This document shows, one piece after another, positions 1-39,970 of a stretch of 39,970 nucleotides of DNA (the first letter of the stretch is position 1; each line of letters starts with the position of its first letter). The stretch lies in the UHGV virus genome UHGV-0404708; one strand, 5' to 3'. The notes beneath the pieces were generated by a model. That model searched no databases and was not told the origin of the DNA. It saw only the letters and a list, made by a program, of their open reading frames with translations. The DNA comes from a virus. The position numbers were made by a program, and so were the translations under genes.

Positions 1-148
1 AGAATATCTGAACACCACCGGGCTGGGTAATCACCCTGATCTGGTCAAAACGTTCGTGAAAATCGGAAAGGCGATGTCTGAAGATGGCATGGTCACCGGT
101 GGTAATGAAGGCCAGCGTAGTGCGGCCGAAGTGCTCTATGGCAAATAA
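1..148 (+). CDS. scaffolding protein, 3' portion (ORF enters from window start)
   Basis: Open frame from nt 2 to TAA 146-148 with no start in window; sits immediately 5' of the capsid gene; in frame with the ORF that runs off the window end (2 nt + 1 nt = codon AAA). Confidence 0.6.
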   Translation, partial: EYLNTTGLGNHPDLVKTFVKIGKAMSEDGMVTGGNEGQRSAAEVLYGK

Positions 149-162
149 GAGAGGAAATGACA

Positions 163-1149
163 ATGGCTGTTAAAGGCTTAACTGCGCTAACGCTGGCTGA
201 CTGGGGTAAGCGCGTCGATCCAAACGGGAAAGTCGATAAGATTATCGAGCTTCTCAGTCAAACCAACCCAATCCTTCAGGATATGCCTTTTGTTGAAGGA
301 AACCTTCCTACCGGACACCGAACCACCATTCGTTCTGGTTTGCCTTCCGCTACTTGGCGTTTGCTGAACTATGGCGTACAACCGAGCAAATCAACAACGG
401 TGCAGGTCACTGATTCCATTGGCATGCTGGAAACCTATGCTGAAGTCGATAAGTCTCTGGCTGATCTGAACGGTAATACTGCCGAATTCCGCCTGTCTGA
501 AGACCGAGCATTTATTGAAGCGATGAATCAGGCGATGGCGCAGACGCTGTTTTACGGTGATTCCAGCGTTAACCCTCAGCAGTTTATGGGACTGTCCTCC
601 CGCTATTCCAGCCTGTCTGCGGGTAATGCTCAGAACATCATTGATGCTGGTGGCACGGGTACAGATAACACTTCAATCTGGTTAGTGGTGTGGGGCGAAA
701 ACACCGTGCATGGCATCTTCCCGAAAGGGCAGAAGGCTGGCATCCAGATGGAAGATAAAGGCCAGGTGACACTGGAAGATGCTAATGGCGGCAAGTACGA
801 AGGCTACCGTACCCATTACAAATGGGACAACGGACTTGCTCTGCGTGACTGGCGTTATGTTGTTCGCATTGCAAACATCGATGTCAGCAATCTTTCAGAA
901 CCTTCCTCTGCCGCAAATATTGCGAAGTTGATGGTTAAAGCACTGCATCGCATTCCAAATCGTGGCATGGGTCGCCCGGTGTTCTACATGAACCGCACTG
1001 TAGGCCAGGCTCTTGATCTGCAATCTCTGGAGAAAACATCTCTGGCGATCAGCGTAAAAGAGACAGAAGGCGAGTGGTGGACTTCATTCCGTGGTGTACC
1101 AATCCGTGAAACTGATGCGCTTCTGGAAACAGAAGCCCGCGTGGTGTAA
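163..1149 (+). CDS. major capsid protein
   Basis: Track ORF 157..1149; ATG 163 preferred for spacing from SD GAGAGG (149-154); size and position (after scaffold, before tail genes) typical of podovirus major capsid; family call from memory only. Confidence 0.75.
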   Translation: MAVKGLTALTLADWGKRVDPNGKVDKIIELLSQTNPILQDMPFVEGNLPTGHRTTIRSGLPSATWRLLNYGVQPSKSTTVQVTDSIGMLETYAEVDKSLADLNGNTAEFRLSEDRAFIEAMNQAMAQTLFYGDSSVNPQQFMGLSSRYSSLSAGNAQNIIDAGGTGTDNTSIWLVVWGENTVHGIFPKGQKAGIQMEDKGQVTLEDANGGKYEGYRTHYKWDNGLALRDWRYVVRIANIDVSNLSEPSSAANIAKLMVKALHRIPNRGMGRPVFYMNRTVGQALDLQSLEKTSLAISVKETEGEWWTSFRGVPIRETDALLETEARVV

Positions 1150-1200
1150 CGCCTGTTATTAACCTGTGGGTCGTAACAGACCCACTAATGGAGAAAGAAG

Positions 1201-1638
1201 ATGATCACCGACAAACTGTTGATGTTCTCCGAAGCTCAGGCGGTTACGAATACCGCGGCTTCTACTGACGTAATCGATCTCGGTCCAATTGATGGAAACC
1301 GTCGCGATATCGGCGTGGGTTATCCGCTTGAGTTTTGGGTGCTGGTTAACGAAGCCGCCACGGCAAGTGGTGAGGCAACTGTAAACATCCAGTTGCAGAC
1401 GAGTGAGAATAACAGCTCATGGTCCACTATTTATGATAGTGGCGCACTGGCAAAGGCCACCCTGACAGCAGGTAAGCGAGTTGTTTCTGCAAAGGTGCCA
1501 GCCGGTGTTCAGCGATATCTGCGTGTTAACTACTCCGTCGCAACTGGCCCACTAACGGCTGGAAAATTCACTGCGGGTATCAGTCTGGATGTTGATGCCA
1601 ATACGCCGTACCCGATCCGCTCAAAAGTAACTGGTTAA
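1201..1638 (+). CDS. hypothetical virion protein (possible capsid decoration)
   Basis: 145-aa ORF with SD-like GGAGAAAG before ATG; Thr/Ala/Gly/Val-rich; directly after capsid gene. Confidence 0.6.
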   Translation: MITDKLLMFSEAQAVTNTAASTDVIDLGPIDGNRRDIGVGYPLEFWVLVNEAATASGEATVNIQLQTSENNSSWSTIYDSGALAKATLTAGKRVVSAKVPAGVQRYLRVNYSVATGPLTAGKFTAGISLDVDANTPYPIRSKVTG

Positions 1639-1648
1639 GGTGATATCG

Positions 1649-1984
1649 ATGTCAGGTGAGAAACCAAGATACCGCGTTCTGCGCCTCTCTCATATCCATA
1701 ACACACTGTGGCCTGAGGGGGCAGAAATCGAATACGAAGGTGAGCCTGGTAGCGCACTGGAACCTGTTAACGATGCAGCCAGACAGGCAAAAGCAAAGGT
1801 AGCAGGAAAGGTGTCTATGGCAGCAACCAGCACCAAAATCATCAACGATATGTCAGATGATGGTGAACTGCATAGGCTCCGTGAAGAGTACGAATTGCTC
1901 TTTAACGAGAAGCCACACCATAACGCCAAAGCCGAAACGCTCCGCGAGAAGATCGCACATAAGCGTAAAGAACTGGGCGTGTAA
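1649..1984 (+). CDS. hypothetical head-associated protein
   Basis: Track ORF 1640..1984; ATG 1649 preferred (SD AAGGTGA); followed by a terminator. Confidence 0.55.
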   Translation: MSGEKPRYRVLRLSHIHNTLWPEGAEIEYEGEPGSALEPVNDAARQAKAKVAGKVSMAATSTKIINDMSDDGELHRLREEYELLFNEKPHHNAKAETLREKIAHKRKELGV

Positions 1985-2001
1985 GCCTCGCGAATCAGAC
2001 A

Positions 2002-2022
2002 AGGGGCTTCGGCCCCTTTATT
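2002..2022 (+). terminator. rho-independent terminator after capsid block
   Basis: GGGGC-TTCG-GCCCC stem-loop followed by TTTATT. Confidence 0.65.
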
Positions 2023-2034
2023 GCAGGAGTGTAT

Positions 2035-2358
2035 ATGGAACTCGTAAACCTCAAAACCGGCACTGACAGCTACCAGGATGAGAGCGGAGAAACCAGAACT
2101 CGCGATGAATACCCGTGGGGGCTGTGCATCACTCTTAATAACGACACATTGAATAAGCTGAAGGCGCAACCTCAGGGCGTCGGAACAGAAGTGATGATAA
2201 CTGCAAAGGCTGTTATTCGAGGCCTGTCTGCCAGAGAAACTGACGATGGTGTTAATCGCAGCGCCGATCTGCAGATCACTGATATGGCGATCGCTCCTGT
2301 TTCCGGGGATGTAGAAAAATCAGCGGCTGAAACTCTGTACGGCAATGGGGGGGAGTAA
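2035..2358 (+). CDS. hypothetical structural protein
   Basis: Track ORF 2029..2358 (GTG); ATG 2035 preceded by AGGAG; stop overlaps next start (TAATG). Confidence 0.55.
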   Translation: MELVNLKTGTDSYQDESGETRTRDEYPWGLCITLNNDTLNKLKAQPQGVGTEVMITAKAVIRGLSARETDDGVNRSADLQITDMAIAPVSGDVEKSAAETLYGNGGE

Positions 2359-2963
2359 TGGCCTCTGTAGTAGAGATCTGCAATCGTGCGCTGTCCAATA
2401 TTGGCAACAGCCGCAGCATTAACAGCCTGACGGAAGCCAGCAAGGAAGCGGGGGAATGTTCGCTGCACTTTGAGGCCTGCCGTGATGCTGTTCTTTCTGA
2501 TTTTGACTGGAACTTTGCTACCAAACGCGTGGCGCTTGCAGATACGAGCAATCCACCGCCTGACTGGGAATATGCGTACCAGTACCCGTCCGATTGTCTG
2601 CGCATTACTGAAATTATGCTTCCTGGCGTACGCAATCCAACAGCAGCAATGCGCGTTCAGTACGAAGTTGGTGCAGACACCAACGGAACAGGAAAATTGA
2701 TCTACACAGACCAGCCTCAGGCATGGCTCAAGTATGTCTCTCGCGTTACAGATGTAAACATGTTTGATGCCATTTTTATGGAGGCGCTGGCCTGGCGTCT
2801 TGCGGCAGCCATTAACATGGCGCTGACTGGAAATGCGGATCTCGGTACATTTGCTCTCAATATGTACAATCGCGTGATTCTTAGTGCTGGCTCGCATAGC
2901 CAGAATGAATCACAGGAACCACAGCCACCGGTTGACGAGTTTACCATTGCGAGGTTGTCCTGA
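2358..2963 (+). CDS. tail tubular protein A-like (gatekeeper/adaptor)
   Basis: 201 aa; N-terminal pattern resembles T7 gp11-type proteins; immediately upstream of the 823-aa tube B-like gene. Confidence 0.6.
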   Translation: MASVVEICNRALSNIGNSRSINSLTEASKEAGECSLHFEACRDAVLSDFDWNFATKRVALADTSNPPPDWEYAYQYPSDCLRITEIMLPGVRNPTAAMRVQYEVGADTNGTGKLIYTDQPQAWLKYVSRVTDVNMFDAIFMEALAWRLAAAINMALTGNADLGTFALNMYNRVILSAGSHSQNESQEPQPPVDEFTIARLS

Positions 2964-5434
2964 TGGCTATCAGTTGGATCCAGCCCAGCTTTGCCGGTGG
3001 TGAGATTGGACCGTCGTTGTACGGTCGTATCGACATGGCGAAGTACCAGGTGGCATTGCGCAAGTGCGATAACTTTATCGTGCGGCAGTATGGGGGTGTT
3101 GAGAATCGACCAGGTACGCGTTTTGTCGGTGCCGCCAAATACCCAAATCGGAAATGCCGCCTGATCCCGTTCCAGTTCTCGACGGTTCAGACTTATGCTC
3201 TGGAGTTCGGACACCAGTACATGCGCGTTATCAAAGATGGTGCGTTGGTGCTGAACAGCAGCAATGTTATTTATGAAATTGCCACGCCATATACTGAAGC
3301 CGATCTGTTCCGAATTAAATTCACGCAAAGCGCAGACGTGCTTACGCTTGTTCATCCGGCATACCCGCCGAAAGAGTTGCGTCGCTATGCGCATGACAAC
3401 TGGCAACTGGTTGATGTGGTAACGAAGAACGGACCATTTGAAGATATCAATATTGACGAGTCAGTGACGGTTTATGCCAGCGCCAGCACCGGGACAATTA
3501 CGTTAACGGCAAGCGCCTCTATTTTTGGCGCGGAGCAGGTAGGCAAATTGTTCTATCTGGAACAGCCTGCTGTGGATTCTGTGCCGGTATGGGAAACCAG
3601 TAAGAGTACGTCGATTGGCGATATTCGCCGTGCAGACAGTAACTACTATCGCGCCGTTACAGCAGGCAAAACAGGCACTTTGCGCCCTTCGCATACAGAA
3701 GGCACATCATGGGATGGCTGGGGCGGCTCCGGTGATGATGATACTGGCATTGAGTGGGAGTATCTGCACAGTGGTTTTGGCATTGCCCGTATAACTGCTG
3801 TAAATGGCACCTCAGCAACTGCCGAGGTGATTTCCTATATCCCTTCGCAGGTAGTTGGCGAGGATAATGCCAGCTATAAATGGGCTAAATATGCCTGGAA
3901 CAGTATTAACGGTTATCCTGGCACTGTTGTTTATTATCAACAACGTCTTTACTTCGCCGCATCGACTGCGTTCCCTCAGACTATCTGGGCCAGCCGTACT
4001 GGGGATTATAAGGATTTTGGCAAAAGCAATCCTACGCAGGATGACGACAGAATTATCTACACCTATGCCGGGCGTCAGGTTAATGAGATCCGCCACCTGA
4101 TTGATGTTGGTTCGCTGGTAGCGCTGACTTCCGGAGGTGAGTACGTCATCACCGGCGACCAGAACAAAGTATTAACCCCATCATCATTTGCATTCAGCTC
4201 TCAGGGATCAAATGGCTCGAGCAATGTCCCACCAATTGCCGTGGCGAATATTGCTCTGTTCGTCCAGGAGAAAGGCAGTGTTGTCCGTGATCTGGCCTAC
4301 TCATTCGATGTTGACGGCTATCAGGGGAACGACCTGACCATCCTTGCCAATCATCTTTTTCAGAAGCACAGCATTGTTGACTGGTGCTTCTCTATTGTCC
4401 CTTACTCCAGCGCCTTCTGCATTCGTGATGACGGTAAATTACTGGTGATGACCTATTTGCGTGATCAGCAGGTTTTTGCATGGGCACCACAATCCAGTAC
4501 CGGAAAATATGAAAGCACATGCAGTATCAGCGAAGGCAATGAAGATGCGGTGTATTTCGTCGTTAACCGAACCGTTAACGGGCAAACAGTGAGATACATC
4601 GAGCGGCTGTCCAGCCGTTTATTTACCAGCGATGAAGATGCTTTCTTTGTTGATTCTGGCCTTAGCTATGATGGAAGAAATACGTCTGACAGAACGATGA
4701 CCATCACTGGTGGTTCTGGTGAATGGGATTACCGTGCGGAATATACAATCAGTGTTTCTGGTGGTGCGTACTTCACCAGTAGTGATGTCGGTGCGCAACT
4801 ACAGTTCCCTTATACCGGAACTGATCCTGATACTGGCGATGAAGTGTCAAAAGAATTACGTTGCGACATTATTTCTGTAACCAGCAATACCGCTGTAGTG
4901 GTTCGTCCTAACAGGAACGTCCCGCCATCCCTCAGGAATGTGGCCACCACGAACTGGCAGATGGCGCGCCGGACATTTGGCGGCTTGTCTCATCTTGAAG
5001 GTCAGACCGTAAACATCCTCTCTGATGCGAACGTGGAACCACAGAAAGTAGTTTCCGGAGGTGCCGTCACGCTGGAATCTCCGGGGGCTGTAGTGCACAT
5101 CGGCCTGCCAATAACTGCTGAATTCGAAACACTGGATATCAACATTAACGGACAGGAAACGCTGCTGGACAAAAAACAGGTGATCCCGTCAGTTACTCTG
5201 GTTGTGAATGCCAGTCGCGGCATCTGGGCGACTACGCCCGGCGGTAAATGGTACGAATATCCACAGCGTGAATTCGAGTTCTACGATGATCCTGTTGATG
5301 ATGCTACCGGAAAAGTAGAAGTGAAGCTGGACAGTAACTGGGGCAAAAACGGACGTGTAAAAATCCGTCAGCTTGACCCGTTGCCGCTGTCTGTTCTTGC
5401 CGTTATTCCTCGCCTTACTGTTGGGGGATTCTGA
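2963..5434 (+). CDS. tail tubular protein B-like (nozzle)
   Basis: 823 aa; size, position and N-terminus (MA-IS...GGE) consistent with T7 gp12-type proteins; not searched. Confidence 0.55.
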   Translation: MAISWIQPSFAGGEIGPSLYGRIDMAKYQVALRKCDNFIVRQYGGVENRPGTRFVGAAKYPNRKCRLIPFQFSTVQTYALEFGHQYMRVIKDGALVLNSSNVIYEIATPYTEADLFRIKFTQSADVLTLVHPAYPPKELRRYAHDNWQLVDVVTKNGPFEDINIDESVTVYASASTGTITLTASASIFGAEQVGKLFYLEQPAVDSVPVWETSKSTSIGDIRRADSNYYRAVTAGKTGTLRPSHTEGTSWDGWGGSGDDDTGIEWEYLHSGFGIARITAVNGTSATAEVISYIPSQVVGEDNASYKWAKYAWNSINGYPGTVVYYQQRLYFAASTAFPQTIWASRTGDYKDFGKSNPTQDDDRIIYTYAGRQVNEIRHLIDVGSLVALTSGGEYVITGDQNKVLTPSSFAFSSQGSNGSSNVPPIAVANIALFVQEKGSVVRDLAYSFDVDGYQGNDLTILANHLFQKHSIVDWCFSIVPYSSAFCIRDDGKLLVMTYLRDQQVFAWAPQSSTGKYESTCSISEGNEDAVYFVVNRTVNGQTVRYIERLSSRLFTSDEDAFFVDSGLSYDGRNTSDRTMTITGGSGEWDYRAEYTISVSGGAYFTSSDVGAQLQFPYTGTDPDTGDEVSKELRCDIISVTSNTAVVVRPNRNVPPSLRNVATTNWQMARRTFGGLSHLEGQTVNILSDANVEPQKVVSGGAVTLESPGAVVHIGLPITAEFETLDININGQETLLDKKQVIPSVTLVVNASRGIWATTPGGKWYEYPQREFEFYDDPVDDATGKVEVKLDSNWGKNGRVKIRQLDPLPLSVLAVIPRLTVGGF

Positions 5435-5898
5435 TGATCTATGTTCAAATTATTCCCGCAACCGAAGAGCATCTTCAGATGATTTTGCCGGATGTTCGTC
5501 AGGCTGATATTGACGAACTGTATGCGGTATCACTGATGACTACCGAAGATGCGCTGCGTGTTGGTCTGCGTACTGCGACTATGGCCTGGTCAGGATTTGC
5601 GAACGGAGAACTGGTAACCATGTTTGGCGTATCTCCGGCGTCAATGATCGGTGGCAATGGTACGCCATGGCTGGTCGGAACCAGCCGTATTGAAAAATAT
5701 CAGAAGACATTTCTTCGCCACTGCCGACCTGTATTGCAGCAGATGCTGGCAGTTTATCCGCGCCTGGAAAACTACGTCGACGAGCGAAACCATGTTGCCA
5801 AAGCATGGCTGCACTGGCTTGGATTCAGGCTTGAAGAAGCCGCGCCTTATGGTGCTCTTGGTCTTAATTTCCACAGATTTCACATGGAGAGAAAATAA
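5434..5898 (+). CDS. hypothetical virion/assembly protein
   Basis: 154-aa ORF; TGATG overlap with upstream stop. Confidence 0.6.
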   Translation: MIYVQIIPATEEHLQMILPDVRQADIDELYAVSLMTTEDALRVGLRTATMAWSGFANGELVTMFGVSPASMIGGNGTPWLVGTSRIEKYQKTFLRHCRPVLQQMLAVYPRLENYVDERNHVAKAWLHWLGFRLEEAAPYGALGLNFHRFHMERK

Positions 5899-6443
5899 TG
5901 TGCGATCCGGTTATTGCTGGTGGCGCAATGCTCGCCATGAGTGGCATTCAGGCATACACCCAGTACCAACAGGGAAAGTATGCCTCGAAGGTTGCAGAAG
6001 CGAACGCAGATATAGCCACAGCTCAGGCAAATGATGCAATAAACAGAGGTAACGCTGAAGCTGAGCAACGGCGCAGAGAGACCCGACAGCGGCTTGGTAC
6101 ACAGGCGGCGACAATGGGGGCTACCGGCGCTGATTTATCTACAGGTAACGCGCTGGATATATTTGGCGACACTGCCCAGTTTGGCGCTCTTGATTCGCTG
6201 ACGACGGTGAATAACGCGCAACGCGAGGCTTACGGTTATCAGGTTCAGGCTGCTAACTATAAAGCAGAAGCCAGTTCAGCCCGTAAACAGGGGAATGTGG
6301 GAGCAGCAACAACATTGCTCACTGCTCCTCTGAAGGCATACGGTGCGTACCAGATGTTTGGTGGGACGTGGAGTCCGTTTACTCAAAGCACTCCTGCGCC
6401 AATCGGGGCAGCAGCAGGAACCAGATTACCCGGAGGATTATAA
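5898..6443 (+). CDS. internal virion protein (gp14-like position)
   Basis: 181 aa, Ala/Gly/Gln-rich; TAATG overlap with upstream gene. Confidence 0.55.
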   Translation: MCDPVIAGGAMLAMSGIQAYTQYQQGKYASKVAEANADIATAQANDAINRGNAEAEQRRRETRQRLGTQAATMGATGADLSTGNALDIFGDTAQFGALDSLTTVNNAQREAYGYQVQAANYKAEASSARKQGNVGAATTLLTAPLKAYGAYQMFGGTWSPFTQSTPAPIGAAAGTRLPGGL

Positions 6444-8956
6444 TGCCAGTCGTACCAACAGTATCCGGACGCCAGGTTGAGAGCCGTGGAGTTCAGTCAG
6501 CAGGCTTGCAGACGTTTTCTCAGCCAGGTATTGGTGATGCTTTTGTTCGGGCAGGGACAGAGGCAATTGATGTTTTGGGGCAGGCAAAACAGCGTGCCAA
6601 TATCGCTCTGGCTCAGGAGGCATCTCTTAACCTCAGTCAGATAAGCAGTGATCTGCTGAATAACCCTGAAACAGGTTTGCTTAACCTGAAAGGGAAAAAT
6701 GCTATTGGAAAAGGTCAGGAGTATACGCAGCAGTTTGATGCTCAGGTCGAACAACTGGCTATGTCGCTGCCGGATGAACAGGCTCGTAATGCTTTCATGC
6801 AGCAGGCGCAGCAGCAGCGCATTCAGTTCACTACGCAGGCCGGGCGGCACGAGATAGGGCAAATAAATGCCTACGAAGAAGGCCAGTTTCAGGCGACACT
6901 GCTGAACAATGGTAAAAATGCCGCAGCATTGTATGGCGACAACGCCGCATATGTATTGGCTAATAAGCAAACTTTCCAGCAAATTGAGGATTACGGCATT
7001 GCACATGGCTGGAGTGACGAGCAAATCCAGGCCAAGAAAATCGAGTTTAAAGAAGCAACAGCAAAAGCAACTGCTCAAAATGCTATTGGAGCAAACTATC
7101 TTCAGGTAAGACAGCAAAACGGCGAGTTAAGCGATACTGCTGCTGGATCTCGCCGTGCTGTAGCAGATAGTGGATCTTCCGATCGTACCCGCGGTATACG
7201 CAACAATAACCCCGGAAATCTTGAATACAGCAAAACTAATCCGTGGGTTGGGCAGACTGGTGATGATGGTCGCTTTGCCAAATTCGAAACCCCTGAACAC
7301 GGTATTCGTGCATTAGGGCGGAACCTGATGTCGTATCAGCGGCAGGGTATTGATACCGTCAGTGAGATAATTAATCGCTGGGCACCGCCCACTGATAAAA
7401 ATGACACAATGTCGTATATCAAAGCAGTGTGCGAACAACTTGGCGTTTCTGCTGATGAGCCTCTCGATGCATCTAATCCGGATACCCTGAAGGCGCTTTG
7501 TGCAGCCATTATCCATCATGAAAACGGTAGCCAGCCATACAGTGATCAGCAGTTAACTGCTGGTGTTAGTGCCGCGCTGGGGCTTTCTCAGCTACCGACA
7601 AAAAATAAACGTTATACCGGTGTAGCCTGGTTCGATGCTTTAAGTGAATCAGATCAGGCCAGCGTGTTGCGACAGACTGATGCACTAGCCAGACAACAGC
7701 AGGCTGAATATAAAACGATGCTCGACAGCCGGGTTCGCGATGCGACGGCTGCGTATATGCGTGGCGTTGAATTTCCTAACCCACCTGGTGAGGATGATTT
7801 TATTGCAGCTTATGGAGTCAGAGAAGGAAACCTGCGATATACCGAGTTTAAGAATACGCAGATCGCCGGACAGTATATAGGCTCTTTCCGCAACATGCCG
7901 ACAAGCAGCATTACAGCATATGTTGAGCAATTACGCCCGGATACTGGTGATACAGGGGATGGGTATGCGGCACGCGCAGCTCTTTATGACAACGTTGTTT
8001 CGGCTGCAAATCAGGTGATAAAGCAGCGGCAGTCGGATCCTGTGCAGTTCTCTCTTGCCTCCGGACAGGCAAAGCCTATCGACATGAGCAATAAGGATAA
8101 CTTTGGACAGAGCGTTGCCTTGCGTGCCGCTCAGGTCAGTGACCTTGCTAAGTCATATGGCACTCCACTGACGTTCTTTTCCAAAGACGAGGCCAATCAG
8201 ATCGGTGTTTTCTTTCGTGATGCTCCAGTTTCCCAACAGGCAGCATATCTCGACACCATCAGGCAGAGCACTGGTGGTGGGCAGGTGTATATGTCAGCAC
8301 TACAGCAGATCAGTGCCAACGCTCCATCTGCTGCCGTTGCCGGGATACTGATGGATAAGCCTGGTGGTATTTTGGCAGAAAAAAACTGGTTTAATCCGGA
8401 TGTTTCCGTGTCTCCTGAAACCGCTGCGCAGACAATTCTTGCTGGCGCGGCGGCTCGTAAAGGTGCTGATGATGCGAAAGGTATTCCGATGCCTAAAGAT
8501 GCTGATCTTCGCCTTGAGTTTTCTGACATGGTGAAGGATGCATTTGCTGGTGACGCTCATGGGGCATCAATGGCATACGAGATCGCAAAGGATTATTACG
8601 CTGGTGTGATGGCGAAAAAAGGCGTGGTATCAGGAGAAATTGACAATGATGTCTGGAAACAGGCTGTTAACGTAGCTACAGGTGGCGTGCATGACTATAA
8701 CGGAATGGGGAATGTCCTTTTGCCGTGGGGAATGTCTGCAGAGCAATTCGATAAGCAGGTTAATCAGGCTTGGAATGAACAAGTTGTCGGCTCCGGGATA
8801 AAAACACCGCCTGGTCAGTATGGTTTGCAAAGTTACGGCGATAGTCAGTACCTGGTGAAACTTGGTACTGGTTATCTGCTGAAAGATGATGGTTCTCCCG
8901 TTGTTCTTAATCTGACACAGAAGCGTCAGAGATTCTCCGGAGATATTCCGCAATGA
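6443..8956 (+). CDS. internal virion/core protein with possible cell-wall hydrolase domain
   Basis: Track ORF 6368..8956; ATG 6443 overlaps upstream stop (TAATG); central block with NNPGNL...WAPP motifs (about nt 7180-7560). Confidence 0.55.
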   Translation: MPVVPTVSGRQVESRGVQSAGLQTFSQPGIGDAFVRAGTEAIDVLGQAKQRANIALAQEASLNLSQISSDLLNNPETGLLNLKGKNAIGKGQEYTQQFDAQVEQLAMSLPDEQARNAFMQQAQQQRIQFTTQAGRHEIGQINAYEEGQFQATLLNNGKNAAALYGDNAAYVLANKQTFQQIEDYGIAHGWSDEQIQAKKIEFKEATAKATAQNAIGANYLQVRQQNGELSDTAAGSRRAVADSGSSDRTRGIRNNNPGNLEYSKTNPWVGQTGDDGRFAKFETPEHGIRALGRNLMSYQRQGIDTVSEIINRWAPPTDKNDTMSYIKAVCEQLGVSADEPLDASNPDTLKALCAAIIHHENGSQPYSDQQLTAGVSAALGLSQLPTKNKRYTGVAWFDALSESDQASVLRQTDALARQQQAEYKTMLDSRVRDATAAYMRGVEFPNPPGEDDFIAAYGVREGNLRYTEFKNTQIAGQYIGSFRNMPTSSITAYVEQLRPDTGDTGDGYAARAALYDNVVSAANQVIKQRQSDPVQFSLASGQAKPIDMSNKDNFGQSVALRAAQVSDLAKSYGTPLTFFSKDEANQIGVFFRDAPVSQQAAYLDTIRQSTGGGQVYMSALQQISANAPSAAVAGILMDKPGGILAEKNWFNPDVSVSPETAAQTILAGAAARKGADDAKGIPMPKDADLRLEFSDMVKDAFAGDAHGASMAYEIAKDYYAGVMAKKGVVSGEIDNDVWKQAVNVATGGVHDYNGMGNVLLPWGMSAEQFDKQVNQAWNEQVVGSGIKTPPGQYGLQSYGDSQYLVKLGTGYLLKDDGSPVVLNLTQKRQRFSGDIPQ

Positions 8957-10755
8957 GTTACTTTGGCCTTAATCCAGTAAACCAGAATCAGCAGCTTGAC
9001 GAAGCAGCATCAAATCCAGCTGGCTTTAACAGCGATGTTGGTTTTTTCGACAATGCTGTAGGAGCGGCATTGTCTGGTTTGTACTCCGGGCTGGTGGCAA
9101 AGCCAGATCAGTTGCTATGGGCAGGAATGGATAAAATCGTATCCCCGATTGCTCAGTTTGTTAACGAAAACACCTCGCTCAATGACACTTCAGTTTCATA
9201 CATTGCTGAGCAGAGAAAACTAGCAGAGCAGCAGGTTAAGCGGCTGACGCCTGATGCCGCGACAACCGGAACCGCCGGGCAGGTCCTTTATGGGTTGTTC
9301 GATATGGGCGGGCAGGCTGTTGTCGGTACAACGCTCGGTGGTCCGGTCGGAGGTGCTGCGGCGGTAACTTCTCTACAGGGTTTTTCTGAGTTTGAACGGC
9401 TGACAGCACAGGGTGTTGATTTCAGGACGGCGCAGGAAGCAGGATTAGTGCAGGGTATTACTGCTGGTGCCGGAACACTGATCCCAATGAGCCTCGGGTT
9501 ACGTGCTGGCGGTGCGCTGGCGGAAGGTGTGGCGGCTCAGCTTGCGCGGACGGGTGAAAGTTCAGTGCGACGCGCCGCAGCAACAGCAGTACGTGCAACG
9601 CCAGATATTGCCTATGCCGCAGGTACAAATATTGCGTTCGGTATGGCACAGCGTGGGCTTACTGCAAAAACGCTTCGTGATGGTGGCTATAGCGAAATGG
9701 CTAACCAGTATGATGTGTTGGATCGACAGGCAATTGCTATTGATGCTGTTCTTGGGGTGGCGTTTGGTGGTGTCGGCAGATTTATTAACTCTCGCAGCGA
9801 GTCTACAAGCGCACCAAATTTTTCACCAGTTGATATCGATGCTGCACTGGCGGCGAATGCCTCTCATCATGCTGAAATTGATATTGCTCCCGGCGTTCCG
9901 ATCAACGTGCTTTCGCGTAATTCGCACATTCAGGCTCTGCGAAAAGCCATGTCTGATGTTAGCCAGGGGAGACCTGTAGACGTTGCCAGCATTGTTGAGT
10001 CTGCATCTTTCAGTGAAATTCCTGGGCGCAAGAGTCTGCTGTCTCAGGCAGTTAATGAGGCTCTGTCATCTGTAGATGATGGAGTAACGGCGCGCGCTAT
10101 AGAAAATCGGTTGCTTGAAGAACAGGCCGCGCAGCTTTTGCCGCGTGGAGATAGACAGGTTTACCAGTCTGAAATCGCTAATAGCCAACGAATTATTGAA
10201 AATTTCACTGAACAGCGTGCACAAATTCTTGCAGAAGAGCCAACCGGTAGCGGTAAAGCTTTGTCTCGTGCTCGATCAGATAAACAGGCCAGACTTCGCG
10301 ATATTGATCAACGAATCCGGCAGGCACAAGAACGCCTGGAATTTTCCCGTAACGCGTTGGCACCGCACGAGCCTGGCGGTCAGTTTTTTGAAGCTCGAGC
10401 AGAACTGGCTCGGAGACAGCAGGCAGAAAGTGAACTTAATGCTCAGGCTGTTTCATTCTATAAAACAGCAGAGGTCAGGACGCCAGACGAAGTAGCTCCT
10501 TTTGAGCCTGATAAAATATTGCAACAGGCAGAACAAAAAATGATGTCAGATCAGGCAGGAGATATTGATCTGCGCATAGCTGAAGACTCGCTGCTTGAAT
10601 CACCTGACATGATAATCACCGTGCTGGATGATGATGGTAATCCACAATCGCGCAGTGCGCGTGAAGTACTGGATGAAGCGAACAGGGAAAGTGAGCAGGC
10701 AATACAGGATTCCAGCCTGTTTGATGTCGCTGTGGCGTGTTTCTTGAGAGGTTAA
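8953..10755 (+). CDS. internal virion/core protein
   Basis: 600 aa; Gly/Ala-rich N-terminal half, coiled-coil-like C-terminal half; ATGA overlap with upstream stop. Confidence 0.55.
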   Translation: MSYFGLNPVNQNQQLDEAASNPAGFNSDVGFFDNAVGAALSGLYSGLVAKPDQLLWAGMDKIVSPIAQFVNENTSLNDTSVSYIAEQRKLAEQQVKRLTPDAATTGTAGQVLYGLFDMGGQAVVGTTLGGPVGGAAAVTSLQGFSEFERLTAQGVDFRTAQEAGLVQGITAGAGTLIPMSLGLRAGGALAEGVAAQLARTGESSVRRAAATAVRATPDIAYAAGTNIAFGMAQRGLTAKTLRDGGYSEMANQYDVLDRQAIAIDAVLGVAFGGVGRFINSRSESTSAPNFSPVDIDAALAANASHHAEIDIAPGVPINVLSRNSHIQALRKAMSDVSQGRPVDVASIVESASFSEIPGRKSLLSQAVNEALSSVDDGVTARAIENRLLEEQAAQLLPRGDRQVYQSEIANSQRIIENFTEQRAQILAEEPTGSGKALSRARSDKQARLRDIDQRIRQAQERLEFSRNALAPHEPGGQFFEARAELARRQQAESELNAQAVSFYKTAEVRTPDEVAPFEPDKILQQAEQKMMSDQAGDIDLRIAEDSLLESPDMIITVLDDDGNPQSRSAREVLDEANRESEQAIQDSSLFDVAVACFLRG

Positions 10756-10760
10756 ATTAA

Positions 10761-13235
10761 ATGAGACAGGAATGTATACAAGCGGTCCAGCAGGCGGCGC
10801 AGCGCACGTTAACGGCGCGAGAAATACAGAACATTGAAGACCGCATTTATCGAAATATGCGCTCCATTGCTCGTGATGACCCGATGTCGTGGCGACAACT
10901 TTCCGAATCAGAGCGGCTATATCGTGCAGCACAATTGGCATCTGAAGAATTACAGCGAGAAGCGGCATTAAAGAAACGTCGTGTGGCCCTCACTATAGCC
11001 GCACGTCAGAGATTGGATAAATTTATCAATAGCTATCAAGGGTCTGATGGGAAACTTGGCGCTCTTAACCGTACTATTGCTTTTAATGCAGACGGTAAAT
11101 CGAATTTCCTCTCTGTTGAGTCCAGAACAAAAGCCACTCGTGATTATGCATTGAGTCAATTGCAAGAGGCATTTGAAGCAGTTGATCCTCGCTTTTTTGG
11201 CCTGTTTGAAGATGAAGCGGGCGTACGTGACCTGGTATATGAAATGCGGGGGCAAAATACTGGCAATGCTAAAGCAAGAAAAGGTGCTAAGGCGTGGAGA
11301 GAAGTTACAGAGCTGCTGCGCCGCCGGTTTAATGATGCTGGTGGGGACATTGGCTATCTCGAAAACTGGGGGATCCCTCAACATCATTCTATGGAAAAGG
11401 TTGGTGCGGTATCAAAAGATAAATGGGTTAGCGATGTTATAGGTAAGCTGGATCGCAAATATTATACCCGAGCCGATGGACAACTGATGAACGATGACGA
11501 GTTGTCTGCATTTCTTGGAGAGGCTTATAACACGATCGCTACAGGTGGGCTGAATAAGCTTACTGATACCGGAATGCGAATTTCCGGCGCACGTGCTAAC
11601 CGTGGTAATGCATCACGACAGATACATTTCAAAGATGCAGATTCCTATCTGCAATATCAGCAACTTTATGGCGATCGCTCTCTATGGGAAATCATGGTCG
11701 GTCACCTGGAAGGTATCAGTAAAGATATTGCACTGGTGGAAACATATGGCCCAAACCCCGATCATGTTTTCCGCTCTCTTCTTGATCAGGTGAAGGCAGA
11801 AACGGCAACAGCTAACCCGAGTAAAACCGGTAAAGTCGAGCGGCTGGCGAACAACACAGAGAATCTGTACAACTTTATTTCCGGAAAGACACAGCCTGTA
11901 GCAAATCCGCACATCGCGCGATGGTCTGACAATATCCGCAACTGGCTGGTTGCCAGCAGACTCGGATCCGCGTTGCTGTCATCGTTCTCTGATCTTGGAA
12001 CCATGTATCTGTCTGCGAAGGTGACCAACCTTCCAATGAACCAGTTATTCCGCAACCAGCTTGAAGCTATGGACCCAACGAACCGTACTGAGCTTGCGCG
12101 GGCGCGCCGCGCTGGTCTGGCGATGGGATCTCTACTTGGCAGCGTTAACCGCTGGGCGATGGATAATATGGGGCCGTCAGTGTCTCGTTGGGCGGCAACG
12201 GCGGTAATGCGTGCCAGTGGGCTTACAGCATGGTCAGATGCGCACAAGCGCGCCTATGGCGTAACCATGATGGGAAGCATGGGAGAAGTAGTGTCACGGA
12301 CACCAGACCTTCGTAGCCTCGATGACTCTGATTTTCGTATCCTGAAAAGCAAAGGGATTACTGACACAGACTGGAGCGTATGGAAGCTGGCGCAACAGGA
12401 GGACTGGGGGAACGGTAATAATACGATGCTGACACCGGAAAGCATTATGCGTATCCCTGATTCAGTAGTTAAACATCTTGGTGAGCCTGAACGCGTGAAA
12501 TTTGAGGCAATGCGTAAACTGCTCGGTGCCGTAACTGAAGAAGTTGATATGGCTGTTATTACACCGGGAGCACGTGAGCAACTGATAACCGGTTCTGGTA
12601 TTCAGCGTGGAACATGGAAAGGTGAATTAACGAGAAGTGTTTTCCTGTTTAAATCGTTCCCTATCTCGGTTGTTATGCGTCACTGGTCACGCGCTATGGG
12701 TATGCCGTCTGCTGGTGGGCGTGCGGCATATATTGCGACGTTTATTGCCAGTACGACCATTCTTGGCGCTTTGTCGCAGCAACTTAACGACCTTGCGTCT
12801 GGTCGTAATCCTCGAGAGATGACAGGAGAAGATGCCGCAAAATTCTGGCTTGGTGCTCTACTGAAAGGTGGTGGTCTTGGTCTTTACGGTGACTTTTTAT
12901 TGTCAGATCACACTAGGTACGGAAGCGGCGCGCTGGCGTCGATGCTTGGCCCGGTAGCTGGTCTGGTTGATGACGTGGTGAAGATTGCTCAGGGCATACC
13001 GTTAAATGCTGTGGAAGGGAAGAGTGAGCAGACTGGTGGTGATCTGGTGAAGCTGGGGAAAGGTTTGATGCCTGGTGCGAATCTCTGGTATTTGAAGGCG
13101 GCTCTCGATCACATGATCTTTAACCAGATGCAGGAGTATTTTTCACCAGGCTATTTGCGTAAAATGGAGCAACGTTCGAAGAAAGAGTTTAACCAGACAT
13201 ACTGGTGGCGACCTCAGGATGTCACTCCGCAATAA
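10761..13235 (+). CDS. large internal virion/core protein (gp16-like position)
   Basis: 824 aa; SD GAGAGG upstream; last gene of the co-oriented virion block. Confidence 0.55.
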   Translation: MRQECIQAVQQAAQRTLTAREIQNIEDRIYRNMRSIARDDPMSWRQLSESERLYRAAQLASEELQREAALKKRRVALTIAARQRLDKFINSYQGSDGKLGALNRTIAFNADGKSNFLSVESRTKATRDYALSQLQEAFEAVDPRFFGLFEDEAGVRDLVYEMRGQNTGNAKARKGAKAWREVTELLRRRFNDAGGDIGYLENWGIPQHHSMEKVGAVSKDKWVSDVIGKLDRKYYTRADGQLMNDDELSAFLGEAYNTIATGGLNKLTDTGMRISGARANRGNASRQIHFKDADSYLQYQQLYGDRSLWEIMVGHLEGISKDIALVETYGPNPDHVFRSLLDQVKAETATANPSKTGKVERLANNTENLYNFISGKTQPVANPHIARWSDNIRNWLVASRLGSALLSSFSDLGTMYLSAKVTNLPMNQLFRNQLEAMDPTNRTELARARRAGLAMGSLLGSVNRWAMDNMGPSVSRWAATAVMRASGLTAWSDAHKRAYGVTMMGSMGEVVSRTPDLRSLDDSDFRILKSKGITDTDWSVWKLAQQEDWGNGNNTMLTPESIMRIPDSVVKHLGEPERVKFEAMRKLLGAVTEEVDMAVITPGAREQLITGSGIQRGTWKGELTRSVFLFKSFPISVVMRHWSRAMGMPSAGGRAAYIATFIASTTILGALSQQLNDLASGRNPREMTGEDAAKFWLGALLKGGGLGLYGDFLLSDHTRYGSGALASMLGPVAGLVDDVVKIAQGIPLNAVEGKSEQTGGDLVKLGKGLMPGANLWYLKAALDHMIFNQMQEYFSPGYLRKMEQRSKKEFNQTYWWRPQDVTPQ

Positions 13236-13430
13236 GGAAGTGTTGTGTTTTTAATTATTTTGAGTGTGATAATTTCTGGTGGATTGTTATTTATTGACCG
13301 CTACAAATATTTTCTTAACCCTCAGACTCAAGCTATTTGCTGGTTCATCTTTGTTGTGCAGGGAGTAGTTCTTGTTGCAAGCCTTATTGAGGGGAGGCCT
13401 CTTATTTTTACTGGGTAAATAGGTGACTAC

Positions 13431-13727
13431 ATGCAAGCTATAGGATTCATTGTTTATATCGTCGTTGGTCTTTTTCAGTTGGCAGCAATTATGGCTGGGC
13501 TTGAATCATGGTGGGGATTGCACTGGATAATTGCAGCCCCCATCGCTTTCATCGTGAGCTATATTCCATTTGTTGGAGCGATTGTTGGTATGGTTGGCGC
13601 TGTGGATGTATGGCGGTGGGAGTGGTGGCAGGCTGGCCTTCTCTTCTTTGGTGGGATCATCTTTGCTATTGTCTGCGGTGGAATGTCATCATTTTTCGAA
13701 CGGCTATCATTCAGAAAAGGAACGTGA
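13431..13727 (+). CDS. small integral membrane protein
   Basis: 98 aa with 3-4 hydrophobic helices; SD AGGTGA; stop codon lies inside a GTGACATGTCAC palindrome. Confidence 0.6.
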   Translation: MQAIGFIVYIVVGLFQLAAIMAGLESWWGLHWIIAAPIAFIVSYIPFVGAIVGMVGAVDVWRWEWWQAGLLFFGGIIFAIVCGGMSSFFERLSFRKGT

Positions 13728-13735
13728 CATGTCAC
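13724..13735. repeat. GTGACATGTCAC palindrome, copy 1
   Basis: Perfect 12-bp palindrome containing the TGA stop of 13431..13727; directly 5' of a terminator. Confidence 0.8.
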
Positions 13736-13736
13736 A

Positions 13737-13760
13737 GGCCGCTTTCGCGGCCTTGTTTTT
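13737..13760 (+). terminator. rho-independent terminator
   Basis: GGCCGC-TTTC-GCGGCC followed by TTGTTTTT. Confidence 0.7.
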
Positions 13761-13920
13761 AACGAATGCCACCGCCGCCAGGGCGGGAATCCGCAGAACG
13801 CCCACCGCAGCGGGAGCCGTCAGCGGCAGTATCGCTGTCGTGCTGACAACGACCGGCAAAGGCCTGAGTTGAAGCTACCAGAGACAACAAAACGAACAGT
13901 GCAGCAAATGCTTTTTTCAT
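13759..13920 (-). CDS. small secreted peptide (Sec-type signal peptide, 31-aa Gly/Arg/Ser-rich mature part with 2 Cys)
   Basis: ATG at 13920 (in frame within track ORF 13759..13944); n-region MKK, hydrophobic core, AFA cleavage-like motif; weak SD; higher GC than neighbours. Confidence 0.35.
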   Translation of the reverse strand: MKKAFAALFVLLSLVASTQAFAGRCQHDSDTAADGSRCGGRSADSRPGGGGIR

Positions 13921-13991
13921 TTGAAATTTCCATCTATAAGCCACCTCAATGTGGCGTCAATGAGTGTAGCACTGACTTTTGTTTCATCCAC

Positions 13992-14012
13992 AAAAAAGCC
14001 CGCGCTGCGGGC
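13992..14012 (-). terminator. rho-independent terminator ending the minus-strand accessory operon
   Basis: Minus sense: GCCCGC-AGC-GCGGGC followed by TTTTTT; a few nt 3' of the stop of 14018..14650. Confidence 0.65.
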
Positions 14013-14017
14013 TTCTA

Positions 14018-14650
14018 TTAATGCAGTTTATCTTTGCTTATAACCAGTAGTCTGTGGGTATGCACATCTTTATCACTGCCCCAACAGAAATCAGCCCACT
14101 GGCTATAGAAATCATCCCATGATGTCATGAAGCTAAGAGGTCTATCTTCTTCAGAGCCATCTGAAACGTATACATTATATCCTGGGGTGTTTATAGCCCA
14201 AGAAATCATTCTTTCCCAGAATCTTCTCCCATCGATTGTTTGTTGCTCATCAGATACAACGATCGCATATTGCTCTAGGAAGAACTGAAAAAAAATCTGA
14301 GGCAAACCATGAACAGCACGGTCATGAATAACATTAGGCGTACGCCATACCATGATCTGCGTACATGTTCTTTTGGCTTCGACGATATCTTCCCGAAAGA
14401 TTAACTTAACCGCATACACCGTTTCTGGAGTATCGCTGGTAGTAATCATTCTGTAATGATCGCCATTACAAGATTTTACAAGGCGATAACCATAAGGTGT
14501 TGTGAATCCCGGAAGAACGAAATCAACCACACCTTTCGCTAAGTAGCTTTCGGTGTGACTAGTGTTCTTCTCAGACATGTTCAGTTTTCTATCGAAATCT
14601 GCTTCTGGGATAATGTATGGCATCGCTTTTCTTGTTGTATTTGTTCTCAT
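14018..14650 (-). CDS. hypothetical protein (unrecognised, accessory)
   Basis: Track ORF 14018..14662; ATG 14650 preferred (SD GGAGGA 5 nt upstream); AT-rich; own operator-like site upstream. Confidence 0.7.
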   Translation of the reverse strand: MRTNTTRKAMPYIIPEADFDRKLNMSEKNTSHTESYLAKGVVDFVLPGFTTPYGYRLVKSCNGDHYRMITTSDTPETVYAVKLIFREDIVEAKRTCTQIMVWRTPNVIHDRAVHGLPQIFFQFFLEQYAIVVSDEQQTIDGRRFWERMISWAINTPGYNVYVSDGSEEDRPLSFMTSWDDFYSQWADFCWGSDKDVHTHRLLVISKDKLH

Positions 14651-14708
14651 TTCGTCCTCCATGTTTGGCTACAGGACGCGTTTTGAAGGGAAGATTAAAA
14701 ATGCTTTC

Positions 14709-14723
14709 TTACCCTTGAGGTAA
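14709..14723. promoter_or_regulatory. operator-like palindrome TTACC-N5-GGTAA
   Basis: TTACCCTTGAGGTAA, exact; upstream of 14018..14650. Confidence 0.5.
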
Positions 14724-14760
14724 TAGTACGCTATTCACCCCCAGTCTGCAATCTGTACAG

Positions 14761-14787
14761 AATTATTTAAAGGCACATCCCTGTGCC
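14761..14787 (-). terminator. possible weak terminator between accessory genes
   Basis: Minus sense GGCACA-GGGA-TGTGCC followed by TTTAAATAATT; interrupted T-run. Confidence 0.35.
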
Positions 14788-14795
14788 GCCGCCCG

Positions 14796-15515
14796 TCAGA
14801 AGAACCCTGCCTTGTCGTTGATGTACTCCGCGTGCGTCTGGATATCACGCAGGCATTTGCTCACACCGACGATGTAGCAGAACATGGTGGTCAGCTCCGC
14901 CGCCGCGCCCGATACGTCGTGCCCGTCGTCCTGTAACTGGTTCAGCAGATTCATCAGCAGTGAGTTCTCAGTCAGGCCGAGAACACCAGACGGGGAATGA
15001 ATCAGGCTGCGGTAGCCGGGCTTCAGCGGGGCACTGTATTCTTTTTTGTCTTCCAGCTTGATCGCCTCCATAATGGCGGGCATGAATTTTTCAATTACCT
15101 GAGTGGCCTTTGATAAATCAGCTCCACCTGAGAGACGAACATCTCCACTGACATTTGCGGGTTTTCTGTCGAAGTAGCAATCTTCCAGTTTTTCGAAGAC
15201 CTCCCACGCTTTTTCAGTCTCAAGAATTTTCGCATGTCGTGCTGCACCGCGAGCGGTCCATAAGAAAAGATGACTTACTTTTGGTGCAATATTAAGCAAA
15301 CCTCTTTGAGAGGACTCGTTCTTAAATGCTCGTAATTCTTCGCCTGTCAGCTTGAAACAATGTTTTCCCTCAATGAATCGATCTGCATTTCGTTGATAGT
15401 TTTGACGAATCAGTTTGGGTTCTGTGTCATACAAATCAGCAAGCATTTCTGTAGTCATTACAGGGATGTTGCAATGAGTTGTTATCGGCAACTTATCAAT
15501 AGCTATATTACGCAT
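14796..15515 (-). CDS. ORF6N-domain protein with C-terminal domain paralogous to 16329..16586 (antirepressor-like)
   Basis: Track ORF 14796..15530; ATG 15515 preferred (SD GGAGG, 8-nt overlap with upstream stop); N-terminus fits the ORF6N/KilA-N-type DNA-binding pattern; C-terminal ~60 aa align with the 85-aa protein. Confidence 0.65.
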   Translation of the reverse strand: MRNIAIDKLPITTHCNIPVMTTEMLADLYDTEPKLIRQNYQRNADRFIEGKHCFKLTGEELRAFKNESSQRGLLNIAPKVSHLFLWTARGAARHAKILETEKAWEVFEKLEDCYFDRKPANVSGDVRLSGGADLSKATQVIEKFMPAIMEAIKLEDKKEYSAPLKPGYRSLIHSPSGVLGLTENSLLMNLLNQLQDDGHDVSGAAAELTTMFCYIVGVSKCLRDIQTHAEYINDKAGFF

Positions 15516-16014
15516 TTTCATTGCCTCCATCTTTCACGACGAAATAGCAATTATCTTTATAATCTAACTGGATGAACTTTATGTTTTCAGGGAGTTTTAC
15601 AGAAAGAGTTTTTGCACAAGCAAAACCAAAATCTGCGCCAGAAGCATCCATATACCTTAATAATTGTTTTAATGCTGAAGGAGAAAAAGTATCTACCTTC
15701 ACCTCAACAGGGTAACCATCTTTTGTTTTTAGGTCTGGTTGACCTGGTCCACCAAGTATTTCAGCGTTAAGGTATTTTGCTATTTCTGGATAAGCGTTGT
15801 ATTCAGAGCGTAGTTTTGCCTTGTTATCGACTGCTAGTTGCATAAGATGATCAAACAAATTGGTATCTAAATCTGCCCCTTCATCCCACATTCTATTTCT
15901 ACAGCTAATCAATTCACTGACCAGAGGTGCACTTTCTTGCCTTAGCATAAGAAGGAGTGGAGAATTAGAAATTAACCAATACAGATCGTCGTTTGAGATT
16001 TTTTGGCCTGGCAT
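15508..16014 (-). CDS. hypothetical protein, possible PD-(D/E)xK-like motif
   Basis: 168 aa; SD AGAGGT 7 nt before ATG; segment GQPDL...YPVEVK resembles a D...E-x-K nuclease motif (weak); translationally coupled to next gene. Confidence 0.6.
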   Translation of the reverse strand: MPGQKISNDDLYWLISNSPLLLMLRQESAPLVSELISCRNRMWDEGADLDTNLFDHLMQLAVDNKAKLRSEYNAYPEIAKYLNAEILGGPGQPDLKTKDGYPVEVKVDTFSPSALKQLLRYMDASGADFGFACAKTLSVKLPENIKFIQLDYKDNCYFVVKDGGNENA

Positions 16015-16328
16015 AGCGATACCTCTACTAGTAAGTTACCCACCACCGCAACGCCAATTGCTGGTGGTGAACTGGACAAGGTTGGCGTACCGGCCTAGTA
16101 GGTACCGGCGCACCTTTCGGTGCCCCTGCCCAGCCCACCATAATTCGGATATGACTGTGCTATACGCATAAAAAAACCACGTCTGGCGTGGTATGCGCCT
16201 ACTAGTAATCCGGGACGCCAATCCCGGCACTGGATTTTGCCAGTGCCCGATTACTATGGCACAAGAGGAGTGCGATGTAAATTTACCGCAAAGGTAAATA
16301 TAAGCACTCCACTTGGTAATTGCAAACC
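16015..16328 (-). ncRNA. heavily structured intergenic element (candidate ncRNA or cis-regulatory leader)
   Basis: 314 nt without convincing ORF between two minus-strand genes; at least five stem-loops, two with identical hexaloop, one GNRA-type loop, an internal hairpin plus T7 run, 8-bp direct repeat GTACCGGC x2. Confidence 0.35.
16170..16192 (-). terminator. intrinsic terminator-like hairpin inside the structured element
   Basis: Minus sense ACCACG-CCAGA-CGTGGT followed by TTTTTTT; T-tract itself flanked by complementary CGCATA/TATGCG. Confidence 0.4.
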
Positions 16329-16586
16329 TTATATGGTTTGTTTTCGTAATTGTTCGGCACAATAGTCGAGATGTGTTTGCAGATCCCGCATAGACATCTG
16401 TGAGCTGGTGACGTAGTTAATCAGTGCAGTCAGTTCGGCAAGTGGGCCATCGACATTAAATCCATCCTTATCGAGATCCCGGAGTAATTTCATCAAGTGC
16501 GATCCCTCCACCAGTGACCTGACGCCTCCCGGCGTGTGAATCCTTTCGGTAAATCCGTCTTCCAGTGGATAGTGATACCGCTGCAT
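16329..16586 (-). CDS. small protein (85 aa), paralog of the C-terminal domain of 14796..15515; LexA-controlled
   Basis: Track ORF 16329..16604 (TTG); ATG 16586 with SD GGAG 8 nt upstream; LexA box and sigma70-like promoter immediately upstream. Confidence 0.65.
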   Translation of the reverse strand: MQRYHYPLEDGFTERIHTPGGVRSLVEGSHLMKLLRDLDKDGFNVDGPLAELTALINYVTSSQMSMRDLQTHLDYCAEQLRKQTI

Positions 16587-16607
16587 CTTATCATCTCCAT
16601 GCAATAA

Positions 16608-16623
16608 CTGTATAAATATACAG
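16608..16623. promoter_or_regulatory. LexA (SOS) box
   Basis: CTGTATAAATATACAG; 20-mer AACTGTATAAATATACAGTA matches the E. coli consensus TACTGTATATATATACAGTA at 18/20. Confidence 0.8.
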
Positions 16624-16632
16624 TACCAAATA

Positions 16633-16661
16633 ATTTATTGTCTATCCAGCACGTTTTGCAA
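16633..16661 (-). promoter_or_regulatory. sigma70-like promoter upstream of the LexA box
   Basis: Minus sense -35 TTGCAA (16656-16661), 17-nt spacer, -10 ATAAAT (16633-16638); LexA box starts about 9 nt downstream of -10. Confidence 0.5.
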
Positions 16662-16662
16662 A

Positions 16663-16677
16663 TCACCTGAAAGGTAA
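16663..16677. promoter_or_regulatory. operator-like palindrome (one mismatch)
   Basis: TCACCTGAAAGGTAA; abuts the -35 of the LexA-controlled promoter. Confidence 0.4.
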
Positions 16678-16705
16678 TATCTATTCGTGTCCATGCTGTT
16701 TTTAC

Positions 16706-16715
16706 CCATATATGG
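16706..16715. promoter_or_regulatory. CCATATATGG palindrome (CCAYATRTGG family)
   Basis: Perfect 10-bp palindrome with T-rich flank, about 65 bp upstream of tail fiber ATG. Confidence 0.35.
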
Positions 16716-16781
16716 TTTTTCAGGTAATAAAATAACCCAGCATGCGGCGCAACGGGTGCTGCGACTATCTGGAGATTTAAA

Positions 16782-18803
16782 ATGACGGTCTCAACCGAAG
16801 TTGGCCACAACGAATACACTGGTAACGGCGTTACGACTACATTCCCTTATACATTCAGGGTTTTCGATAAATCTGATCTGGTAGTGCAGATAGTTGACCT
16901 TGAAGAGAATATCACTGTCCTGGTTCTTGATACCGATTACTCAGTAACCGGGGTGGGGGGATACAATGGTGGCAATGTAATGCTGAGGACAGCGTTAACT
17001 TCTGGTTATCGTATTTTTGTATCGCGTGAGCTGCCTGTTACGCAGGAAACAGATCTGCGCAATCAGGGAAAGTTTCTGGCAGAGGTGCATGAGGATGCAT
17101 TTGATAAGCTGACGATGCTTATTCAGCAAGTATTTTATAACCTGAGCAAGGTAATAAAAGTTCCTGAATCAGGGAACTGGTTGGTTCCAACAATTAGGTT
17201 AAGAAAGAATAAAATCTTTGCATGGGACGAAGAGGGAAATCCAATTGCTGTATCACCTGAATCAGGTAGTGCCTCCGATGTAATGATTGAGCTGGCAAAA
17301 TCATCCGGGGCTGGGTTGATTGGCACAACGTCGGGGGGGACCGTTCAATCAGTGCTGGATGACTGTCATGCAAGGCTCATCACATGTGAGCGCAACAGCC
17401 GGGTGGAAAATTTTTACACGCTGGCGGAAACCTGCACAGCGGAGCTTTTATCGCTGAATGCCCCGGAGGCATATGACAAATCCATTACGCTGACGGTCAA
17501 TGAGGAACTGACCACAGACTATACCGGTCCGGTCACAGGTCATTGCAGCATCGGTAATCCGCAGAACTACACCATTGCGATGTGTACGAGCACAACTCTG
17601 GAATATCAGGTTTCCTCGGTGGTACTGGAGAGTGACGGCACGTTCAGTTTCGCCAGAAGCTGGACGGGGGCTAAGTCTTTTAAACTGTATCGTACATCAA
17701 ATAACGGTCTGGTAACCGTCTGGGAAGATCCGCTGTGTATACGTTCTTACCGGATGCCATCGGATGCCGGAGACGAAACGGTAAGGGTAATGAAAGACCG
17801 TACGTACACCTACGACCAGGCGGTGTCGGCCATTGCCCTGATGGCGCAGGGGCACAGTCAGACTGAGCGTTTTGTTCGCGGGTTGTGTGCGATTGTGGGT
17901 AGTGGTGGTAGCGAGGGGAGTGTGCCTTTTTTCGTGAACCGCATGTCAGCGCAGACATCGTCACAGTATTACCGGACGGGAAACGCAGCGTGGGTGGCGT
18001 ATGCGCTGGCGTATTATCTGCTGAAATATCCGGACGGTGAAATGGCCGTTGTTGCCCGGGATAAACTGACGCAGTGCGCAGAATGGATTGAAACGTTCAG
18101 AGTGGCAGACAACGGAGATATTCGTTATGGGTTGTATACATCCGGTAGCGGACGGTATCTGGATGGCGTCTTTTACCCTGATTTTAAAGCAGACTGGTGC
18201 ACATCGGAGCACCAGTTTGATTTGTGGTTTCTGTTTGACCTGATGGGGCGGGTGGGCTTCACCGGCTACGCTGAAAAGGCGAAAGCCCTGGCGGATGCCA
18301 TTATGGAAAAGCTGTGGGTGGAGGATGAAGGGCGATTTTATGCCGGGATGCGAACCACCGGGCCTGACAAGGCCTCACCACTGGACTGTGCAAGCTGGGG
18401 CGGGCTGTTTGTGTCCAATATCGATATGGAAAAAGCCCGGCGGTGTTTTACTTACCTGGACAGATTCTGGTACGCCACGCACGATGCGACAGGGTACACG
18501 CCTTATCATCCGGAATATGGCTACCCGAATAAACAGCGGGGAGTCTGGGTGGAGGGCAGTGCAGGCGTGGCATTGCTGGCCCGTAGACTGGGAGATGATG
18601 CCACCGCGATGGATATTCTGGCGAGGCTGGCACCACTGCGCACACGTTATGGTTACATTGATTCAAGCGATTATCCAGATAATGATGACATGCCGCCGTG
18701 GCCCTCTTCCTGCAACACGGCCTGGATGATACTGGCATGCGATCCGCAGGGGTTCTGGAACGTTGGGGTAAGTAGTCTGTCTGGACGTTATTATAGGTAT
18801 TGA
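16782..18803 (+). CDS. tail fiber/tailspike with T7-type N-terminal attachment domain and a distinct C-terminal domain
   Basis: 673 aa; N-terminus (YTGNGVTTTFPYTF...DTDY) follows the T7 gp17 N-domain pattern; C-terminal ~380 aa Trp/Tyr-rich. Confidence 0.75.
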   Translation: MTVSTEVGHNEYTGNGVTTTFPYTFRVFDKSDLVVQIVDLEENITVLVLDTDYSVTGVGGYNGGNVMLRTALTSGYRIFVSRELPVTQETDLRNQGKFLAEVHEDAFDKLTMLIQQVFYNLSKVIKVPESGNWLVPTIRLRKNKIFAWDEEGNPIAVSPESGSASDVMIELAKSSGAGLIGTTSGGTVQSVLDDCHARLITCERNSRVENFYTLAETCTAELLSLNAPEAYDKSITLTVNEELTTDYTGPVTGHCSIGNPQNYTIAMCTSTTLEYQVSSVVLESDGTFSFARSWTGAKSFKLYRTSNNGLVTVWEDPLCIRSYRMPSDAGDETVRVMKDRTYTYDQAVSAIALMAQGHSQTERFVRGLCAIVGSGGSEGSVPFFVNRMSAQTSSQYYRTGNAAWVAYALAYYLLKYPDGEMAVVARDKLTQCAEWIETFRVADNGDIRYGLYTSGSGRYLDGVFYPDFKADWCTSEHQFDLWFLFDLMGRVGFTGYAEKAKALADAIMEKLWVEDEGRFYAGMRTTGPDKASPLDCASWGGLFVSNIDMEKARRCFTYLDRFWYATHDATGYTPYHPEYGYPNKQRGVWVEGSAGVALLARRLGDDATAMDILARLAPLRTRYGYIDSSDYPDNDDMPPWPSSCNTAWMILACDPQGFWNVGVSSLSGRYYRY

Positions 18804-18826
18804 TTCCTGATAAAGTAATAATTTAA

Positions 18827-18836
18827 CCACATATGG
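18827..18836. promoter_or_regulatory. CCACATATGG motif (CCAYATRTGG family)
   Basis: Within a ~25-bp block nearly identical, in inverted orientation, to 37171-37200; upstream of lysis genes. Confidence 0.35.
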
Positions 18837-18899
18837 TTTATTGTGTATGATGAACTCATCAATAAGTGGGTTCTTCATGCACATTAAACGGTGGTTTTT

Positions 18900-19304
18900 A
18901 TGTCAGTTCAGCTAACCAGTGAGTCTTTAAATCAGTGGCTTAGTGCGAGTTCTCTTGTTGCGGTGATAGCAGGGGTTCCTCCAGAGGTGGCTTTGGGAGC
19001 TTTGGCTGGGGCGGTAATTTTTGTTACCTCAGCCATCGAGTATCCCATTCATCGCCGGGTTCTCCTGTCTATGCTCAGCTTCCTCTGCGGCCTTCTCTTT
19101 TACAAACCTACAGCATCCATCCTTATCGGTGTAGCCAGCCTGATCCCTACCATCACGCATGACTCTTTCGAGAAAGGGATCGTCTTCTCTGCTGGCGCAT
19201 TTGTGTCGTCAATTGTCGCCGTGCGAATTGGTATATGGCTTTATCACCGTTCCGATAATCCACGAGAGTTAATTCCGGGGAGAAAAGACGATGGTAACGC
19301 ATGA
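18900..19304 (+). CDS. holin-like multi-pass membrane protein
   Basis: Track ORF 18891..19304 (GTG); ATG 18900 preferred; 3-4 hydrophobic helices; first gene of lysis cassette. Confidence 0.5.
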   Translation: MSVQLTSESLNQWLSASSLVAVIAGVPPEVALGALAGAVIFVTSAIEYPIHRRVLLSMLSFLCGLLFYKPTASILIGVASLIPTITHDSFEKGIVFSAGAFVSSIVAVRIGIWLYHRSDNPRELIPGRKDDGNA

Positions 19305-19599
19305 CCTTTTTTTACTTATCACCAATGCAGTTATTTGTACTGGCATAGCAATTCGCGTTGTCACATTCCGGCGTAACGGCTCTCAACATCGAAGATGGGG
19401 AGGGTGGCTTGCTTATTTCCTTATTGTTGCTGCGGCCAGTATTCCTGTTCGTGTCGTCTATGCAATCTGGTTACGCACGCCAATGGCTGTGGATTTATCT
19501 GAGGTCATTATCAACGCTGTCATGCTTGCTGCGGTTATTAAAACGCGCGGTAACGTCGTTCAGATTTTCAAAATAACGAGGTCTAAACATGGAGATTAA
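19291..19599 (+). CDS. holin/antiholin-like membrane protein
   Basis: 102 aa, three hydrophobic segments; between membrane protein and endolysin. Confidence 0.5.
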
Positions 19600-20218
19600 A
19601 CAATTCCAGCGAGCTGCTGGTATTAGCGAGGCGCTGGCCGCTCGCTGGTTCTCGCATATAACTTCTGCGATGAAAGAGTTTGGTATCAGCAAAGCAGAAG
19701 ATCAGGCAATGTTTATTGCTCAAGTCGGGCATGAGTCTGGGGGCTTCACCCGGTTGCAGGAAAATTTCAACTACAGCGTCAGCGGACTGGCTAACTTCGT
19801 TCGGGCTGGGCGTCTCACTCAGGGACAGGCTAATGCACTTGGTCGCCGTGCTGGTGAATCACCATTGCCACTCGAGCGCCAGAGAGCGATCGCCAATCTG
19901 GTGTACAGCAAACGCATGGGGAACAATGCCTCTGGTGATGGCTGGAATTACCGTGGCCGCGGACTTATCCAGATTACCGGTTTGAATAACTATCGTGATT
20001 GCGGAAACGGCCTGAAAGTGGACCTGCTGGAGAATCCTGAACTGCTGGCGCAGGACGAATATGCGGCTCGTAGCGCGGCGTGGTTTTTCTCCAGCAAAGG
20101 CTGCATGAAGTATTCCGGAGATATTGTACGTGTAACTCTGATTATCAATGGTGGCAGGAACGGCATCGACGACCGGCGCGCGCGTTACATCACTGCCAGT
20201 AAGGTGCTGGCGGTATGA
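19589..20218 (+). CDS. endolysin, glycoside hydrolase family 19 (chitinase-like) type
   Basis: Motifs [12 protein letters not shown] and [11 protein letters not shown] typical of GH19-type phage endolysins. Confidence 0.85.
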
Positions 20219-20697
20219 TCTGGGCATTCGTAAAAGCATACTGGAAACAGTTGGTTATCATAGCGATCCTTGCTGTTCTGGTCATGTCAGGAGTTGTAGC
20301 CTGGAATGCACACGGCAGTCGTCAGTACGACGCCGGGTATGCGCAGGCGAAAGAAGACCGCAAAGCCGAAGAAGAAAAAGTTCGTCAGCACTACGAACAG
20401 GAGAAAGCGACTAATGAACGTGAAGCGCAGCAGAGGATCGATCAGGCGCGCAGCGATGCTCTTGATGCTGCCGCTCGCGCTGGCAGGTTGCAGCAACAGC
20501 TCGTTGCCATCCGTGAGCAGCTCAGGCAGTATAACGCCATTGTCGGCGCTGGGGCGTCAGCCGCAGATACCGGAGTTTTGCTTGCCGACGTGTTCAGCAA
20601 ATCTCTCGAGAGAAATAGACAACTGGCAGAGTATGCTGACCGGGCAGCCGAAGCCGGAAGAGTCTGCGAAAAACAGTACGACACCCTGACCAGATAG
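20215..20697 (+). CDS. i-spanin (Rz-like)
   Basis: 160 aa; N-terminal TM helix then charged coiled-coil region; ATGA overlap with endolysin stop. Confidence 0.7.
20414..20689 (+). CDS. o-spanin (Rz1-like lipoprotein) embedded in the +1 frame of the i-spanin gene
   Basis: In track ORF 20306..20689; ATG 20414 (alt 20456) gives signal peptide with lipobox LAGC, then Pro/Ser-rich short mature protein. Confidence 0.65.
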   Translation: MNVKRSRGSIRRAAMLLMLPLALAGCSNSSLPSVSSSGSITPLSALGRQPQIPEFCLPTCSANLSREIDNWQSMLTGQPKPEESAKNSTTP

Positions 20698-20870
20698 CAT
20701 GGCATTTTTCATGGTACTGATTTTCGGTGACGGTATATAAAACGGTATGGTGAAAATCAAGTTGCGGAAAGTTGTTATCAGTCAATTGGTTATGTATGTC
20801 GTAAATAATTGAGTGGGAATGATTAACAGCTAACTCATAGCAAATCATTCCTATTCAGATGCCAACTCAA

Positions 20871-20900
20871 CCCTCTGTTTTTGCAGAGGGTTTTTGTTTT
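20871..20900 (+). terminator. rho-independent terminator after lysis cassette
   Basis: CCCTCTG-loop-CAGAGGG followed by TTTTTGTTTT. Confidence 0.75.
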
Positions 20901-20957
20901 TATGTATTCATTTCTATTCACTCTACACCATATTTTTCGGCGGTACAGGTGACGGTA

Positions 20958-20972
20958 TTACCTTAAAGGTAT
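20958..20972. promoter_or_regulatory. operator-like palindrome (one mismatch)
   Basis: TTACCTTAAAGGTAT, about 45 bp upstream of integrase start. Confidence 0.4.
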
Positions 20973-21014
20973 ACTCTCATACCGTCATGAAAATGGTTTC
21001 TATACGGGTGAATT

Positions 21015-22271
21015 GTGCTTACCGATACAAAATTAAAGAACCTCAAGCCACAGGACAAACTGTACAAAGTTTCCGATCGTGACGGGCTGTATGTAGCTGT
21101 GCTTACGTCAGGTACGGTCTCGTTTCGCTATGACTACCGTATCAACGGTCGCCGCGAAACACTGGTAATTGGGCAGTATGGGCGTGACGGTATCAGCCTG
21201 GCAGAAGCGCGAGAAGAACTGATTGCTGCAAAGAAGCTGCTTAAAGCAGGCCAGTCACCGGCTGCGGCTAAACGTGACGGTATCAAAAAGATTCGTGGTG
21301 CCGAGACGTTTGCGGTACATACCGACAGTTATATGAAACACGTCATCCTGGCTGAAAGTACCCGCGCAATGAAGCTGGCAGTGATCGACCGTGACATACT
21401 TCCTGTTCTTGGCAACAAAATGATGGCTGAAATTACCACATCGATGGTTCGTGATTTGTGTGACAGGATTGTCGAACGCGGTGGTCGGGCAACAGCAGTG
21501 CAGGCCAGGGAGATCATCAGCAGCGTATACCGTCACGCCAATGACCGTGGTCATGGTTTGTTTAATCCTGCGGCTGACATTAAACCTTCGTCTATCGCCA
21601 TATTTAAACCACGAGAGCGAACACTGACACCAGAAGAAATTGGCCTGTTCTTCCGCACGCTGGATGCCATTGGTGCTATGGGCACTATGAAAATGGCTTT
21701 AAAGCTGGTGCTTATCACTATGGTTCGTAAAGGCGAATTCACCAATGCAACGTGGGATGAAATAGATTTTAAAAAATGGACATGGACAATTCCTTCAGAC
21801 CGCATGAAGGGAAGCCGGGCGCACGTTATTTACCTGCCTAAACAGGCACAGGATATATTGGTTGGGTTGCAGATGTGCGCTGGTGGAAGTGAATATCTGG
21901 TTCCTGGTCGTTACAATTTCCGGAAGCCATTATCTAATGCCGCGCTGAACTCTCTGATCGACAGAACGGTGAAAATAATAAATGAAGATGGTGAGCATAT
22001 TCAGGACTTCACCGTACACGATATGCGCCGTACAGCAAGTACGTTGTTGCATGAGGCTGGTTATCCTTCAGACTGGATTGAAAAGGCTCTGGCACATGAG
22101 CAGAAAGGTGTGCGCGCCGTATATAACAAAGCGGAATACGCCAGACAGCGCGCCTACATGTTGCAGCAGTGGGCCGATATGATTGATTCCTGGATTAACG
22201 GGGAGCATACGGATCTGATTCCGTTCTCCCCGTCGAAGTTTGAGAAGTGGATGGAAGACAGTAATAAATAA
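21015..22271 (+). CDS. int: tyrosine integrase, P4-type
   Basis: 418 aa, GTG start; N-terminus MLTDTKLKNLKP... typical of P4-family integrases; recombinase-like C-terminal half. Confidence 0.9.
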   Translation: MLTDTKLKNLKPQDKLYKVSDRDGLYVAVLTSGTVSFRYDYRINGRRETLVIGQYGRDGISLAEAREELIAAKKLLKAGQSPAAAKRDGIKKIRGAETFAVHTDSYMKHVILAESTRAMKLAVIDRDILPVLGNKMMAEITTSMVRDLCDRIVERGGRATAVQAREIISSVYRHANDRGHGLFNPAADIKPSSIAIFKPRERTLTPEEIGLFFRTLDAIGAMGTMKMALKLVLITMVRKGEFTNATWDEIDFKKWTWTIPSDRMKGSRAHVIYLPKQAQDILVGLQMCAGGSEYLVPGRYNFRKPLSNAALNSLIDRTVKIINEDGEHIQDFTVHDMRRTASTLLHEAGYPSDWIEKALAHEQKGVRAVYNKAEYARQRAYMLQQWADMIDSWINGEHTDLIPFSPSKFEKWMEDSNK

Positions 22272-22273
22272 TT

Positions 22274-22933
22274 CTATCCTTCCTGGACTTTGGTAAGCGT
22301 CAGATTTCCGCAGAACACTGCTCCGGTGTCGATGTACATCTGGTTTGCATACACCAGTGGGTGATGTGCTGGCGTATGACCGAAGATGAACAAATCGGCA
22401 CCGGTTATCTCCGAGACAATACCGTCCTGCGCGTCGCTAACCCGTTCACGATTCCATATCACCATTTCTTCTGGTACTGGCTTATCGAATGCGTATTCGT
22501 TGTGCGGGTAGTCTGCGTGACAGATGACGACCTTCTTATTGCCGGTAACCAGTTCGATAATCATCGGGAGGTTGGTAATCTTTGGCAGAAGGTATTTGAG
22601 TTGCACATCCTGCTCAGAATCAAGTTGGTGCCACCATCCACCGCCGTTTGACATCCAATGTCCGAAACTTCCGCCGTTGACCAGTGCATCCAGCATCATC
22701 TGCTCATGGTTGCCACGAACAGCTCGGAACCACGGCATAGTAATCAAATCCAGGCATTCGACGTTTTCAGCGCCGCGGTCAACAAGGTCACCAACGGAAA
22801 TAAGTAAATCGCGCGCCGGGTCGAATGAAACTTTGTCGAGTTCGTTCATCAGCAGCGTGTAGCACCCATGCAGATCGCCGACGACGAAGATATTGCACCA
22901 GTCAGCGCCATTGATGCGTTGATATAGGTTCAT
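22274..22933 (-). CDS. serine/threonine protein phosphatase (calcineurin-like metallophosphatase)
   Basis: Track ORF 22274..23053; ATG 22933 (ATGA overlap); motifs GDLHG, GDLVDRG, GNHE. Confidence 0.85.
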
Positions 22934-23580
22934 GCTGCACGCTCCCGCCCCTGGTTGTCTATTGGTGACACCGGAGCATTGCTGAATGCATTTGTTAATC
23001 CGCCAATATCCAACGCGTATCCAGGGTGTAGTTGCACTGCCGGGTCTTCGCACTGATTACCCCAAACATCGAAGCCATGAGACGTCTGGCGGGCGAACAG
23101 TTCAATGCGAGAAACATCGCCTAACAATTGCACAAGTTTTTCACGAACGACATCTGGTTTTCTTGAATGCTCAAGCCGCGGTGCGGTAAATGACTGAACG
23201 ATCCCTGCATTAATGCGTGGAGGTAGTTTTCCCTTTACTGCAAACAGGCAATCTTCACTATTGGCGCGAGTCATGTGTCCCATACCCATAACCAGTTTAT
23301 CTGGTTGTCGACTACCACATTTTATCCACGTGAAGCCCTTCATGGTCATCAGACGGAATCCCCAGGCTTCAATAACTTTTAGTGCTTCGAGTGGTTGTGT
23401 TGGCACCCACCACATGGCCAACAGACAGTTTTCATCGGCCAAATCCCACACAGGAAGGCGGCAGATATCCAGCACACTCATAACCGGATATTTAAAACCG
23501 GCACCGCGATTACCATCTGCGGCTTTGTCCCGGTATACCCAGGGTGGATCTGCATAGATTAGTGTGTATTTCTTAGTCAT
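22930..23580 (-). CDS. DNA N6-adenine methyltransferase, MT-A70 family
   Basis: Track ORF 22930..23592 (GTG); ATG 23580; catalytic DPPW motif (IYADPPWVY). Confidence 0.8.
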
Positions 23581-23872
23581 AAACCACCCCACAACATCCT
23601 ATGCCGCTATAGTCGCCACGGCGAAGGCCGTTACCTTTTGTGATACATTGGTCCCTGCGAACCGCGATCCTTGCACGTTCAACATCACCAGAAGCAACAT
23701 CCATACACTGAAGCCAAAGGTGAGCGGCAATGCGGAACTGCCCTTTTTTTTCTCTTTCAATCGCGCGTTTTTCGATCTCTATCGCCGCAGGAGTAACGGC
23801 GACAATCTTTGACGGACTGCGCATTGAAACCTTATTCATGTGATATTTTTCAAGTCGGCTTAACTTTCTCAC
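23573..23872 (-). CDS. hypothetical protein
   Basis: 99-aa ORF, GTG start per track; within leftward early operon. Confidence 0.5.
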   Translation of the reverse strand: MRKLSRLEKYHMNKVSMRSPSKIVAVTPAAIEIEKRAIEREKKGQFRIAAHLWLQCMDVASGDVERARIAVRRDQCITKGNGLRRGDYSGIGCCGVVYD

Positions 23873-23981
23873 TTAATCCAACCCTCTCTGAAAATTAATG
23901 CCAGCAGATAAAGCCATGCTGAAACAGAGGCCAGGAATAAGTACCATCCTGACCATTTGCTCCAGTGCCTTAGCAGCGCAC

Positions 23982-24230
23982 TCATGCAGCGTTGCTCACG
24001 GGACGATATACACGTTGCTGAACAGGAGGTTTTTTACCCTGGAACTCTGCTGGGCTTGCTGCCTGACGTTCATCAAGCCAACGTTCAACTTCATCACGGT
24101 TCCATGCGCAGCGTTTATCGGTGATATACCAGCGTTTGGGAAATTCCCCTGCGCGCTCCATACGGTCGATAGTGCTCCATGACAGTGGCACCACCGCCAG
24201 GAGTTCCTTCTTACCTAATGCACCTTTCAT
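23982..24230 (-). CDS. AlpA-family DNA-binding protein (possible excisionase/regulator)
   Basis: Track ORF 23982..24251 (TTG); ATG 24230 with SD GAGAGG; LSWSTIDRMERAGEFPKR...W pattern like AlpA/Xis-type proteins. Confidence 0.55.
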   Translation of the reverse strand: MKGALGKKELLAVVPLSWSTIDRMERAGEFPKRWYITDKRCAWNRDEVERWLDERQAASPAEFQGKKPPVQQRVYRPVSNAA

Positions 24231-24279
24231 AAATACCTCTCTTGGTTGCAATGCGGCGCGCGTGGCGCCGCGGTGGTGG

Positions 24280-25197
24280 TTACATAGATGTTTCGTTTAA
24301 TTCTTCCCGGCGAACGCTGTAAACGTCGGTAGCTTTTGCCAGCAGTTCGTCATCATCTGAAAGTTTTTGTGCAATGTATTTGTAAGCCTTATCTAGTTCG
24401 GAGACAGTGCTGTAATTCATCGCTGCGCTGGTAAAGGCCATCAGCATTTCTTCTGGATCACGGCTATCCGCTTTACGCGTTTGCTCATCAGGCTTTTTCA
24501 CTGTTTTAGCGTTGATCAGACTGTTCATGCTGGATGCTGTGCCGTGCTTTGCCTGACTTCTTGGAGTTACGTCACGTTCAATAATGTCAGGTGAGTCGAT
24601 ATATTTACCTTCCATTTCCTCAGCTGTGGCTTGTTGACCAATCTCCGGCCATGCTTTACGTAATGCCTGTGCCTCTGCGCATTTTGCCAACTGCGCATAA
24701 GGGCGCTTTTTCCACATGGCATTTGGTGCCGATGTGTCACGCCCCCCAGTTGCATAGTTCTCAATCCAGTATTCTTTGGCGCTAAACTCTACGATTTCCC
24801 CGCTTGCCATTCGCTTGCTGACGGTGTACTTACACCACTGAGGGAAGGTAACCTCTACGCCTGAAAGCGTTTGTGTTACATCTGGACCGAACTCAGGTTC
24901 ATTAGCGCCTGCGTAATCGCCGGAACGGTAGGCCTGAATGCGATAAAGTCCAATGCCAGGCATGACCACGTCGCGCCATTCATTCTTTCCACTCTTCGAG
25001 TCTTTAACACTCATTGGTACCAGGTGTACCGGCTTAAGAAGAGGATCGAGTTGACGCGCCCGGCAGTAATCGACTGCCATCATTACCGATTCATCTTTTG
25101 CCCCAGGGTAAATACTGTTTTTCAGAGCGCTCCATGTAACTTCATCGATTCCCCGAATAGCCAACACATCATTGGTGATTGCAATTTCGTTGCTCAT
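24280..25197 (-). CDS. recT: RecT-family single-strand annealing protein
   Basis: Track ORF 24280..25224; ATG 25197 (ATGA overlap with upstream exonuclease stop); RecT-like central region. Confidence 0.7.
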   Translation of the reverse strand: MSNEIAITNDVLAIRGIDEVTWSALKNSIYPGAKDESVMMAVDYCRARQLDPLLKPVHLVPMSVKDSKSGKNEWRDVVMPGIGLYRIQAYRSGDYAGANEPEFGPDVTQTLSGVEVTFPQWCKYTVSKRMASGEIVEFSAKEYWIENYATGGRDTSAPNAMWKKRPYAQLAKCAEAQALRKAWPEIGQQATAEEMEGKYIDSPDIIERDVTPRSQAKHGTASSMNSLINAKTVKKPDEQTRKADSRDPEEMLMAFTSAAMNYSTVSELDKAYKYIAQKLSDDDELLAKATDVYSVRREELNETSM

Positions 25198-26015
25198 ACA
25201 TACATATCCTGTTTGCGTGCCCACTCAGGGCGTTTAATAATTTCCACGCCGCCCCATTCATCGCTGATGCGGCATTCGTGATAGGTATTCAGATCCCGGC
25301 GGAACAGAGCGTGCCCGGCATCGACATCCGGCGCATCCAGCTCGAACACGCGTACCGGATACCGACCACAATCAATGCTTTCGCTCACGGCAAGAAAGAA
25401 AAAACCATGCGGCTGACCAGTAACCCTCATTGCGCCTTCGCGGTACATTGCGTCCTGCACGTGGTAGCGGAATTCCTCGATGTGGCGTGCAAAACGGTCC
25501 ATATCTGCAACCTTTTTCACGTCGACGATCACGTTGTGCTCGTTCAGCCATTTGTCTGGACGAATTCGGCACAACTCACCCGTCTCTTCATCGTTCCAGT
25601 ACATTGATGCTTCGCAGTAACCAGGTGCTTCCAACATCCAGCGCGCCGCCGGATGAGCCATTGCGCTATCACGCATCAGCTCCAGTTTTCGCCACTGCTC
25701 GACATCAAGTACCGTAATACCCATATCCGCCACATCACGAAGAAATGCTTCTTCGTGAGCTTTACCTTGTTTTGTCCGACGATCGAATTTCGGTGAAACA
25801 ATGAAGCGTTTGTCGAACTCTCCAGGCTCCAGAAGCAGACAGTGCAATGCGGTTCCCATATCTAGTGCAGACTTTTTCTCTTCGTCTTCTGGTGCTGCCT
25901 GAACCCATTTAAGAAGCGCCGGATTCTTGGCTACCATGTCCAGTTGCGACTTACTCACGCCGTCACCGGCGTGGTAGTCTTCGTTGCTGATGTCGAAATA
26001 AATTCCCGGTTTCAT
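25194..26015 (-). CDS. recombination exonuclease (RecE/YqaJ-like), partner of RecT
   Basis: 273 aa; nuclease-like N-terminal region; immediately upstream of and coupled to RecT. Confidence 0.6.
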   Translation of the reverse strand: MKPGIYFDISNEDYHAGDGVSKSQLDMVAKNPALLKWVQAAPEDEEKKSALDMGTALHCLLLEPGEFDKRFIVSPKFDRRTKQGKAHEEAFLRDVADMGITVLDVEQWRKLELMRDSAMAHPAARWMLEAPGYCEASMYWNDEETGELCRIRPDKWLNEHNVIVDVKKVADMDRFARHIEEFRYHVQDAMYREGAMRVTGQPHGFFFLAVSESIDCGRYPVRVFELDAPDVDAGHALFRRDLNTYHECRISDEWGGVEIIKRPEWARKQDMYV

Positions 26016-26311
26016 GCCGCGTCCCTCTGTCCATCAAGCTGATCCGCCAGATCCCAGCGGGCGATAATTACCATTGCCTCGCGCCGGTAGGCATCCATTA
26101 GTTCTTCGAACTCAGGGCTGTCTTTAGCGGCCTCCAGTACTTCCTGGCGAACGCCTTTAACTGTTACAACGTCAAAAGTTGATGCCAGTTGATGAAGCCG
26201 GATACTCTCAATCAGTTCAACTTGTCGGTCATATAGCTGTTCTGACAGGCGGTAGTCCTTGTCGAATGCCAGCATGATTTTTTGAAGATTTTTCTGCTGA
26301 TTAACGTTCAT
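26012..26311 (-). CDS. hypothetical early protein
   Basis: Track ORF 26012..26326; ATG 26311 preferred (SD GGGAGGG); ATGA overlap with next gene. Confidence 0.55.
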   Translation of the reverse strand: MNVNQQKNLQKIMLAFDKDYRLSEQLYDRQVELIESIRLHQLASTFDVVTVKGVRQEVLEAAKDSPEFEELMDAYRREAMVIIARWDLADQLDGQRDAA

Positions 26312-26313
26312 TA

Positions 26314-26466
26314 TCAGCCCTCCCATATCTCGTTATCGTTGGCCACATCGCGAGCTTCTTTGCTGACGAAAGCCCACTTGATGCCTTCCTGTAAGGTGCG
26401 GAACTTCCAGCTCATGAATCCGCATGCAGTAACGCAGTACCAACCGTTGATGATTTTCCACTGCAT
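26314..26466 (-). CDS. small hypothetical protein (50 aa), first gene of leftward early operon
   Basis: Not in track (under 60 aa); ATG 26466 with SD GAGGT 8 nt upstream, immediately downstream of promoter/operator; translation MQWKIINGWYCVTACGF... Confidence 0.4.
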   Translation of the reverse strand: MQWKIINGWYCVTACGFMSWKFRTLQEGIKWAFVSKEARDVANDNEIWEG

Positions 26467-26485
26467 AACTTGTTACCTCGGTCTG

Positions 26486-26500
26486 TTACCGTTGAGGTAA
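26486..26500. promoter_or_regulatory. operator (OL-like), TTACC-N5-GGTAA
   Basis: TTACCGTTGAGGTAA exact; overlaps predicted start region of leftward promoter. Confidence 0.6.
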
Positions 26501-26501
26501 T

Positions 26502-26528
26502 AATTATGCGTATCTGGTTTGATGTCAA
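26502..26528 (-). promoter_or_regulatory. leftward early promoter (PL-like)
   Basis: Minus sense -35 TTGACA (26523-26528), 15-17-nt spacer, -10 ATAATT/TAATTA (26502-26508); flanked by two operators. Confidence 0.55.
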
Positions 26529-26547
26529 TAGATATGAGTTAAAAAAA

Positions 26548-26562
26548 TTACCCGTCAGGTAA
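26548..26562. promoter_or_regulatory. operator (OL-like), TTACC-N5-GGTAA
   Basis: TTACCCGTCAGGTAA exact; about 20 bp upstream of the -35. Confidence 0.6.
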
Positions 26563-26573
26563 TCAATCTGGCA

Positions 26574-26598
26574 ATAAAAAAGCCGCCAGAAGGCGGCT
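26574..26598 (-). terminator. rho-independent terminator after repressor gene
   Basis: Minus sense GCCGCC-TTCT-GGCGGC followed by TTTTTT. Confidence 0.7.
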
Positions 26599-26619
26599 TA
26601 CTTGCTGAAAACTATAGTT

Positions 26620-27204
26620 TTATTGTTTGCTTTTTTCGTTCTGGTTGATGACAAATTCAATGTAACTTTCGATCTTTGCTTTCTCGGTTTCGGGTAACAA
26701 TGCGTAGCGCGAGCGGTCATAGTTGATGGTCGCAGGGTCGTGCGGGTGAATCAGTAATTCATAGCCGTGACGCCCGAATGCGGATGCAACATTCTCCAGG
26801 GTGGAAATGGAAACGCTGACCTCATTGTTTAACAGGCGGCTGATTGTCACCTGGGCGACGCCGGATGCGCGGTGAAGTTTTCCCTGCGTTGAAAGGTCGC
26901 GGCTTTCGCTCATCCAGCGTTCCAGGTTGTGAGCCGCCAGCTGACCAATGTCGCTTGGGCCGACAGGCTGAAAACCTTCCTGAGAAAGCGAGCGATCGAT
27001 ATCAAGCCAGTTACGGGGTTTATTGGCGGCAGCTTCAATTTTTCGTGCAACCTGGTCGCCGATAACCTTCTTGCCAAGAGCCCAGCGGTTTACCAGATTT
27101 GCCTGAGTTCCAAGTTTTTCTGCCATCCGCGTCTGAACACCATTGAATTCACGGTCGATCAAGTCGTTGAGATTTTGCCTGCGGACGTCCTGGATACTTT
27201 TCAT
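26620..27204 (-). CDS. immunity repressor with two HTH-type segments, no autopeptidase domain
   Basis: 194 aa; HTH-like segments near aa 24-46 and 120-155; divergent from Cro-like gene across operator region; no Ala-Gly...Ser...Lys LexA-type cleavage module. Confidence 0.7.
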   Translation of the reverse strand: MKSIQDVRRQNLNDLIDREFNGVQTRMAEKLGTQANLVNRWALGKKVIGDQVARKIEAAANKPRNWLDIDRSLSQEGFQPVGPSDIGQLAAHNLERWMSESRDLSTQGKLHRASGVAQVTISRLLNNEVSVSISTLENVASAFGRHGYELLIHPHDPATINYDRSRYALLPETEKAKIESYIEFVINQNEKSKQ

Positions 27205-27259
27205 TTTCTGGAAAATCGCCTCATATATGAATCAGTAGATGATTCAATTTAAAGCAATA

Positions 27260-27274
27260 TTACCCAACAGGTAA
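27260..27274. promoter_or_regulatory. operator O1 (OR-like)
   Basis: TTACCCAACAGGTAA exact. Confidence 0.6.
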
Positions 27275-27276
27275 AT

Positions 27277-27291
27277 GCACCTCATGGGTAA
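27277..27291. promoter_or_regulatory. operator O2 (OR-like, one mismatch)
   Basis: GCACCTCATGGGTAA; centre 17 bp from O1. Confidence 0.5.
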
Positions 27292-27307
27292 CTATTCTTG
27301 ATTTTTG

Positions 27308-27322
27308 TTACCTTATGGGTGA
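27308..27322. promoter_or_regulatory. operator O3 (OR-like, one mismatch)
   Basis: TTACCTTATGGGTGA; in spacer of the predicted rightward promoter (-35 TTGTTA 27305-27310, -10 TATTAT 27328-27333). Confidence 0.5.
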
Positions 27323-27358
27323 ATATTTATTATCTGAAATAAATATCAGGCAATAGCT

Positions 27359-27589
27359 ATGAGCGATAACGGACATTTCGATTTCAAAAAGCACTGGCTT
27401 GCACTTACTCCGGATGAGCGTGAAGCCTTCGCACAGGAAGCCGGAACGACGAGTCACTATATCCAGACTCACTTAACAGGTAAGCGCAAAATGCCAGGTA
27501 AAGTATTGATGAATGGGCTTTTTAAAGCCTGTAAAACAAGACAATGGCTGCGCTCAAAAGCAGAACTGGCATACTTCTTCTACTCATGA
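27359..27589 (+). CDS. Cro/YdaS-like small DNA-binding protein
   Basis: 76 aa, divergent from repressor across tripartite operator; followed by terminator. Confidence 0.6.
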   Translation: MSDNGHFDFKKHWLALTPDEREAFAQEAGTTSHYIQTHLTGKRKMPGKVLMNGLFKACKTRQWLRSKAELAYFFYS

Positions 27590-27610
27590 TATCCAGCTAC
27601 AACCCTCTGT

Positions 27611-27634
27611 AGACCGCCACCCGGCGGTCTTTTC
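27611..27634 (+). terminator. rho-independent terminator (tR1-like)
   Basis: AGACCGCC-ACCC-GGCGGTCT followed by TTTT. Confidence 0.7.
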
Positions 27635-27644
27635 ATATCTATTC

Positions 27645-27659
27645 GTACCTCAAAGGTAA
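27645..27659. promoter_or_regulatory. operator-like palindrome (one mismatch)
   Basis: GTACCTCAAAGGTAA just after the terminator. Confidence 0.4.
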
Positions 27660-27739
27660 TAAAAAACCAAATCTGGTTGATCTTTTTTTTGTGTCAGCAC
27701 AAAATGACCGTAATCCCAATACTAATAACAGGGCTTACC

Positions 27740-27940
27740 ATGGAAATCATTACACGTATTGATGCCGCAAAGCGCGGACTTAAACGCTACTACACCGGAA
27801 AACCATGTAAGCATGGACATGACAGTGAACGCTGGGTTTACAACGGACACTGTGTTGAGTGCACCATGGAATCAAACCGTCGCATCAGGGCAGAGATTAA
27901 GCAGATCATGATTAATTCCTCCCCACAACACTCAAGCTGA
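27740..27940 (+). CDS. small Cys/His-rich protein (possible zinc-binding regulator)
   Basis: Track ORF 27677..27940 (TTG); ATG 27740; CKHGH...CVEC cluster. Confidence 0.45.
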   Translation: MEIITRIDAAKRGLKRYYTGKPCKHGHDSERWVYNGHCVECTMESNRRIRAEIKQIMINSSPQHSS

Positions 27941-27955
27941 TAGCGGAGATTAATC

Positions 27956-28789
27956 ATGAGCAGACATGCAACAGATTGGGCCTGGGAGACAGATCCAGGT
28001 AGCTCATCATTAAAGCTCATACTGCTCTCGATGGCTGACAGAGCCGATGAATATAACCTCTGCTACCCCAGCATAGAACGCCTCGTTAAAGACACTTGCC
28101 TGAATAAAAAAACCGTGCAGGCCGGGCTTATATCGCTCATGAAAATGGGGCTTATTTCAGATACCGGAGAGAGAAAGGGAGCGACAAAAAGAGTGCGGGT
28201 TTTCTCTCTTAATATAACCAAAAACGGGAACATTAAAGGCAACCTGGAGGGGGGCAATGAACCCGAAAACGGTAATGTTACCGAAAACGGGAATATACCC
28301 AAAAACGGGATGTTGAATGATCCCAAAAACGGGATGTTGAATGATCCCAAAAACGGGATCCAGAACCAGTCATATAACCAGTCATTTAACCAAGAGAGGG
28401 AGAGCAGGACAAAAACCGGGGATTCTGTTCCTCATGACCCCGGCGCAAACAACGCCGTGATGAATAACTTTGTTCCTCCTGGTTGGCCAGGGCAATTAGG
28501 CAAATTTGTCATGCATGAACAATGGCAGCCATCAGATGACTTTCTTCGGAAAAGCTCATTGCAGGGAATCTACCTGGACAGTCTGCCAACGGCACAGGAA
28601 CTTGCAGAGTTCAGAATTTACTGGATGGCTGAGGGTAAGGCATACCATCAGGCACAGTGGGAGCAGAAGCTGGCAAGGCGCATCCAGTTCTGTAGACAGA
28701 AATCAGGTGAAGTCAGAAAGAGCCTTGACTGGCATAACACTGACTGGATAGATGAGGTGTGGGATGAAATCAACTCCAGAACTTCTTAA
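27956..28789 (+). CDS. replication initiator/replisome organizer (O-like) with internal iteron-encoded repeats
   Basis: 277 aa; N-terminal HTH-like region; central tandem PKNGMLND repeats; C-terminal F..WQP-type segment; directly precedes P-like gene. Confidence 0.6.
   Translation: MSRHATDWAWETDPGSSSLKLILLSMADRADEYNLCYPSIERLVKDTCLNKKTVQAGLISLMKMGLISDTGERKGATKRVRVFSLNITKNGNIKGNLEGGNEPENGNVTENGNIPKNGMLNDPKNGMLNDPKNGIQNQSYNQSFNQERESRTKTGDSVPHDPGANNAVMNNFVPPGWPGQLGKFVMHEQWQPSDDFLRKSSLQGIYLDSLPTAQELAEFRIYWMAEGKAYHQAQWEQKLARRIQFCRQKSGEVRKSLDWHNTDWIDEVWDEINSRTS
28217..28360. repeat. iteron array (candidate origin of replication) inside initiator gene
   Basis: Six copies of AAAACGG(G/T) core starting 28221, 28266, 28284, 28302, 28326, 28350 (spacings 45, 18, 18, 24, 24), two forming an exact 24-bp tandem. 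Confidence 0.55.
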
Positions 28790-29546
28790 TGAGTACGATC
28801 GCTTTCGTGGTGGGCATGACCACTCGACGGCGGTTGCTTCTGCTGACGATGAAAGGGCAAAGAAGGAGCAGGTTGCAAGAATTTTCAACGAAATGTTTGT
28901 CCAGTTACAGGCTGCATTTCCAGGCAGCATCGCTGCTATCAGCGAGCAAGGAAAGCTAAACGAATTTCGAAAACAATGGATTCTTGCGTTTCTGGAGAAT
29001 GGGATCACAACAATGGAACAGGTTAACGCTGGTATGCGCCACGCCCGCGCCAGTGAATCTCCGTTCTGGCCGTCGCCAGGGCAATTCATCAAGTGGTGTA
29101 AAGACAGCAAGATGGTTCTTGGCGTCACCATTGACGATGTGATGGCGGAGTTTCACCGGTACAGCAAGGAAAAAAGTTTATATCCTGGTGGTCCAGAAAG
29201 ATTCCCGTGGCGACATCCGGTTATGTACTGGGTTGTATGTGATACCCGCCGCGCAATGTATCAGCGCCAGCTTAGCGAGATTGAGGTTGAGAAACACGCG
29301 CGCAGGCTGCTCGATGATTGGGCTAAAAAGGTGGCTTCCGGACAGCAGATACCCGATCCGGTGATCAGCATACAGGCAAAGCCAGAGCCCATGAGTACAC
29401 CTCCGGACACAGGGAGAGACGTTTACCATCCACCAGGGCGAAGTTTCGGGTGCATGCCTAACGCCGCCACCCTCGGGGGAATAACACCGGCGCAGTGGCT
29501 GATGGAGGAATACAGGCGGGGAAAGGCGGCAGGATTTATCAAGTAA
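28764..29546 (+). CDS. replication protein P-like (helicase loader)
   Basis: Track ORF 28752..29546; ATG 28764; central block WILAFLENGITTMEQVNAGMRHAR...SPGQFIKWC closely matches the lambda P pattern as I recall it. Confidence 0.75.
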   Translation: MKSTPELLNEYDRFRGGHDHSTAVASADDERAKKEQVARIFNEMFVQLQAAFPGSIAAISEQGKLNEFRKQWILAFLENGITTMEQVNAGMRHARASESPFWPSPGQFIKWCKDSKMVLGVTIDDVMAEFHRYSKEKSLYPGGPERFPWRHPVMYWVVCDTRRAMYQRQLSEIEVEKHARRLLDDWAKKVASGQQIPDPVISIQAKPEPMSTPPDTGRDVYHPPGRSFGCMPNAATLGGITPAQWLMEEYRRGKAAGFIK

Positions 29547-29583
29547 TACCAGCGCGATAGCGCATTTTTTTACGCCTCAACAA

Positions 29584-29598
29584 TTACCTATAAGGTAA
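29584..29598. promoter_or_regulatory. operator-like palindrome
   Basis: TTACCTATAAGGTAA exact. Confidence 0.5.
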
Positions 29599-29645
29599 CA
29601 AAATATTCTAAACTCTATTGATTTCGTGTCTTATGTGGTTTTTAA

Positions 29646-29660
29646 TTACCTTAGAGGTAA
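29646..29660. promoter_or_regulatory. operator-like palindrome overlapping the SD of 29664..30008
   Basis: TTACCTTAGAGGTAA exact; right half-site doubles as GAGGT Shine-Dalgarno 3 nt before ATG. Confidence 0.45.
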
Positions 29661-29663
29661 ATC

Positions 29664-30008
29664 ATGAGAAAACAGATACAGGCTCTTGGTCGACTCAAAA
29701 CAGGCCAGATGAACAAAACAGAATCTGCGTATTGCCAGCACCTTGAGCTGCGTAAACGTGCAGGGGAAATCGCCTGGTATCGATTCGAGGGTATCAAGCT
29801 GCGGTTGGCTGACAACACGTTCTATACGCCCGATTTCGCTGTGATGCTCGCCACCGGCGAGATGGAACTGCACGAAGTGAAAGGTTTCTGGACCGACGAC
29901 GCCAGGGTGAAAACCAAAGTCGCAGCAGACCAGTACCCGTTTCGCATCATCGGGGTAACGGTTAAGACAAAGAAAGCGGGTGGTGGGTGGAGCATCGAAG
30001 AGTTCTGA
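29664..30008 (+). CDS. DUF1064-like small nuclease-fold protein
   Basis: 114 aa; YRFEGIKLRL...FYTPDF...HEVKG pattern as in lambdoid DUF1064 proteins. Confidence 0.55.
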   Translation: MRKQIQALGRLKTGQMNKTESAYCQHLELRKRAGEIAWYRFEGIKLRLADNTFYTPDFAVMLATGEMELHEVKGFWTDDARVKTKVAADQYPFRIIGVTVKTKKAGGGWSIEEF

Positions 30009-30069
30009 ATCGACGATCTTTTTAGTTATCAATGTAATCAATAAGTTATGTGGATAAGCGAGGGTAAAG

Positions 30070-30630
30070 ATGGAAAGTAATATCAAAGGGTTAGTTGCCG
30101 CCGGGTATGAGATGGCTTCGGAACTGAAAGCAGAATGTGGTGCCGTTGATATGCGTAGTGTGGCAAAGCTGATCAGCGATTTGGCAACGCAACTGGAAGT
30201 GCAACTGGTGCGTGCTAATGCGCTGGCAGAAGACCACCAGAAAGCGATTGAGTCAATTAAGCAGGCTGATGCAGCTGTTAAGTTGGCACACGAGAAGTTT
30301 TCGACGCTGGCGGCGGAGAATGCAGCCCTGAAAGAATCTGAGCGAGCATTCGATGAGATGTGTGCCGAGGAACACGGAGATAATTGGGTTAGCGAATTAA
30401 CGGAGACTCCAGCCACCGACGCTTTCCTGGCTGAAGTACGGGCGCAGGGGGTGGATGCTGCTATAGACGCTGCAAAAAATCTGGTGGCTCAGGAATATGA
30501 GTATAAGGATTTCAAAGCGGCGCAGAGTGATTGCTGTATGTTTCCTGGTTCAGACCTGGTAGGGAAGGTTGAAATGACCGAGTGGTTAGTTGACTTTGCC
30601 GCAGAGCTTCGCAAAGGAGGCAACCAGTGA
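30070..30630 (+). CDS. hypothetical protein (coiled-coil, ea/nin-type accessory)
   Basis: 186-aa ORF with SD GAGGG; stop overlaps next start. Confidence 0.55.
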   Translation: MESNIKGLVAAGYEMASELKAECGAVDMRSVAKLISDLATQLEVQLVRANALAEDHQKAIESIKQADAAVKLAHEKFSTLAAENAALKESERAFDEMCAEEHGDNWVSELTETPATDAFLAEVRAQGVDAAIDAAKNLVAQEYEYKDFKAAQSDCCMFPGSDLVGKVEMTEWLVDFAAELRKGGNQ

Positions 30631-31259
30631 ACAAGATTGACTATCAGGCACTGCGTGAGGCGGCAGAGCGTGCAATTCCGGCAATGGAACGCCTGTTAAT
30701 GTTGCCAGTTGATGATGATCTGATAAGCGAGCAGGAACTTAAAGATAGCGGTGTTGATATTGATGCGCTCAACGCCTTCAAAATTCTGGCCGGACCAGAA
30801 ACCGTGCTGGCGCTACTGGATGAACGGGAAAGAAACCAGCAATACATCAAATCTCGCGACCAGGAGAACGATGATATTGCGCTAACGGTAGGGAAGCTGT
30901 TAATCGAAAACGGTCAGCTTGTTGCCGATACGCTACGCCACTTAGCTGATAACGAAATCGACTCTGATTATTTTGCTATCACCTCAACTAATGAGAACGG
31001 TACTGAAATTGATCATGAGATGTCTATTACCGATTACGCACTGCAAGCTGCCGGAACTGTAGACGAATTGGTTGCGGCGCTGGAATCCGCAGAGAAGCGC
31101 ATTGCAGAACTGGAAGCGCGGGAAATACTGCTCCCGGTACGTAGCAGCATGCTTCATCGAACAGATTTTCACGATGATTACCAAACGGTAATGGCATACA
31201 AAGTTTCTGAAGTCATCGATGCAATCCGCGCTACTGGCATTCGCATCAAAGGAGAGTGA
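30627..31259 (+). CDS. hypothetical protein ending in junction motif GIRIKGE
   Basis: 210 aa; C-terminus encoded by repeated junction sequence. Confidence 0.55.
   Translation: MNKIDYQALREAAERAIPAMERLLMLPVDDDLISEQELKDSGVDIDALNAFKILAGPETVLALLDERERNQQYIKSRDQENDDIALTVGKLLIENGQLVADTLRHLADNEIDSDYFAITSTNENGTEIDHEMSITDYALQAAGTVDELVAALESAEKRIAELEAREILLPVRSSMLHRTDFHDDYQTVMAYKVSEVIDAIRATGIRIKGE
31236..31259. repeat. module-junction repeat, copy 1
   Basis: GGCATTCGCATCAAAGGAGAGTGA: last codons plus stop of upstream gene and SD of next. Confidence 0.8.
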
Positions 31260-31264
31260 GTGAT

Positions 31265-31462
31265 ATGGATAAAAACACCACTGCTTACTGGAATCTGTCA
31301 CTTGATACCGAATGCCCCAAATGTGGTCACAATTTCGATCTGCTCTGTGATGCTGATTTCTGGGAGTTTTCTGGAGCAAAACAGGCATGTGAAGAAATAA
31401 AAGGTTACGAAACATGCTGCCCAGAATGTAACCATGAATTTAAAACAGATTTTGTGTATTGA
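31265..31462 (+). CDS. small zinc-ribbon protein
   Basis: Track ORF 31256..31462 (GTG); ATG 31265; two CxxC pairs (CPKCGH...CCPECNH). Confidence 0.5.
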   Translation: MDKNTTAYWNLSLDTECPKCGHNFDLLCDADFWEFSGAKQACEEIKGYETCCPECNHEFKTDFVY

Positions 31463-31472
31463 GGCATAACGA

Positions 31473-31943
31473 ATGACCACTTTTACTAAAGAACAATTAA
31501 TTGATCATATTAATGATCGCAAAGATGTCCGTCAGAGAATGTTGGAAACTGCGACGATTTCTTCTGGATTCAGAGAATATCTTGAAAGAGAGCTTGCTAC
31601 CGATCAGATTGCCCTAGCTTCGCTGGAAGCAGAACCGATGGCATGGCGATATCGCTACGTGAAAAAAAGCATTACGGACTCACAGGGGGAGCCGTGGGTT
31701 GGTGACTGGAAATATGTACCGACAAAAGAGGATTGCAACGACAGACCGAACTATGAAATTCAGGCGTTATTCACTGCCCCGCCTGTGCCACTGACACCAG
31801 AAGGATTGATTAAAGCAGTGCGCTTCTATGAACAGGTTAAGCGTGAAAATCCGCCAGTCGAAACCGGAGTATGGAAAGACGCTGTTGACTGGGTGCTCAA
31901 AGAGGCTTGCCAGGCTGTAAACATTGGCATCAAAGGAGAGTGA
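31473..31943 (+). CDS. hypothetical protein, N-terminal paralog of 32592..33176
   Basis: 156 aa; shares MTT(F/I)TK start and IALASLEA(E/K)P motif with 32592..33176; ends in junction motif. Confidence 0.55.
   Translation: MTTFTKEQLIDHINDRKDVRQRMLETATISSGFREYLERELATDQIALASLEAEPMAWRYRYVKKSITDSQGEPWVGDWKYVPTKEDCNDRPNYEIQALFTAPPVPLTPEGLIKAVRFYEQVKRENPPVETGVWKDAVDWVLKEACQAVNIGIKGE
31922..31943. repeat. module-junction repeat, copy 2
   Basis: CATTGGCATCAAAGGAGAGTGA, 21/22 identical to copies 1 and 3. Confidence 0.8.
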
Positions 31944-31945
31944 GA

Positions 31946-32437
31946 GTGCAGATTTCACCGGTTACTCTTCGTGTTGCGAAGGCGTTTATATCCAGACATC
32001 ACCGACACAATAAACCCCCGGTGGGGCATAAATTCAGCATTGGTCTGAGAAATGATGCCGGAGAATTGATAGGTGTGGCGACAGCCGGTAGACCTGTTGC
32101 ACGACATTTGGACGATGGATTAACGCTTGAAGTAAATCGCACATGTACCACAGGAGAACGCAACGCTAACAGCGCGCTTTATGGTGCTGTCTGGCGGGCA
32201 GCAAAAGCTATGGGTTATCAACGTTGTATTACGTACACCCAGGCAGATGAATCAGGAGCATCTCTTCGCGCAGCTGGTTTTGTTCGTGTGAAAGAGCTTC
32301 CTCCAAGAAAAAGCTGGGCGGAATCAAGCGTCGCCTTGCGGAGTAAACGCGATCCGGTCGGAAACGGTGGTGTTCCTCGTGTGCTCTGGGAAATCAGGAG
32401 AATGAGTACCACTGGCATTCGCATCAAAGGAGAGTGA
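31946..32437 (+). CDS. hypothetical protein (possible acyltransferase-like), ends in junction motif
   Basis: Track ORF 31907..32437 overlaps upstream gene; GTG 31946 just after the upstream stop with junction SD 7 nt before. Confidence 0.5.
   Translation: MQISPVTLRVAKAFISRHHRHNKPPVGHKFSIGLRNDAGELIGVATAGRPVARHLDDGLTLEVNRTCTTGERNANSALYGAVWRAAKAMGYQRCITYTQADESGASLRAAGFVRVKELPPRKSWAESSVALRSKRDPVGNGGVPRVLWEIRRMSTTGIRIKGE
32414..32437. repeat. module-junction repeat, copy 3
   Basis: GGCATTCGCATCAAAGGAGAGTGA identical to copy 1. Confidence 0.8.
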
Positions 32438-32438
32438 T

Positions 32439-32588
32439 ATGGCTAAGTACATCGTGACTATCGAAGGATTTAATGATTGCAAGGTTGTTGAGTTTGAAGC
32501 AGACACGCCAGAGGATGCCGAAGAAATAGGCAGAGACATATTCTATGAAGAATGCAACTACGGCGTATCACCTGCTACAGAGGACTAA
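32439..32588 (+). CDS. small hypothetical protein (49 aa)
   Basis: Not in track; ATG 32439 with junction-repeat SD GGAGAG 6 nt upstream; translation MAKYIVTIEGFNDCKVVEF... Confidence 0.4.
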   Translation: MAKYIVTIEGFNDCKVVEFEADTPEDAEEIGRDIFYEECNYGVSPATED

Positions 32589-32591
32589 CAC

Positions 32592-33176
32592 ATGACCACT
32601 ATTACCAAAGGGCGACTGCTGACAATCAAGCAGTGGCGCGAAACATACGGACCGGGTAGCAACGTTGTACTGCCAGCAGAAGAAGCGGAAGAACTGGCAC
32701 GAATTGCTCTGGCATCGCTCGAAGCAAAACCAATAGGTGCATTCCACATTGCAGAACAGCAAGTTGACGGCACAAGTGACTACCTCAAGGATGGAGAATG
32801 GCCTATTGATAATGGGACAATTGAAGTATACGCCGCCCCTCCAGTGCCAGTAGTACCGGAAGAAAAACCAATGCCTAATCCTCTTAGCATGTACGCGGTT
32901 GATGCTGTTGCCGCTATTGCAGAGGTGAGAGGCTGGAACGCCTGTCGTGCCGCTATGCTTCAGAGTCAAGGTAATTGCATTAAGGATGGTTGGATAAGCT
33001 GTAGTGAGCGAATGCCCGCTCAAGATGATTGGATTTTAATTTATTCAAAGCACGGTGAGTATATGGCAGGACAGGTGCAAGGGGAATACGTGGAGTTGAG
33101 CGATGGCACTTTATCGTGGTTAGGGAACGCCTTGTTCTGGATGCAGCTACCAGAACCGCCGCAGGAGGTGAAGTGA
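32592..33176 (+). CDS. hypothetical protein with DUF551-like C-terminal domain
   Basis: 194 aa; N-terminus paralogous to 31473..31943; C-terminus W..CSERMP...WMQLPEPP pattern. Confidence 0.55.
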   Translation: MTTITKGRLLTIKQWRETYGPGSNVVLPAEEAEELARIALASLEAKPIGAFHIAEQQVDGTSDYLKDGEWPIDNGTIEVYAAPPVPVVPEEKPMPNPLSMYAVDAVAAIAEVRGWNACRAAMLQSQGNCIKDGWISCSERMPAQDDWILIYSKHGEYMAGQVQGEYVELSDGTLSWLGNALFWMQLPEPPQEVK

Positions 33177-33544
33177 TGGACTATTCACAGTTAAGTGATT
33201 TTGAAATTAACAGAATGGTAGGAGACATAATTTTTAAAGGCCTTTGGGCGTGTAAACCGGAAACATCAGGGAATAACACCAACAAATGGTATTACGGAAA
33301 TACTGATACAACTTTTGAGCCATTAAACCCTTTACCTGACTACTGCAATGATCCGAGAGCTGCATGGCCTGTAATCGCAAAACATCAGATCAGCATATGT
33401 GCATACGAAAGAAATAATCATGGAATGAAGAATGAATATTGGTGGGAGGCGGATAGATTTTGTGAATTTATTACCATAGACAATAACCCACTACGCGCCG
33501 CCATGATTGTCTTTCTCATGATGCAGGAAAATCAGAATGGCTAA
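33176..33544 (+). CDS. hypothetical protein
   Basis: Track ORF 33116..33544; ATG 33176 overlaps upstream stop (TGATG). Confidence 0.5.
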   Translation: MDYSQLSDFEINRMVGDIIFKGLWACKPETSGNNTNKWYYGNTDTTFEPLNPLPDYCNDPRAAWPVIAKHQISICAYERNNHGMKNEYWWEADRFCEFITIDNNPLRAAMIVFLMMQENQNG

Positions 33545-33875
33545 ATCAGCAGCAGAGCGCAAAGCCGCTCAGAGAGCCAGACAAGCTGCATCTGGTGTGC
33601 GTAAGCTGGAGATTGTGCTTGATGCTCAGGAAATTGAAATGCTGGAGCGTAACTGTGCCACGCGTCGCCCCGGGCGTGCGCCTTACGAATTTGGTGAGTA
33701 TATAGCGTTACTGATCCGCCAGGATGATGCACGCGTGCACGGGCGTATAAAATCTATCAGCAGAAAACGTTGCGGTAAGTGTGGCGAGAGAGTTCCAGTT
33801 AATTCATGTCCGTGTAATGGTGACTCACAATGCTGGGTGACTAAAGGCTGGCATGAAACGAAATTAATAGTGTGA
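33537..33875 (+). CDS. Arg-rich, Cys-cluster protein (candidate late-gene regulator)
   Basis: 112 aa; basic N-terminus, C-terminal CGKCGERVPVNSCPCNG; last gene before terminase operon; stop codon inside GTGACATGTCAC palindrome. Confidence 0.45.
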   Translation: MAKSAAERKAAQRARQAASGVRKLEIVLDAQEIEMLERNCATRRPGRAPYEFGEYIALLIRQDDARVHGRIKSISRKRCGKCGERVPVNSCPCNGDSQCWVTKGWHETKLIV

Positions 33876-33883
33876 CATGTCAC
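33872..33883. repeat. GTGACATGTCAC palindrome, copy 2
   Basis: Perfect 12-bp palindrome containing the TGA stop of 33537..33875, same register as copy 1. Confidence 0.8.
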
Positions 33884-33924
33884 GAGTAGATTATGCATGA
33901 TGAATTTGATGGGTTTTGAATACT

Positions 33925-33950
33925 GCCGCCAACTATGGCGGCTTTATTTT
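33925..33950 (+). terminator. rho-independent terminator before terminase operon
   Basis: GCCGCC-AACTAT-GGCGGC followed by TTTATTTT. Confidence 0.7.
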
Positions 33951-33961
33951 GCATGGTACTA

Positions 33962-33976
33962 TTACCACAACGGTAA
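33962..33976. promoter_or_regulatory. operator-like palindrome upstream of terminase genes
   Basis: TTACCACAACGGTAA exact; a weaker copy TTACCACGGTGGTTA follows at 33980-33994. Confidence 0.5.
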
Positions 33977-33993
33977 CTATTACCACGGTGGTT

Positions 33994-34590
33994 ATGATGC
34001 CTGCTGAACCTAAAACCTATAAACGCAAATCAACGCAATTTAAGCCACTAACAGCAATGCAGGAGGCTTATTGCCAGTCATACATCAAAACGCCTGAAAA
34101 CCAGACTCAGGCAGCGATTAACGCAGGATTTTCCCCAAATACAGCGGCAGTTAAAGCCAGTGTCATGATGCGCGATGAACGCATTCAAAAACGGATTGCC
34201 GAGTTGATGGAGGAGCGCAACAAACGAATACGCGTCAGTGCTGATTACGTTCTCATGCGGCTGGTGGAGATCGACCAGATGGACGTGATTGATATCCTCA
34301 ACGACGATGGGAGCCTTAAGCCAATCCGCGAGTGGCCGAAAATCTGGCGCACTACGCTTAGCGGCTTTGATCTGTCATCGACCATCATGAACATGAACGA
34401 GGATTCGATAGAGACAATCCTCAAAAAAATTAAATGGCCTGACAAGGTGAAGAACCTCGAACTGATTGGTAAGCACGTCGACGTCAACGCATTCAAAGAA
34501 CGCCTAGATGTTAATGTGAATGTGACAATTGCTGATCGCATAGCAGCAGCCAGGAAGCGACTCAAAGAACGTCAGGATGGTAATCAGTGA
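33994..34590 (+). CDS. terS: terminase small subunit
   Basis: Track ORF 33916..34590; ATG 33994/33997; small-terminase-like composition; stop overlaps terL start. Confidence 0.7.
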   Translation: MMPAEPKTYKRKSTQFKPLTAMQEAYCQSYIKTPENQTQAAINAGFSPNTAAVKASVMMRDERIQKRIAELMEERNKRIRVSADYVLMRLVEIDQMDVIDILNDDGSLKPIREWPKIWRTTLSGFDLSSTIMNMNEDSIETILKKIKWPDKVKNLELIGKHVDVNAFKERLDVNVNVTIADRIAAARKRLKERQDGNQ

Positions 34591-36062
34591 CAGATACAGT
34601 GTTATCTCCTGAAGAGCAGTTGATCGAGGATATTGCAGGGTTTACTCACGATCCGCTTGGTTATGCCATCTATGCGTTCCCGTGGGGGGAAGAGGGGACT
34701 GAACTGGCACATGCTACTGGCCCACGTCAGTGGCAGGCTGATGCGTTCCGAGAGATACGTGATCACCTGCAGAATCCAGAGACGCGCTATCAGCCGCTTA
34801 TGCTGGCACGCGCTTCTGGTCACGGTATTGGTAAATCCGCATTCATTTCAATGCTGATCAACTGGGGCATGTCCACTTGCGAGGATTGTAAGGTCGTGGT
34901 GACCGCCAACACCGACAACCAGCTACGAACGAAGACCTGGCCGGAAATTATCAAGTGGTCGAACCTTGCTATCACGAAAGACTGGTTTACCTGTACCGCT
35001 ACCGCGATGTACAGCAATGACCCTGGGCACGACAAGCGGTGGCGAGCTGACGCAATCCCCTGGTCTGAGCACAACACTGAGGCATTCGCCGGACTACACA
35101 ACGAGCGCAAACGCATCATCGTGGTATTCGATGAAGCGTCGAACATTGCGGATCTGGTGTGGGAAGTTGCTGAGGGGGCGCTTACGGACGAAGACACTGA
35201 GATTATCTGGGTGGCGTTCGGAAACCCTACACGTAACACCGGACGTTTCCGCGAATGTTTCCGCAAATATAAACACCGCTGGAAAACTGCGCAGATTGAC
35301 AGCCGAACGGTGGAAGGCACTAACAAACAGCAGTTGCAGAAATGGGTTGATGACTACGGGGAAGACAGCGACTTCGTTAAAATCCGTGTGCGCGGCATAT
35401 TCCCTGATGCATCTGAATTGCAGTTTATCCCTACCGGTCTTACTGATGAGGCAATGAAACGGGTGGTAACCGCTGCGCAGGTGGCGCATGCTCCGGTGAT
35501 AATCGGCGTTGACCCGGCATACTCCGGCGTTGATGACGCTGTGATATACCTGCGGCAGGGGCTGCACAGTAAGGTGCTATGGACTGGCAACAAGACCACT
35601 GACGATCTGATTATGGCGAAGCGTATCGCTGACTTTGAAGACCAGTACCAGGCTGACGCGGTGTTCATCGACTTCGGTTACGGAACCGGTCTGAAGTCAA
35701 TCGGTGACGGATGGGGTCGTACATGGCAACTTGTTCCGTTCGGTGGCGCGTCTACTGACCCGCAGATGCTCAACAAGCGTGGGGAGATGTTCAATTCATG
35801 CAAGACATGGCTGAGGCTGGGCGGCATGCTGGATGACCAGGAAACAGCAGACGACCTGTCGGCGGCAGAGTACAAAGTTCGAGTGGATGGTAAAATCGTT
35901 ATCGAACCGAAGGAAGATATCAAGGAGCGGCTTGGGCGTTCGCCGGGTAAAGGCGATGCGCTACTGCTGACGTTTGCGTTCCCTGTGTCTAAGCGTCTGC
36001 GAATTCCCGGGCAGCAGAACCAGCAAGGCAAGGCCATCACAGATTACGATCCCTATGCTTAA
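34587..36062 (+). CDS. terL: terminase large subunit
   Basis: 491 aa, GTG start overlapping terS stop; Walker A-like GHGIGKS; nuclease-type C-terminal half. Confidence 0.9.
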   Translation: MTDTVLSPEEQLIEDIAGFTHDPLGYAIYAFPWGEEGTELAHATGPRQWQADAFREIRDHLQNPETRYQPLMLARASGHGIGKSAFISMLINWGMSTCEDCKVVVTANTDNQLRTKTWPEIIKWSNLAITKDWFTCTATAMYSNDPGHDKRWRADAIPWSEHNTEAFAGLHNERKRIIVVFDEASNIADLVWEVAEGALTDEDTEIIWVAFGNPTRNTGRFRECFRKYKHRWKTAQIDSRTVEGTNKQQLQKWVDDYGEDSDFVKIRVRGIFPDASELQFIPTGLTDEAMKRVVTAAQVAHAPVIIGVDPAYSGVDDAVIYLRQGLHSKVLWTGNKTTDDLIMAKRIADFEDQYQADAVFIDFGYGTGLKSIGDGWGRTWQLVPFGGASTDPQMLNKRGEMFNSCKTWLRLGGMLDDQETADDLSAAEYKVRVDGKIVIEPKEDIKERLGRSPGKGDALLLTFAFPVSKRLRIPGQQNQQGKAITDYDPYA

Positions 36063-36112
36063 TCCGCTGGTTGGGATAATGTCGTTGATATCCTCTGATG
36101 AGGATAAAACAA

Positions 36113-36139
36113 AGCCAGCTCATCGGCTGGCTGTTTGTG
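36113..36139. terminator. bidirectional terminator-like hairpin
   Basis: AGCCAGC-loop-GCTGGCT with GTTTGTG on plus side and TTGTTTTA on minus side; between convergent terL and 36153..36524. Confidence 0.5.
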
Positions 36140-36148
36140 ACATGTCAC
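36137..36148. repeat. GTGACATGTCAC palindrome, copy 3
   Basis: Perfect 12-bp palindrome 5 nt beyond the stop of minus-strand gene 36153..36524, adjacent to terminator hairpin. Confidence 0.8.
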
Positions 36149-36152
36149 GGTG

Positions 36153-36524
36153 TTATTGCTCGCTTAGCTTCTGCTTCAGCAAGTAACCTTCGAGCATCCA
36201 GATTTTGTTTACAGCATTCTGCCGGGCAATCTTCCGACCAATTTCTGCATCAAAGTTTTCCGGGCTTGCACAGGCGCTCTCTCCGGTGACGGTGAAGCCG
36301 TTGCGCAGCACCAGGACGCAGAACGTCAGCAGAGAAAGTGATTCGTGCGGCTGGTAGTTTACCTCCCCGCCAGTATGTTTCGCTTTTATGGCTTTGCCAA
36401 AGGCACCATCTTCTGCTGTGAAATATGCCTCCTGAGCAATAATGCCTTCGATATGGTCTGGCGTAACGCGCGGTGCCGTTTTGCCTTTCTCAACGATTTC
36501 TTTTTCGATTTGCTGGTCGTTCAT
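36153..36524 (-). CDS. hypothetical protein (N4 Gp49/Sf6 gene 66-like small phage protein)
   Basis: 123 aa; SD AAGGTGAG before ATG; family call from memory, weak. Confidence 0.5.
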   Translation of the reverse strand: MNDQQIEKEIVEKGKTAPRVTPDHIEGIIAQEAYFTAEDGAFGKAIKAKHTGGEVNYQPHESLSLLTFCVLVLRNGFTVTGESACASPENFDAEIGRKIARQNAVNKIWMLEGYLLKQKLSEQ

Positions 36525-36535
36525 AATCTCACCTT

Positions 36536-36559
36536 AAAAAAATGCCCGGCGAACCGGGC
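36536..36559 (-). terminator. rho-independent terminator downstream of tRNA
   Basis: Minus sense GCCCGG-TTCG-CCGGGC followed by T7-8. Confidence 0.7.
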
Positions 36560-36722
36560 GAACTGGAAGCAATGAGTTATGCCTTCCGTGGCTGTACTGG
36601 TTTACAGCATGAAGTCATCGCAATGGCGTCCTGCTGTAAAAAGGGTGGTGGTAGTCCTTCAAGGGAAACCATCACCGCCAAGCCCCTGGAACTTCTGGCA
36701 TCACGGTCCTTAGGCGTGATTC

Positions 36723-36799
36723 TGGCGTGGCATGCAGGATTCGAACCTGCGACCAACCGCTTAGAAGGCGGTTGCTCTGTCTAACTGAGCTAATGCCAC
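36723..36799 (-). tRNA. tRNA-Arg (anticodon UCU)
   Basis: Minus-strand read GTGGCATTAGCTCAGTTAGACAGAGCAACCGCCTTCTAAGCGGTTGGTCGCAGGTTCGAATCCTGCATGCCACGCCA folds as cloverleaf: 7-bp acceptor, GCTC/GAGC D-stem, ACCGC/GCGGT anticodon stem with loop CU-UCU-AA, GCAGG/CCUGC T-stem with TTCGAAT loop, encoded CCA. Confidence 0.9.
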
Positions 36800-37121
36800 A
36801 ACGCTGAGAGCACTTAGCCTGTTAAGGCGCCACACTTTGTCGCGGCTCCATAAATGCTCTCATCGTTGTACCCTCGTCTCTTCCGAGGCGTCACACCGAA
36901 TCGCCGGGATGGTGAATCCCCGTGCGCGGAATAAAACCGCTCGACTTGCACATTCCGGCTACCTGGTTCGTTTGCCCGAGAAAGGGAGGGTGCCCCTTAA
37001 ACGTATCCAGACCGCTATCGGCGCATGTGCCATACGCCGTACTGCTCAAAATAAAAGCTCACTCCACCTGTTCAATTTAACGACAAGCCAGTCAGGTTAG
37101 TAACCGGAATGAGCTCCTTAG

Positions 37122-37136
37122 TTACCTGAAAGGTAA
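37122..37136. promoter_or_regulatory. operator-like palindrome
   Basis: TTACCTGAAAGGTAA exact; intergenic between tRNA and portal operon. Confidence 0.5.
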
Positions 37137-37177
37137 TAATTCACGCGTTAAATGTCAACCGTCTACGATAAATAAAT

Positions 37178-37186
37178 CATATGTGG
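37178..37186. promoter_or_regulatory. CATATGTGG motif (CCAYATRTGG family)
   Basis: Inside ~25-bp block (37171-37200) near-identical to reverse complement of 18815-18840; about 45 bp upstream of 37227 gene. Confidence 0.35.
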
Positions 37187-37226
37187 TTAAATTGGTAATA
37201 ATTTAATTGCGTACGGAGTCATTGAT

Positions 37227-37433
37227 ATGTGCATGGGTAGCTCACCATCAGTGCCTGCAACACCAGAAGTTCAGGCAGCACCACAGGAGCAGGATGCCGC
37301 CGTTGTTGATGCCCGCGACGAAGAAACTCGTCGCCGTCGCGCTGCTGCTGGTCGTAGTTCTACGCTGCTTACCGGTTCTCATGGCGACACATCAACCGCT
37401 AATACCAGCGGTAAAACGCTGCTTGGTCAGTAA
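37227..37433 (+). CDS. small hypothetical protein preceding portal
   Basis: 68 aa; SD GGAG in context GGAGTCATTGATATG, repeated before portal start. Confidence 0.5.
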   Translation: MCMGSSPSVPATPEVQAAPQEQDAAVVDARDEETRRRRAAAGRSSTLLTGSHGDTSTANTSGKTLLGQ

Positions 37434-37447
37434 CCGGAGTCATTGAA

Positions 37448-39127
37448 ATGGCGGAAACAACTAAAGAGCGATTGAACAAACAGTTCGCACAACTTGAAAG
37501 CGAGCGTCAGTCGTTCGAGCCGCACTGGCGCGAGTTGAGTGATTACATCAACCCGCGTGGTTCCCGCTTTCTGACTTCTGAGGTCAACCGTAACGATCGA
37601 CGCAATACACGCATTATTGATTCGACCGGGACTATGGCGGCGCGCACTCTCGCCAGCGGCATGATGTCAGGCATCACAAGCCCCGCGCGTCCGTGGTTTC
37701 GCCTGGCTACGCCAGATCCTGAAATGATGGATTATGGCCCTGTTAAGTTGTGGCTTGAGGCGGTGCAGAACCGCATGAACGATATGTTCAATAAGTCGAA
37801 TCTCTACCAGTCGCTGCCGCAGTTATACGGAAGCCTCGGCACATACAGCACTGGTGCAATGGCGGTGCTGGAGGATGACGAGGACATCATTCGCACAATG
37901 CCATTCCCGATAGGCAGTTACTACCTGGCTAACTCACCTCGTGGCAGTGTTGACACCTGTTTTCGCAAGTTCTCTATGACTGTTCGTCAGCTTGTTCAGG
38001 AGTTCGGGCTAAATAACGTCAGCGAATACGTAAAAAGCATGTGGGAAAGCGGCACCTACGAGAAGTGGATCGAAGTGATGCATTCGGTTTACCCGAACAT
38101 TGACCGCGATACATCGAAGCTGGATAGCAAGAACAAGCCATTCAAATCGGTTTATTACGAGGTTGGCGGCGATAACGACAAGTTGTTGCGTGAGTCCGGA
38201 TTCGATGAGTTTCCAATTATGGCTCCGCGCTGGGAAGTTAACGGCGAGGATGTTTATGGATCATCATGCCCGGGTATGCTGGCGCTTGGACCTGTTAAGG
38301 CATTGCAGCTTCTCCAGAAGCGCAAGTCGCAGTTGATTGATAAAGCCACCAATCCGCCGATGGTTGCTCCGACTTCCCTCAAGAATCAGCGCGCCTCCCT
38401 TCTTCCTGGCGACATCACGTATATCGATCAGATTACTGGTCAGGATGGTTTCAGGCCTGCTTATCTGGTTAACCCCAGTACAGCAGATCTGGTAGCAGAC
38501 ATTCAGGACACCCGCCAAATCATTAACAGCGCCTACTTTGTCGATCTGTTCATGATGTTGCAGAACATCAATACCCGCTCGATGCCTGTTGAAGCAGTGA
38601 TCGAAATGAAAGAAGAAAAACTTCTGATGTTGGGGCCGGTTCTGGAGCGTCTGAACGACGAATGTCTTAATCCTCTCATTGACCGCGCTTTCTCGATGAT
38701 GGTGCGTAAAAACATGTTGCCGCCACCGCCTGACGCGATGGAAGGTATGCCACTGAAGGTCGAATACATTTCCGTCATGGCTCAGGCGCAGAAGTCTATC
38801 GGCTTGTCCAGTTTGGCGTCCACGGTCAACTTCATTGGTCAACTTGCGCAAGCGAAACCAGAAGCTCTCGACAAACTCAATGTTGATCAGGCGATTGATG
38901 CATTCGCTGATATGTCCGGAGTGTCTCCAACCGTCATTGTTCCGCAGGAACAGGTTGAGCAGGCACGCCAGCAACGGGCACAGCAGCAACAGCAGCAACA
39001 AATGATGGCGATGGGGATGGCGGCGGCACAGGGCGCCAAGACGCTAAGCGAAGCTAAAACTTCGGATCCGAGTGTGTTGTCAGCTATGGCGAATGCAGTT
39101 AGTGGTCAGGGTGGGCAATCACAATGA
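37448..39127 (+). CDS. portal (head-to-tail connector) protein, T7 gp8-like
   Basis: 559 aa; Gln-rich, Met/Ala-rich C-terminal tail as in T7-type connectors; followed by small ORF and scaffold. Confidence 0.8.
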   Translation: MAETTKERLNKQFAQLESERQSFEPHWRELSDYINPRGSRFLTSEVNRNDRRNTRIIDSTGTMAARTLASGMMSGITSPARPWFRLATPDPEMMDYGPVKLWLEAVQNRMNDMFNKSNLYQSLPQLYGSLGTYSTGAMAVLEDDEDIIRTMPFPIGSYYLANSPRGSVDTCFRKFSMTVRQLVQEFGLNNVSEYVKSMWESGTYEKWIEVMHSVYPNIDRDTSKLDSKNKPFKSVYYEVGGDNDKLLRESGFDEFPIMAPRWEVNGEDVYGSSCPGMLALGPVKALQLLQKRKSQLIDKATNPPMVAPTSLKNQRASLLPGDITYIDQITGQDGFRPAYLVNPSTADLVADIQDTRQIINSAYFVDLFMMLQNINTRSMPVEAVIEMKEEKLLMLGPVLERLNDECLNPLIDRAFSMMVRKNMLPPPPDAMEGMPLKVEYISVMAQAQKSIGLSSLASTVNFIGQLAQAKPEALDKLNVDQAIDAFADMSGVSPTVIVPQEQVEQARQQRAQQQQQQQMMAMGMAAAQGAKTLSEAKTSDPSVLSAMANAVSGQGGQSQ

Positions 39128-39420
39128 CAGATTACGAAGACGATCAACTGAAAGAAGAAAACGCCCGTAAGCAACGTGACATGGCACAGCGTGAAATTGA
39201 TGACATTCGCTTTGTCATGAGCAGTGAACAGGGGCGTCGCGTTGTCTGGTCGGTGCTGGAGAAAGGCCGTGTGTTTTCTGCTATCTCACCGATGGACGCT
39301 ATGGCTATGGCATTTAATGAGGGGCAACGCAATCTGGCGCTGGAACTGTTTCAGCGCGTTATGGCGCATTGCCCTGAACAGTATTTGAAGATGGCCAAAG
39401 AGGCCAGTGAACAGGAGTGA
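39124..39420 (+). CDS. hypothetical head-assembly protein
   Basis: 98-aa ORF with ATGA overlap to portal stop. Confidence 0.5.
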   Translation: MTDYEDDQLKEENARKQRDMAQREIDDIRFVMSSEQGRRVVWSVLEKGRVFSAISPMDAMAMAFNEGQRNLALELFQRVMAHCPEQYLKMAKEASEQE

Positions 39421-39422
39421 TC

Positions 39423-39970
39423 ATGAATTTATTTGAGCGTTTGCTGTATCGCCGTCTTTGCAATGAGCAACCAGTCGATGGTGGAGCAGCTCCAGCTGCG
39501 TCAGAACCGTCAGCGCCTGCAGGTGATAACCCTGCTCCAGTTGGTGATCCATCACAACAGGAAGGTGATAAGCCACAACCTGTTGCTGATGGCGATAAAC
39601 CTGCTGATGACAAAAAGCCTGAAAACGATAAGCAGGGTGAAAAAAAGGACGGCGATAAACCAGAGGGTGCGCCTGAGAAGTACGAGTTTCAGGCTGCCGA
39701 AGGCGTAGAGCTGGATACAGAAGCGTTGAAGGAATTCGAGCCGGTGGCGCGAGAACTTAACCTGACCAACGAGCAAGCGCAAAAGCTGGTTGATGCTTAT
39801 CCGAAGATTCTGGCAGGTGTTCAGCAGCGCCAGGCAGAAGCCTGGCAGAAAACAACCGAGCAGTGGGCTGCGGATGTAAAAGCTGACAAAGAAATCGGTG
39901 GCGACAAGTTGATTTCTAACCTTAGCGCCGCACAGCGTGCGCTTGACCAGTTCGGGACACCTGAACTCAA
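39423..39970 (+). CDS. scaffolding protein, 5' portion (ORF runs off window end)
   Basis: ATG 39423; 182 codons without stop to window end; acidic Asp/Glu/Lys/Pro-rich low-complexity N-terminus; in frame with 1..148. Confidence 0.6.
   Translation, partial: MNLFERLLYRRLCNEQPVDGGAAPAASEPSAPAGDNPAPVGDPSQQEGDKPQPVADGDKPADDKKPENDKQGEKKDGDKPEGAPEKYEFQAAEGVELDTEALKEFEPVARELNLTNEQAQKLVDAYPKILAGVQQRQAEAWQKTTEQWAADVKADKEIGGDKLISNLSAAQRALDQFGTPEL

Follow-up and report, generated by a model that had tools for sequence, protein, structure and literature searches.

Auxiliary and looping operators are known from lac (O1/O2/O3), gal (OE/OI), the OR1-OR2 pairs of lambda and the flanking sites of phage 186 CI. 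Activator-dependent phage promoters include those of P1, with the Lpa palindrome near –22, and of T4, with the MotA box at –30, while fold-back and leader hairpins are represented by the IS10 transposase leader and by RNase III sites in phage late mRNAs. Closest to the locus described here is the immunity circuit of the epsilon15/SPC32H-type phages, in which the antirepressor (Ant) binds the C-terminal domain of the repressor Rep. Phages of the epsilon15/phiV10/SPC32H type provide a structural model of a tetrameric, non-canonical repressor with its antirepressor, and are also employed as reporters for Salmonella and E. coli O157. According to literature cited in PMC9638917, Rep binds DNA as a tetramer in which each DNA-binding pair is drawn from two different dimers, whereas binding by the dimer is weak. 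The epsilon15 record (AY150271.2) annotates ATTACC-N5-GGTAAT as 'repressor' protein_bind sites. The window analysed here, a whole stretch of 39,970 nucleotides, is a phiV10/epsilon15-like temperate podovirus (Uetakevirus), and it holds 14 Rep operators (TTACC-N5-GGTAA) with at most one mismatch; at two mismatches there are 44 matches against ∼11 expected.

An earlier note on this DNA had pointed to a second recurrent motif, CCAYATRTGG. All six motif strings it listed are present where it placed them, the gene context it gave for them is correct, and the inverted near-identical pair it described is real, as 18815-18840 and the reverse complement of 37171-37200 are identical at 22 of 26 aligned positions. 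The repeat is the core of a conserved 14-bp imperfect palindrome with the consensus A-W-Y-C-A-T-A-T-R-T-G-G-T-T, i.e. AWCC-N6-GGTT. Within the window the literal CCAYATRTGG has two exact matches against 0.14 expected, a number reached in none of 100 shuffles, while with one mismatch there is no enrichment (5 against 4.67 expected). The core TAT[AG]TGGTT is found 5 times against 0.41 expected (0/100 shuffles) and the 14-mer A[AT][CT]CA[TC]AT[AG][TAC]GGTT 4 times against 0.03, and the window has 14 PWM matches with a score of 10 or more where shuffles give 4.5 ± 2.5. Each of the top 11 PWM matches, which represent 6 loci, falls in intergenic DNA or on the ant stop codon, in a window of which only 8.6% is intergenic. 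The motif sites are covered by no family in an Rfam search. The proposed 'T-rich flank' is no general trait of the family. As to membership, the cores at 16327, 16706, 18827 and 37178 stand, 29632 is a right arm only and 30047 drops out; the list was also incomplete, having overlooked two weaker members at 26506 (P_L) and 27665 (downstream of the cro-like gene). The elements referred to below are the following.

16325-16338, minus strand: strong ant-3′ palindrome AACCATATAAGGTT, overlapping the ant stop codon (PWM 20.2)
16704-16717, plus strand: strong tail-fibre palindrome ACCCATATATGGTT, upstream of the tail-fibre gene (PWM 20.7)
18825-18838: strong, near-perfect lysis palindrome AACCACATATGGTT, upstream of the lysis cassette (PWM 22.0/20.3)
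37175-37188, plus strand: strong portal palindrome AATCATATGTGGTT, upstream of the portal/structural operon (PWM 21.1)
26506-26519, plus strand: weak P_L palindrome ATGCGTATCTGGTT (PWM 12.8; promoter scan)
27665-27678: weak cro-downstream palindrome AACCAAATCTGGTT (PWM 13.5)
29627-29640, plus strand: weak, right-arm-only P_R2 copy TGTCTTATGTGGTT (sequence; alignment A4)
30047-30057: non-member TATGTGGATAA (PWM below 10)
16283-16297: Rep operator paired with the ant-3′ palindrome
16663-16677: Rep operator TCACCTGAAAGGTAA paired with the tail-fibre palindrome; the element annotated in the epsilon15 record
37122-37136: Rep operator paired with the portal palindrome
18825-18896, plus strand: lysis leader hairpin (–32.5 kcal/mol, z-score –6.2)

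At 30047, where the earlier note had counted a TATGTGG core as a family site, relatives carry TTATACGGG, so the core is not conserved; alignment A5 gives TTATACGGGTAA in relatives other than phiV10. The site is thus no family member but a chance match. Positions 30049-30057 match a DnaA box at 9/9 bases, reading TGTGGATAA on the plus and TTATCCACA on the minus strand; this sequence is conserved in phiV10 only. This box at 30049 was the sole consensus match in a comparison with host factors, in which the consensuses of CRP, FNR, Fis, IHF, PhoP, ArcA, CpxR, OmpR and GntR-type regulators did not fit the palindrome; the sigma-32, sigma-54, sigma-28 and sigma-E consensuses did not fit either.

The palindrome accompanies Rep operators at seven separate regulatory regions. 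Upstream of the portal operon it lies 52.5 bp from operator 37122-37136, a distance kept in 7/7 genomes; the portal block TGGTTAAATTGGTAATAATTTAA is essentially invariant among 108 unique relatives (alignment A1 spans 8 genomes), and in these 108 sequences no indels are apparent between operator and palindrome. A minus-strand promoter directed at tRNA-Arg, itself conserved (TTGACA 37158-37153), has a –10 that overlaps this operator. The tail-fibre palindrome, conserved in 6 genomes (alignment A2), is 40.5 bp centre to centre from operator 16663-16677, and this spacing recurs in 60/60 unique relatives with divergent intervening DNA. The lysis palindrome overlaps the predicted –35/spacer of TTAACC-N17-TATGAT (promoter scan; alignment A3) and, in the fold, is the 5′ base of the leader hairpin. 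Relatives have a full Rep operator 43.5 bp upstream of it (43.5 ± 1 bp, 2 bp once, the range being 41.5-44.5 bp, in 50/50 operator-bearing contexts), and all that the window offers is TTCCTGATAAAGTAA at 18804-18818, operator-like but degenerate. The full operator is absent from 20/70 lysis contexts, the window included, in which the palindrome is fully conserved, so that there it must be kept by other constraints (RNA hairpin or promoter).

The ant-3′ palindrome is centred at about –41.5 of a predicted minus-strand promoter, TTGCAA(16325-16320)-N17-TATATT(16302-16297), whose predicted start falls inside operator 16283-16297 and which, from the promoter scan and Rfam matches, would drive isrK/C4 and the second antirepressor module; the orthologous sites phiV10 20539 and Tyrion 21435 likewise have an operator 41.5 bp away. 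A separation of 19.5 bp between operator and palindrome is seen at P_L, at P_R2 and on the downstream side of cro. The 26506 copy sits inside the spacer of the predicted early-left promoter TTGACA(26528)-N17-AATTAT(26500), with operators 26486 at 19.5 bp and 26548 at 42.5 bp, and its Tyrion orthologue is a perfect ATCCATATATGGTT with both distances identical. The 29627 copy sits in the 17-bp spacer of the predicted internal early-right promoter TTGATT(29618-29623)-N17-TTTAAT(29641-29646) and is flanked by operators 29584 (42.5 bp) and 29646 (19.5 bp); its orthologues in eps15, Tyrion and Kp4865 score 14.1-20.2 by PWM and keep both distances. Between the cro-like gene upstream and gene 27740-27940, the 27665 copy is paired with operator 27645-27659. 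The orthologues of phiV10, Tyrion and Kp4865 keep an operator at 19.5 bp, that of BUCT554 (13522) has one at 40.5 bp, and those of eps15 and SPC32H have none (at most one mismatch) within 80 bp.

These spacings were collected by a PWM scan of 7 genomes, taking palindromes scoring at least 12.5 and operators within 80 bp. Thirty-one of the 36 palindromes have a Rep operator at 19.5, 40.5-43.5 or 52.5 bp. The operator-palindrome distances, 41 in number, are 19.5 (11), 40.5 (8), 41.5 (3), 42.5 (7), 43.5 (5) and 52.5 bp (7), with no other values; they derive from 7 loci at which orthologous sites are non-independent, so that the effective sample for phasing is ∼7. Distances of about 2, 4 or 5 helical turns place operator and palindrome on the same DNA face. 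The two elements are also distributed in a complementary manner, the palindrome being found at single-operator loci and missing where two full operators adjoin: in the rep-cro region and upstream of terS there is no palindrome in any of the 7 genomes, and full operators stand 17-20 bp apart. The palindrome is footprinted phylogenetically at orthologous promoters of E. coli, Salmonella, Enterobacter and Klebsiella phages. In the tail-fibre alignment A120/T133 and C123/G130 are invariant symmetric partners and GG..T is conserved within the promoter spacer, and at the lysis locus the left arm A..CC is conserved though it lies outside the RNA stem.

We tentatively propose, from this sequence evidence, that the palindrome is an auxiliary operator of the Rep/Ant immunity circuit, one that would let tetrameric Rep clamp promoters. 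A Rep tetramer with two DNA-binding units would place one on the strong operator and the other on the palindrome, the two sites being either adjacent (19.5 bp) or joined over a short bend or loop of 40-52 bp. Such bridging would trap the –35/spacer region and keep early, late and accessory promoters silent in the lysogen, and Ant, by disrupting the Rep tetramer, would free all promoters at once. The sites resemble Rep operators in being palindromic, in their ACC/GGT core and in occupying the same regulatory regions in the same set of genomes, and they take the place that a second operator, 17-20 bp away, holds at terS and P_R; the (A)CC/GG(T) core is common to the half-sites of both, and natural operator variants with GGTTA exist (e.g. 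33980). At otherwise reasonable predicted sigma-70 promoters (e.g. TTCATA-N17-TAGAAT) the only full operator is at about –70 to –80, which suggests that a promoter-proximal site is needed. The 'regulator binding site' of the earlier note thus fits the palindrome, its symmetric arm conservation, its footprinting and its overlap with predicted core promoters, and it is the late/middle role attached to it that is not supported.

There are also points against an auxiliary operator. The palindrome has N6 between CC and GG where the Rep operator has N5, arms AWCC/GGTT as opposed to TTACC/GGTAA, a GGTT(T/A) flank as opposed to GGTAAT, and a conserved ATAT centre where that of the operator is unconstrained; its centre, spacing and flank look like a distinct recognition specificity. 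Unlike the Rep operators, it is unannotated in the epsilon15 and phiV10 records. At the tail fibre the half that is well conserved falls on a –35 hexamer, TTCATA, and conservation is looser in the other arm. The arrangement is like that of known looping operators in that a strong and a weaker site, separated by integral helical turns, bracket or overlap a promoter and would be held by a tetramer with two DNA-binding units. It differs in that 40-52 bp is shorter than classical loops, and very tight for a repressor bridge, and in that the weaker site has a different half-site spacing and is no degenerate copy; that one protein occupies both sites is here a proposal from sequence. The palindrome is described nowhere in the literature examined, and primary Rep papers outside that scope may define or exclude the site. 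In a search for covariation between Rep specificity and the motif, all Rep homologues, whether from the phage collection or from 185k GTDB species genomes, belonged to Uetakevirus-type prophages with the same operator and palindrome, and distant homologues (Hydrogenovibrio, Thiomicrospira, Paraburkholderia) match in the N-terminal domain only and are uninformative on the motif. A distinct specificity might also reside in Rep itself, which carries a C-terminal XRE-type HTH domain (Pfam HTH_3, residues about 106-147). Rep could then have two DNA-reading heads, the N-terminal one for TTACC-N5-GGTAA and the C-terminal one for AWCC-N6-GGTT, with one bipartite operator per tetramer, although we regard this version as a long shot.

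A somewhat unlikely alternative to the auxiliary operator is that another dimeric regulator encoded by the phage has the palindrome as its operator, cooperating or competing with the adjacent Rep. This regulator could be the conserved Cro-like protein (76 aa), the 66-aa protein encoded by 27740-27940, or the AlpA-like or PerC-like protein, all of which occur in every motif-bearing genome (52-94% conserved). A spacing and conserved centre of its own are typical of a separate HTH specificity, and helical phasing with Rep operators would also fit contact between two different proteins. However, the palindrome is absent from the rep-cro intergenic region, where a Cro-type protein would be expected to act, a lytic-phase repressor on late core promoters would be counterproductive, and this reading does not predict that the palindrome should be missing where full operators adjoin. 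An activator, in turn, needs a fixed position, whereas the centres vary (–19.5, ∼–27 to –29.5, –41.5): relative to predicted –10 elements they fall at ∼–26.5 (lysis), –27.5 to –29.5 (portal) and –29.5 (tail fibre), and elsewhere at –19.5 and –41.5 of promoters predicted from sequence, so that the element lies in the spacer at P_L and P_R2, over the –35 at the tail-fibre and lysis genes, and at –41.5 at the isrK promoter. The same variability weighs on the 'late/middle promoter element' of the earlier note, i.e. an activator box replacing the –35 as in P1 (Lpa), T4 (MotA box), Mu (C/Mor) or P2 (Ogr). The portal, tail-fibre and lysis loci do hold three of the four best window copies, the late copies lie just upstream of conserved –10-like hexamers with poor –35 hexamers, which at portal, and at lysis in the window, is reminiscent of P1 Lpa and T4 MotA promoters, and a conserved putative regulator (phrog_536, 112 aa, 33537-33875) is the last gene before terS and present in all motif-bearing genomes. 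Yet late genes do not have the palindrome to themselves: there are copies at P_L and P_R2, behind the cro-like gene and at the antirepressor-2 promoter. Measured to the –10, its position shifts by 3 bp within the late promoters and further at other loci. Most relatives have an ordinary sigma-70 tail-fibre promoter, TTCATA-N17-TAGAAT, for which an activator is unnecessary, and Rep operators beside late promoters argue for direct repression and not for a transcriptional cascade. A link to the phrog_536 protein is not supported, since its homologue in Pectobacterium phage ZF40 (tblastn) is 63-66% identical and the motif is absent from ZF40 intergenic DNA, the best PWM score there, 13.2, being inside a gene. 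We therefore consider a late activator box very improbable.

A constraint at the level of RNA or of the start site, with TRTGGTT as the transcribed 5′ base of late leader hairpins and no DNA-binding protein involved, appears quite unlikely. At the lysis locus the predicted fold is significantly more stable than shuffles. The palindrome holds the start of its 5′ arm, which has a candidate promoter (–10 TATnAT), and the 3′ arm runs as far as GGUGG, the Shine-Dalgarno of the first lysis gene, much as in IS10 and RNase III leaders. In alifold comparisons (6 and 41 sequences) the changes are mostly pair-preserving; the 41 sequences show 10 kinds of pair-preserving transitions against 1 pair-breaking, with many wobble-preserving transitions and no double changes. 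The epsilon15 record marks this leader stretch as an RNase III site, and fold-back inhibition of read-through transcripts, RNase III/E processing or 5′-end stabilisation would be conceivable roles. The R position of the portal leader hairpin has one compensatory G-C to A-U change, and the tail-fibre UUUUCAGGUA is able to pair with the Shine-Dalgarno region. Nevertheless, the strong fold is found at the lysis copy only and explains one locus, not the family, as z-scores of –0.9 and –0.8 do not set the portal and tail-fibre folds apart from shuffles. At the R position an uncompensated A.C occurs in about 9 unique portal sequences, and the lysis 5′-arm TAT[n]AT shows all four bases at n, as in a –10 hexamer, with the pair broken in 6/41. 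Moreover, the left arm of the palindrome is conserved outside any stem, the copies in the P_L and P_R2 spacers and upstream of the –35 at the isrK promoter are untranscribed in the relevant direction, and operator phasing is left unexplained. A conserved –10 just upstream of the motif, which would make the R position the transcription start, was considered and rejected: some lineages have plausible hexamers (AATAAT, TATGAT, TATTAT), but roughly half of 41 lysis contexts and the majority of tail-fibre ones lack the key –11 A or –7 T. Finally, it is highly unlikely that the motif has no dedicated function and merely belongs to promoter modules spread by duplication or recombination and kept by sigma-70 constraints. 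The motif does partly coincide with –35 hexamers (TTCATA at the tail fibre, TTAACC at lysis), and the portal and lysis blocks are alike at 22/26 bases. However, its position in the promoter differs by locus (–35 hexamer, spacer, upstream of the –35), the GG..T bases of the spacer are conserved, copies occur in both orientations, and strict operator phasing is unexpected from promoter constraints alone.

For engineering of these phages, the elements mark real control regions to be kept or removed when a payload is inserted. If a different protein binds the palindrome, an unrecognised regulator would act at every phage promoter. If instead the palindrome is the missing second half of the Rep operators, it would explain how one tetramer can silence a promoter that has its only canonical operator 60-80 bp upstream, and why operators are scattered genome-wide, late genes included. 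Should the two-headed version of Rep prove true, Ant would strip Rep directly off the promoter-proximal palindrome, and the whole genome, early and late, would be a single-step Rep-gated regulon with no late activator.

The 39,970-bp window holds a circularly permuted phage genome in full. The phage is a temperate podovirus in the genus Uetakevirus (the epsilon15/phiV10 group), and its gene order is that of the annotated phiV10 and epsilon15 records. In the portal region it is 97-98% identical to phiV10 and ~76% identical to epsilon15 and SPC32H. The features are, in order:

1-13418, plus strand: structural operon
16329-16586, minus strand: ant, the LexA-controlled antirepressor gene, within a minus-strand block of accessory genes
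16782-18803: tail fibre gene
18900-20697: lysis cassette
between lysis cassette and rep: integrase gene, then early-left operon
26620-27204, minus strand: rep, the phage repressor gene
27359-27589: cro-like gene
after the cro-like gene: early-right operon, then terS and terL
after terL, before the portal operon, minus strand: one gene and tRNA-Arg
from 37227: portal operon

The sequence ATTACC-N5-GGTAAT, annotated as repressor binding sites in the epsilon15 GenBank record, is the first of the two motif families, and the corresponding Rep operator (TTACC-N5-GGTAA) is present in the window in 14 copies with at most one mismatch. The last early-right gene (33537-33875) encodes a 112-aa protein assigned to phrog_536 (‘transcriptional regulator’) with no Pfam hit. 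Its N-terminus resembles a ribbon-helix-helix, its C-terminus is rich in Cys (CGKCG...CPC...C), and homologues are carried by Pectobacterium phage ZF40, by Yersinia and Vibrio phages and by Klebsiella phages of the N15 type. The terS ORF of the phiV10 annotation (TTG start, 33916 in the window) spans two adjacent Rep operators (33962 and 33980), a terminator-like hairpin also lies inside it (window 33916-33996), and the true start is more likely the epsilon15-like ATG at 33996 than the TTG.

Every string that the earlier note listed for the second family, CCAYATRTGG, is found in the window where it was reported, and the two blocks of the inverted pair described as near-identical (18815-18840 and 37171-37200) share 22 of 26 bases. 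The literal 10-mer fares unevenly, with two exact copies against 0.14 expected but no enrichment at one mismatch. The core TATRTGGTT occurs five times (0.41 expected; 0/100 shuffles), and a degenerate 14-mer pattern matches four times where 0.03 would be expected. With a position weight matrix (PWM) built from orthologous sites, 14 matches score at least 10, as against 4.5 ± 2.5 in shuffles. The best 11 of these matches represent six loci, and each falls either between genes or on the ant stop codon even though intergenic DNA makes up 8.6% of the window, so the motif is enriched outside coding DNA, the point on which the earlier note had staked its proposal. The site at 30047 drops out, since it is not conserved and relatives carry TTATACGGG there. 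The motif observation thus holds and is not a chance effect; one listed site does not belong, and two that do had been overlooked. Overlapping the discarded site, between the DUF1064 and eae-like genes, 30049-30057 is a perfect DnaA box (TTATCCACA, minus strand) shared by the window and phiV10 and missing in Tyrion, epsilon15, SPC32H and BUCT554.

When orthologous regions of phages from E. coli, Salmonella, Enterobacter and Klebsiella are aligned, the motif stands out as a phylogenetic footprint 5′ of the portal operon and the lysis cassette and of the tail-fibre and DUF1064/RuvC genes. In the tail-fibre copy A120/T133 and C123/G130 are invariant symmetric partners flanking an invariant ATAT, and the lysis copy conserves A..CC and GGTT. 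Given this symmetric base conservation, the unit is, on comparative sequence evidence, a 14-bp imperfect palindrome, A-W-Y-C-A-T-A-T-R-T-G-G-T-T. More contexts, drawn from IMG/VR, bear this out: 5′ of the portal operon TGGTTAAATTGGTAATAATTTAA is essentially invariant across 108 unique contexts, and 70 unique lysis and 62 unique tail-fibre contexts were also sampled.

The palindromes are phased with the Rep operators. Distances below are centre-to-centre between operator and palindrome, and all promoters are predicted:

portal operon: 52.5 bp
tail fibre: 40.5 bp; promoter in most relatives TTCATA-N17-TAGAAT
lysis: 43.5 bp; promoter TTAACC-N17-TATGAT
ant 3′ end: 41.5 bp, kept in the window, phiV10 and Tyrion; minus-strand promoter TTGCAA-N17-TATATT, operator 16283 at the start, palindrome at -41.5
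P_L, early-left promoter: 19.5 and 42.5 bp; TTGACA-N17-AATTAT
3′ of cro: 19.5 bp, or 40.5 bp in the case of BUCT554
P_R2, our name for an internal early-right promoter: 19.5 and 42.5 bp; TTGATT-N17-TTTAAT

When seven genomes were scanned for palindromes (PWM score at least 12.5) and operators within 80 bp of each other, 31 of 36 palindromes had an operator at 19.5, 40.5, 41.5, 42.5, 43.5 or 52.5 bp, and these six values cover all 41 distances. Each lies no more than 0.15 turn off 2, 4 or 5 helical turns. Three of the five exceptions are strong palindromes that lack a full operator in the vicinity (window lysis 18825, epsilon15 33749, SPC32H 34799) and the other two are low-scoring phiV10 matches (21870, 24288). 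The spacing is constant while the intervening DNA diverges, at 40.5 bp in 60/60 tail-fibre contexts and 41.5-44.5 bp in 50/50 operator-bearing lysis contexts; that the family reflects shared promoter ancestry and nothing more is very improbable. The same scan shows no palindrome in the rep-cro region or 5′ of terS, where full operators stand 17-20 bp apart, and the palindrome is therefore present exactly where an operator has no full neighbour. Many of the 20 lysis contexts without a full operator keep a GGTAA half-site 5 nt 5′ of the palindrome, which corresponds to the 19.5-bp geometry, and the window lysis copy has nearby only a degenerate operator-like sequence (18804-18818).

P_L (26486-26562) and P_R2 (29584-29660) share an identical architecture, with one operator centred on the predicted start (+1), a second at about -62, exactly 62 bp away, and the palindrome in the spacer. 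At the late promoters the sole full operator lies ~70-80 bp 5′ of the predicted start, a distance at which simple occlusion would not work and which points to a partner site near the promoter. A conserved minus-strand promoter (TTGACA, 37158-37153) has its -10 within the Rep operator at 37122-37136 and is directed towards tRNA-Arg(UCU) (36799-36723, minus strand), so that this tRNA appears, from the predicted promoter, to be under Rep control.

The predicted minus-strand promoter at the ant 3′ end would drive isrK, a C4 antisense RNA and an ORF6N antirepressor-like gene. Directly 3′ of ant and of this Rep-controlled promoter are Rfam gathering-level matches to the isrK Hfq-binding RNA (16246-16170, minus strand) and C4 antisense RNA (16145-16060, minus strand), and beyond them come an ORF of 168 aa and the gene for an ORF6N-domain protein (14796-15530). 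This block looks like a second antirepressor module of the P1 immI/Gifsy-1 kind; it lies downstream of the ant 3′-end site in the window, phiV10 and Tyrion and is missing from epsilon15.

Constraints from an RNA leader or the start site offer an improbable account of the family. The lysis leader (18825-18896) does form a long conserved hairpin (-32.5 kcal/mol, z-score -6.2), whose 5′ arm starts in the palindrome and whose 3′ arm ends at the Shine-Dalgarno GGUGG, and across 41 sequences nearly all stem transitions preserve pairing. Its TAT[n]AT resembles a -10 hexamer, with all four bases seen at n, and this candidate promoter sits in the 5′ arm; in our reading a promoter lies within a hairpin whose folding back would silence read-through transcripts, a design similar to the fold-back inhibition of IS10. 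The equivalent stretch is annotated as an RNase III site in the epsilon15 record. A hairpin of 15 bp is possible in the portal leader, and one change at the R position of the palindrome is compensatory, but the leader folds no better than shuffles and ~9 unique sequences carry an uncompensated A.C there; the tail-fibre leader fold is weak. At lysis alone, then, RNA structure accounts for some of the conservation; it does not account for the family. In the tail-fibre promoter predicted for most relatives the -35 hexamer is the left palindrome half, and the spacer GG..T is conserved nonetheless. Between the tail-fibre promoter and its Shine-Dalgarno (16740-16775; 19975-20005 in L001) lies a small conserved GC hairpin, GCGC-loop-GCGC, with one pair alternating GC/GU.

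The suggestion of a late promoter element is not supported, as the same palindrome occurs at P_L, P_R2, 3′ of cro and at the ant 3′ end, while the other suggestion, a regulator binding site, is supported. Every motif-bearing genome keeps all the candidate regulators: Rep, the Cro-like protein, the product of 27740-27940, and the PerC-like, AlpA-like and phrog_536 proteins. A late activator box is hard to credit, and the phrog_536 protein has a close homologue in ZF40, which lacks the motif in its intergenic DNA. That a separate phage regulator binds the palindrome beside Rep is somewhat unlikely. Rep homologues are confined to epsilon15/phiV10-like phages and invariably accompanied by both motifs, so that covariation between Rep and motif does not discriminate. 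A published description of Rep (PMC9638917) has it binding DNA as a tetramer, with DNA-binding pairs drawn from different dimers. We tentatively propose that the palindrome is an auxiliary operator working with the Rep operator, in which case a Rep tetramer would clamp the promoter by holding both sites. Neither the epsilon15 nor the phiV10 record annotates an equivalent of the palindrome, and within the known auxiliary operators it may represent a hitherto unannotated class belonging to a phage repressor.

Follow-up and report, generated by a model that had tools for sequence, protein, structure and literature searches.

The 85-aa gene analysed here is very probably ant, the SOS-triggered antirepressor gene of a phiV10/epsilon15-type phage; LexA binding, the interaction of Ant with Rep, and induction are predicted for this phage by homology. 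The window (the whole stretch of viral DNA that was analysed, 39,970 bp) was 92-94% identical at the DNA level to phiV10, HEMP4, phiv142-3, vB_EcoP_ZX5, the O157 typing phages and TL-2011b, and by this identity it is a phiV10-like member of the genus Uetakevirus (epsilon15 group), a temperate podovirus. The position of ant is common to the window, SPC32H, epsilon15 and phiV10: past the structural operon and divergent from the tail-fibre or tail-spike gene. The start codon of the window gene was aligned with the starts of its orthologues, and the gene and its Shine-Dalgarno sequence were placed as follows.

16329..16586, minus strand: ant, small antirepressor of 85 aa (ATG 16586-16584, stop TAA 16331-16329)
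16595..16598, minus strand: Shine-Dalgarno sequence GGAG, 8 nt 5' of the ATG, invariant in 7/7 aligned genomes

The Ant sequence was searched by tblastn against 50,697 phage records (E<=1e-5), and 35 records were matched, from Escherichia, Salmonella, Klebsiella and Enterobacter phages plus one further phage. The preliminary description had put the gene forward as an antirepressor candidate, and this held: the protein is an orthologue of SPC32H Ant (87% identical over residues 1-84), is encoded at the same gene position, and matched PDB 5D50 chain E ('Anti-repressor protein', E=3.5e-46). The orthologue is annotated 'ant: anti-repressor protein' in the SPC32H and SPC32N records (KC911856 and KC911857). 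The Ant of SPC32H has been characterised, and its crystal structure is available. Among the PHROG families, Ant fell in phrog_450 (E=2.6e-47), which carries no annotation; it also matched phrog_1760 'anti-repressor' (E=5.4e-07), though over the last 51 residues of that family only. No ORF6N, Bro-N or AntA domain was found in the 85-aa protein by Pfam, no DinI/Tum-type Pfam domain at E<=0.1, and no NCBIfam model. The sole Pfam match, DUF724, was discarded as noise (17 bits against a cut-off of 38).

The region upstream of ant was examined by direct reading and by a promoter scan, and the following elements were recorded.

16606..16625, read on the minus strand: LexA (SOS) box, 20-mer TACTGTATATTTATACAGTT, 18/20 to the consensus TACTGTATATATATACAGTA
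16623-16608, minus strand: core of the LexA box, CTGT-N8-ACAG, reading CTGTATATTTATACAG, with an AT-rich centre
16615..16661, minus strand: Pant region, overlapping candidate promoters
16661-16656 with 16638-16633, minus strand: Pant candidate TTGCAA with ATAAAT, spacing 17
16661-16656 with 16637-16632, minus strand: Pant candidate TTGCAA with TAAATT, spacing 18
16644-16639 with 16620-16615, minus strand: Pant candidate TAGACA with TATATT, spacing 18, its -10 inside the LexA box
16663..16677: Rep-type operator palindrome at Pant, TTACCTTTCAGGTGA, one mismatch, 1 nt from the -35

The E. coli LexA-box consensus TACTGTATATATATACAGTA, as quoted in PMC8072944, was scanned across all 39,970 bp of the window, and the box upstream of ant was its sole match at <=3 mismatches. 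None of 100 dinucleotide-preserving shuffles of the window gave a match of that quality (>=17/20). The near-consensus box claimed at 16608-16623 in the preliminary description (18/20 with flanks) was confirmed by direct reading and is unique in the window. Sites were also scored on an approximate LexA matrix, based on a set of 25 E. coli SOS boxes, the values of which are indicative only. On this matrix the heterology index (HI; lower values are better matches) of the box was 1.22, with 2.26 for the best training site, 13.2 for the next-best site in the window and 9.8 for the best of 20 shuffles; matrix scoring had been proposed earlier as a check, and its outcome, approximate as it is, favoured the box. 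Overall the site had the features of an E. coli-type LexA operator, namely CTGT-N8-ACAG, an AT-rich centre, a near-consensus sequence and a place over a promoter.

On the minus strand the order of elements was TTACCTTTCAGGTGA (16677-16663), a single T, TTGCAA (16661-16656), 17 nt, ATAAAT (16638-16633), 9 nt, and CTGTATATTTATACAG (16623-16608). The distance from the box core to the ATG, GGAG included, was 21 nt by direct reading and not 22 as had been stated. The promoter named earlier, TTGCAA-17-ATAAAT with 9 nt to the box, is present in the sequence; its -10, however, is weak, as ATAAAT is without the key A at position 2, and the promoter scanner did not report it but picked TAGACA-18-TATATT (10/12) as its only promoter for Pant. 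The LexA box covers the -10/+1 region under every candidate Pant promoter.

Sequences upstream of ant were aligned for the window, phiV10, HEMP4, SPC32H, SPC32N, epsilon15 and Klebsiella phage Kp4865-1. In this 7-sequence alignment the window LexA box matched the SPC32H box column for column. SPC32H and SPC32N differed at two positions in 242 aligned nt, one of which was ACAG->AAAG inside the LexA box, and this C->A change raised the approximate HI of the box from 3.2 to 7.8. A single-nucleotide change in the LexA site reportedly made Ant constitutive and gave the lytic SPC32N. A larger set was drawn from IMG/VR, comprising 79 loci with Ant at least 98% identical and 58 distinct upstream sequences. 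CTGT and ACAG were invariant in 79/79 of these loci, variation of the box being limited to the central N8 except for one sequence reading CTGTGT, and the small gene, box and Shine-Dalgarno sequence were tightly conserved throughout. The box was kept across phages of E. coli, Salmonella and the Enterobacter group.

These data bear on whether the LexA-like palindrome could be a chance AT-rich inverted repeat without regulatory role. The intergenic region is indeed rich in A and T, and the window has three instances of CTGT-N8-ACAG by itself; the other two, at 1164 and 36592, were nevertheless poor and were set aside as chance sites (HI >15, outside the eight best, and 14.0, respectively), and no shuffle reached a 20-mer with <=3 mismatches. 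The palindrome is also the site of one of the two SPC32H/SPC32N differences, and because it is conserved across host groups, a chance origin is effectively refuted and its probability is close to nil.

The predicted target of Ant was located in the early region.

26620..27204, minus strand: rep, 194-aa repressor, predicted Ant target (SPC32H Rep homology, HTH)

Window Rep was 43% identical to SPC32H Rep over the full length (by part, 54% for the N-terminal, DNA-binding domain and 44% for the C-terminal region) and 99-100% identical to phiV10p40 and HEMP4 Rep. It matched PDB 5D50_A (E=3.5e-42) and 5D4Z_A, both named 'Repressor', and invariant residues were present in the C-terminal region across Rep types. 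The only Pfam matches of Rep were HTH-type (HTH_3 family), and no Peptidase_S24 (self-cleavage) domain was found by Pfam; Rep therefore cannot sense RecA directly, in keeping with the earlier suggestion of a repressor unable to self-cleave. As Rep is 43% identical to its SPC32H counterpart and Ant 85-87%, the compatibility of Ant with Rep in this phage is assumed.

In PMC9638917 and PMC9986798, Kim et al. 2016 is cited for Rep binding DNA as a tetramer and for an Ant tetramer that binds two Rep dimers and breaks the Rep tetramer; there the C-terminal domain of Rep is described as serving both tetramerisation and contact with Ant. SOS/LexA-dependent production of Ant is credited to Kim & Ryu 2013 in the review PMC7380047. 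By homology, the switch in the window would work as follows. In the lysogen, host LexA bound to the box over the -10/+1 of Pant would keep ant off. DNA damage would activate RecA, LexA would cleave itself and ant would be transcribed. The Ant tetramer would then bind Rep and split the DNA-binding Rep tetramer into dimers, as predicted by homology with SPC32H, whereupon Rep would leave its operators and the lytic genes would be derepressed.

Rep-type operators were searched as TTACC-N5-GGTAA. With up to one mismatch allowed, the window held 15 copies where 0.70 were expected; 9 were perfect. The copies between rep and cro were as follows.

27260-27274: operator copy in the rep-cro intergenic region, perfect
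27277-27291: operator copy in the rep-cro intergenic region, two mismatches
27308-27322: operator copy in the rep-cro intergenic region, one mismatch

Three equivalent rep-cro copies with the same TTACC/GGTAA half-sites were found in SPC32H, and the six full-length genomes examined carried 14-18 copies each at syntenic positions. All Uetakevirus Reps examined share the TTACC-N5-GGTAA half-sites despite a Rep identity of about 43%. The operator-like site with one mismatch that had been noted abutting the -35 of Pant proved to be real, being one of the 15-copy family. It was kept in 7/7 aligned genomes, including the Klebsiella phage with its diverged flanks, and in 79/79 IMG/VR loci, of which 53 had a perfect copy and 26 the GGTGA allele of the window. 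In the RefSeq record of epsilon15 the equivalent site (19895-19911) is annotated as protein_bind 'repressor', and six further sites, scattered over the genome, are annotated likewise.

With its centre near -44 or -62, according to which -10 is taken, the operator at Pant sits upstream of the -35 and probably adds a Rep input to this promoter, so that dual control by LexA and Rep, as originally proposed, is a reasonable inference. On the simplest reading Rep would repress Pant by getting in the way of sigma region 4: a single nucleotide parts the site from the -35, and a dimer bound there should clash. Alternatively, the palindrome may not repress ant; it may activate Pant (an AND gate requiring both the presence of Rep and the loss of LexA), act on the divergent tail-fibre gene, or anchor the Rep tetramer. 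Both -44 and -62 are classic activator positions. At each of the clear early promoters two operators stand exactly 62 bp from one another, one of them over the -10/+1 (26486/26548 and 29584/29646; SPC32H and epsilon15 show the same 62 bp, Kp4865-1 62-63 bp), and, unlike these, Pant has no second copy over its -10/+1. Other scattered copies precede plus-strand structural operons, and TTGCAA is self-complementary. A rightward tail-fibre promoter sharing this TTGCAA was considered and rejected, as no plus-strand -10 was found at workable spacing. Against a role other than repression there is, besides the expected clash with sigma region 4, the fact that the operator keeps its place with respect to Pant in 7/7 genomes although the sequence toward the tail-fibre gene diverges. 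A non-repressing palindrome is quite conceivable, if on balance doubtful. Should Rep repress Pant, Ant would relieve its own repression, and the resulting positive feedback could make for a sharp switch; this consequence is inference only.

A further module was found directly behind ant.

16325..16297, minus strand: P2, promoter-like TTGCAA-17-TATATT, directly after the ant stop
16283-16297: perfect Rep-type operator overlapping P2
16060..16259, minus strand: RNA module overall (Rfam matches)
16259..16207, minus strand: a1/b1 targets of C4 (c4-a1b1), Rfam 45.1 bits, just under the gathering threshold of 46.7
16246..16170, minus strand: isrK-like RNA with terminator, Rfam 68.1 bits (gathering 50)
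16145..16060, minus strand: C4 antisense RNA, Rfam 76.7 bits (gathering 45)
16014..15508, minus strand: orf168, first ORF of the module
15530..14796, minus strand: orf244, ORF6N antirepressor (N-terminal ORF6N, Pfam E=6.5e-20)

P2 and its operator were conserved in phiV10 and HEMP4, the half-sites being kept and the central 5 nt flipped in phiV10. Three-way co-variation across the window, phiV10 and HEMP4 ties the C4 loop to its two predicted targets, one being the leader and the other the ribosome-binding site of the first ORF, with loop/target pairs of CCTACTAGG with CTAGTAG(A)GG, CCTTTTAGC with CTAAAAGG, and CCACTTAGG with CTAAGTGG. The energies of the C4-target duplexes were only about 2 sd better than those of shuffles; because of the three-way covariation, and not of duplex energy, there is good evidence that C4 would exert working antisense control like that of P1/P7 immI. 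The orf244 protein matched phrog_1760 'anti-repressor' (E=1.3e-97), and its C-terminal residues 163-239 form an Ant-like domain, 43% identical to the small Ant and matching 5D50_E (E=9.8e-14). No match was found for orf168 or orf214 in PADLOC or NCBIfam.

Phage vB_EcoP_ZX5 has the same Rep as the window. Its ORF4 'anti-repressor' carries a Bro-N domain at the N-terminus and shares 85% identity with orf244 over the C-terminal ~100 residues. Overexpression of this large Bro-N protein lowered ZX5 lysogens from 10^9 to 10^6, about 1000-fold (PMC9782041). That paper, the one experimental study of a phage with this Rep, credits antirepression in ZX5 to the large protein and leaves SOS and the small gene aside; it makes no mention of LexA, SPC32H or the small ant gene.

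The operative antirepressor might accordingly be the large orf244 product, the small LexA-controlled gene being redundant, priming the module, or acting in trans on other Uetakevirus prophages. The Ant-like domain that orf244 shares with the small Ant and the effect of the equivalent ZX5 protein in a phage with the same Rep both speak for this, and the far better conservation of Ant (85-87%) than of Rep (43%) relative to SPC32H fits a broad-spectrum or trans-acting role. SPC32H and epsilon15, however, are without the large module and have the small Ant alone. The only LexA box of the window lies at the small gene, and SOS input can therefore enter only there. Moreover, ant, box and Shine-Dalgarno sequence were conserved in 79/79 loci, whereas the downstream block followed ant in 70/78 IMG/VR loci and was missing from 8. 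We regard orf244 as the operative antirepressor as improbable, and the small Ant is retained as the SOS-triggered one. The preliminary description had called the 85-aa gene the best candidate for the induction switch; this is right for the SOS input, in view of the sole LexA box, but ant is not the sole antirepressor gene, a second module adjoining it downstream.

The tandem of ant and an immI-like module, a description of which was not found in the literature searched, suggests a two-stage antirepressor cascade in phiV10-type prophages, in which Ant would clear the operators of Pant and P2 and the P2 module would follow. We put this forward tentatively, as possible but rather unlikely. LexA cleavage would yield the small Ant, which would take Rep off the Pant operator and the perfect P2 operator. 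P2 would then fire the isrK/a1b1 leader, C4, orf168 and an ORF6N or Bro-N protein with a second Ant-like domain, and this second antirepressor would lock in or broaden the inactivation of Rep. If so, the Ant-like domain would be a movable unit for binding Rep, occurring by itself or joined to N-terminal domains that can be exchanged. No terminator was found between ant and the isrK/a1b1 leader, and SOS-driven ant transcripts may therefore also carry C4-target decoy sequence.

The ant locus was present in 531 of 5,426 complete E. coli genomes (~10%), and also in phiV10, the O157 typing phages and related phages. Every E. coli record among the matches listed labels ant 'hypothetical'. The practical value of the assignment thus lies in annotation, a known switch being hidden as a 'hypothetical protein'. 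Recognition of ant predicts prophages that would be SOS-inducible via LexA, by such agents as fluoroquinolones, mitomycin C or colicins. It may also offer a one-base handle for making derivatives that do not lysogenise, since the C->A change of SPC32N corresponds to window position 16610 (minus strand).

Several known systems were compared with the window. Coliphage 186 Tum and the Gifsy/Fels-2 antirepressors (Shearwin 1998; Lemire 2011) follow the same logic, a LexA-repressed small protein inactivating a non-cleavable repressor (PMC7380047; PMC3121763). They differ from window Ant in that no sequence relationship of 186 Tum or Gifsy GfoA to it was detectable by tblastn or Pfam. By sequence, window Ant is not a member of their family, although it is predicted to function like them. 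The C-terminal half of Tum is DinI-like.

No P22 record was matched by window Ant in the tblastn search of 50,697 phage records. Like the window, P22 is a temperate podovirus, and its immI antirepressor gene lies beside the tailspike gene. P22 Ant differs in being large and controlled by Mnt/Arc rather than LexA, and the P22 c2 repressor is RecA-cleavable. Control of P22 Ant by Mnt is mentioned in PMC7380047. The large antirepressors of the ORF6N/Bro-N/KilAC type (P1 and P22 Ant class) carry an N-terminal domain that is absent from window Ant and present in orf244.

The downstream module was set beside P1/P7 immI (c4-icd-ant) and Gifsy-1 isrK-orf45-anrP. C4 and isrK matches, an a1/b1-like leader target and a ribosome-binding-site target were found in the module. 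As in immI and Gifsy-1, an antirepressor gene lies downstream and the promoter bears a repressor-type operator (PMC4825925). Unlike either of these, the window module belongs to a podovirus and comes immediately after a gene for a LexA-controlled small Ant, and the antirepressor that it encodes has an SPC32H-Ant-like C-terminus.

The closest comparison is with the SPC32H Ant/Rep/LexA switch (Kim & Ryu 2013 J Virol; Kim et al. 2016 PNAS; PDB 5D50 and 5D4Z). The window has in common with it an orthologous Ant (87%), a Rep without self-cleavage (43%, full length), the gene position, a LexA box over the ant promoter that aligns with its own, the TTACC/GGTAA half-sites and the palindrome beside the ant -35. 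The window differs in its E. coli host and phiV10-type Rep, in a box nearer to the consensus (HI ~1.2, with 3.2 for SPC32H, both approximate), in the palindrome at Pant, which has one mismatch and is perfect in SPC32H, and in the second antirepressor module after ant, which SPC32H and epsilon15 are without. Every defining feature of the SPC32H switch that can be read from sequence was found in the window. The mechanism is not a new one, having been established in SPC32H, and this known system will hold no surprise for a specialist.

Rep-type operators (TTACC-N5-GGTAA palindromes; Rep is the 194-aa phage repressor) were found in pairs at window 26486-26562 and 29584-29660, spaced exactly 62 bp start to start. 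Each pair flanks a promoter, with one copy upstream of the -35 and the other over the -10/+1. Spacing was kept at 62 bp in SPC32H and epsilon15 and at 62-63 bp in Klebsiella phage Kp4865-1 (related genomes L002, L006 and L007 compared), and is consistent with a tetrameric Rep touching two sites.

Further copies were located at window 14709, 20958, 27645, 33962, 33980 and 37122. These scattered operators precede the integrase gene, the gene that follows cro, the gene for the small terminase subunit, the head-gene operon and orf214, which has a perfect Rep-type operator of its own upstream. Equivalent sites are annotated as repressor-binding in the epsilon15 RefSeq record. Their distribution suggests that many transcription units, late ones included, would be directly repressed by Rep. 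The minus-strand genes concerned here and below are as follows.

14018-14662, minus strand, orf214 (phrog_1349)
14796-15530, minus strand, orf244, ORF6N antirepressor whose C-terminal ~80 aa form a SPC32H-Ant-like domain
15508-16014, minus strand, orf168 (phrog_18738)

Searches of Pfam, NCBIfam and PADLOC returned zero matches for orf168 or orf214.

Between the terminase and head genes, a tRNA gene was matched on the minus strand (window 36726-36799; Rfam, 71 bits). A tRNA gene occupies the same place in phiV10, HEMP4 and SPC32H and carries the annotation tRNA-Arg there.

A block between ant, the 85-aa small antirepressor gene, and the tail-fibre gene (TATTACCTGAAAAACCATATATG, minus strand, window 16707-16729) was kept in 7/7 genomes, Klebsiella phage included, with the consensus TATTACC-N3/4-AAACC-N2-TATATG. 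It contains one TTACC half-site and may belong to the promoter of the tail-fibre gene. Near ant in Kp4865-1, the LexA box has ATGT in place of CTGT. The best LexA box of that genome (TACTGTTTAAATATACAGTA, 12738-12757; approximate heterology index 1.9, from a matrix that is indicative only) lies ~23 kb from ant rather than at it, and this phage may have a different wiring of its SOS input.

The C-terminal domain of orf244 matched PDB chain 5D50_E ('Anti-repressor protein') with E=1e-13. In ZX5, a phage with the same Rep, the C-terminal ~100 residues of the Bro-N 'anti-repressor' (L088:2874-3569), a protein tested by experiment, are 85% identical to those of orf244, whereas the N-terminal domains differ. 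This combination of a shared C-terminal domain with unlike N-termini makes the Ant domain look like a portable module joined to interchangeable N-terminal partners. For the Bro-N antirepressor that lies downstream in phiV10, the Ant-like domain was matched as two overlapping pieces (19783-19691 and 19703-19578; region 19578-19783), a pattern suggesting that a frameshift or pseudogenisation has affected the C-terminal domain of this protein. HEMP4 carries two Ant-like domains in addition to ant (1615-1848 and 33818-34051) and, at 2298-2387, an Rfam match to sRNA-Xcc1.

Adjoining the 3' end of ant is an RNA module resembling P1 immI and Gifsy-1 isrK (window 16060-16325, minus strand), composed of the following parts.

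Minus strand, candidate P2 promoter (promoter-like), with a perfect Rep-type operator overlapping it
Minus strand, a1/b1 leader
Minus strand, isrK-like RNA with terminator
Minus strand, C4 antisense RNA

Comparison of the window, phiV10 and HEMP4 revealed three-way covariation between the C4 loop and both its predicted targets. The position of orf168 is that of icd/orf45 in immI/isrK modules.

What the first reader, a model, noticed from the sequence alone, without database searches (positions are those of the whole stretch)
17600..18803. Tail fiber couples a T7-type virion-attachment N-domain to a Trp/Tyr-rich C-terminal domain that may be an enzymatic (glycan-degrading) receptor-binding module
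The first ~150 aa follow the T7 gp17 N-domain pattern, but the C-terminal ~380 aa (for example WVAYALAYYLLKYPDG, WVEGSAGVALLARRLG) show aromatic-rich helical segments unlike the beta-helix tailspikes I would expect. This suggests a different fold, possibly an (alpha/alpha)-barrel glycosidase, and hence a distinct host-surface specificity.
Basis: inference. Interest (0 to 1): 0.45.

Follow-up and report, generated by a model that had tools for sequence, protein, structure and literature searches.

The report
Phage tailspike with alpha-barrel glycosidase-like head
The single tail spike of this phiV10-like E. coli phage has lost the usual beta-helix receptor-binding part and instead carries a horizontally mobile (alpha/alpha)6-barrel domain from an uncharacterised glycosidase-like family, which probably cuts a host surface sugar polymer but, unusually, does not follow the host's O-serogroup.

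The parts
16782..18803 (+). Tail spike / receptor-binding protein gene, 673 aa plus stop codon
   Evidence: ORF list. PHROGs tail fibre families phrog_7032, 13714 and 1640. It occupies the same slot as phiV10 p25, between the p24-like gene and the holins.
16782..17036 (+). Virion-anchor beta-domain, aa 1-85
   Evidence: About 85% identical to the phiV10 tail fibre N-terminus. pLDDT 83-91. PDB sequence hit to the Dpo31/Dpo36 N-domain, E 5e-24. Foldseek hit to 8ck1_B, the Carin-1 phage tail fibre, 41% identity.
17037..17396 (+). Anchor helix (aa 100-120), linker and neck helix (aa 188-203), together aa 86-205. This copy lacks 46 aa that phiV10 has.
   Evidence: Secondary structure and low monomer pLDDT. 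Protein similarity to phiV10 continues to about aa 181. The deletion shows up in the A3 consensus.
17397..17771 (+). Ig/FN3-like beta-sandwich, aa 206-330. It is the first half of the mobile module.
   Evidence: Strands at aa 236-315 with pLDDT 85-97. Partial BFVD hits to FN3 and CarboxypepD_reg-like domains. The domain is repeated in tandem in distant relatives.
17772..18800 (+). (alpha/alpha)6 barrel (six-hairpin glycosidase-like), aa 331-673
17132..18818 (.). DNA cassette with no nucleotide similarity to phiV10. It replaces the phiV10 receptor-binding region and the oac gene.
   Evidence: blastn of the window against phiV10: similarity ends at 17131 and resumes at 18819 at 92.6% identity. 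phiV10 annotation.
17814..17816 (+). Codon D345 (with Y344): candidate sugar-binding or acid residue at the N-terminus of helix 2
   Evidence: D in 107 of 110 representatives. Topologically like MmpH Asp47/Asp50 in the aA-aB loop. This equivalence is inferred.
18207..18221 (+). Codons E476-H477-Q478-F479-D480: the E-H-N/Q-x-D motif at the N-terminus of helix 6, candidate general acid
   Evidence: E in 108, H in 107 and D in 108 of 110 representatives.
18366..18386 (+). Codons D529...L534-D535: conserved carboxylates before helix 8
   Evidence: D529 in 105, L534 in 110 and D535 in 108 of 110 representatives.
18546..18557 (+). Codons W589-V590-E591-G592: the W-x-E-G motif at the N-terminus of helix 10, candidate general base
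   Evidence: E591 and G592 in 110 of 110 and W589 in 107 of 110 representatives. Its relative position resembles MmpH Glu262. This equivalence is inferred.

Best explanation
This is the single tailspike-type receptor-binding protein of a phiV10/epsilon15-like (Uetakevirus) temperate podophage of E. coli. Its N-terminal ~180 residues attach it to the tail (shown by homology). Recombination replaced the ancestral beta-helix receptor-binding region, and the neighbouring O-acetyltransferase gene, with a mobile cassette (shown). The cassette encodes an Ig-like beta-sandwich followed by an (alpha/alpha)6 barrel from a large, unnamed six-hairpin glycosidase-like family (fold predicted with high confidence). 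The inferred mechanism is that each barrel binds a chain of a host surface polysaccharide in the funnel formed by the N-termini of its six inner helices. It then hydrolyses a glycosidic bond by carboxylate acid/base catalysis. The candidates are E476 or D345 as the acid and E591 or D535 as the base. Cleavage would let the virion work down to the outer membrane, as beta-helix tailspikes do. The substrate is not identified. Because the same module occurs in hosts of many O-serogroups, it may be a shared sub-motif or a conserved enterobacterial glycan rather than one O-antigen.
Against: No hydrolase signature is detectable by sequence: no Pfam, NCBIfam or PDB sequence hit even with profiles. Residue-level equivalence to known catalytic residues could not be checked, because the tools return no coordinates or structural alignments. 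The same fold is used by non-hydrolytic enzymes (AGE epimerases/isomerases, linalool dehydratase, terpene cyclases) and by a viral tail protein, SSV19 VP4. Carriers belong to at least six O-serogroups, which does not fit the usual serogroup-specific depolymerase pattern (PMC10408124). The oligomeric state is unknown, since only monomer models were made.
Confidence: 0.6

Rival explanations
1. The barrel is a non-catalytic, lectin-like receptor-binding domain. It recognises a surface glycan or an outer-membrane protein without cleaving it, and the conserved residues serve binding or folding.
Against: Six carboxylates plus one His and several Trp stay near-invariant down to about 25% identity, in phages of Actinobacteria and Thermus and in cellular proteins alike. 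That pattern is typical of a catalytic centre and not of a receptor-binding surface, which normally diversifies. Cellular relatives in GT2-synthase operons have no need for a phage receptor-binding function.
Confidence: 0.2
2. The barrel is catalytic but not a hydrolase. It modifies the glycan, for example as an epimerase or isomerase of the AGE type, or acts as a lyase or transglycosylase.
Against: AGE enzymes act on free mono- or disaccharides and use a pair of histidines, whereas only one conserved His is present here. The position on a tail spike, and the nozzle and gp5-spike fusions, argue for barrier removal. There is no Pfam PF07221 match.
Confidence: 0.1
3. The domain is a classical serogroup-specific O-antigen depolymerase. 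The spread over serogroups then reflects O-antigen switching after lysogeny, or a few specificity-changing substitutions.
For: Uetakevirus prophage receptor-binding domains normally match the host O-type (PMC10408124). O16 and O25b carriers may both be ST131-lineage strains. O141 appears twice independently, and that host carries three copies.
Against: Copies in O16, O25b, O69 and O167 hosts are 98-99% identical over 467 aa, and the O141-named copy (P0047) is 94% identical. They sit on different anchors and in different genomic sites. The O45:H16 strains add a further serogroup. The O167 cluster lacks the rhamnose genes present in the others, so no common repeat-unit motif is evident.
Confidence: 0.1

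Closest known systems
phiV10 tail fibre/tailspike (YP_512279) and epsilon15 gp20 (Uetakevirus receptor-binding proteins)
   Same: Same N-terminal anchor (E 4e-73), the same gene slot before the lysis cassette, and a 97-98% identical phage backbone.
   Different: The receptor-binding part is an (alpha/alpha)6 barrel instead of a beta-helix. The anchor lacks 46 aa. There is no downstream O-acetyltransferase gene.
MmpH methylmannose-polysaccharide hydrolase (7qsj) and GH15-type enzymes (9ju0, 5z3a, 1lf6, 1ulv), CAZy clan GH-L
   Different: Only 12-14% identity, and no profile-level sequence link. Catalytic equivalence is unverified. Here the barrel is mounted on a virion anchor behind an Ig-like domain.
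GH78 alpha-L-rhamnosidases (8hmm, 8iwd, 4xhc) and GH76 alpha-mannanases (6u4z, 4v1s)
   Same: They are the top Foldseek hits. The GH78 alignments span 560-576 columns, which covers the beta-sandwich plus the barrel.
   Different: 9-13% identity, high rmsd over the two-domain alignments, and no family signature.
Predicted 'alpha/alpha toroid' phage depolymerases in DepoScope and in the Klebsiella prophage survey
   Same: The same general idea: a rare non-beta-helix depolymerase fold on phage tail proteins. It made up about 1% of hits (PMC11326577; PMC12491483).
   Different: Those surveys are computational, were seeded from known polysaccharide-degrading domain signatures, and left this fold out of model training. 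Whether they include this family is unknown. No member has been characterised.
Tail protein of Escherichia phage phiSTEC1575-Stx2k, and a hypothetical protein of jumbo phage ph0011
   Same: They carry the same module (52% and 47% identity over about 470 aa).
   Different: They use different anchors and virion types. Both are annotated only as tail or hypothetical protein.
EPS-operon hydrolases with (alpha/alpha)6 fold (BcsZ/PssZ type, e.g. 6r2m)
   Different: There is no sequence relation. The analogy rests on gene context only.

Membership tests
Uetakevirus (epsilon15/phiV10) tailspike | N-terminal tail-anchor domain homologous to phiV10 p25 / epsilon15 gp20 | tested here: met
   BLASTP E 4e-73 over aa 1-181.
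Uetakevirus (epsilon15/phiV10) tailspike | Single receptor-binding gene located between the antirepressor/p24 region and the holin-endolysin-Rz cassette of a phiV10-like genome | tested here: met
Uetakevirus (epsilon15/phiV10) tailspike | Right-handed beta-helix receptor-binding/depolymerase domain | tested here: not met
   The AF2 models show a beta-sandwich plus a helical barrel. There is no similarity to phiV10 beyond aa 181.
Uetakevirus (epsilon15/phiV10) tailspike | Homotrimer on the tail | not testable with these tools
   Only monomer prediction is offered. The helices at aa 100-120 and 188-203 have low monomer pLDDT.
Pfam PF03906 Phage_T7_tail (T7 gp17 N-terminal domain) | Match to the Pfam model above the gathering score | tested here: not met
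   The window N-domain gets 0 hits at E<=10 and BLASTP to T7 gp17 finds nothing. However, 15 of 18 close homologs match at E<=0.01, best 8.9e-10. hhalign is colinear but weak, E 0.016. So this is a remote, shortened relative.
Six-hairpin glycosidase superfamily, (alpha/alpha)6 barrel | Twelve helices in six hairpins forming a double barrel | tested here: met
   [not shown]
Six-hairpin glycosidase superfamily, (alpha/alpha)6 barrel | Catalytic carboxylate pair in the funnel at the N-termini of the inner helices | tested here: inconclusive
   Six carboxylates conserved at >=95% lie at the starts of helices 2, 6, 8 and 10. Spatial equivalence to known catalytic residues could not be computed.
Six-hairpin glycosidase superfamily, (alpha/alpha)6 barrel | Glycosidic-bond cleavage | not testable with these tools
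   Needs biochemistry.
CAZy GH15 (Pfam PF00723) | Sequence membership (family HMM, or similarity to characterised members) | tested here: not met
   No Pfam hit for the protein or for 33 relatives. Profile searches of PDB sequences gave no GH15 hit.
AGE epimerase/isomerase superfamily (PF07221) | Family HMM match and a catalytic histidine pair | tested here: not met
   [not shown]
Phage virion-associated polysaccharide depolymerase (functional class) | Glycan-degrading domain carried on a tail fibre or spike | tested here: inconclusive
   Location on tail anchors is shown. A degrading function is inferred from fold, conservation and context.

The most novel reading that the evidence does not exclude
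The barrel is a serogroup-independent glycanase. It would cut a glycan, or a linkage, that is common to many Enterobacterales. Candidates are enterobacterial common antigen, the alpha-linked hexoses of the LPS outer core, or the linkage that joins O-chains to the core. That would explain why 88-100% identical copies are shuffled among at least six anchor types in prophages of E. coli O16, O25b, O45, O69, O141 and O167, and of Salmonella and Citrobacter. It would be a first representative of a new glycoside hydrolase family with about 760 clusters at 50% identity.
Probability: 0.25. Interest if true: 0.7.

Novelty: new variant of a known kind. Interest (0 to 1): 0.5.

Why it matters
Tailspike prediction tools and host-range models for E. 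coli phages mostly assume a beta-helix receptor-binding domain that tracks the O-serogroup. SpikeHunter even defines tailspikes by the beta-helix, and DepoScope left the alpha/alpha toroid out of training. This module departs from both assumptions. It is an unnamed barrel family, invisible to Pfam and NCBIfam. It is common in prophages of the pandemic O25b:H4-ST131 lineage, and it moves between very different tail types. If it is an active glycanase with broad or conserved-glycan specificity, it would define a new glycoside hydrolase family. It would also be a useful reagent or engineering part for widening phage or tailocin host range. If it only binds, it would be a new receptor-binding scaffold.

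Tried and rejected
1. Sequence routes to a known enzyme family all failed. These were Pfam, NCBIfam and PDB phmmer on the protein, PDB hmmsearch with two family profiles, and Pfam and NCBIfam on 33-43 relatives.

2. A second word-indexed homolog search with the A1 profile reached no further than the first.

3. The AFDB50 fold library was unavailable.

4. I hypothesised that the shared feature of the hosts is galactofuranose, because the O16 and O167 clusters both have glf. This was rejected: the O25, O69 and O141 clusters lack glf.

5. The single-serogroup hypothesis was rejected. The O167 wzy is found in only 3 genomes, and only one of them is a carrier.

6. Locating the O-cluster of strain E275a by synteny failed because that genome is rearranged.

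7. Direct T7 gp17 similarity: BLASTP found nothing. My initial 'not T7-like' conclusion was revised after homologs proved to match PF03906.

8. The promoter/terminator scan around the gene gave counts no better than shuffles for promoters, and nothing usable.

9. O-antigen repeat-unit structures could not be retrieved from the review text. Motif comparisons between serogroups therefore rest on gene content and on my memory, and are not used as evidence.

Full report
**What is there.** The finding lies in one ORF, 16782..18803 on the + strand, 673 aa. The window is a circular permutation of a complete phiV10/epsilon15-like (Uetakevirus) genome. Positions 1-15071 are 97-98% identical to Escherichia phages HEMP4, phiv142-3 and phiV10. 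The gene order from the tail gene through two holins, a GH19 endolysin, Rz and the integrase is that of phiV10. The ORF sits where phiV10 has its only receptor-binding protein, p25. PHROGs splits it in two: aa 1-125 match many tail fibre and spike families, and aa 189-673 match phrog_7032 and phrog_13714, both labelled 'tail fiber protein'. Pfam and NCBIfam find nothing. RefSeq calls it only 'phage tail protein'.

**Checking the observation.** Both quoted peptides are present. Residues 331-673 contain 10.8% Trp+Tyr, against 4.9% in eight other large proteins of the phage. The C-terminal part is predicted to be helical. The coordinates given (17600-18803) start inside the unit. Homology with other fusions begins between aa 164 and 209 and runs to the C-terminus. 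At the DNA level, similarity to phiV10 stops at nt 17131 and resumes at nt 18819, 16 nt after the stop codon. The exchanged cassette therefore replaced the phiV10 receptor-binding region and also its O-acetyltransferase gene oac.

**The N-terminal domain.**
- Residues 1-181 align with the phiV10 tail fibre (E 4e-73), with a 46-aa gap relative to phiV10 residues 118-165.
- The PDB holds a homologous anchor: Dpo31/Dpo36, E 5e-24, and 8ck1_B of the Carin-1 phage tail, 41% identity by Foldseek.
- Direct comparison with T7 gp17 finds nothing, and the window copy misses Pfam PF03906 even at E<=10.
- However, 15 of 18 homologs at 50-84% identity do match PF03906, best E 8.9e-10. An hhalign comparison with T7 gp17 is colinear though weak.

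This copy is a shortened member, best called a Uetakevirus anchor.

**The C-terminal module.** An AlphaFold2 model of aa 187-673, built on 17 homologs, has mean pLDDT 89.6 and pTM 0.89. A full-length model agrees. It shows:
- a neck helix at aa 188-203;
- a beta-sandwich at aa ~208-316, which has FN3- and CarboxypepD_reg-like partial matches in BFVD;
- twelve alternating helices at aa 331-660.

**Is it an enzyme?** No sequence method links it to a characterised family. Three independent lines favour catalysis.

First, the family is large: 763 representatives at 50% identity, 212 of them below E 1e-30. In 110 representatives that cover the barrel, six carboxylates are conserved at >=95%:

| Residue | Conserved in (of 110) |
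|---|---|
| D345 | 107 |
| E476 | 108 |
| D480 | 108 |
| D529 | 105 |
| D535 | 108 |
| E591 | 110 |

R398, H477, W589 and W648 are conserved as well. These residues lie at the N-terminal ends of helices 2, 4, 6, 8, 10 and 12 of the model. That is the end of the barrel where six-hairpin glycosidases build their active site (established knowledge). In MmpH the catalytic acid is Asp47 or Asp50, in the first inter-helix loop, and the base is Glu262 (PMC9883506). D345 and E591 occupy topologically similar places. This equivalence is inferred, not computed.

Second, barrel-only cellular relatives (P0263, P0280, P0270) lie in operons with a synthase-type GT2 glycosyltransferase. Exopolysaccharide operons keep their cognate hydrolase in this arrangement.

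Third, other phages fuse the barrel to a nozzle protein (P0153) or to a T4 gp5-type spike (P0151). Barrier-degrading enzymes are expected at those positions.

**Mobility.** Copies at 88-100% identity over aa 207-673 are attached to at least five other anchors as well as the Uetakevirus one: PF18668, PF03406, PF08400 (with or without PF13620), PF12571 and unannotated ones. They occur in E. coli, Salmonella enterica and Citrobacter. Versions at 40-54% identity occur in E. coli Stx2k phage phiSTEC1575, jumbo phage ph0011 and Yersinia. Versions at 24-30% occur in Microbacterium, Thermus and Coprococcus phages.

**What does it recognise?** Twenty-four of 5,426 complete E. coli genomes carry the module at >=91% nucleotide identity, and some carry two or three copies.

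| Carrier | Serogroup | Source |
|---|---|---|
| NZ_OZ040331 (100% identical to the window) | O16 | |
| strain 4/4 | O25, with WbbJ-like genes | |
| Ecol_542 | O25b:H4-ST131 | |
| 214-4 | O167 | |
| KFu019 | O69 | |
| RM11911, RM13745, RM13752 | O45:H16 | PMC7285328, |

One PF03406-anchored copy also comes from a genome named O141. The copies in the O16, O25b, O69 and O167 hosts are 98-99% identical in protein, the O141-named copy is 94% identical, and all keep the conserved residues. This contrasts with the rule that Uetakevirus prophage receptor-binding domains track the host serogroup (PMC10408124). A galactofuranose hypothesis was raised and rejected. The substrate remains open. It could be a shared sub-motif, a conserved glycan (ECA, LPS core), or classical specificity blurred by O-antigen switching.

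**Comparison with what is known.** Modular tailspikes with swapped enzymatic domains are textbook. An 'alpha/alpha toroid' has been listed as a rare predicted depolymerase fold: about 1% of hits in DepoScope, under 1% in Klebsiella prophages, and single cases in phage collections. It was left out of model training there, and SpikeHunter defines tailspikes by the beta-helix. I found no characterised or solved member of this family.

**Verdict.** The most likely function is a glycan-hydrolysing receptor-binding module (confidence about 0.6). The substrate is unknown and the serogroup spread is unexplained. This is a new variant of a known kind, with interest 0.5.

Noticed in passing
window 1-39970; junction 20697-21015: The window is a circular permutation of a complete phiV10-like genome in phage form. 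Rz runs directly into the integrase gene, as in phiV10. In the lysogen 214-4, Rz is instead followed by the chromosomal gene yfgI.
   Followed up: partly
window 16329-16604 (-) and 14796-15530 (-): The 91-aa ORF just upstream of the tail gene is a paralogue of the C-terminal part of the antirepressor. Both match phrog_450 and phrog_15539. phiV10 has a similar small gene, p24, at this place.
   Followed up: no
window about 17132 (codon 118): The anchor lacks 46 aa that are present in phiV10 (aa 118-165). The missing segment includes the widely conserved ...NRIRNLRDP..DAATK.Y.D tail-fibre motif. This is why the copy escapes Pfam PF03906. The DNA similarity to phiV10 ends at the same point.
   Followed up: partly
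window 18804-18890: There is no O-antigen-modifying gene between the tail gene and the holins, whereas phiV10 has the O-acetyltransferase oac there. This phage therefore lacks that superinfection-exclusion and seroconversion function at this site.
   Followed up: partly
window 15508-16014 (-); L001 3874-4873: There is a variable cargo slot between the antirepressor and the tail gene. The window holds an ORF of unknown function (phrog_18738). The related prophage in strain 214-4 holds a YafO-family toxin pair.
   Followed up: no
[not shown]
   Followed up: partly
L012-L016 (metagenome and MAG contigs): Barrel-only cellular relatives form a conserved operon with a roughly 1,200-aa HEAT-repeat protein, a response regulator, a histidine kinase and a synthase-type GT2 glycosyltransferase. 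This looks like an undescribed regulated exopolysaccharide system.
   Followed up: no
window 18190-18219 (+): A terminator-like hairpin (11-bp stem followed by a T-rich run) lies inside the gene. It overlaps the codons of the conserved W472...E476-H477...D480 motif. It is probably chance.
   Followed up: no
P0114 (644 aa) and P0118 (739 aa): In these relatives the barrel module is at the N-terminus, followed by 170-230 further residues (PF25613 in P0114). The module is therefore not always the distal end of the fibre.
   Followed up: no

Follow-up and report, generated by a model that had tools for sequence, protein, structure and literature searches.

The closest described counterparts of the locus analyzed here are the attachment sites of phages ZX5, phiV10, and epsilon15. 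The core shared by attP and attB of ZX5 was proved by PCR and Sanger sequencing and is identical to the 17-mer described below, and phiV10 and epsilon15 are stated to use that same core (PMC9782041); an earlier paper had placed a phiV10-related prophage at guaA (PMC3293862). A second described element that enters the same gene is GIsul2, which recombines within GAGTGGGA in guaA (PMC9376610). The epsilon15 record already carries annotated arm motifs, IHF sites, hairpins, and a terminator. Two further points of reference are the attP of phage lambda, which has a P-O-P' layout with arm-type sites, sites for IHF, Xis, and Fis and a 7-bp overlap region, and the satellite phage P4, which targets tRNA-Leu.

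The window analyzed here, meaning the whole 39,970-nucleotide stretch of UHGV virus genome UHGV-0404708, is assigned by its nucleotide identity to the phiV10-like Uetakevirus (95.7% identity to phiV10 across 79% of the first 25 kb); no exact match to this genome was found among deposited records. We conclude with high confidence that the stretch separating the Rz spanin gene from int (20698–21014; Table 1) is the attP of a temperate phiV10/epsilon15-type podophage (Uetakevirus), in which Int recombines ATTGAGTGGGAATGATT with the identical 3' end of guaA. Set against the ZX5/phiV10/epsilon15 attP (core attgagtgggaatgatt, the guaA 3' end), this phage has an identical 17-bp core in the same place, ≈190 bp upstream of int and downstream of Rz, with flanks that are 85 to 97% identical and the same attL/attR structure at guaA, such that only point differences separate them. 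A 403-bp segment (20698–21100) is 93.5 to 96.8% identical to Escherichia phages with complete matches, and the interval is ≈79 to 87% identical to Uetakevirus phages of Salmonella, Enterobacter, and Klebsiella. The att site of this genome can thus be labeled with confidence; the attP site, its core, and the guaA target are already published for Uetakevirus and the arm motifs are annotated in epsilon15, so nothing here is new in kind and the significance beyond correct annotation is small.

The left border of the attP intergenic region is formed by the last lysis gene, the homologue of which is labeled Rz-like spanin in the phiV10 and epsilon15 records. On the right lies int, the translation of which scores above the Pfam cut-offs for an N-terminal Arm-DNA-bind_3 domain (PF13356; 72 bits, 3.9e-20), a central Phage_int_M domain (PF22022; 47 bits), and a catalytic Phage_integrase domain (PF00589; 71 bits, 1.6e-19); the segments MVRKGE, HDMRRT, and AHEQKGVRAVY, read from the translation alone, hold candidate residues of the R...HxxR...H...Y set. 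The proposal of the sequence-only reading that attP lies directly upstream of a P4-type integrase is borne out, with the core inside the interval and an arm-binding domain in Int. No sigma-70 promoter for int passed a promoter scan; a TATACT is visible upstream of int with a GTGACG -35-like hexamer at 15-bp spacing, on which we do not rely. Farther downstream, the candidate excisionase ORF matches Phage_AlpA with E = 3.5e-5 (24.0 bits versus a cutoff of 21) and sits among minus-strand genes for a metallophosphatase, an MT-A70 methyltransferase, a PerC-like protein, RecT, and a PDDEXK-like protein (DUF3799).

Table 1. Features in and around the attP region, in window coordinates
Feature	Positions	Strand	Basis or remark
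Rz-like spanin gene (DUF2514)	20215..20697	+	Pfam DUF2514, E = 2.7e-42
Arm-type Int site GTGACGGTAT, P arm, 81 bp left of core	20727..20736	+	Exact copy
Partial second arm-type site ACGGTAT, P arm, direct	20742..20748	+	Read from sequence
Three IHF-like matches (WATCAANNNNTTR, one mismatch each), between P-arm sites and core	20776..20814	.	20776+, 20780+, 20802-
Candidate core-type sites and overlap, GTAAATAATT - GAGTGGG - AATGATTAAC	20801..20827	.	Read by eye
Common core ATTGAGTGGGAATGATT, 17 bp	20808..20824	+	Same in attP, attB, attL, and attR
Long imperfect hairpin/inverted repeat	20810..20857	+	Left arm, core; right arm, AATCATTCCTATTCA; small inner stem between
Direct repeat TCATT[C/T]CTATTCA, copy 1	20845..20857	+	Repeat search; lies in hairpin right arm
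Rho-independent terminator downstream of core	20869..20902	+	Terminator prediction
Direct repeat TCATT[C/T]CTATTCA, copy 2	20908..20920	+	63 bp from copy 1, beyond terminator
Arm-type Int site GTGACGGTAT, P' arm	20949..20958	+	Exact copy; "integrase" in epsilon15 annotation
Inverted arm-type site, P' arm (ATACCGTCAT on + strand)	20979..20988	-	One-mismatch copy
int, P4-type tyrosine integrase, 418 aa, GTG start	21015..22271	+	Pfam domains
Arm-type motif in int, codons R57-D58-G59-I60	21184..21193	+	Exact copy; "integrase" in epsilon15 annotation
Arm-type motif in int, codons R87-D88-G89-I90	21274..21283	+	Exact copy; "integrase" in epsilon15 annotation
Degenerate inverted arm-type motif in int (CATACCGACA), codons V101-D104	21318..21327	-	Repeat search
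Exact inverted copy in int	21527..21536	-	Not conserved in epsilon15, SPN1S, PAT1
AlpA-family small ORF, 89 aa, candidate excisionase (recombination directionality factor)	23982..24251	-	Pfam Phage_AlpA

The identification rests on the core and on host junctions. The core occurs once in the window, between the Rz gene and int, and reads ATT GAG TGG GAA TGA plus TT, which corresponds to the last four codons of guaA (I-E-W-E), its stop codon, and two nucleotides. Among 5,426 complete E. coli genomes, 556 match the interval, and nearly all of these matches are broken at junctions. In the attL class, matches begin at 20808 right after guaA sequence and run into int; in the attR class, matches come from Rz, end at 20824 and are followed by yfgI-side DNA; the overlap of the two classes in these E. 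coli lysogens, which are relatives with 92 to 100% identical junction DNA and not lysogens of this phage itself, is ATTGAGTGGGAATGATT. The empty attB of K-12 MG1655 holds the exact 17-mer at the end of guaA, and a four-way alignment of attP, attB (K-12), attL, and attR follows the Campbell pattern, with flanks exchanged around the 17-bp identity. In strain RS571, attL and attR are ≈40.6 kb apart, in line with the phage genome size. A search of viral contigs with the integrase returned only relatives that are ≈99% identical, most of which end at the att site, and so contributed no further diversity.

Inspection of the crossover region reveals that GTAAATAATT and AATGATTAAC form a 10-bp imperfect inverted repeat (8 of 10 positions matching) around a 7-bp spacer, GAGTGGG, and that GTAAATAATTGAGTGGGAATGAT (20801–20823) is invariant across eight aligned phages from four host genera (Escherichia, Salmonella, Enterobacter, and Klebsiella). 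This arrangement would be consistent with the crossover of GIsul2 within GAGTGGGA and is, we infer, a better candidate for the core-type sites than the 9-bp inverted repeat GGAATGATT (20816–20824)/AATCATTCC (20843–20851); it would also resemble lambda, where a 7-bp overlap lies between imperfect inverted core-type sites, the overlap and sites of this phage being candidates. The 9-bp repeat was considered as a core-type pair and rejected: a spacer of exactly 18 bp is too wide, the left arm is the common core itself, and the right arm, 18 bp farther on, consists entirely of phage DNA, so the pair does not represent core-type sites bracketing the crossover. The length of this repeat and its spacer had been read correctly from the sequence, but it is really part of a longer repeat with 15-nt arms (20810–20824/20843–20857) that are 87% complementary. 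Matches to the IHF-like consensus WATCAANNNNTTR number 45 window-wide versus 38 ± 6 in shuffled sequences and are thus not above chance; the epsilon15 RefSeq record annotates IHF sites at positions equivalent to the three matches in Table 1.

Considered as RNA, the long hairpin has a folding energy of -21.2 kcal/mol (z = -5.4) on the plus strand and -14.3 kcal/mol (z = -2.9) on the minus strand, and pairing is retained in 91% of pair cells across 16 enterobacterial elements. These features, together with three pair positions that are G-U in most members and would pair only as plus-strand RNA, and with the "RNaseIII" label given to nearby hairpins in the epsilon15 record, speak for a reading in which the inverted repeat acts not as protein-binding DNA but as RNA, that is, as an RNase III-type processing site or a stabilizer ahead of the terminator, in plus-strand transcripts from guaA (lysogen) or the lysis operon (phage). 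Against this, covariation among the 16 elements is not significant (only a single pair has changed in both arms, and the signal is no higher than in shuffled controls), a test that is weak because the left arm is fixed by guaA coding; the right arm is a copy of a direct repeat whose second copy (20908–20920) lacks anything to pair with, a feature more suggestive of a protein site; and visual inspection of a few distant relatives revealed no similar inverted copy of the core. We regard an RNA role as less likely than not.

The direct repeat flanks the terminator and may be a site for an accessory protein. In copy 1, CTA.T.A is invariant in the 16 elements and the remainder is largely conserved. 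Several distant relatives, inspected by eye, appear to have lineage-specific repeats in the same arrangement, for example CTATCG, with two copies on each side. The stem of the enclosed terminator is conserved in 16 of 16 elements, and the phiV10 and epsilon15 records annotate a terminator there too. The native guaA terminator of K-12 is AACCCTCTGttactaCAGAGGGTTTTTT (minus strand of the K-12 locus, about 2905–2935), and the two terminators have identical 9-bp stem arms (AACCCTCTG...CAGAGGGTTTTT) and a T tract, differing only in the loop and in the distance from the core. The phage terminator has the look of DNA derived from the host, or of a maintained mimic, taking the place of the displaced guaA terminator. 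In the integrated state, guaA retains its stop codon and is followed by an equivalent terminator, and the native one lies behind the prophage lysis genes.

The second hallmark of the interval is a repeated motif on both sides of the core. An 11-bp direct repeat, GGTGACGGTAT, is found at 20726–20736 and 20948–20958, and an inverted ATACCGTCA at 20979–20987. Allowing at most one mismatch, GTGACGGTAT occurs 10 times in the window, compared with 1.55 ± 1.25 expected, a count reached by 0 of 100 shuffles; all five exact copies and one single-mismatch copy fall inside 20727–21536. The shorter GACGGTA behaves similarly, with 6 of its 11 window copies in an 806-bp stretch of this region when 2.4 are expected for the whole window. 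Each repeat listed in the sequence-only reading is indeed present where it was placed, and the motif is far commoner than chance; that list is accurate in its coordinates and omits three exact copies that lie within int (21184+, 21274+, and 21527-). The epsilon15 RefSeq record marks four direct copies of the motif as integrase-binding, including an "integrase" protein_bind feature at the position equivalent to 20727..20736.

Alignment of the eight phages resolves near-invariant islands in an otherwise variable spacer, namely GGTGACGGTATATAAAACGGTA, GTAAATAATTGAGTGGGAATGAT, the terminator stem, CTATTCACTCTA, and a largely conserved 20941–20987 block (CGGTACAGGTGACGGTATTACC...GGTATACTC.TCATACCGTCA). 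In the P arm, the invariant block GGTGACGGTATATAAAACGGTA (20725–20747) contains the 20727 site, and ACGGTA of the partial second site (20742–20747) is invariant in all eight phages, with T20748 replaced by C in phiV10, BUCT554, and Tyrion. In the P' arm, a partial copy, CGGTAC (20941–20946), precedes the 20949 site, within which TGACGGTAT (20950–20958) is invariant and G20949 is an A in BUCT554 and a C in BUCT711; an arm site at -64 from int is also found in nine further enterobacterial prophages. The inverted 20979 site is mostly kept, although BUCT554, Tyrion, and BUCT711 show single-base differences. Copies of the motif therefore flank the core and occur in both orientations (20727+ and 20742+ in the P arm; 20949+ and 20979- in the P' arm, plus the intragenic copies), which is the pattern of arm-type sites in a complex attP. 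The suggestion that these repeats are arm-type is thus supported by their presence on both arms, their invariance in the phage family, and their conservation over a deep integrase clade; on this comparative evidence, the GTGACGGTAT repeats appear to behave as arm-type integrase sites.

The motif extends into the coding sequence of int. In a codon alignment of the first 186 codons of 22 integrase genes, down to ≈60% amino acid identity, the 21184 site is encoded by CGT-GAC-GGT without synonymous variation in 22 sequences, GAC and GGT of the 21274 site are invariant and its CGT is present in 20 of 21 sequences, and the codons GTA-CAT-ACC-GAC (21316–21327) that contain the degenerate inverted site are likewise invariant; more distant relatives have an exact TACCGTC at +305, the same place as the 21318 site. 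All other Gly and Arg columns in the alignment use three to six different codons. Zero synonymous variation characterizes 9 of 10 motif codon columns versus 7 of 166 others (Fisher p = 3e-10, a value that overstates independence because the 22 sequences are related and that includes a 21318 site picked after seeing the data). The 21527- copy, exact in the window and unconserved in relatives, was rejected as a functional site and is probably not functional. These patterns provide evidence that the P' motif array may run into the int ORF, for recombination, autoregulation, or both.

To place the motif in a wider context, we scanned one genome per species for related integrases and obtained 47 relatives, the best 39 of which were examined. 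Thirty of these 39 sit next to a guaA gene ending ...IEWE*, 190 to 360 bp downstream of it; these guaA-linked integrases are 47 to 90% identical and come from alpha-, beta-, and gamma-proteobacteria. In the 30 elements plus the window, GACGGTA occurs 106 times in 7,561 intergenic bp versus 19 times in the other 80,433 bp of these loci, a ≈59-fold enrichment between guaA and int. Many of the 30 elements share a common order of a direct pair, an inverted copy, and one or two direct copies, with the inverted copy following the direct pair in nearly all of them, and the remaining guaA–int spacer is unalignable between proteobacterial classes. In high-G+C relatives the copies within int are absent, and two additional direct copies lie upstream of the gene instead. 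This cross-clade conservation is the strongest evidence here that the motif may be the recognition sequence of the integrase N-domain.

GIsul2 falls within the same comparison. Its Int (pAB3) is homologous to this Int (54% identity over 396 residues, E = 4e-139), the GIsul2 family of genomic islands and integrative mobilizable elements has the same target gene and the same central core octamer, GAGTGGGA, and an AlpA-type gene is found both in this phage and in GIsul2, where it lies beside int. It differs in being a 15-kb mobilizable island and not a phage, in sharing a shorter core, and in its repeats upstream of int, which are CATGGTAT-like (pAB3 locus 15080–15500) where those of this phage are GACGGTAT. 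The arm motif appears to have diverged together with the integrase, and this attP is a member of a wider GIsul2-type clade of guaA-specific integrases. We assign roughly even odds to the fuller proposal that 21184+, 21274+, and 21318- would be further Int-binding motifs in the first 313 bp of int, fixed synonymously, with an attP of ≈600 bp overlapping int or an Int that autoregulates inside its own coding sequence, and that TGACGGTA would be the recognition code of one guaA-targeting integrase clade of alpha-, beta-, and gamma-proteobacteria. The intragenic synonymous constraint and the cross-class motif conservation are small additions that are unstated in the literature consulted, and both offer leads for integrase specificity.

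P4 Int is reported to repress its own gene, and the GTGACGGTAT copies near and in int could likewise be mainly operators for Int self-repression and not architectural arm sites. The oppositely oriented copies at 20949+ and 20979- bracket the largely conserved -10-like TATACT upstream of int, and the three further copies in the first 313 bp of int are under synonymous constraint, both of which would suit operators. However, one and a half copies (20727–20748) lie beyond the core, ≈290 bp upstream of int and past a terminator; these are invariant in the eight phages save for one terminal base, which is the both-arm pattern, and no promoter passed the scan. A mainly operator function is in our view unlikely, and the operator and arm-site roles of the motif are not mutually exclusive. 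Very improbable, in turn, is the notion that the repeats are functionless products of chance or codon usage: both intragenic direct copies encode R-D-G-I, so that their identity derives in part from the protein sequence, but the shuffles never reach the observed count, the motif is invariant in the noncoding DNA of the eight phages and strongly enriched across 30 diverged elements, and synonymous positions are frozen only at motif codons.

The arm-site reading of the motif allows a mechanism to be proposed, in which a heterobivalent P4-type tyrosine integrase would carry out Campbell-type integration from an intasome built on both-arm sites and the guaA core. The N-terminal domain of Int would bind the (G)TGACGGTAT motifs of the P arm (20727, 20742) and the P' arm (20949, and 20979 inverted) and probably also the copies in its own gene (21184, 21274, and 21318 inverted), while the central and catalytic domains would act at the core, where strand exchange is most likely within GAGTGGG(A) (20811–20818), the putative overlap. 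Help would probably come from host bending proteins and from an AlpA-type excisionase; the AlpA-family protein encoded on the minus strand at 23982–24251 is, to judge from its family, probably required for excision. Integration would restore the last four guaA codons and the stop codon and would put the phage hairpin and the copy of the guaA terminator directly behind guaA, which would give the guaA transcript a proper end and keep guaBA read-through out of int. This scheme resembles lambda in its heterobivalent tyrosine integrase and in having a short core flanked on each side by arm motifs, which occur in both orientations. Unlike lambda, the integrase belongs to a clade with a P4-type Arm-DNA-bind_3 N-domain and a different motif, int is located downstream of attP and reads away from it, the motif array appears to extend ≈310 bp into int, and the target is the end of a protein-coding gene for which the phage supplies a replacement terminator.

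This phage shares with P4 the integrase family and an attP just upstream of int, the two features from which attP had been called from the sequence alone; it differs in targeting guaA and in having no tRNA-like sequence in the interval. That the core is the 3' end of a tRNA or tmRNA gene, as also predicted, has in its favor only the general habit of P4-type integrases and a window tRNA gene that lies far from int, and it is almost certainly wrong, since ARAGORN finds no tRNA or tmRNA in the interval (the only tRNA gene of the window is at 36723–36799), Rfam has no match within 20500–21400, every match in host genomes falls on the 3' end of guaA, translation of the core gives IEWE-stop, guaA is the target named in the literature, and the junction data already refute it. 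The phage-borne gene, a tRNA-Arg (anticodon TCT) on the minus strand, is unrelated to the att site. The search of host genomes that had been proposed does yield an identical core, in the protein-coding guaA gene and not in a tRNA or tmRNA gene. The earlier call had been made dependent on a host tRNA-identical core in the interval; there is none, and with it the tRNA target falls, but the attP call stands because the core maps inside the interval. With host matches to guaA and no tRNA or Rfam match, the attP call was right and the predicted class of target wrong, and "P4-type integrase, therefore tRNA target" is an unsafe rule.

These comparisons confirm guaA as a landing site shared by phages, resistance islands such as GIsul2, and mobilizable elements, which may therefore compete or stack in tandem. 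An intact Rz-attP-int junction is present in the chromosome of E. coli Z1323CEC0007 and in six other E. coli genomes, and in most of these the interval has one or two additional partial matches; the intact junctions are most readily explained by tandem double lysogeny at guaA. The records OR424387.1 (HEMP4), MN187550.1 (phiv142-3), and OQ921333.1 (PAS61) have a terminus at, or close to, the att core or the attP spacer (20821–20824 or 20698–20721 on the window scale) and appear to have been linearized in the att region, for example along prophage coordinates or by an arbitrary cut, and not at virion ends. Two plasmid records from duck E. coli, NZ_CP079771.1 and NZ_CP079768.1 (41,027 bp), encode an integrase that is 98.5% identical, and these "plasmids" are probably a phage of similar kind assembled as a circle. 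Finally, several large Klebsiella plasmids, for example NC_021654.1, encode an integrase with 82% identity, a hint that integration into plasmids occurs.

Follow-up and report, generated by a model that had tools for sequence, protein, structure and literature searches.

Putative Rep operators inside and outside the immunity region of a phiV10/epsilon15-like temperate phage

The Rep-Ant switch of the Salmonella phage SPC32H is said to have been described by Kim and Ryu in 2013 and by Kim et al. in 2016 (structures PDB 5D50 and 5D4Z), and ant of this phage is reportedly under LexA control, as attributed to the 2013 work. SPC32H Rep reportedly acts as a tetramer on palindromic sites, with the DNA-binding pairs coming from different dimers (PMC9638917). 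A second source describes its C-terminal domain as a p53-like "TetDloop" fold, which is tied to DNA looping in a homologous regulator (PMC9986798). In epsilon15, the RefSeq record NC_004775 (Kropinski et al. 2007) annotates seven palindromic sites as "protein_bind, repressor, lysogeny"; it lacks annotation for three sites between rep and gp39, for a partner site (35969) and for those that precede int and the lysis genes. Records of phiV10-type phages carry no operator annotation. Phage P1, a plasmid prophage, has a C1 repressor with many dispersed operators, and its immI region is a c4-icd-ant operon; the C1 operators are asymmetric 17-mers, and C1 is not known to be related to Rep.

The DNA analysed here (the window) is the whole stretch of 39,970 nucleotides of the virus genome UHGV-0404708. 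It is the genome, in phage form, of a temperate podovirus of the genus Uetakevirus that resembles phiV10 and epsilon15. In the sequence comparison, the region was 98% identical to phiV10 and relatives, and 80% of positions 1-24000 was also matched by phiV10. A reading as an integrated prophage in host DNA was ruled out, because positions 1-24000 are phage DNA and the attP core is intact. The region was found in 562 of 5426 complete E. coli genomes; that is, about one in ten carries a phiV10-like prophage, and such prophages alter the O-antigen.

The epsilon15-type operator set (ATTACC-N5-GGTAAT) was found at syntenic intergenic positions of the window. The palindromes of the immunity region are best explained as operators of Rep with the consensus (A)TTACC-N5-GGTAA(T), Rep being the presumed binder at each site. 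By analogy with SPC32H, Rep would bind them as a tetramer and would be freed by Ant. The probability of this overall explanation is put at roughly 0.8. The switch is not of a new type: its operator palindrome, like its antirepressor and its repressor family, is already known from Salmonella relatives. The operator map provides concrete targets for a repressor known structurally as a tetramer but not in its DNA-bound form. A literature text search for the motif string and for Uetakevirus operators gave no informative match.

Spread and conservation of the palindrome

The sites were located by direct reading and by a pattern search of the window (Table 1). Fifteen sites with at most one mismatch were observed against 0.70 expected, and none of 100 shuffles reached 15. 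When all hyphenated inverted repeats with 5+5 arms and spacers of 0-12 were ranked, TTACC-N5-GGTAA came first with nine exact copies; the next unrelated repeat had three. All 15 sites lie within the non-coding 11.5% of the window, mostly at the starts of gene blocks. They are spread over about 10 loci and are not restricted to the neighbourhood of rep, which means that a preliminary description of this DNA, in which the motif was framed as a feature of the immunity region, was incomplete.

Table 1. Features of the window. Operators are putative; all transcription starts (+1) are deduced from promoter hexamers.
Feature	Position	Strand	Remarks
Operator	14709-14723		exact; centred on predicted +1 of leftward promoter (-10 TACTAT), before 214-aa ORF 14018-14662
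Second antirepressor module	14796-16246	-	isrK-like RNA 16170-16246; C4 antisense RNA 16060-16145; 168-aa ORF 15508-16014; 244-aa antirepressor 14796-15530
Operator	16283-16297		exact; centred on predicted +1 of leftward TTGCAA-17-TATATT heading isrK/C4/large-antirepressor block
ant	16329-16586	-	85-aa SPC32H-type antirepressor; matches PDB 5D50_E, E 3.5e-46
LexA box	16608-16623		CTGTATAAATATACAG; perfect; 22 nt upstream of ant ATG
Operator	16663-16677		one mismatch; between ant and tail-fibre gene; abuts -35 TTGCAA of ant promoter
attP core	20808-20824		intact
Near-operator	20958-20972		one mismatch, right half GGTAT; 43 bp before int, 134 bp right of attP core
First gene of leftward early operon	26314-26466	-	50 aa; equivalent of phiV10 gp39; phrog_898
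OL proximal operator	26486-26500		TTACCGTTGAGGTAA; exact TTACC-N5-GGTAA; centre 26493, predicted +1 of leftward promoter
Leftward early promoter	26500-26528	-	-35 TTGACA 26528-26523, 17-bp spacer, -10 AATTAT 26505-26500; predicted +1 about 26493; promoter scan 10/12
OL distal operator	26548-26562		TTACCCGTCAGGTAA; exact; centre at about -62 of leftward promoter
Intrinsic terminator after rep	26580-26599	-	terminator scan; conserved in alignment A2; parts rep from leftward early promoter
rep	26620-27204	-	194 aa; N-terminal HTH DNA-binding, middle HTH-like dimerisation, C-terminal tetramerisation/Ant-binding tail
Candidate rep promoter	27246-27274	-	-35 TTACCT 27274-27269 inside O1, 17-bp spacer, -10 TAAATT 27251-27246; 7/12 consensus
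O1, operator closest to rep	27260-27274		TTACCCAACAGGTAA; exact
O2	27277-27291		GCACCTCATGGGTAA; degenerate left half, GCACC...GGTAA; 17 bp from O1
Rightward early promoter	27298-27326	+	-35 TTGATT 27298-27303, 17 bp, -10 GAATAT 27321-27326
O3	27308-27322		TTACCTTATGGGTGA; one mismatch; in spacer and -10 of rightward promoter
gp41-like protein	27359-27589	+	76 aa; cro position; phrog_35 "transcriptional repressor", E 5.6e-13
Terminator after gp41	27611-27630	+	terminator scan
Single operator	27645-27659		GTACC...GGTAA; between gp41 terminator and replication genes
Distal operator, second 62-bp pair	29584-29598		directly after terminator that follows P gene
Promoter before DUF1064/resolvase gene	29618-29646	+	-35 TTGATT 29618-29623, -10 TTTAAT 29641-29646; predicted +1 about 29653
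Proximal operator, second 62-bp pair	29646-29660		centre at predicted +1; overlaps GAGG ribosome-binding site of gene starting 29664
Operator pair 18 bp apart	33962-33994		33962 exact, 33980 one mismatch; directly before likely terS start, ATG 33996
Single operator	37122-37136		exact; before head-gene block; syntenic in all relatives

Outside the immunity region, putative operators precede the replication genes, terS, the head genes, int, ant and the second antirepressor operon, and these units would also come under Rep. As the operators stand before so many gene blocks, it is proposed that Rep acts on most transcription units directly; it appears to silence them without a lambda-style cascade. 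To say "every unit" would be an overstatement, because the relatives have a Rep site before the lysis genes and none was found there in the window (18800-18890). A different palindrome, AACCACATATGGTT, is present in that interval. At four promoters (operators at 26486, 29646, 16283 and 14709), the predicted +1 coincides with the operator centre.

The motif occurs in 13-18 copies at syntenic positions in phiV10, Tyrion, epsilon15, SPC32H and the Klebsiella phage BUCT711. The spacings of 62-63 bp (two pairs in each), 17 bp, 18 bp and 30-31 bp are kept across these relatives. As in epsilon15, the same palindrome is scattered before terS, the head genes, ant and the tail fibre, the leftward promoter and the resolvase gene. 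The operator at 16663 is syntenic with the annotated epsilon15 site 19895-19911, the pair before terS is also found in phiV10, epsilon15 and Tyrion, and the one-mismatch site before int is common to all five enterobacterial relatives. The operator at 27645 is present in phiV10 and Tyrion and absent in epsilon15 and SPC32H.

In the rep/gp41 region of a five-genome alignment (A1: window, phiV10, Tyrion, epsilon15 and SPC32H), 26 of 30 half-site columns were invariant, compared with 4/15 in the centres and 62/130 elsewhere (p = 8e-5). Among 72 distinct close relatives, variable columns numbered 2/50 in half-sites, 12/25 in centres and 46/232 in other intergenic sequence. Loci found in IMG/VR with a Rep alignment had only Reps of 99-100% identity; they were used for population variation and are unfit for an analysis of covariation between helix and operator for this reason. 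Conservation of both half-sites with varying centres, as well as the roughly 20-fold enrichment over expectation, argues against repeats that bind no protein. Such repeats would be chance occurrences, promoter-associated sequence or RNA hairpins. Several sites do overlap -10 hexamers, or the Shine-Dalgarno sequence at 29646, from which part of the conservation could stem. However, a stable hairpin would require longer arms than 5 bp around a 5-nt loop, and the sites are found upstream of -35 elements as well, and in either orientation to transcription. This explanation is considered extremely improbable.

Rep, the antirepressors and gp41

Residues 1-190 of Rep align to residues 2-197 of SPC32H Rep (PDB 5D50_A) with an E-value of 3.5e-42, as expected of a full-length homologue; the C-terminal half aligns to the dimerisation and tetramerisation domains. 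No S24 peptidase domain was found in Rep, for which Pfam gives HTH families only. The recognition-helix stretch NLVNRW is unchanged among five Reps sharing only 43% identity, and would match the invariant operator half-site.

The small Ant is about 85% identical to SPC32H Ant. Rep would remain uncleaved in the SOS response, and the small Ant would pull it off the DNA; ant itself would be kept off by host LexA. The likeness to SPC32H extends to the full-length Rep homology, Ant, the LexA box before ant, the gene order, and the places and spacings of the motif, the SPC32H sites having been read from its genome sequence. Unlike SPC32H, the window has a degenerate O2 and an extra single site after the gp41 terminator, and it lacks a third OL site and the site before the lysis genes; the two Reps are only about 43% identical. 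In phage ZX5, transcript levels of endolysin and holin fell by over 99.9% when the identical repressor was overexpressed; according to this paper, the only functional one on the lineage, the action of repressor and antirepressor "remains to be unraveled" (PMC9782041).

The window phage also differs from SPC32H in a second, larger antirepressor module with C4 and isrK RNAs. The C4 antisense RNA was identified as RF01695 (76.7 bits, minus strand). The 244-aa antirepressor matches phrog_1760 (E 1e-97) and shows 43% identity with the small Ant at its C-terminus. This arrangement resembles P1 in that the operators of one repressor are dispersed around the genome and a repressor-controlled promoter leads to a C4 antisense RNA and an antirepressor, the control being predicted in the window. 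The layout of the P1 immI type is present: the C4 RNA lies upstream of the antirepressor, with an operator on the predicted +1 of the TTGCAA-17-TATATT promoter.

The gene to the right of the operators had been called Cro-like. This label is plausible with respect to the cro position, the PHROG match and the predicted five-helix HTH fold (AlphaFold2 pLDDT 86), and is not borne out by a significant structural match: the top Foldseek matches of gp41 are all XRE or lambda-repressor-like domains with non-significant E-values of at least 0.5. Therefore, "Cro" denotes position and fold class only. A Pfam search of gp41 gave no match.

It should be mentioned that Cro and CI share operators in lambdoid phages. 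The HTH protein gp41, or another phage or host factor, might bind the palindromes mainly or in addition, with Rep occupying only a subset. The gp41 of the window is 76% identical to its epsilon15 counterpart, with hardly any change in the putative recognition helix TTSHYIQTH, which would suit an invariant target; the recognition helix of Rep is just as invariant. The epsilon15 record credits the sites to the repressor, and sites at late, int and ant promoters suit a lysogenic silencer more than an early lytic protein. The lack of an exact site in 14.5 kb of host flank argues against a host factor. Binding mainly or partly by a protein other than Rep thus seems unlikely.

Operators and promoters around rep

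The region around rep contains operator-type sites at the divergent early promoters, as the preliminary description had proposed. Both exact operators, at 26486 and 26548, were found with the leftward TTGACA promoter between them; in alignment A2, no variation was seen in TGTCAA or in ATTAT of the -10. Three further sites lie between rep and the first rightward gene, the third one inside the rightward promoter, and the spacings given earlier, 17 and 31 bp, agree with the start-to-start distances. The sites at 27260 and 27308 are exact and one mismatch away, respectively, as had been stated. The "one mismatch" assigned to the site at 27277 was generous, since O2 has two mismatches to the 15-mer and one mismatch only to the core TACC-N5-GGTA.

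Binding of Rep to O3 would occlude the rightward early promoter. The -35 element TTGATT of this promoter is invariant in five genomes. An alternative rightward promoter in the promoter scan, TTGTTA-17-TATTAT at 27305-27333, is also overlapped by O3. The -10 hexamer GAATAT is weak.

O2, located between O1 and O3, would be a weak site in this lineage. Using a PWM trained on exact sites from other genomes, O2 ranked 16th, with about 1.9 equal or better hits expected by chance. Therefore, its assignment rests on position and conservation and not on score: the position 17 bp from O1 is occupied by an exact site in epsilon15, SPC32H and BUCT711, and the half-site columns of O2 showed no variation in 72 distinct related sequences, in which the centre varied at four positions.

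The distance between O1 and the rep ATG (27204), described as about 55 bp, was measured as 55 bp. Upstream of this ATG, only GAGG at 14 nt was found, in keeping with the earlier remark that a convincing Shine-Dalgarno sequence is lacking; the same lack was seen in all four clades examined. The promoter scan found no strong rep promoter (at least 9/12) on the minus strand of 27205-27360. At a constant distance of 8 nt from O1, TAAATT is found on the minus strand of the window and in phiV10, Tyrion, epsilon15 and SPC32H (A1) as well as in BUCT711, and it is the sole such conserved element in all clades. As a -10, it would give a leader of about 35 nt. Of the two suggestions for the maintenance transcript, short-leadered or leaderless, the latter is therefore not favoured. 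The strongest site, O1, is nearest to rep and overlaps this sole conserved -10/-35 candidate, and for this reason autorepression is favoured: Rep on O1 would cover the -35 and the spacer of the likely rep promoter, leading to negative autoregulation. A 7-codon upstream ORF overlapping the rep ATG (27201-27224, minus strand) was dismissed, since Tyrion, epsilon15 and SPC32H lack it.

These features bear on the OL/OR frame of lambda that had been applied to the region. A lambda-type CI/Cro bistable switch would have a graded OR, a positively autoregulated, leaderless maintenance promoter, RecA-triggered cleavage of the repressor, and OL as an auxiliary cluster of adjacent sites. As in lambda, P22 and 434, divergent early promoters flank the repressor gene, three palindromes lie between the divergent genes, one of them within the rightward promoter, and a small HTH protein, for which a Cro/434-like all-helical fold is predicted, occupies the cro position. 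The missing Shine-Dalgarno sequence of rep would also suit such a switch, and so would TACAAT, which stands 4 nt before the rep ATG in epsilon15 and SPC32H but is absent from the lineage of the window. However, Rep has no S24 domain for autocleavage and is a homologue of the antirepressor-controlled SPC32H Rep, and both ant and a LexA box are present in the window. The strongest OR site is beside the repressor gene, on the candidate promoter that points to autorepression. In addition, the OR spacings are 17 and 31 bp versus 23-24 bp in lambda, P22 and 434, the OL sites form a split pair, and operators occur at about 10 loci, including late, int and antirepressor promoters, instead of being confined to two clusters. 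The lambda frame is at odds with the repressor protein, and a switch of this type is regarded as improbable.

Operator pairs 62 bp apart

The sites at the leftward promoter had been described as "OL-type", but they are not adjacent as in a lambda-type cluster: they form a pair 62 bp apart, and the same geometry recurs at 29584/29646. Eleven further pairs were seen in five other genomes; ten have exactly this spacing and one, in BUCT711, has 63 bp, despite diverged intervening sequence. At the leftward promoter, one operator would be centred on the start and the second would lie 62 bp, or about six helical turns, upstream; the arrangement is repeated at the promoter 29618-29646. One Rep tetramer, having two DNA-binding pairs, could occupy both sites and close a small loop over the promoter. 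The geometry thus suggests that the 62-bp pairs are looped by the Rep tetramer.

A 62-bp DNA loop is very tight and energetically costly. The distal site might instead act independently, as a roadblock after a terminator, in the control of an antisense promoter or by raising the local concentration of Rep. Both distal sites are directly 3' of terminators, and a weak rightward promoter-like element, TTGATG-18-AAAAAT, is centred on the 26548 site with its +1 on 26555; this element is not conserved at the second pair. A spacing kept near six helical turns through diverged sequence argues against independent sites, as does a tetramer with two DNA-binding pairs (PMC9638917). Action of the pairs without looping is therefore considered rather unlikely.

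Looping by the Rep tetramer would have counterparts in LacI, GalR, DeoR and the Rco protein of pLS20, which has the TetDloop domain (PMC9986798). Common to them are a tetramer with two DNA-binding pairs and a promoter that lies between operators at integral helical turns. Unlike theirs, the loop proposed here, at 62 bp, would be at the short end of known loops. In the window sequence, no second operator was found 62 bp from the single one at 27645.

At the second pair, the -10 hexamer TTTAAT (29641) is weak, without an A at -11. The overlap of the 29646 operator with a ribosome-binding site could account for part of the conservation of that site.

A wider proposal is offered tentatively, at somewhat less than even odds. 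One tetrameric repressor would gate most units through an operator dyad that has +1 at its centre and shares its outer base with the -10, and would form 62-bp micro-loops (+1/-62) at two promoters. It would also act on the promoters of both its antagonists, the LexA-controlled small Ant and the large Ant-fusion controlled by C4/IsrK RNA. If this is true, induction would be a doubly locked, feed-forward circuit, and the micro-loop geometry would have been kept among phages of Escherichia, Enterobacter, Salmonella and Klebsiella in spite of repressors that share only about 43% identity.

Operators in the immunity region and in the whole window

The segment 25800-28200 was read directly, and the whole window was searched for the palindrome TTACC-N5-GGTAA, a 15-mer in which two 5-bp half-sites flank a 5-bp centre. 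The five operators of the preliminary description, at 26486, 26548, 27260, 27277 and 27308, were all found (Table). Its spacings of 17 and 31 bp among O1, O2 and O3, which lie between the genes of the repressor (Rep) and the small protein gp41, and its 55-bp gap between O1 and the rep ATG (27204) are also correct. The one mismatch that it assigned to O2 holds against the 13-bp core, not against the 15-mer.

Table. Operators, promoters, genes and RNAs in the window
Feature	Position	Strand	Sequence	Remark
Leftward operator, proximal	26486-26500		TTACCGTTGAGGTAA	exact match to 15-mer
Leftward operator, distal	26548-26562		TTACCCGTCAGGTAA	exact match to 15-mer
O1	27260-27274		TTACCCAACAGGTAA	exact match to 15-mer
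O2	27277-27291		GCACCTCATGGGTAA	2 mismatches to 15-mer, 1 to 13-bp core
O3	27308-27322		TTACCTTATGGGTGA	1 mismatch to 15-mer
Near-operator	20958-20972		TTACCTTAAAGGTAT	43 bp before int, 134 bp from attP core
Different palindrome	18826-18839		AACCACATATGGTT	at place of relatives' Rep site before lysis cassette
LexA box			CTGTATAAATATACAG	perfect; 22 nt upstream of ant ATG
Leftward promoter	26528-26523, 26505-26500		TTGACA-17-AATTAT	between first two operators
Promoter, second pair	29618-29646		TTGATT-17-TTTAAT	
Candidate rep -10	27251-27246	-	TAAATT	8 nt from O1
rep	26620-27204	-		194 aa
gp41	27359-27589			
Small ant	16329-16586	-		
isrK-like Hfq-binding RNA	16170-16246	-		Rfam, 68 bits
C4 antisense RNA	16060-16145	-		Rfam, 77 bits
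244-aa antirepressor	14796-15530	-		
attP core	20808-20824			intact
Upstream ORF	27201-27224	-		7 codons (MRRFSRK)
Promoter-like element	27586-27613	-	TCTACA-16-TATCAT	9/12 matches
tRNA-Arg (anticodon TCT)	36723-36799	-		ARAGORN and Rfam agree

With at most one mismatch, the motif occurs 15 times in the window against 0.70 expected, a number reached by none of 100 shuffles. Among all 5+5 hyphenated inverted repeats with spacers of 0-12, it was the top repeat, with nine exact copies against three of the best unrelated repeat. Ten matches lie beyond the immunity region (14709, 16283, 16663, 20958, 27645, 29584, 29646, 33962, 33980 and 37122). An extra match at 17969, within the tail-fibre gene, is probably due to chance. 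When this match is left out and O2 is added to the 14 credible ones, all 15 sites are non-coding, whereas the non-coding share of the window is 11.5%. This count requires the terS start to be shifted to ATG 33996, a start backed by the epsilon15 annotation. In the phiV10 annotation, terS starts at the equivalent of 33916, so that a terminator (33923-33950) and two operators fall inside the gene. ATG 33996, directly 3' of the operators as in the epsilon15 and SPC32H annotation, is the likelier start.

In phiV10, Tyrion, epsilon15 and SPC32H, the near-operator before int carries the identical mismatch (GGTAT). Rep might bind weakly here to control int; alternatively, the sequence might be a piece of the attP arm architecture. 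No Rep site was found in the window upstream of the lysis cassette, where the relatives have TCACC-N5-GGTAA. In phage ZX5, which has an identical repressor, overexpression of that repressor reduced the transcripts of endolysin and holin by over 99.9% (PMC9782041).

Conservation of the operators among related phages

Escherichia phage phiV10 and about 15 close relatives share 98% identity with the region, and Enterobacter phage Tyrion shares 77%. It is present in 562 of 5426 complete E. coli genomes, where the prophage adjoins guaA. The structural, tail-fibre, lysis and integrase genes of phiV10 match window positions 1-24000, and the published attP core (PMC9782041) was located intact; these features indicate that the window is a permuted phage-form genome of the genus Uetakevirus.

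Comparison with related phages supports the palindromes as the probable operators of Rep. Seven features of the epsilon15 RefSeq record annotated as "protein_bind, repressor, lysogeny" contain the same palindrome. A scan of phiV10, Tyrion, epsilon15, SPC32H and Klebsiella phage BUCT711 gave between 13 and 18 sites in each genome, where about 0.6 would be expected, at the same places as in the window. These are a pair 18 bp apart before terS (phiV10, Tyrion and epsilon15), single sites before the head genes and between ant and the tail-fibre gene, the one-mismatch site before int, the pair round the leftward promoter (62 bp apart; 63 bp in BUCT711), the triplet adjoining rep (spacings of 17 and 30-31 bp) and, upstream of the DUF1064/resolvase gene, another pair with a spacing of exactly 62 bp.

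In the five-genome alignment between rep and gp41, the half-sites are invariant in 26 of 30 columns, compared with 4 of 15 in the centres and 62 of 130 elsewhere (Fisher p = 8e-5). The same pattern was observed within the lineage, in 72 distinct IMG/VR sequences of relatives with a Rep at least 99% identical: variable columns amounted to 2/50 in half-sites, 12/25 in centres and 46/232 in other intergenic sequence (half-sites p = 0.006 versus other intergenic columns and p = 1e-5 versus centres). O2 conforms to this pattern in these sequences, which supports it as a weak site. The recognition-helix stretch NLVNRW is invariant although the Reps are only about 43% identical overall, and this agrees with the invariant half-site.

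It should be mentioned that a lone TTACC half-site lies at 26473-26477, as in phiV10 and Tyrion. In the Salmonella phages epsilon15 (32479-32493) and SPC32H (33528-33542), the first leftward gene is immediately preceded by a third leftward operator, 76 bp past the proximal operator; the corresponding sequence in BUCT711 is TTACC-ATTT-GGTAA, whose centre is 4 bp long (about 7262-7275).

Promoter geometry and control of rep

All transcription starts given here are predictions from hexamer positions. The promoter scan recovered the leftward promoter previously described between the first two operators. The last base of its -10 is the outer base of the proximal operator, and therefore the +1 (about 26493) falls on the operator centre; the centre of the distal operator is at -62. 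The promoter of the second pair is the mirror image of this geometry, with the proximal centre (29653) at +1 and the distal centre (29591) at -62. Leftward promoters at 16283 (TTGCAA-17-TATATT) and 14709 (-10 TACTAT) likewise have their +1 at the operator centre. The 62-bp spacing, about six helical turns, is kept while the sequence in between diverges. From this spacing and from the two DNA-binding pairs of the Rep tetramer, we infer that one tetramer might bridge both operators of a pair, so as to form a small loop over the promoter.

The scan also detected a rightward candidate overlapping O3. In the rightward promoter with the -35 TTGATT, which is invariant, O3 fills the spacer and the start of the -10, in line with the earlier proposal that it lies in the spacer. 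Only one further element, TAAATT, keeps a constant distance (8 nt from O1) across the four clades. If this is the rep -10, the -35 (TTACCT) would lie inside O1, the start would be at about 27239, the leader would be about 35 nt, and Rep would regulate its own gene negatively. The absence of a Shine-Dalgarno sequence before rep was confirmed in every clade. A leaderless rep transcript, as suggested earlier, is not what these conserved elements point to in this lineage.

The TGA of the upstream ORF overlaps the rep ATG (ATGA). This ORF is limited to the phiV10 lineage, being absent in Tyrion, epsilon15 and SPC32H, and is therefore probably non-functional. The promoter-like element just after the gp41 stop is directed toward rep, back through gp41, and its position recalls lambda P_RE.

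Rep, antirepressors and comparison with known switches

Rep aligns over its full length with SPC32H Rep (PDB 5D50 chain A, E 3.5e-42). Pfam found HTH families only and no S24 peptidase. SPC32H Rep is described as having N-terminal DNA-binding, middle dimerisation, and C-terminal tetramerisation and antirepressor-binding domains (PMC9986798), and as a tetramer on palindromic sites whose DNA-binding pairs are drawn from different dimers (PMC9638917). The small antirepressor Ant matches 5D50 chain E (E 3.5e-46). The switch is thus predicted to be antirepressor-driven and SOS-linked, not dependent on RecA cleavage.

A second antirepressor module (14796-16297) lies under a Rep operator. Downstream of the promoter at 16283 it has the isrK-like and C4 RNAs, followed by a 168-aa ORF and the 244-aa antirepressor (phrog_1760, E 1e-97; Pfam ORF6N); it resembles the P1 immI c4-icd-ant operon. 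Residues 163-236 of this protein are 43% identical to small Ant (BLASTP E 3e-16), and both match phrog_450. These similarities suggest that the phage encodes two proteins with a Rep-binding Ant domain. Small Ant is behind the LexA box, and the 244-aa antirepressor is behind a Rep operator and two regulatory RNAs.

The "Cro-like" gene product gp41 matches PHROG 35 "transcriptional repressor" (E 5.6e-13), has no Pfam match, and shares 76% identity with its epsilon15 counterpart. Its AlphaFold2 model (20 homologues; pLDDT 86) has five helices. In a Foldseek comparison, only lambda-repressor-like HTH domains ranked at the top (434 repressor DNA-binding domain, YdaS and P22 c2); their TM-scores are 0.55-0.62 and their E-values 0.5 or worse. 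A Cro-type role seems plausible from position and fold class.

Three of the four defining features of an SPC32H-type Rep/Ant switch are present, with operators of the epsilon15 type, and the system is assigned to it; the fourth, tetramer binding to the operators and release by Ant, is predicted. It differs from a lambda-type CI/Cro switch in two defining features: there is no peptidase domain, and the operators extend beyond OL and OR. In phage P1 immunity, one repressor acts through dispersed operators and controls a C4-RNA/antirepressor operon. By description, the switch in the window seems to work more like this, with dispersed operators and such an operon.

Records of the phiV10 lineage annotate no operators, and the epsilon15 record lacks the OR triplet as well as several partner sites. 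Relative to the public annotation examined, the phiV10-lineage operator map, these epsilon15 sites, the "+1 on the dyad" module that recurs in the window and the conserved 62-bp pairs may be new, though some of these findings may have been published before.

The O-antigen acetylase gene, located between the tail-fibre and lysis genes in phiV10, is absent from the window. The tRNA-Arg gene lies between the terminase and head genes. In addition, TATRTGGTT occurs five times (16330, 16709, 18825 on the minus strand, 29632 and 37180) against 0.42 expected, and none of 100 shuffles reached five. All five copies are intergenic, just upstream of gene blocks (tail fibre, lysis, 29664 operon and head genes), and are usually followed by (G)TAAT 2-7 bp on; the motif may be a middle/late promoter element or an activator site.

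What the first reader, a model, noticed from the sequence alone, without database searches (positions are those of the whole stretch)
26620..27204. Repressor lacks a recognisable autocleavage module, implying indirect (antirepressor-mediated) induction
The 194-aa repressor shows two HTH-like segments but none of the Ala-Gly cleavage site or Ser/Lys dyad spacing of LexA/CI-type S24 peptidase domains as far as I can read. Together with the LexA-controlled small gene at 16.6 kb this predicts a Gifsy/186-Tum-style induction circuit split between two distant loci.
Basis: inference. Interest (0 to 1): 0.55.

Follow-up and report, generated by a model that had tools for sequence, protein, structure and literature searches.

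The report
Non-cleavable phage repressor with LexA-controlled antirepressor
This circuit has already been described, with a crystal structure, in the sister phage SPC32H, so it is ordinary.

Summary
The window is a phiV10/epsilon15-like E. coli podophage (genus Uetakevirus). The ORF at 26620-27204 (minus strand, 194 aa) is its immunity repressor.

- **Observation confirmed.** The protein has two HTH-like segments, no Peptidase_S24 match at E<=1, and no Ala-Gly or Cys-Gly dipeptide.
- **Repressor homology.** Residues 1-190 align with the solved Salmonella phage SPC32H repressor Rep (PDB 5D50_A, E=3.5e-42).
- **Antirepressor homology.** The 85-aa gene at 16329-16586 (minus strand) is about 87% identical to SPC32H Ant, which is chain E of the same Rep-Ant complex (E=3.5e-46).
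- **LexA control.** The gene sits behind the only near-consensus LexA box in the window (16606-16625, 18/20). The box overlaps the predicted -10 hexamer and is conserved in six of seven relatives.

The predicted split, LexA-gated antirepression circuit is therefore supported, but it is the published SPC32H mechanism (Kim & Ryu 2013; Kim et al. 2016). It is analogous to 186 Tum and the Gifsy antirepressors, not homologous to Tum.

I also found three further features:
- Repressor-type operators (TTACC-N5-GGTAA) are dispersed across the genome.
- A second cassette resembles the P1 immI region: isrK/C4 antisense RNA, then a 168-aa ORF, then a 244-aa ORF6N protein whose C-terminus is an Ant paralog.
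- attP lies between ant and rep, so the two genes sit at opposite ends of the prophage.

Novelty is low.

The parts
26620..27204 (-). rep: 194-aa immunity repressor. N-terminal HTH DNA-binding domain (about residues 1-72), a middle HTH-like domain (about 89-155, dimerisation in the homolog) and a C-terminal tail (about 156-194, tetramerisation and Ant binding in the homolog). No S24 peptidase.
   Evidence: Domain roles are taken from PMC9986798. Repressor function is supported by the 99.5%-identical ORF21 of phage vB_EcoP_ZX5, whose overexpression abolished free phage.
26580..26599 (-). Terminator-like hairpin just downstream of rep
26486..26562 (.). Two perfect TTACC-N5-GGTAA operator-like palindromes (26486-26500 and 26548-26562), 62 bp apart. 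They bracket a leftward promoter-like site (TTGACA-17-AATTAT, 26528-26500) for the recE/recT operon.
   Evidence: The homologous sites in epsilon15 are annotated as 'repressor' binding sites.
27260..27322 (.). Three operator-like sites in the rep/cro-like intergenic region: 27260-27274 (0 mismatches), 27277-27291 (2 mismatches) and 27308-27322 (1 mismatch). The third overlaps the rightward promoter-like site at 27305-27333.
   Evidence: Spacing is 17 and 31 bp here, against 17 and 30 bp in epsilon15 and SPC32H.
27359..27589 (+). cro-like 76-aa gene, divergent from rep
   Evidence: phrog_35, transcriptional repressor, E=5.6e-13
16329..16586 (-). ant: 85-aa small antirepressor, homolog of SPC32H Ant
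   Evidence: 5d50_E, E=3.5e-46; 87% identity to SPC32H ant; same position next to the tailspike gene as in SPC32H
16606..16625 (.). LexA box AACTGTATAAATATACAGTA (18/20 to consensus)
   Evidence: conserved in relatives
16615..16644 (-). Promoter-like site for ant (TAGACA-18-TATATT). Its -10 hexamer lies inside the LexA box.
16663..16677 (.). Operator-like site TCACCTGAAAGGTAA in the ant/tailspike intergenic region
   Evidence: conserved in all seven relatives; annotated as a repressor site in epsilon15
16253..16297 (-). Promoter-like site (TTTACA-17-CATAGT with an upstream TG), abutted by the operator-like site TTACCGCAAAGGTAA (16283-16297). It marks the start of the second antirepressor cassette.
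   Evidence: conserved in ZX5, Tyrion and TL-2011b
16170..16259 (-). isrK-like leader RNA with a terminator, overlapping the a1/b1 target sites of C4
   Evidence: isrK 68.1 bits against a gathering score of 50; c4-a1b1 45.1 against 46.7
16060..16145 (-). C4-type antisense RNA
   Evidence: 76.7 bits against a gathering score of 45; its loop covaries with its targets
16015..16059 (-). b2/a2 target sites. The seven bases of a2 contiguously complementary to the C4 loop (CUAGUAG) end 10 nt before the AUG of the 168-aa ORF, and the following GAGG Shine-Dalgarno bases lie in that gap.
15508..16014 (-). 168-aa ORF in the position that icd holds in P1 and orf45 holds in Gifsy-1. It overlaps the start of the next gene by 23 nt. 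Function unknown.
   Evidence: phrog_18738, unknown function
14796..15530 (-). 244-aa large antirepressor candidate: an N-terminal ORF6N domain plus a C-terminal domain paralogous to Ant (43% identity over 74 aa)
   Evidence: phrog_1760, anti-repressor, E=1.3e-97. ZX5 ORF4 carries a nearly identical C-terminal domain, and its overexpression lowered lysogen counts about 1000-fold.
20808..20824 (.). attP core ATTGAGTGGGAATGATT. It lies between ant and rep, so the two genes end up at opposite ends of the integrated prophage.
   Evidence: core sequence taken from PMC9782041

Best explanation
This is the SPC32H-type Rep/Ant lysis-lysogeny switch of epsilon15/phiV10-like podophages.

In the lysogen:
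- Rep binds through its N-terminal HTH domain to TTACC-N5-GGTAA palindromes. These flank its own gene and sit at most other transcription-unit starts.
- Rep binds as a tetramer, assembled through its middle and C-terminal domains.
- Rep has no protease domain, so RecA cannot make it cut itself.
- Host LexA sits on a near-consensus box over the -10 hexamer of the ant promoter. ant is 10 kb from rep in the phage map and about 29 kb away in the prophage.

On DNA damage:
- LexA cleaves itself and the 85-aa Ant is made.
- Ant binds the Rep C-terminal domain and splits tetramers into dimers that bind DNA weakly.
- Lytic promoters then open.

What is shown here:
- homology of both proteins to the two chains of the solved complex;
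- absence of S24;
- the LexA box and its overlap with the promoter;
- conservation of that arrangement;
- enrichment of the operator motif.

What is taken from the literature on the homologs: that Rep is inactivated by Ant binding rather than by cleavage, and the tetramer-disassembly mechanism.

What is inferred:
- that this E. coli Rep (43% identical to SPC32H Rep) behaves the same way;
- that the motif is the Rep operator;
- that a second cassette, gated by a Rep operator and a C4 antisense RNA, supplies a larger Ant-domain protein as a second input or a reinforcement.
For: - No S24 domain and no Ala-Gly or Cys-Gly dipeptide in Rep.
- Rep residues 1-190 align with 5d50_A 'Repressor' at E=3.5e-42, and Ant residues 2-84 with 5d50_E 'Anti-repressor protein' at E=3.5e-46.
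- The window has one LexA box at 18/20 to consensus, against 0.00 expected. It overlaps the -10 hexamer of the only good minus-strand promoter-like site upstream of ant.
- The box, the ant gene and an adjacent operator-like site are conserved in ZX5, TL-2011b, SPC32H, epsilon15 and Tyrion. The box is partly degenerate in one Klebsiella phage.
- ant occupies the same position as in SPC32H, divergent from the tailspike gene.
- The best-conserved parts of Rep are the N-terminal HTH (53%) and the C-terminal tail (54%), against 33% for the middle domain. The putative recognition helix N-L-V-N-R-W is invariant in five phages. This fits a shared operator and a shared, highly conserved Ant.
- The operator motif occurs 15 times at <=1 mismatch, against 0.70 expected. 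It sits at positions homologous to the sites annotated 'repressor' in epsilon15.
- Literature on mechanism: PMC7380047, PMC9638917, PMC9986798.
- The ZX5 repressor is 99.5% identical, and its overexpression abolished free phage and cut lysis-gene transcripts by more than 99.9%.
- phiV10-species prophages were induced 21- to 47-fold by a DNA-damaging microcin.
Against: - No experiment addresses the small Ant, or whether Rep is cleaved, in a phiV10-type E. coli phage.
- Rep is only 43% identical to SPC32H Rep, and 33% in the middle domain.
- I could not read the two primary papers (Kim & Ryu 2013; Kim et al. 2016). Mechanistic details come second-hand from papers that cite them, and the statement that Rep stays intact during the SOS response rests on my recollection of the 2013 abstract.
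- I found no binding data here assigning the TTACC-N5-GGTAA motif to Rep. The epsilon15 record carries these sites as 'repressor' annotations without stating a basis.
- ZX5 lysogens release 10^7 PFU/mL spontaneously. Inputs other than the SOS response may therefore matter.
- The only antirepressor tested in ZX5 was the large Bro-N protein, not the small one.
Confidence: 0.85

Rival explanations
1. The large 244-aa ORF6N protein with the Ant-like C-terminus is the main inducer, not the small LexA-controlled Ant. Its synthesis is set by the isrK/C4 RNA switch, as with P1 immI or Gifsy-1 isrK-orf45-anrP. Induction would then be governed largely by signals other than the SOS response, and the small Ant would be auxiliary.
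For: - ZX5 ORF4 carries a nearly identical C-terminal domain, and its overexpression lowered lysogen counts from 10^9 to 10^6.
- The isrK and C4 RNAs score above their Rfam gathering thresholds.
- The C4 loop covaries with its a1 and a2 targets across four phages.
- In Gifsy-1, the isrK locus and AnrP drive prophage induction in stationary phase.
- ZX5 shows high spontaneous induction.
Against: - SPC32H, epsilon15 and Klebsiella phage BUCT711 lack this cassette entirely yet keep rep, ant and the LexA box, which is degenerate in BUCT711. The small Ant is the conserved core.
- The cassette's N-terminal domain is swapped between phages (ORF6N here, Bro-N elsewhere), as expected of an accessory module.
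- An operator-like site abuts the cassette's predicted promoter. If it is a Rep operator, the cassette would be silent in a lysogen until Rep is already inactivated.
Confidence: 0.1
2. The 194-aa protein is not the phage's master repressor. It would be an accessory XRE-type regulator or an antitoxin, as in the annotation 'plasmid maintenance system antidote protein VapI' in phage BP9. Its lack of an S24 domain would then say nothing about induction.
For: - One record annotates it as VapI.
- There are weak NCBIfam hits to HigA and HipB antitoxins, at E of about 1e-3 to 0.1 and far below their cut-offs.
- RefSeq calls it only 'helix-turn-helix domain-containing protein'.
Against: - It is homologous over its full length to the SPC32H protein deposited and annotated as 'Repressor'/rep.
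- It occupies the classic immunity position, divergent from a cro-like gene, with clustered palindromic operators on both sides.
- The 99.5%-identical ZX5 protein shuts down lytic gene expression when overexpressed.
- No toxin gene lies next to it.
Confidence: 0.03
3. Rep is inactivated directly by RecA*, or by a host protease, at a non-canonical site without an S24 fold. The small LexA-controlled protein would then have another role.
For: None found here. It remains formally open only because no cleavage assay exists for this phage.
Against: - No S24 domain, no Ala-Gly or Cys-Gly dipeptide, and the whole chain is accounted for by helical DNA-binding and oligomerisation domains.
- Citing papers state that the SPC32H homolog is inhibited by Ant through protein-protein interaction. 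From my recollection of the Kim & Ryu 2013 abstract, which I could not read here, Rep is not cleaved during the SOS response.
Confidence: 0.02

Closest known systems
Salmonella phage SPC32H Rep/Ant antirepression system (Kim & Ryu 2013, J Virol 87:11775; Kim et al. 2016, PNAS; PDB 5D4Z and 5D50)
   Same: - Same phage genus (Uetakevirus).
- Rep is homologous over its full length (E=3.5e-42) and Ant is about 87% identical.
- The ant gene is in the same place, divergent from the tailspike gene.
- A LexA box overlaps the ant promoter in both.
- Both use the TTACC-N5-GGTAA operator-like motif at homologous positions.
   Different: - Rep is only 43% identical, and 33% in the middle domain.
- The host is E. 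coli.
- The window also carries a roughly 3-kb insert downstream of ant, next to the upstream structural gene. It holds the isrK/C4 RNAs, a 168-aa ORF and a second, larger Ant-domain protein, none of which SPC32H has.
Escherichia phages phiV10, vB_EcoP_ZX5, HEMP4 and TL-2011b
   Same: - Essentially the same phage. Rep is 99-100% identical, Ant 96-99%, and the immunity region is 97-98% identical at the DNA level.
- The ZX5 repressor and large anti-repressor were tested by overexpression.
   Different: - The accessory region between the structural genes and ant is mosaic; no record covers more than 73% of 13200-16800.
- The large antirepressor here has an ORF6N N-terminus, where ZX5, TL-2011b and Tyrion have Bro-N. 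An extra 168-aa ORF replaces the short 'ash family' ORF of ZX5.
- In those records the small ant is annotated only as 'hypothetical protein'.
Coliphage 186 Tum and the Gifsy-1/-3 and Fels-2 antirepressors (Shearwin 1998; Lemire 2011)
   Same: Same logic: a non-cleavable repressor, and a LexA-repressed antirepressor gene outside the immunity region that inactivates the repressor by binding.
   Different: - No detectable sequence relationship. The 85-aa Ant has no significant Pfam match and no DinI/Tum-type hit.
- From my recollection of the Kim & Ryu abstract, SPC32H Ant was described as structurally distinct from the antirepressors of sipho- and myoviruses.
P1/P7 immI region (c4-icd-ant) and the Gifsy-1 isrK-orf45-anrP locus
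   Same: This applies to the second cassette only.
- A C4-type antisense RNA is preceded by a1/b1 targets within an isrK-like leader and followed by a2/b2 targets at the ribosome-binding site of a leader ORF.
- That ORF overlaps an antirepressor gene.
- An operator for the primary repressor lies at the cassette promoter.

   Different: - The antirepressor carries a C-terminal domain paralogous to SPC32H-type Ant.
- The leader ORF is 168 aa, against 45 aa for Gifsy-1 orf45 and about 73 aa for P1 icd (from memory), and its function is unknown.
- No regulatory experiment exists for this cassette.
Lambda CI, P22 C2 and LexA-type autocleaving repressors (Peptidase S24)
   Same: N-terminal HTH DNA-binding domain, the same position in the immunity region, and coupling of induction to the SOS response.
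   Different: No S24 domain and no cleavage-site dipeptide. The C-terminal part consists of helical oligomerisation domains instead.

Membership tests
SPC32H-type Rep/Ant antirepression system | Repressor homologous over its full length to SPC32H Rep (DNA-binding domain, dimerisation domain, C-terminal tetramerisation and Ant-binding domain) | tested here: met
   phmmer against the PDB: 5d50_A at E=3.5e-42, query residues 1-190. Invariant residues occur in all three regions across five phages.
SPC32H-type Rep/Ant antirepression system | Repressor lacks an S24 autocleavage domain and a cleavage site | tested here: met
   No Peptidase_S24 hit at E<=1. No Ala-Gly or Cys-Gly dipeptide.
SPC32H-type Rep/Ant antirepression system | Small antirepressor (about 86 aa) homologous to SPC32H Ant | tested here: met
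   5d50_E at E=3.5e-46. 87% identity to the annotated ant of SPC32H.
SPC32H-type Rep/Ant antirepression system | LexA-binding site overlapping the ant promoter | tested here: met
   An 18/20 match to the LexA consensus at 16606-16625, unique in the window. It overlaps the -10 hexamer TATATT. The full CTGT-N8-ACAG core is conserved in 6 of 7 relatives and reads ATGT in the Klebsiella phage.
SPC32H-type Rep/Ant antirepression system | ant located outside the immunity region, divergent from the tailspike gene | tested here: met
   attP at 20808-20824 separates ant from rep in the prophage.
SPC32H-type Rep/Ant antirepression system | Ant physically binds Rep and disassembles the tetramer, and Rep stays intact during the SOS response | not testable with these tools
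   Known only for the SPC32H homologs.
LexA/CI-type autocleaving repressors (Peptidase S24) | C-terminal S24 domain with a Ser/Lys dyad | tested here: not met
   No S24 match in Pfam or NCBIfam. The C-terminal half is homologous to the helical domains of 5d4z/5d50.
LexA/CI-type autocleaving repressors (Peptidase S24) | Ala-Gly or Cys-Gly scissile bond in the linker | tested here: not met
   Neither dipeptide occurs anywhere in the 194 aa.
186 Tum-type antirepressors | Sequence homology to Tum. From memory, Tum has a DinI-like C-terminal part. | tested here: not met
   The 85-aa protein has no DinI or Tum hit in Pfam at E<=0.1. PHROGs places it in phrog_450.
186 Tum-type antirepressors | LexA-repressed gene whose product inactivates a non-cleavable repressor | tested here: inconclusive
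   The LexA box and promoter overlap are met. Inactivation of the repressor is inferred from the SPC32H homologs only.
P1 immI-type C4 antisense control of an antirepressor (second cassette) | C4 antisense RNA | tested here: met
   Rfam RF01695, 76.7 bits against a gathering score of 45.
P1 immI-type C4 antisense control of an antirepressor (second cassette) | Upstream a1/b1 and downstream a2/b2 targets complementary to the C4 loops, with a2 at the ribosome-binding site of the leader ORF | tested here: met
   c4-a1b1 scores 45.1 bits, just under its gathering score of 46.7, and isrK scores 68.1 against 50. The a' loop and the a1 and a2 targets covary in three specificity types across four phages. 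The a2 complementarity ends 8-10 nt before the AUG.
P1 immI-type C4 antisense control of an antirepressor (second cassette) | Downstream antirepressor gene translationally coupled to the leader ORF | tested here: inconclusive
   The two ORFs overlap by 23 nt. The downstream protein matches ORF6N and phrog_1760 'anti-repressor'. Coupling and activity were not tested.

The most novel reading that the evidence does not exclude
The phage runs two antirepressors of one protein family against the same repressor domain, each with its own gate.
- The small Ant is gated by host LexA and so responds to DNA damage.
- The ORF6N-Ant fusion is gated by a Rep operator plus a P1-like C4/isrK antisense RNA switch, whose specificity loops differ between sister phages.

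The second gate could work in three ways: as a feed-forward lock that makes induction irreversible once Rep starts to fail, as a decision element during infection, or as a strain-specific means of cross-inducing or resisting co-resident Uetakevirus prophages. To my knowledge, this pairing of an SPC32H-type switch with a P1 immI-type switch, sharing an Ant domain, has not been described. The ZX5 study tested the large protein but did not recognise the small Ant, the LexA box or the RNAs.
Probability: 0.4. Interest if true: 0.4.

Novelty: already known. Interest (0 to 1): 0.2.

Why it matters
The practical value lies in annotation. This immunity region occurs in about 10% of complete E. coli genomes (539 of 5,426). 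Its repressor is labelled only 'helix-turn-helix domain-containing protein'. The small antirepressor is 'hypothetical protein' in nearly all E. coli phage records and 'unknown function' in PHROGs.

Recognising these genes as SPC32H-type Rep and Ant would explain how these common prophages respond to DNA-damaging antibiotics and bacteriocins. This includes phiV10, which is used as an O157 reporter and typing phage. It also shows how to make non-inducible or obligately lytic derivatives: delete ant, or mutate the LexA box.

The additional C4-gated antirepressor cassette is a modest lead on SOS-independent or cross-prophage induction.

Tried and rejected
**S24 peptidase.** I looked for it with Pfam and NCBIfam at E<=1 and found nothing. 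A direct scan found no Ala-Gly or Cys-Gly dipeptide.

**Other LexA-box candidates.**
- CTGT-N8-ACAG also matches at 1164 and 36592.
- Neither comes within 3 mismatches of the 20-mer consensus.
- The spacer at 1164 is GC-rich, and 36592 lies inside an ORF next to the tRNA gene. I dismissed both as chance.

**Antitoxin reading.** The VapI/HigA annotation of the repressor rests on hits far below their cut-offs, and no toxin gene is adjacent.

**Defence-system reading.** PADLOC gave only ORF6N-domain hits to a candidate system (PDC-S05) for the 244-aa protein, and nothing for the 168-aa and 214-aa proteins.

**Primary literature.**
- I tried to read the SPC32H papers and the epsilon15 genome paper (PMC3807360, the PNAS DOI, PMC4983836, PMC2698709). 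None is held.
- Mechanistic statements are therefore cited from papers that quote them.

**RNA duplex energies.** Whole-molecule RNAduplex energies for C4 against its targets were not informative for a1/b1 (51 of 500 shuffles scored as well). I relied on loop-target covariation instead.

**Not run.** I skipped structure prediction, fold search and the large protein-database searches. Full-length sequence homology to a solved complex already answers the question.
Full report
**What the window is.** The immunity region at 26000-28000 is 97-98% identical to Escherichia phages phiV10, vB_EcoP_ZX5, PAS61, HEMP4 and others. At the protein level the 194-aa ORF is 99-100% identical to their putative repressors. 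It is 76-78% identical to those of Enterobacter phages Tyrion and BUCT554, and 43-45% identical to those of Klebsiella Uetakeviruses and Salmonella phages epsilon15 and SPC32H. The window is therefore a phiV10-like member of the genus Uetakevirus.

**Checking the observation.** The ORF at 26620-27204 on the minus strand is exactly as described.
- Pfam finds HTH_3 at E=1.2e-9, with two stretches and the best at residues 106-147. HTH-type hits also cover residues 20-61.
- No Peptidase_S24 hit appears at E<=1, and NCBIfam agrees.
- The sequence contains no Ala-Gly or Cys-Gly dipeptide.
- Residues 1-190 align with PDB chain 5d50_A, 'Repressor', at E=3.5e-42. Residues 89-190 align with 5d4z_A. The whole chain is thus accounted for by a known fold that has no S24 domain.

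**The partner gene.**
- The pattern CTGT-N8-ACAG occurs three times in the window. Only the copy at 16608-16623 is a real LexA box.
- The 20-mer at 16606-16625 (AACTGTATAAATATACAGTA) matches the consensus at 18/20. It is the only match within 3 mismatches, against 0.00 expected.
- It overlaps the -10 hexamer of a minus-strand promoter-like site, TAGACA-18-TATATT.
- It lies 19 bp upstream of an 85-aa ORF at 16586-16329.
- That protein matches PDB chain 5d50_E, 'Anti-repressor protein', at E=3.5e-46. It is 87% identical to the annotated ant gene of SPC32H.
- In SPC32H, ant sits in the same place, divergent from the tailspike gene.
- An alignment of the ant upstream regions of seven phages shows the LexA box and the ribosome-binding-site region conserved. 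One Klebsiella phage has a degenerate box, with CTGT changed to ATGT.

**Mechanism from the literature.** I could not obtain the primary papers, so I rely on papers that cite them.
- In several Salmonella prophages, including SPC32H (Kim & Ryu 2013), LexA self-cleavage leads to synthesis of an antirepressor. [quoted passage not shown]
- Rep binds DNA as a tetramer, and the dimer binds weakly. [quoted passage not shown]
- Rep has an N-terminal DNA-binding domain, a middle dimerisation domain, and a C-terminal domain that both tetramerises Rep and binds Ant (PMC9986798).

Two further results bear on phiV10-type phages directly.
- In ZX5, overexpressing the 99.5%-identical repressor abolished free phage and reduced holin and endolysin transcripts by more than 99.9% (PMC9782041).
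- phiV10-species prophages in gut E. coli were induced 21- to 47-fold by a DNA-damaging microcin.

**Internal consistency of the transfer to this phage.**
- Against SPC32H Rep, the N-terminal HTH is 53% identical, the C-terminal tail 54%, and the middle domain only 33%.
- The putative recognition helix N-L-V-N-R-W is invariant in five phages.
- This fits a shared operator and a shared, highly conserved Ant (64-99% identical across the genus).

**Operators.**
- The palindrome TTACC-N5-GGTAA occurs 15 times at <=1 mismatch, against 0.70 expected.
- Epsilon15 and SPC32H show the same enrichment. In epsilon15 the sites coincide with features annotated 'protein_bind: repressor'.
- In the window the sites form a triplet between rep and the cro-like gene, at 27260, 27277 and 27308. 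The third overlaps the rightward promoter-like site.
- A pair 62 bp apart lies downstream of rep, at 26486 and 26548. It brackets a leftward TTGACA-17-AATTAT promoter-like site.
- A second pair, also 62 bp apart, lies at 29584 and 29646.
- Single or double sites lie upstream of the terminase genes, the portal operon, int, the ant/tailspike intergenic region and the accessory genes.

Assigning this motif to Rep is an inference. It suggests that one repressor acts at many dispersed operators, much as C1 does in P1.

**Geometry.** The attP core reported for ZX5 is present at 20808-20824, between ant and rep. In the integrated prophage, rep lies about 6 kb from one end and ant about 4 kb from the other, roughly 29 kb apart. 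The 'two distant loci' remark is therefore more apt for the prophage than for the phage map.

**A second antirepressor cassette, outside the finding's coordinates.** The following elements lie downstream of ant on the minus strand, in order.
- An operator-like site (16283-16297) abuts a promoter-like site, TTTACA-17-CATAGT.
- An isrK-like leader with a terminator overlaps the a1/b1 targets of C4 (16170-16259).
- A C4 antisense RNA follows at 16060-16145, scoring 76.7 bits against a gathering score of 45.
- The b2/a2 targets come next. The stretch of a2 complementary to the C4 loop ends 10 nt before the AUG of a 168-aa ORF of unknown function, and the GAGG Shine-Dalgarno bases lie in that gap.
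- That ORF overlaps by 23 nt a 244-aa protein. Its N-terminus is an ORF6N domain. Its last 74 residues are 43% identical to the small Ant, and it matches phrog_1760 'anti-repressor' at E=1.3e-97.

Comparison with relatives (for the RNAs):
- ZX5, TL-2011b and Tyrion carry the same RNAs. Their large protein has the same C-terminal domain but a Bro-N N-terminus.
- SPC32H, epsilon15 and Klebsiella phage BUCT711 lack the cassette.

The C4 a' loop and both of its targets covary:

| Phage | C4 a' loop | Target(s) |
|---|---|---|
| window | CCUACUAG | CUAGUAGG (a1); CUAGUAG(A)GG (a2) |
| ZX5, TL-2011b | CCUUUUAG | CUAAAAGG (a1 and a2) |
| Tyrion | CCUUUGUAG | CUACAGAGG (a1); CUACAAAGG (a2) |

This is the organisation of P1/P7 immI, known to me from the literature and from the Rfam family descriptions. 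It is also that of the Gifsy-1 isrK-orf45-anrP locus. ZX5 ORF4, the Bro-N version of the large protein, lowered lysogen counts about 1000-fold when overexpressed.

**Verdict.** However, this is the published SPC32H-type Rep/Ant switch in a very common E. coli prophage, present in 539 of 5,426 complete genomes. The epsilon15 RefSeq record already cites 5d50_A for its repressor.

The comparison with Gifsy and 186 Tum holds for the logic of the circuit, but Ant is not a member of the Tum family.

Two things are mildly new:
- An annotation gap. The small ant is 'hypothetical protein' in nearly all E. coli phage records and 'unknown function' in PHROGs.
- The co-occurrence of a LexA-gated Ant with a C4-RNA-gated Ant-domain fusion. 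I have not seen this pairing described.

Noticed in passing
window 14796-16297 (minus strand): A P1 immI / Gifsy-1 isrK-like cassette. Its elements, in order: an operator-like site with a promoter, an isrK-like leader holding the C4 a1/b1 targets, a C4 antisense RNA, a2/b2 targets at the ribosome-binding site, a 168-aa ORF of unknown function, and a 244-aa ORF6N protein whose C-terminus is a paralog of the small Ant. The C4 loop covaries with its targets across four phages, giving three specificity types.
   Followed up: partly
window, 15 sites including 14709, 16283, 16663, 20958, 26486, 26548, 27260, 27308, 27645, 29584, 29646, 33962, 33980, 37122: The palindrome TTACC-N5-GGTAA is strongly enriched (15 sites against 0.70 expected) and sits at nearly every transcription-unit start. 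Two pairs are exactly 62 bp apart, a spacing also seen in epsilon15 and SPC32H. This suggests one repressor acting at many dispersed operators, possibly with DNA looping by the tetramer.
   Followed up: partly
window 20808-20824: The attP core ATTGAGTGGGAATGATT, identical to that reported for phage ZX5, which integrates at the 3' end of guaA. It lies between ant and rep, so the two genes sit at opposite ends of the prophage.
   Followed up: yes
window 36723-36799 (minus strand): A tRNA-Arg (anticodon TCT) gene between the terminase and portal regions. SPC32H and ZX5 have one in the same place.
   Followed up: no
window 14018-14662 (minus strand) and 15508-16014 (minus strand): Two accessory ORFs of 214 aa (phrog_1349) and 168 aa (phrog_18738), with no Pfam or PADLOC match. 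The 214-aa gene has its own operator-like site at 14709-14723. The region 13200-16800 is mosaic among otherwise near-identical phages; no record covers more than 73% of it.
   Followed up: partly
window 16329-16586 and 26620-27204; E. coli RefSeq genomes: An annotation gap. The immunity region is present in 539 of 5,426 complete E. coli genomes with the repressor named only 'helix-turn-helix domain-containing protein'. The small antirepressor is 'hypothetical protein' in nearly all E. coli phage records, and its PHROG family (phrog_450) is marked 'unknown function', although the solved SPC32H homolog exists.
   Followed up: yes
window 1-142 and 39433-39970: By comparison with the gene order in ZX5, the window appears to start and end inside the same head-protease gene. 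It therefore looks like a circular permutation of one complete phage genome of about 40 kb.
   Followed up: no

Follow-up and report, generated by a model that had tools for sequence, protein, structure and literature searches.

We analyzed the 39,970-nucleotide viral genome UHGV-0404708 (the whole stretch is referred to below as the window) and found, inside the gene for its replication initiator, an array of short repeats (28210-28360) that is best explained as the iterons of the phage replication origin, embedded in the part of the gene encoding the interdomain linker. We put the probability of this reading at about 0.7; that the repeats are functional DNA sites for the initiator is a narrower claim, in which our confidence is higher. 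An earlier sequence-only reading of the window had proposed lambda-type iterons in an initiator linker as a candidate origin, and this is the best-supported reading in light of the identity of the gene, the adjoining P-type loader gene, the repeats in 80 homologous loci and the covariation of repeat and protein. The candidate is a further example of a known design, the lambda-type intragenic origin; as such it is well supported and unsurprising. It departs from the ori-lambda design in three respects: the N-domain is of the HTH_36 family, the C-domain resembles that of DnaT, and phased GAAYC repeats stand where lambda has its AT-rich tract.

RESULTS

Identity of the phage and of its replication genes

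About 83% of the stretch from 27600 to 29600 aligns with phiV10, phiv142-3 and PAS61, at 97 to 98% nucleotide identity, and the genes of the window follow the order of the phiV10 annotation. These comparisons place the window among the phiV10/epsilon15-like (Uetakevirus) phages or prophages of E. coli. The gene carrying the repeats (27956-28789, plus strand) encodes a 277-aa protein identified as a replication initiator by Pfam, phrog_1032 and PDB matches; its best overall match is phrog_1032, "replication initiation protein" (E 5e-101). The protein begins with an HTH_36 winged-helix domain (aa 18-67, nt 28007-28156, plus strand; Pfam E 2e-10) and ends with a DnaT-like single-stranded-DNA-binding (ssDNA-binding) domain (aa 181-253, about nt 28496-28714, plus strand), which is matched by Pfam DnaT over aa 184-250 (E 1e-14) and, over aa 181-253, by the PDB entries for the DnaT C-domain, 4ou6/6aep (E 4e-19). 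The iteron array lies between the two, past the DNA-binding N-terminal domain and ahead of the C-terminal one: the repeat-encoding linker spans about aa 86-180 on the plus strand, with the array itself at aa 86-135. Directly downstream, and overlapping the 3' end of the initiator gene, is a gene for a helicase loader of the lambda P family (28764-29546, plus strand, with an alternative ATG at 28752; Pfam Phage_lambda_P, PF06992, E 1e-53; phrog_109, "P-like helicase loader," E 4.5e-88).

The sequence-only reading had called the initiator "O-like." This is correct with respect to architecture and position, whereas the Pfam family is a different one (HTH_36 plus a DnaT C-domain, not Phage_rep_O). 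The window initiator and lambda O both match phrog_678 and phrog_345 through their N-terminal parts, and Brezellec et al. (2017, PMC5509034), using HHpred, reported HTH_36 in lambda O. However, direct hhalign comparison of the N-domain with lambda O gave a probability of 6.7%, which is too weak for a claim of homology. Single-sequence AlphaFold2 modeling of the initiator returned a mean pLDDT of 38.9, too low to tell whether the linker is disordered.

The initiator gene was found in 536 of 5,426 complete E. coli genomes (about 10%), where the encoded proteins range from 271 to 311 aa because the number of repeat units differs. In public records it goes by "primosomal protein I," "primosomal protein," "DnaT," or "DnaT-like ssDNA-binding domain-containing protein." We considered and rejected the identity of the 277-aa protein as a full-length DnaT; the resemblance to DnaT is confined to aa 181-253, and the N-terminal two-thirds of the protein consist of an initiator-type HTH and linker. 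The public "primosomal protein I/DnaT" label is misleading and is here corrected to replication initiator.

Upstream (5') of the initiator gene, a minus-strand gene for a repressor with two HTH motifs is accompanied by a gene for a small regulator, by a terminator, and by an ORF of 66 aa. The initiator belongs to the early rightward gene block, past the repressor region. The terminator is a strong intrinsic one (27611-27630; 8-bp stem with 6 G-C pairs and a T-rich tail), is annotated in phiV10 as well, and separates the 76-aa regulator gene (27359-27589) from the replication genes; antitermination or read-through would therefore be needed both for expression of the replication genes and for transcription across the candidate origin. 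The 66-aa ORF (27740-27937), directly upstream of the initiator gene, encodes a Cys/His-rich protein that is kept in phiV10 (p42) and epsilon15. It belongs to phrog_1081 (unknown function) and bears a faint similarity to the endonuclease VII family.

Megablast aligned the region with its relatives in two pieces, and we rejected the notion that the break marks a divergent repeat region: the gap is a block (28702-28973) that has been swapped relative to phiV10 and that covers the C-terminal tail of the initiator together with the first ~70 aa of the P-like loader. The DNA on either side of the block is 94 to 98% identical to phiV10. The tail of the window initiator, LDWHNTDWIDEVW, resembles the C terminus of lambda O, LDLTNTDWIYGVDL. 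The joint exchange and the lambda O-like tail suggest that the tail of the initiator and the N terminus of the P protein co-vary as an interaction pair. The 277-aa form of the initiator occurs in 8 of 81 close loci.

The proposed iteron array

The sequence-only reading had reported six AAAACGG(G/T) cores spaced 18 to 45 bp apart, an exact 24-bp tandem duplication among them, and a PKNGMLND peptide repeat encoded by the cores; each of these observations holds. The cores start at 28221, 28266, 28284, 28302, 28326 and 28350, all on the plus strand, with start-to-start spacings of 45, 18, 18, 24 and 24 bp, and in extended form they are six same-strand copies of CC(A/G)AAAACGG (28218-28356). All six share one reading frame of the initiator ORF, and the encoded peptide is PKNGMLNDPKNGMLNDPKNGIQNQSYNQSFNQ. 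Tandem Repeats Finder resolves the array into an 18-bp period (28261-28310; 2.8 copies, 78% matches) and a 24-bp period (28298-28359; 2.6 copies, 100% matches), the latter being the top-scoring tandem repeat of the entire window. Over the whole window, AAAACGG(G/T) matches 10 times against 2.4 expected, a count reached by none of 100 shuffled sequences. A scan of both strands of the 40-kb window with CNRAAAWYGG, the broader form of the core seen across the family, placed 6 of its 7 matches within 28218-28356 and revealed no second cluster of the motif.

With the register set by the family consensus, gAAyAntCCCAAAAACGGgA (about 20 bp), six plus-strand iterons can be delimited. Iteron 1 (TAATATAACCAAAAACGGGA, 28210-28229) is a weaker copy, with ACC replacing CCC. 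It is followed by iteron 2 (CAATGAACCCGAAAACGGTA, 28255-28274) and then, at successive steps of 18 bp, by iteron 3 (TAATGTTACCGAAAACGGGA, 28273-28292) and iteron 4 (GAATATACCCAAAAACGGGA, 28291-28310). Iteron 5 (GAATGATCCCAAAAACGGGA, 28315-28334) has the dyad arms ATCCC/GGGAT and one GATC site, and iteron 6 (GAATGATCCCAAAAACGGGATC, 28339-28360) is a perfect dyad, GATCCC-N6-GGGATC, with two GATC sites; the dyad of the window iterons can be written (G)ATCCC-AAAAAC-GGGAT(C). A degenerate seventh core, CAAAAACCGG, is present at 28410-28419 (plus strand). In phiV10-type relatives the corresponding position is intact (ACAAAAAACGGGG) and lies 63 to 75 bp past iteron 6. Among near-identical phages the number of cores varies from 5 to 9, always by whole units of 18 or 24 bp.

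The GATC (Dam) sites of iterons 5 and 6, at 28319, 28343 and 28357, amount to three in 42 bp, compared with a window average of one per 265 bp. In two relatives, Acinetobacter phage BP10 (L008, 344-799) and Vibrio phage Her (L006, 661-1224), the initiator gene is closely preceded by a gene for a DNA adenine methyltransferase. The GATC cluster and these neighboring genes may mean that the origin is linked to methylation or SeqA. Adjacent iterons also give minus-strand hairpins, in which the right arm of one pairs with the left arm of its neighbor and a TTTTTG run follows (28349-28330 and 28325-28306); our scan classed these hairpins as terminator-like. Their stems, with 6 pairs of which 3 are G-C, are weak. 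The hairpins might impede antisense transcription across the candidate origin or might simply result from the dyads.

DNA 3' of the array

Immediately after the iterons come the short direct repeats that the sequence-only reading had also noted. These are 2.4 tandem 12-mers built on AACCAGTCAT (AACCAGTCATAT/AACCAGTCATTT/AACCA, 28364-28392, plus strand; 12-bp period by Tandem Repeats Finder), and they represent the window version, cAGAACCagtcatatAACCagtcatttAACC (28362-28392), of a family-wide GAAYC element. Within the 42 nt past the last iteron, at least two GAAYC boxes were found in 68 of 78 loci, and three in 49, against a background of 0.07. The boxes are spaced 12 to 13 bp apart, use more than one reading frame in 57 loci, and echo the GAAyA at the left end of the iteron. 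With the 13-bp period of Vibrio phage Her, one and the same DNA element encodes NQSL and then EPVI; because the encoded peptide changes in this way, the GAAYC element, too, is constrained as DNA. We regard the region as a candidate for unwinding or for extension of the initiator complex.

Just beyond the boxes the window has a polypurine tract, AAGAGAGGGAGAGCAGGACAAAAA (28392-28415, plus strand; 22 of 24 purines), that ranks in the top 0.015% of 24-nt segments for the whole sequence. So striking a run is present only in the window and its nearest relative, and its relevance is uncertain because it is not conserved across the family. Across the homologous loci, no conserved AT-rich or purine-rich tract was found past the array. 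In the window the first 40 nt past the array are 57% AT, whereas lambda has a 78%-AT block in this position; the window has the phased AACC/GAAYC repeats there instead. A promoter scan gave matches no more frequently than in shuffled sequence. The sequence-only reading had suggested cumulative GC skew as a check. There is indeed a local minimum near 26 to 28 kb, but it coincides with the switch in transcription direction; because skew follows the direction of transcription, such a minimum is not diagnostic and lends the origin no independent support.

The missing AT-rich tract keeps one alternative serious. The repeats may be genuine initiator sites that serve autoregulation of the initiator/P operon, copy control by handcuffing, or titration, with unwinding taking place elsewhere, for example, in the AT-richer intergenic stretch that lies about 500 bp upstream (about 27630-27740). 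Plasmid iterons do act in control as well as in initiation, and the array has no AT-rich block beside it. However, in the experimentally studied phages of this layout (lambda and the Stx phages, PMC7466680) the intragenic iterons are the origin, and the same has been inferred for P22 and L (PMC8022706). Moreover, the conserved GAAYC boxes, which recur about once per helical turn right after the array in those 68 of 78 loci, are more than a simple operator needs, and the window holds no second motif cluster. We therefore consider a purely regulatory role improbable.

A different possibility starts from the same observation and would set these phages further apart from lambda. HTH_36 phage initiators may use a distinct, undescribed origin design in which the core CCCAAAAACGG is followed by three GAAYC boxes phased at 12 to 13 bp rather than by an AT-rich element. 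The boxes would then be either partial sites, along which the initiator filament reaches into the opening region, or sequence-specific ssDNA sites. If true, this would imply an unwinding mechanism unlike that of lambda's AT-rich tract. We offer the idea tentatively and think it unlikely.

The array and the N-domain in relatives

Searching by N-domain alignment, we gathered two sets of loci. One consists of 80 near-identical viral loci and the other of 80 diverse genomic loci, drawn from Enterobacterales, Vibrio, Pseudoalteromonas, Marinomonas, Acinetobacter, Burkholderiales, Desulfovibrionaceae and Sphingomonadales. The core CCCAAAAACGG is nearly universal, being shared by phages of Alpha- through Gammaproteobacteria. 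Within Acinetobacter, the 31 loci whose N-domain is lengthened by an insertion hold no canonical core and 38 cores of a variant type (CCNAAYAnYGG), and the 8 loci with a short N-domain hold 16 canonical cores and 1 variant. Because core type follows the N-domain subfamily within a single host genus, the iteron sequence tracks the phage protein and not the host. This covariation suggests that the specificity of the iterons is matched to the cognate initiator.

The array always accompanies the HTH_36 N-domain, whatever the C-terminal part of the protein may be. Edwardsiella phage GF-2 (L005, 1501-2343) is a natural chimera that joins a window-type N-domain and array to a C-domain of the lambda O type (phrog_277/2357, ending NTDWIYGVQL); its core, CCCAAAATTGGG, is present in three copies at 24 bp. 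In Vibrio phage Her, the C-part that goes with the window-type N-domain and array is of a third kind.

One might suppose instead that the motif is read by a host DNA-binding protein, or that it acts in the mRNA as a structural or regulatory RNA element. The motif is nearly always on the sense strand, its CCC...GGG could form small hairpins, and the adjacent arms give the minus-strand terminator-like hairpins described above. However, an Rfam scan of the array gave no match, and the RNA fold of the array is unexceptional (z = -1.8; 9 of 200 shuffled sequences fold equally well). A host factor is unlikely because the core covaries with the N-domain within one genus, while the motif is kept from Alpha- to Gammaproteobacteria. 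Reverse-complement copies, which occur in some loci (see below), suit recognition of double-stranded DNA. Taken together, we consider a host or RNA reader very improbable.

Constraint on the DNA rather than on the peptide

Since all six copies in the window share one frame, any argument that the DNA rather than the peptide is under constraint rests on the relatives. In the linkers of the 80 diverse loci, CCN[AG]AAA[AT][CT]GG matches 103 times (3.8 per kb), compared with 0.046 per kb on the same strand outside the linker and zero on the opposite strand, an enrichment of ~80-fold. The linker cores are distributed over frames 0, 1 and 2 as 74, 23 and 6, with more than one frame used in 18 loci; the out-of-frame cores alone (29 in 27 kb of linker, against the 0.046 per kb outside) are about 20-fold enriched. 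Of the adjacent-core spacings, 39/103 are not multiples of 3, and 17-bp-period arrays in some loci walk across all three frames. Depending on the locus, CCCAAAAACGG is read as PKNG (the window and Acinetobacter phage BP10), TQKRD/E (Edwardsiella phage GF-2 and PPompW) or DPKTE (Vibrio phage Her). The homologous ORFs read through to stops at 220 to 350 aa. The use of three frames and the spacings that are not multiples of 3 together show that it is the DNA, and not the peptide, that is constrained. The annotated iterons of lambda, taken as a positive control, behave in the same manner (frames 0, 2, 2 and 1; spacings of 20/24/23 bp).

Iterons in reverse complement, CCCGTTTTTCC, are found among the direct ones in the linkers of three loci, L163 (about 2880-2930), L142 and L133; these copies encode peptides such as VPFFP or SPVFP. 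When 42 distinct close relatives of the same architecture were compared, 2 of 66 core positions proved variable, as against 16 of 149 in the rest of the linker, a weak but suggestive difference.

These data bear directly on another alternative, namely, that the array is a slippage-prone, low-complexity coding linker of PKNG/MLND peptide repeats that has no function at the DNA level. Such a linker would account for six in-frame copies in units that are multiples of 3, for copy number changes by whole units, as slippage would give, and for the 271- to 311-aa range of the E. coli proteins. It is nevertheless essentially refuted: a 10- to 11-nt core is read in three frames to give unrelated peptides, out-of-frame copies are enriched, 17-bp periods and inverted copies occur, and the core covaries with the N-domain subfamily. 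We likewise give almost no credence to the idea that the array is domain-junction DNA kept mainly as a recombination linker for shuffling N- and C-modules between phages, because although chimeras with a junction right past the array do exist (GF-2, for example) and a block swap is seen further downstream in the window (28702-28973), the idea leaves the dyad symmetry, the multiple phased copies and the N-domain covariation unexplained, and module exchange at this junction is in any case expected if an origin must stay with its binding domain.

DISCUSSION

If the array is the phage origin, as we favor, the course of initiation can be sketched by analogy with lambda. The HTH_36 N-domain would bind each site of roughly 20 bp (GAAyAnt-CCC-AAAAAC-GGG-A), as the dyad, the covariation and the lambda O precedent suggest, and it would probably do so as a dimer on the CCC/GGG dyad. 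Between 5 and 9 such sites, 17 to 24 bp apart, could then assemble an O-some-like nucleoprotein complex. The weakest step of the scheme is the next, in which the DNA would open just to the right of the array, at the AACCAGTCAT/GAAYC repeats phased at 12 to 13 bp and, in this phage, the polypurine tract; the DnaT-like ssDNA-binding C-domain may assist in this. Finally, the C-domain and the C-terminal tail would recruit the lambda-P-like loader carrying host DnaB, a role that gene order and the known O-P-DnaB relationships of the lambda family point to.

In lambda, the origin consists of four O-protein iterons and an AT-rich tract, both located midway along gene O, and the P loader gene follows. 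The candidate shares with ori-lambda intragenic direct repeats, each with an internal dyad, between the N- and C-domains of the initiator; the layout of the site (ATCCC..AAAAC..GGGA(T)) and a spacing of about 18 to 24 bp; repeats that ignore the reading frame across the family; and a P-family loader gene immediately 3', in an early rightward block past the repressor. It differs in that the window site is 2 bp shorter and present in 5 to 9 copies rather than lambda's 4, in that the N-domain is HTH_36 whereas lambda O has Phage_rep_O (PF04492), the two being only remotely related, and in that the C-domain is DnaT-like and not that of lambda O. The lambda-type arrangement proposed from the sequence alone is thus borne out for the intragenic dyad repeats, their independence of frame and the P loader, but not for the AT-rich block or the Phage_rep_O N-domain.

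The copy number polymorphism of the array has a parallel. The Stx phages have 6 iterons compared with lambda's 4, and there, too, the intragenic iterons are the origin (PMC7466680). Intragenic repeat origins have been inferred in gene 18 of P22 and gene 18 of phage L, and each lambdoid initiator type is taken to carry its own iterons within the coding region, a principle established in lambda and extended by inference to P22 and L (PMC8022706). The window shares with the P22, L and Stx origins an iteron set of its own inside the initiator coding region, the number of which varies between relatives. In contrast, the iteron of phage L has another sequence (TGTCCAACGGA), the initiators of P22 and L are paired with a DnaB-type helicase gene and not a P-type loader, and those Stx phage O proteins that have been studied are closely related to that of lambda.

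The domesticated bacterial proteins DopC and DopE offer a natural negative control. Like the window genes, they comprise a protein with HTH_36 and a DnaT C-terminal motif followed by a homologue of replication protein P, but they are chromosomal, and the authors found no iterons in dopC (PMC5509034), whereas the window gene resides in a phiV10-like phage genome and carries the array. A contrast between phage gene and dopC is what would be expected if the array is the phage origin.

In iteron plasmids such as RK2, F and pPS10, a winged-helix Rep protein binds direct repeats beside an unwinding element with 13-mers. The window resembles them in its winged-helix initiator, its same-orientation repeats of 17 to 24 bp and the adjacent short repeats of ~12 to 13 bp. 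However, plasmid iterons are normally intergenic and plasmid unwinding elements are AT-rich, whereas the repeats of the window all lie in a coding linker and are not AT-rich. We found no published description of a phiV10 or epsilon15 origin or of an HTH_36 iteron family, in searches that cover the older phage literature thinly; a literal search of the literature for the iteron sequence returned nothing relevant, and the searchable literature yielded no binding, unwinding or replication results for this iteron and initiator family.

Although the candidate leaves the understanding of phage replication unchanged, it gives the phiV10/epsilon15-like (Uetakevirus) phages a concrete, testable proposal for their origin. 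phiV10 serves as a reporter and engineering chassis for O157:H7. The family-wide iteron consensus and the second conserved repeat could guide origin annotation in hundreds of phages, among them those of Enterobacterales, Vibrio and Acinetobacter, and the array is a clean case of a DNA-binding code overlaid on a coding linker.

Three other tandem repeats were detected in the window. The first (35245-35268) has a 12-bp unit in 2 copies, the second (38962-39000) has units of 15 and 9 bp, and the third (39584-39621) has an 18-bp unit, TGCTGATGACAAAAAACC, in 2.1 copies.
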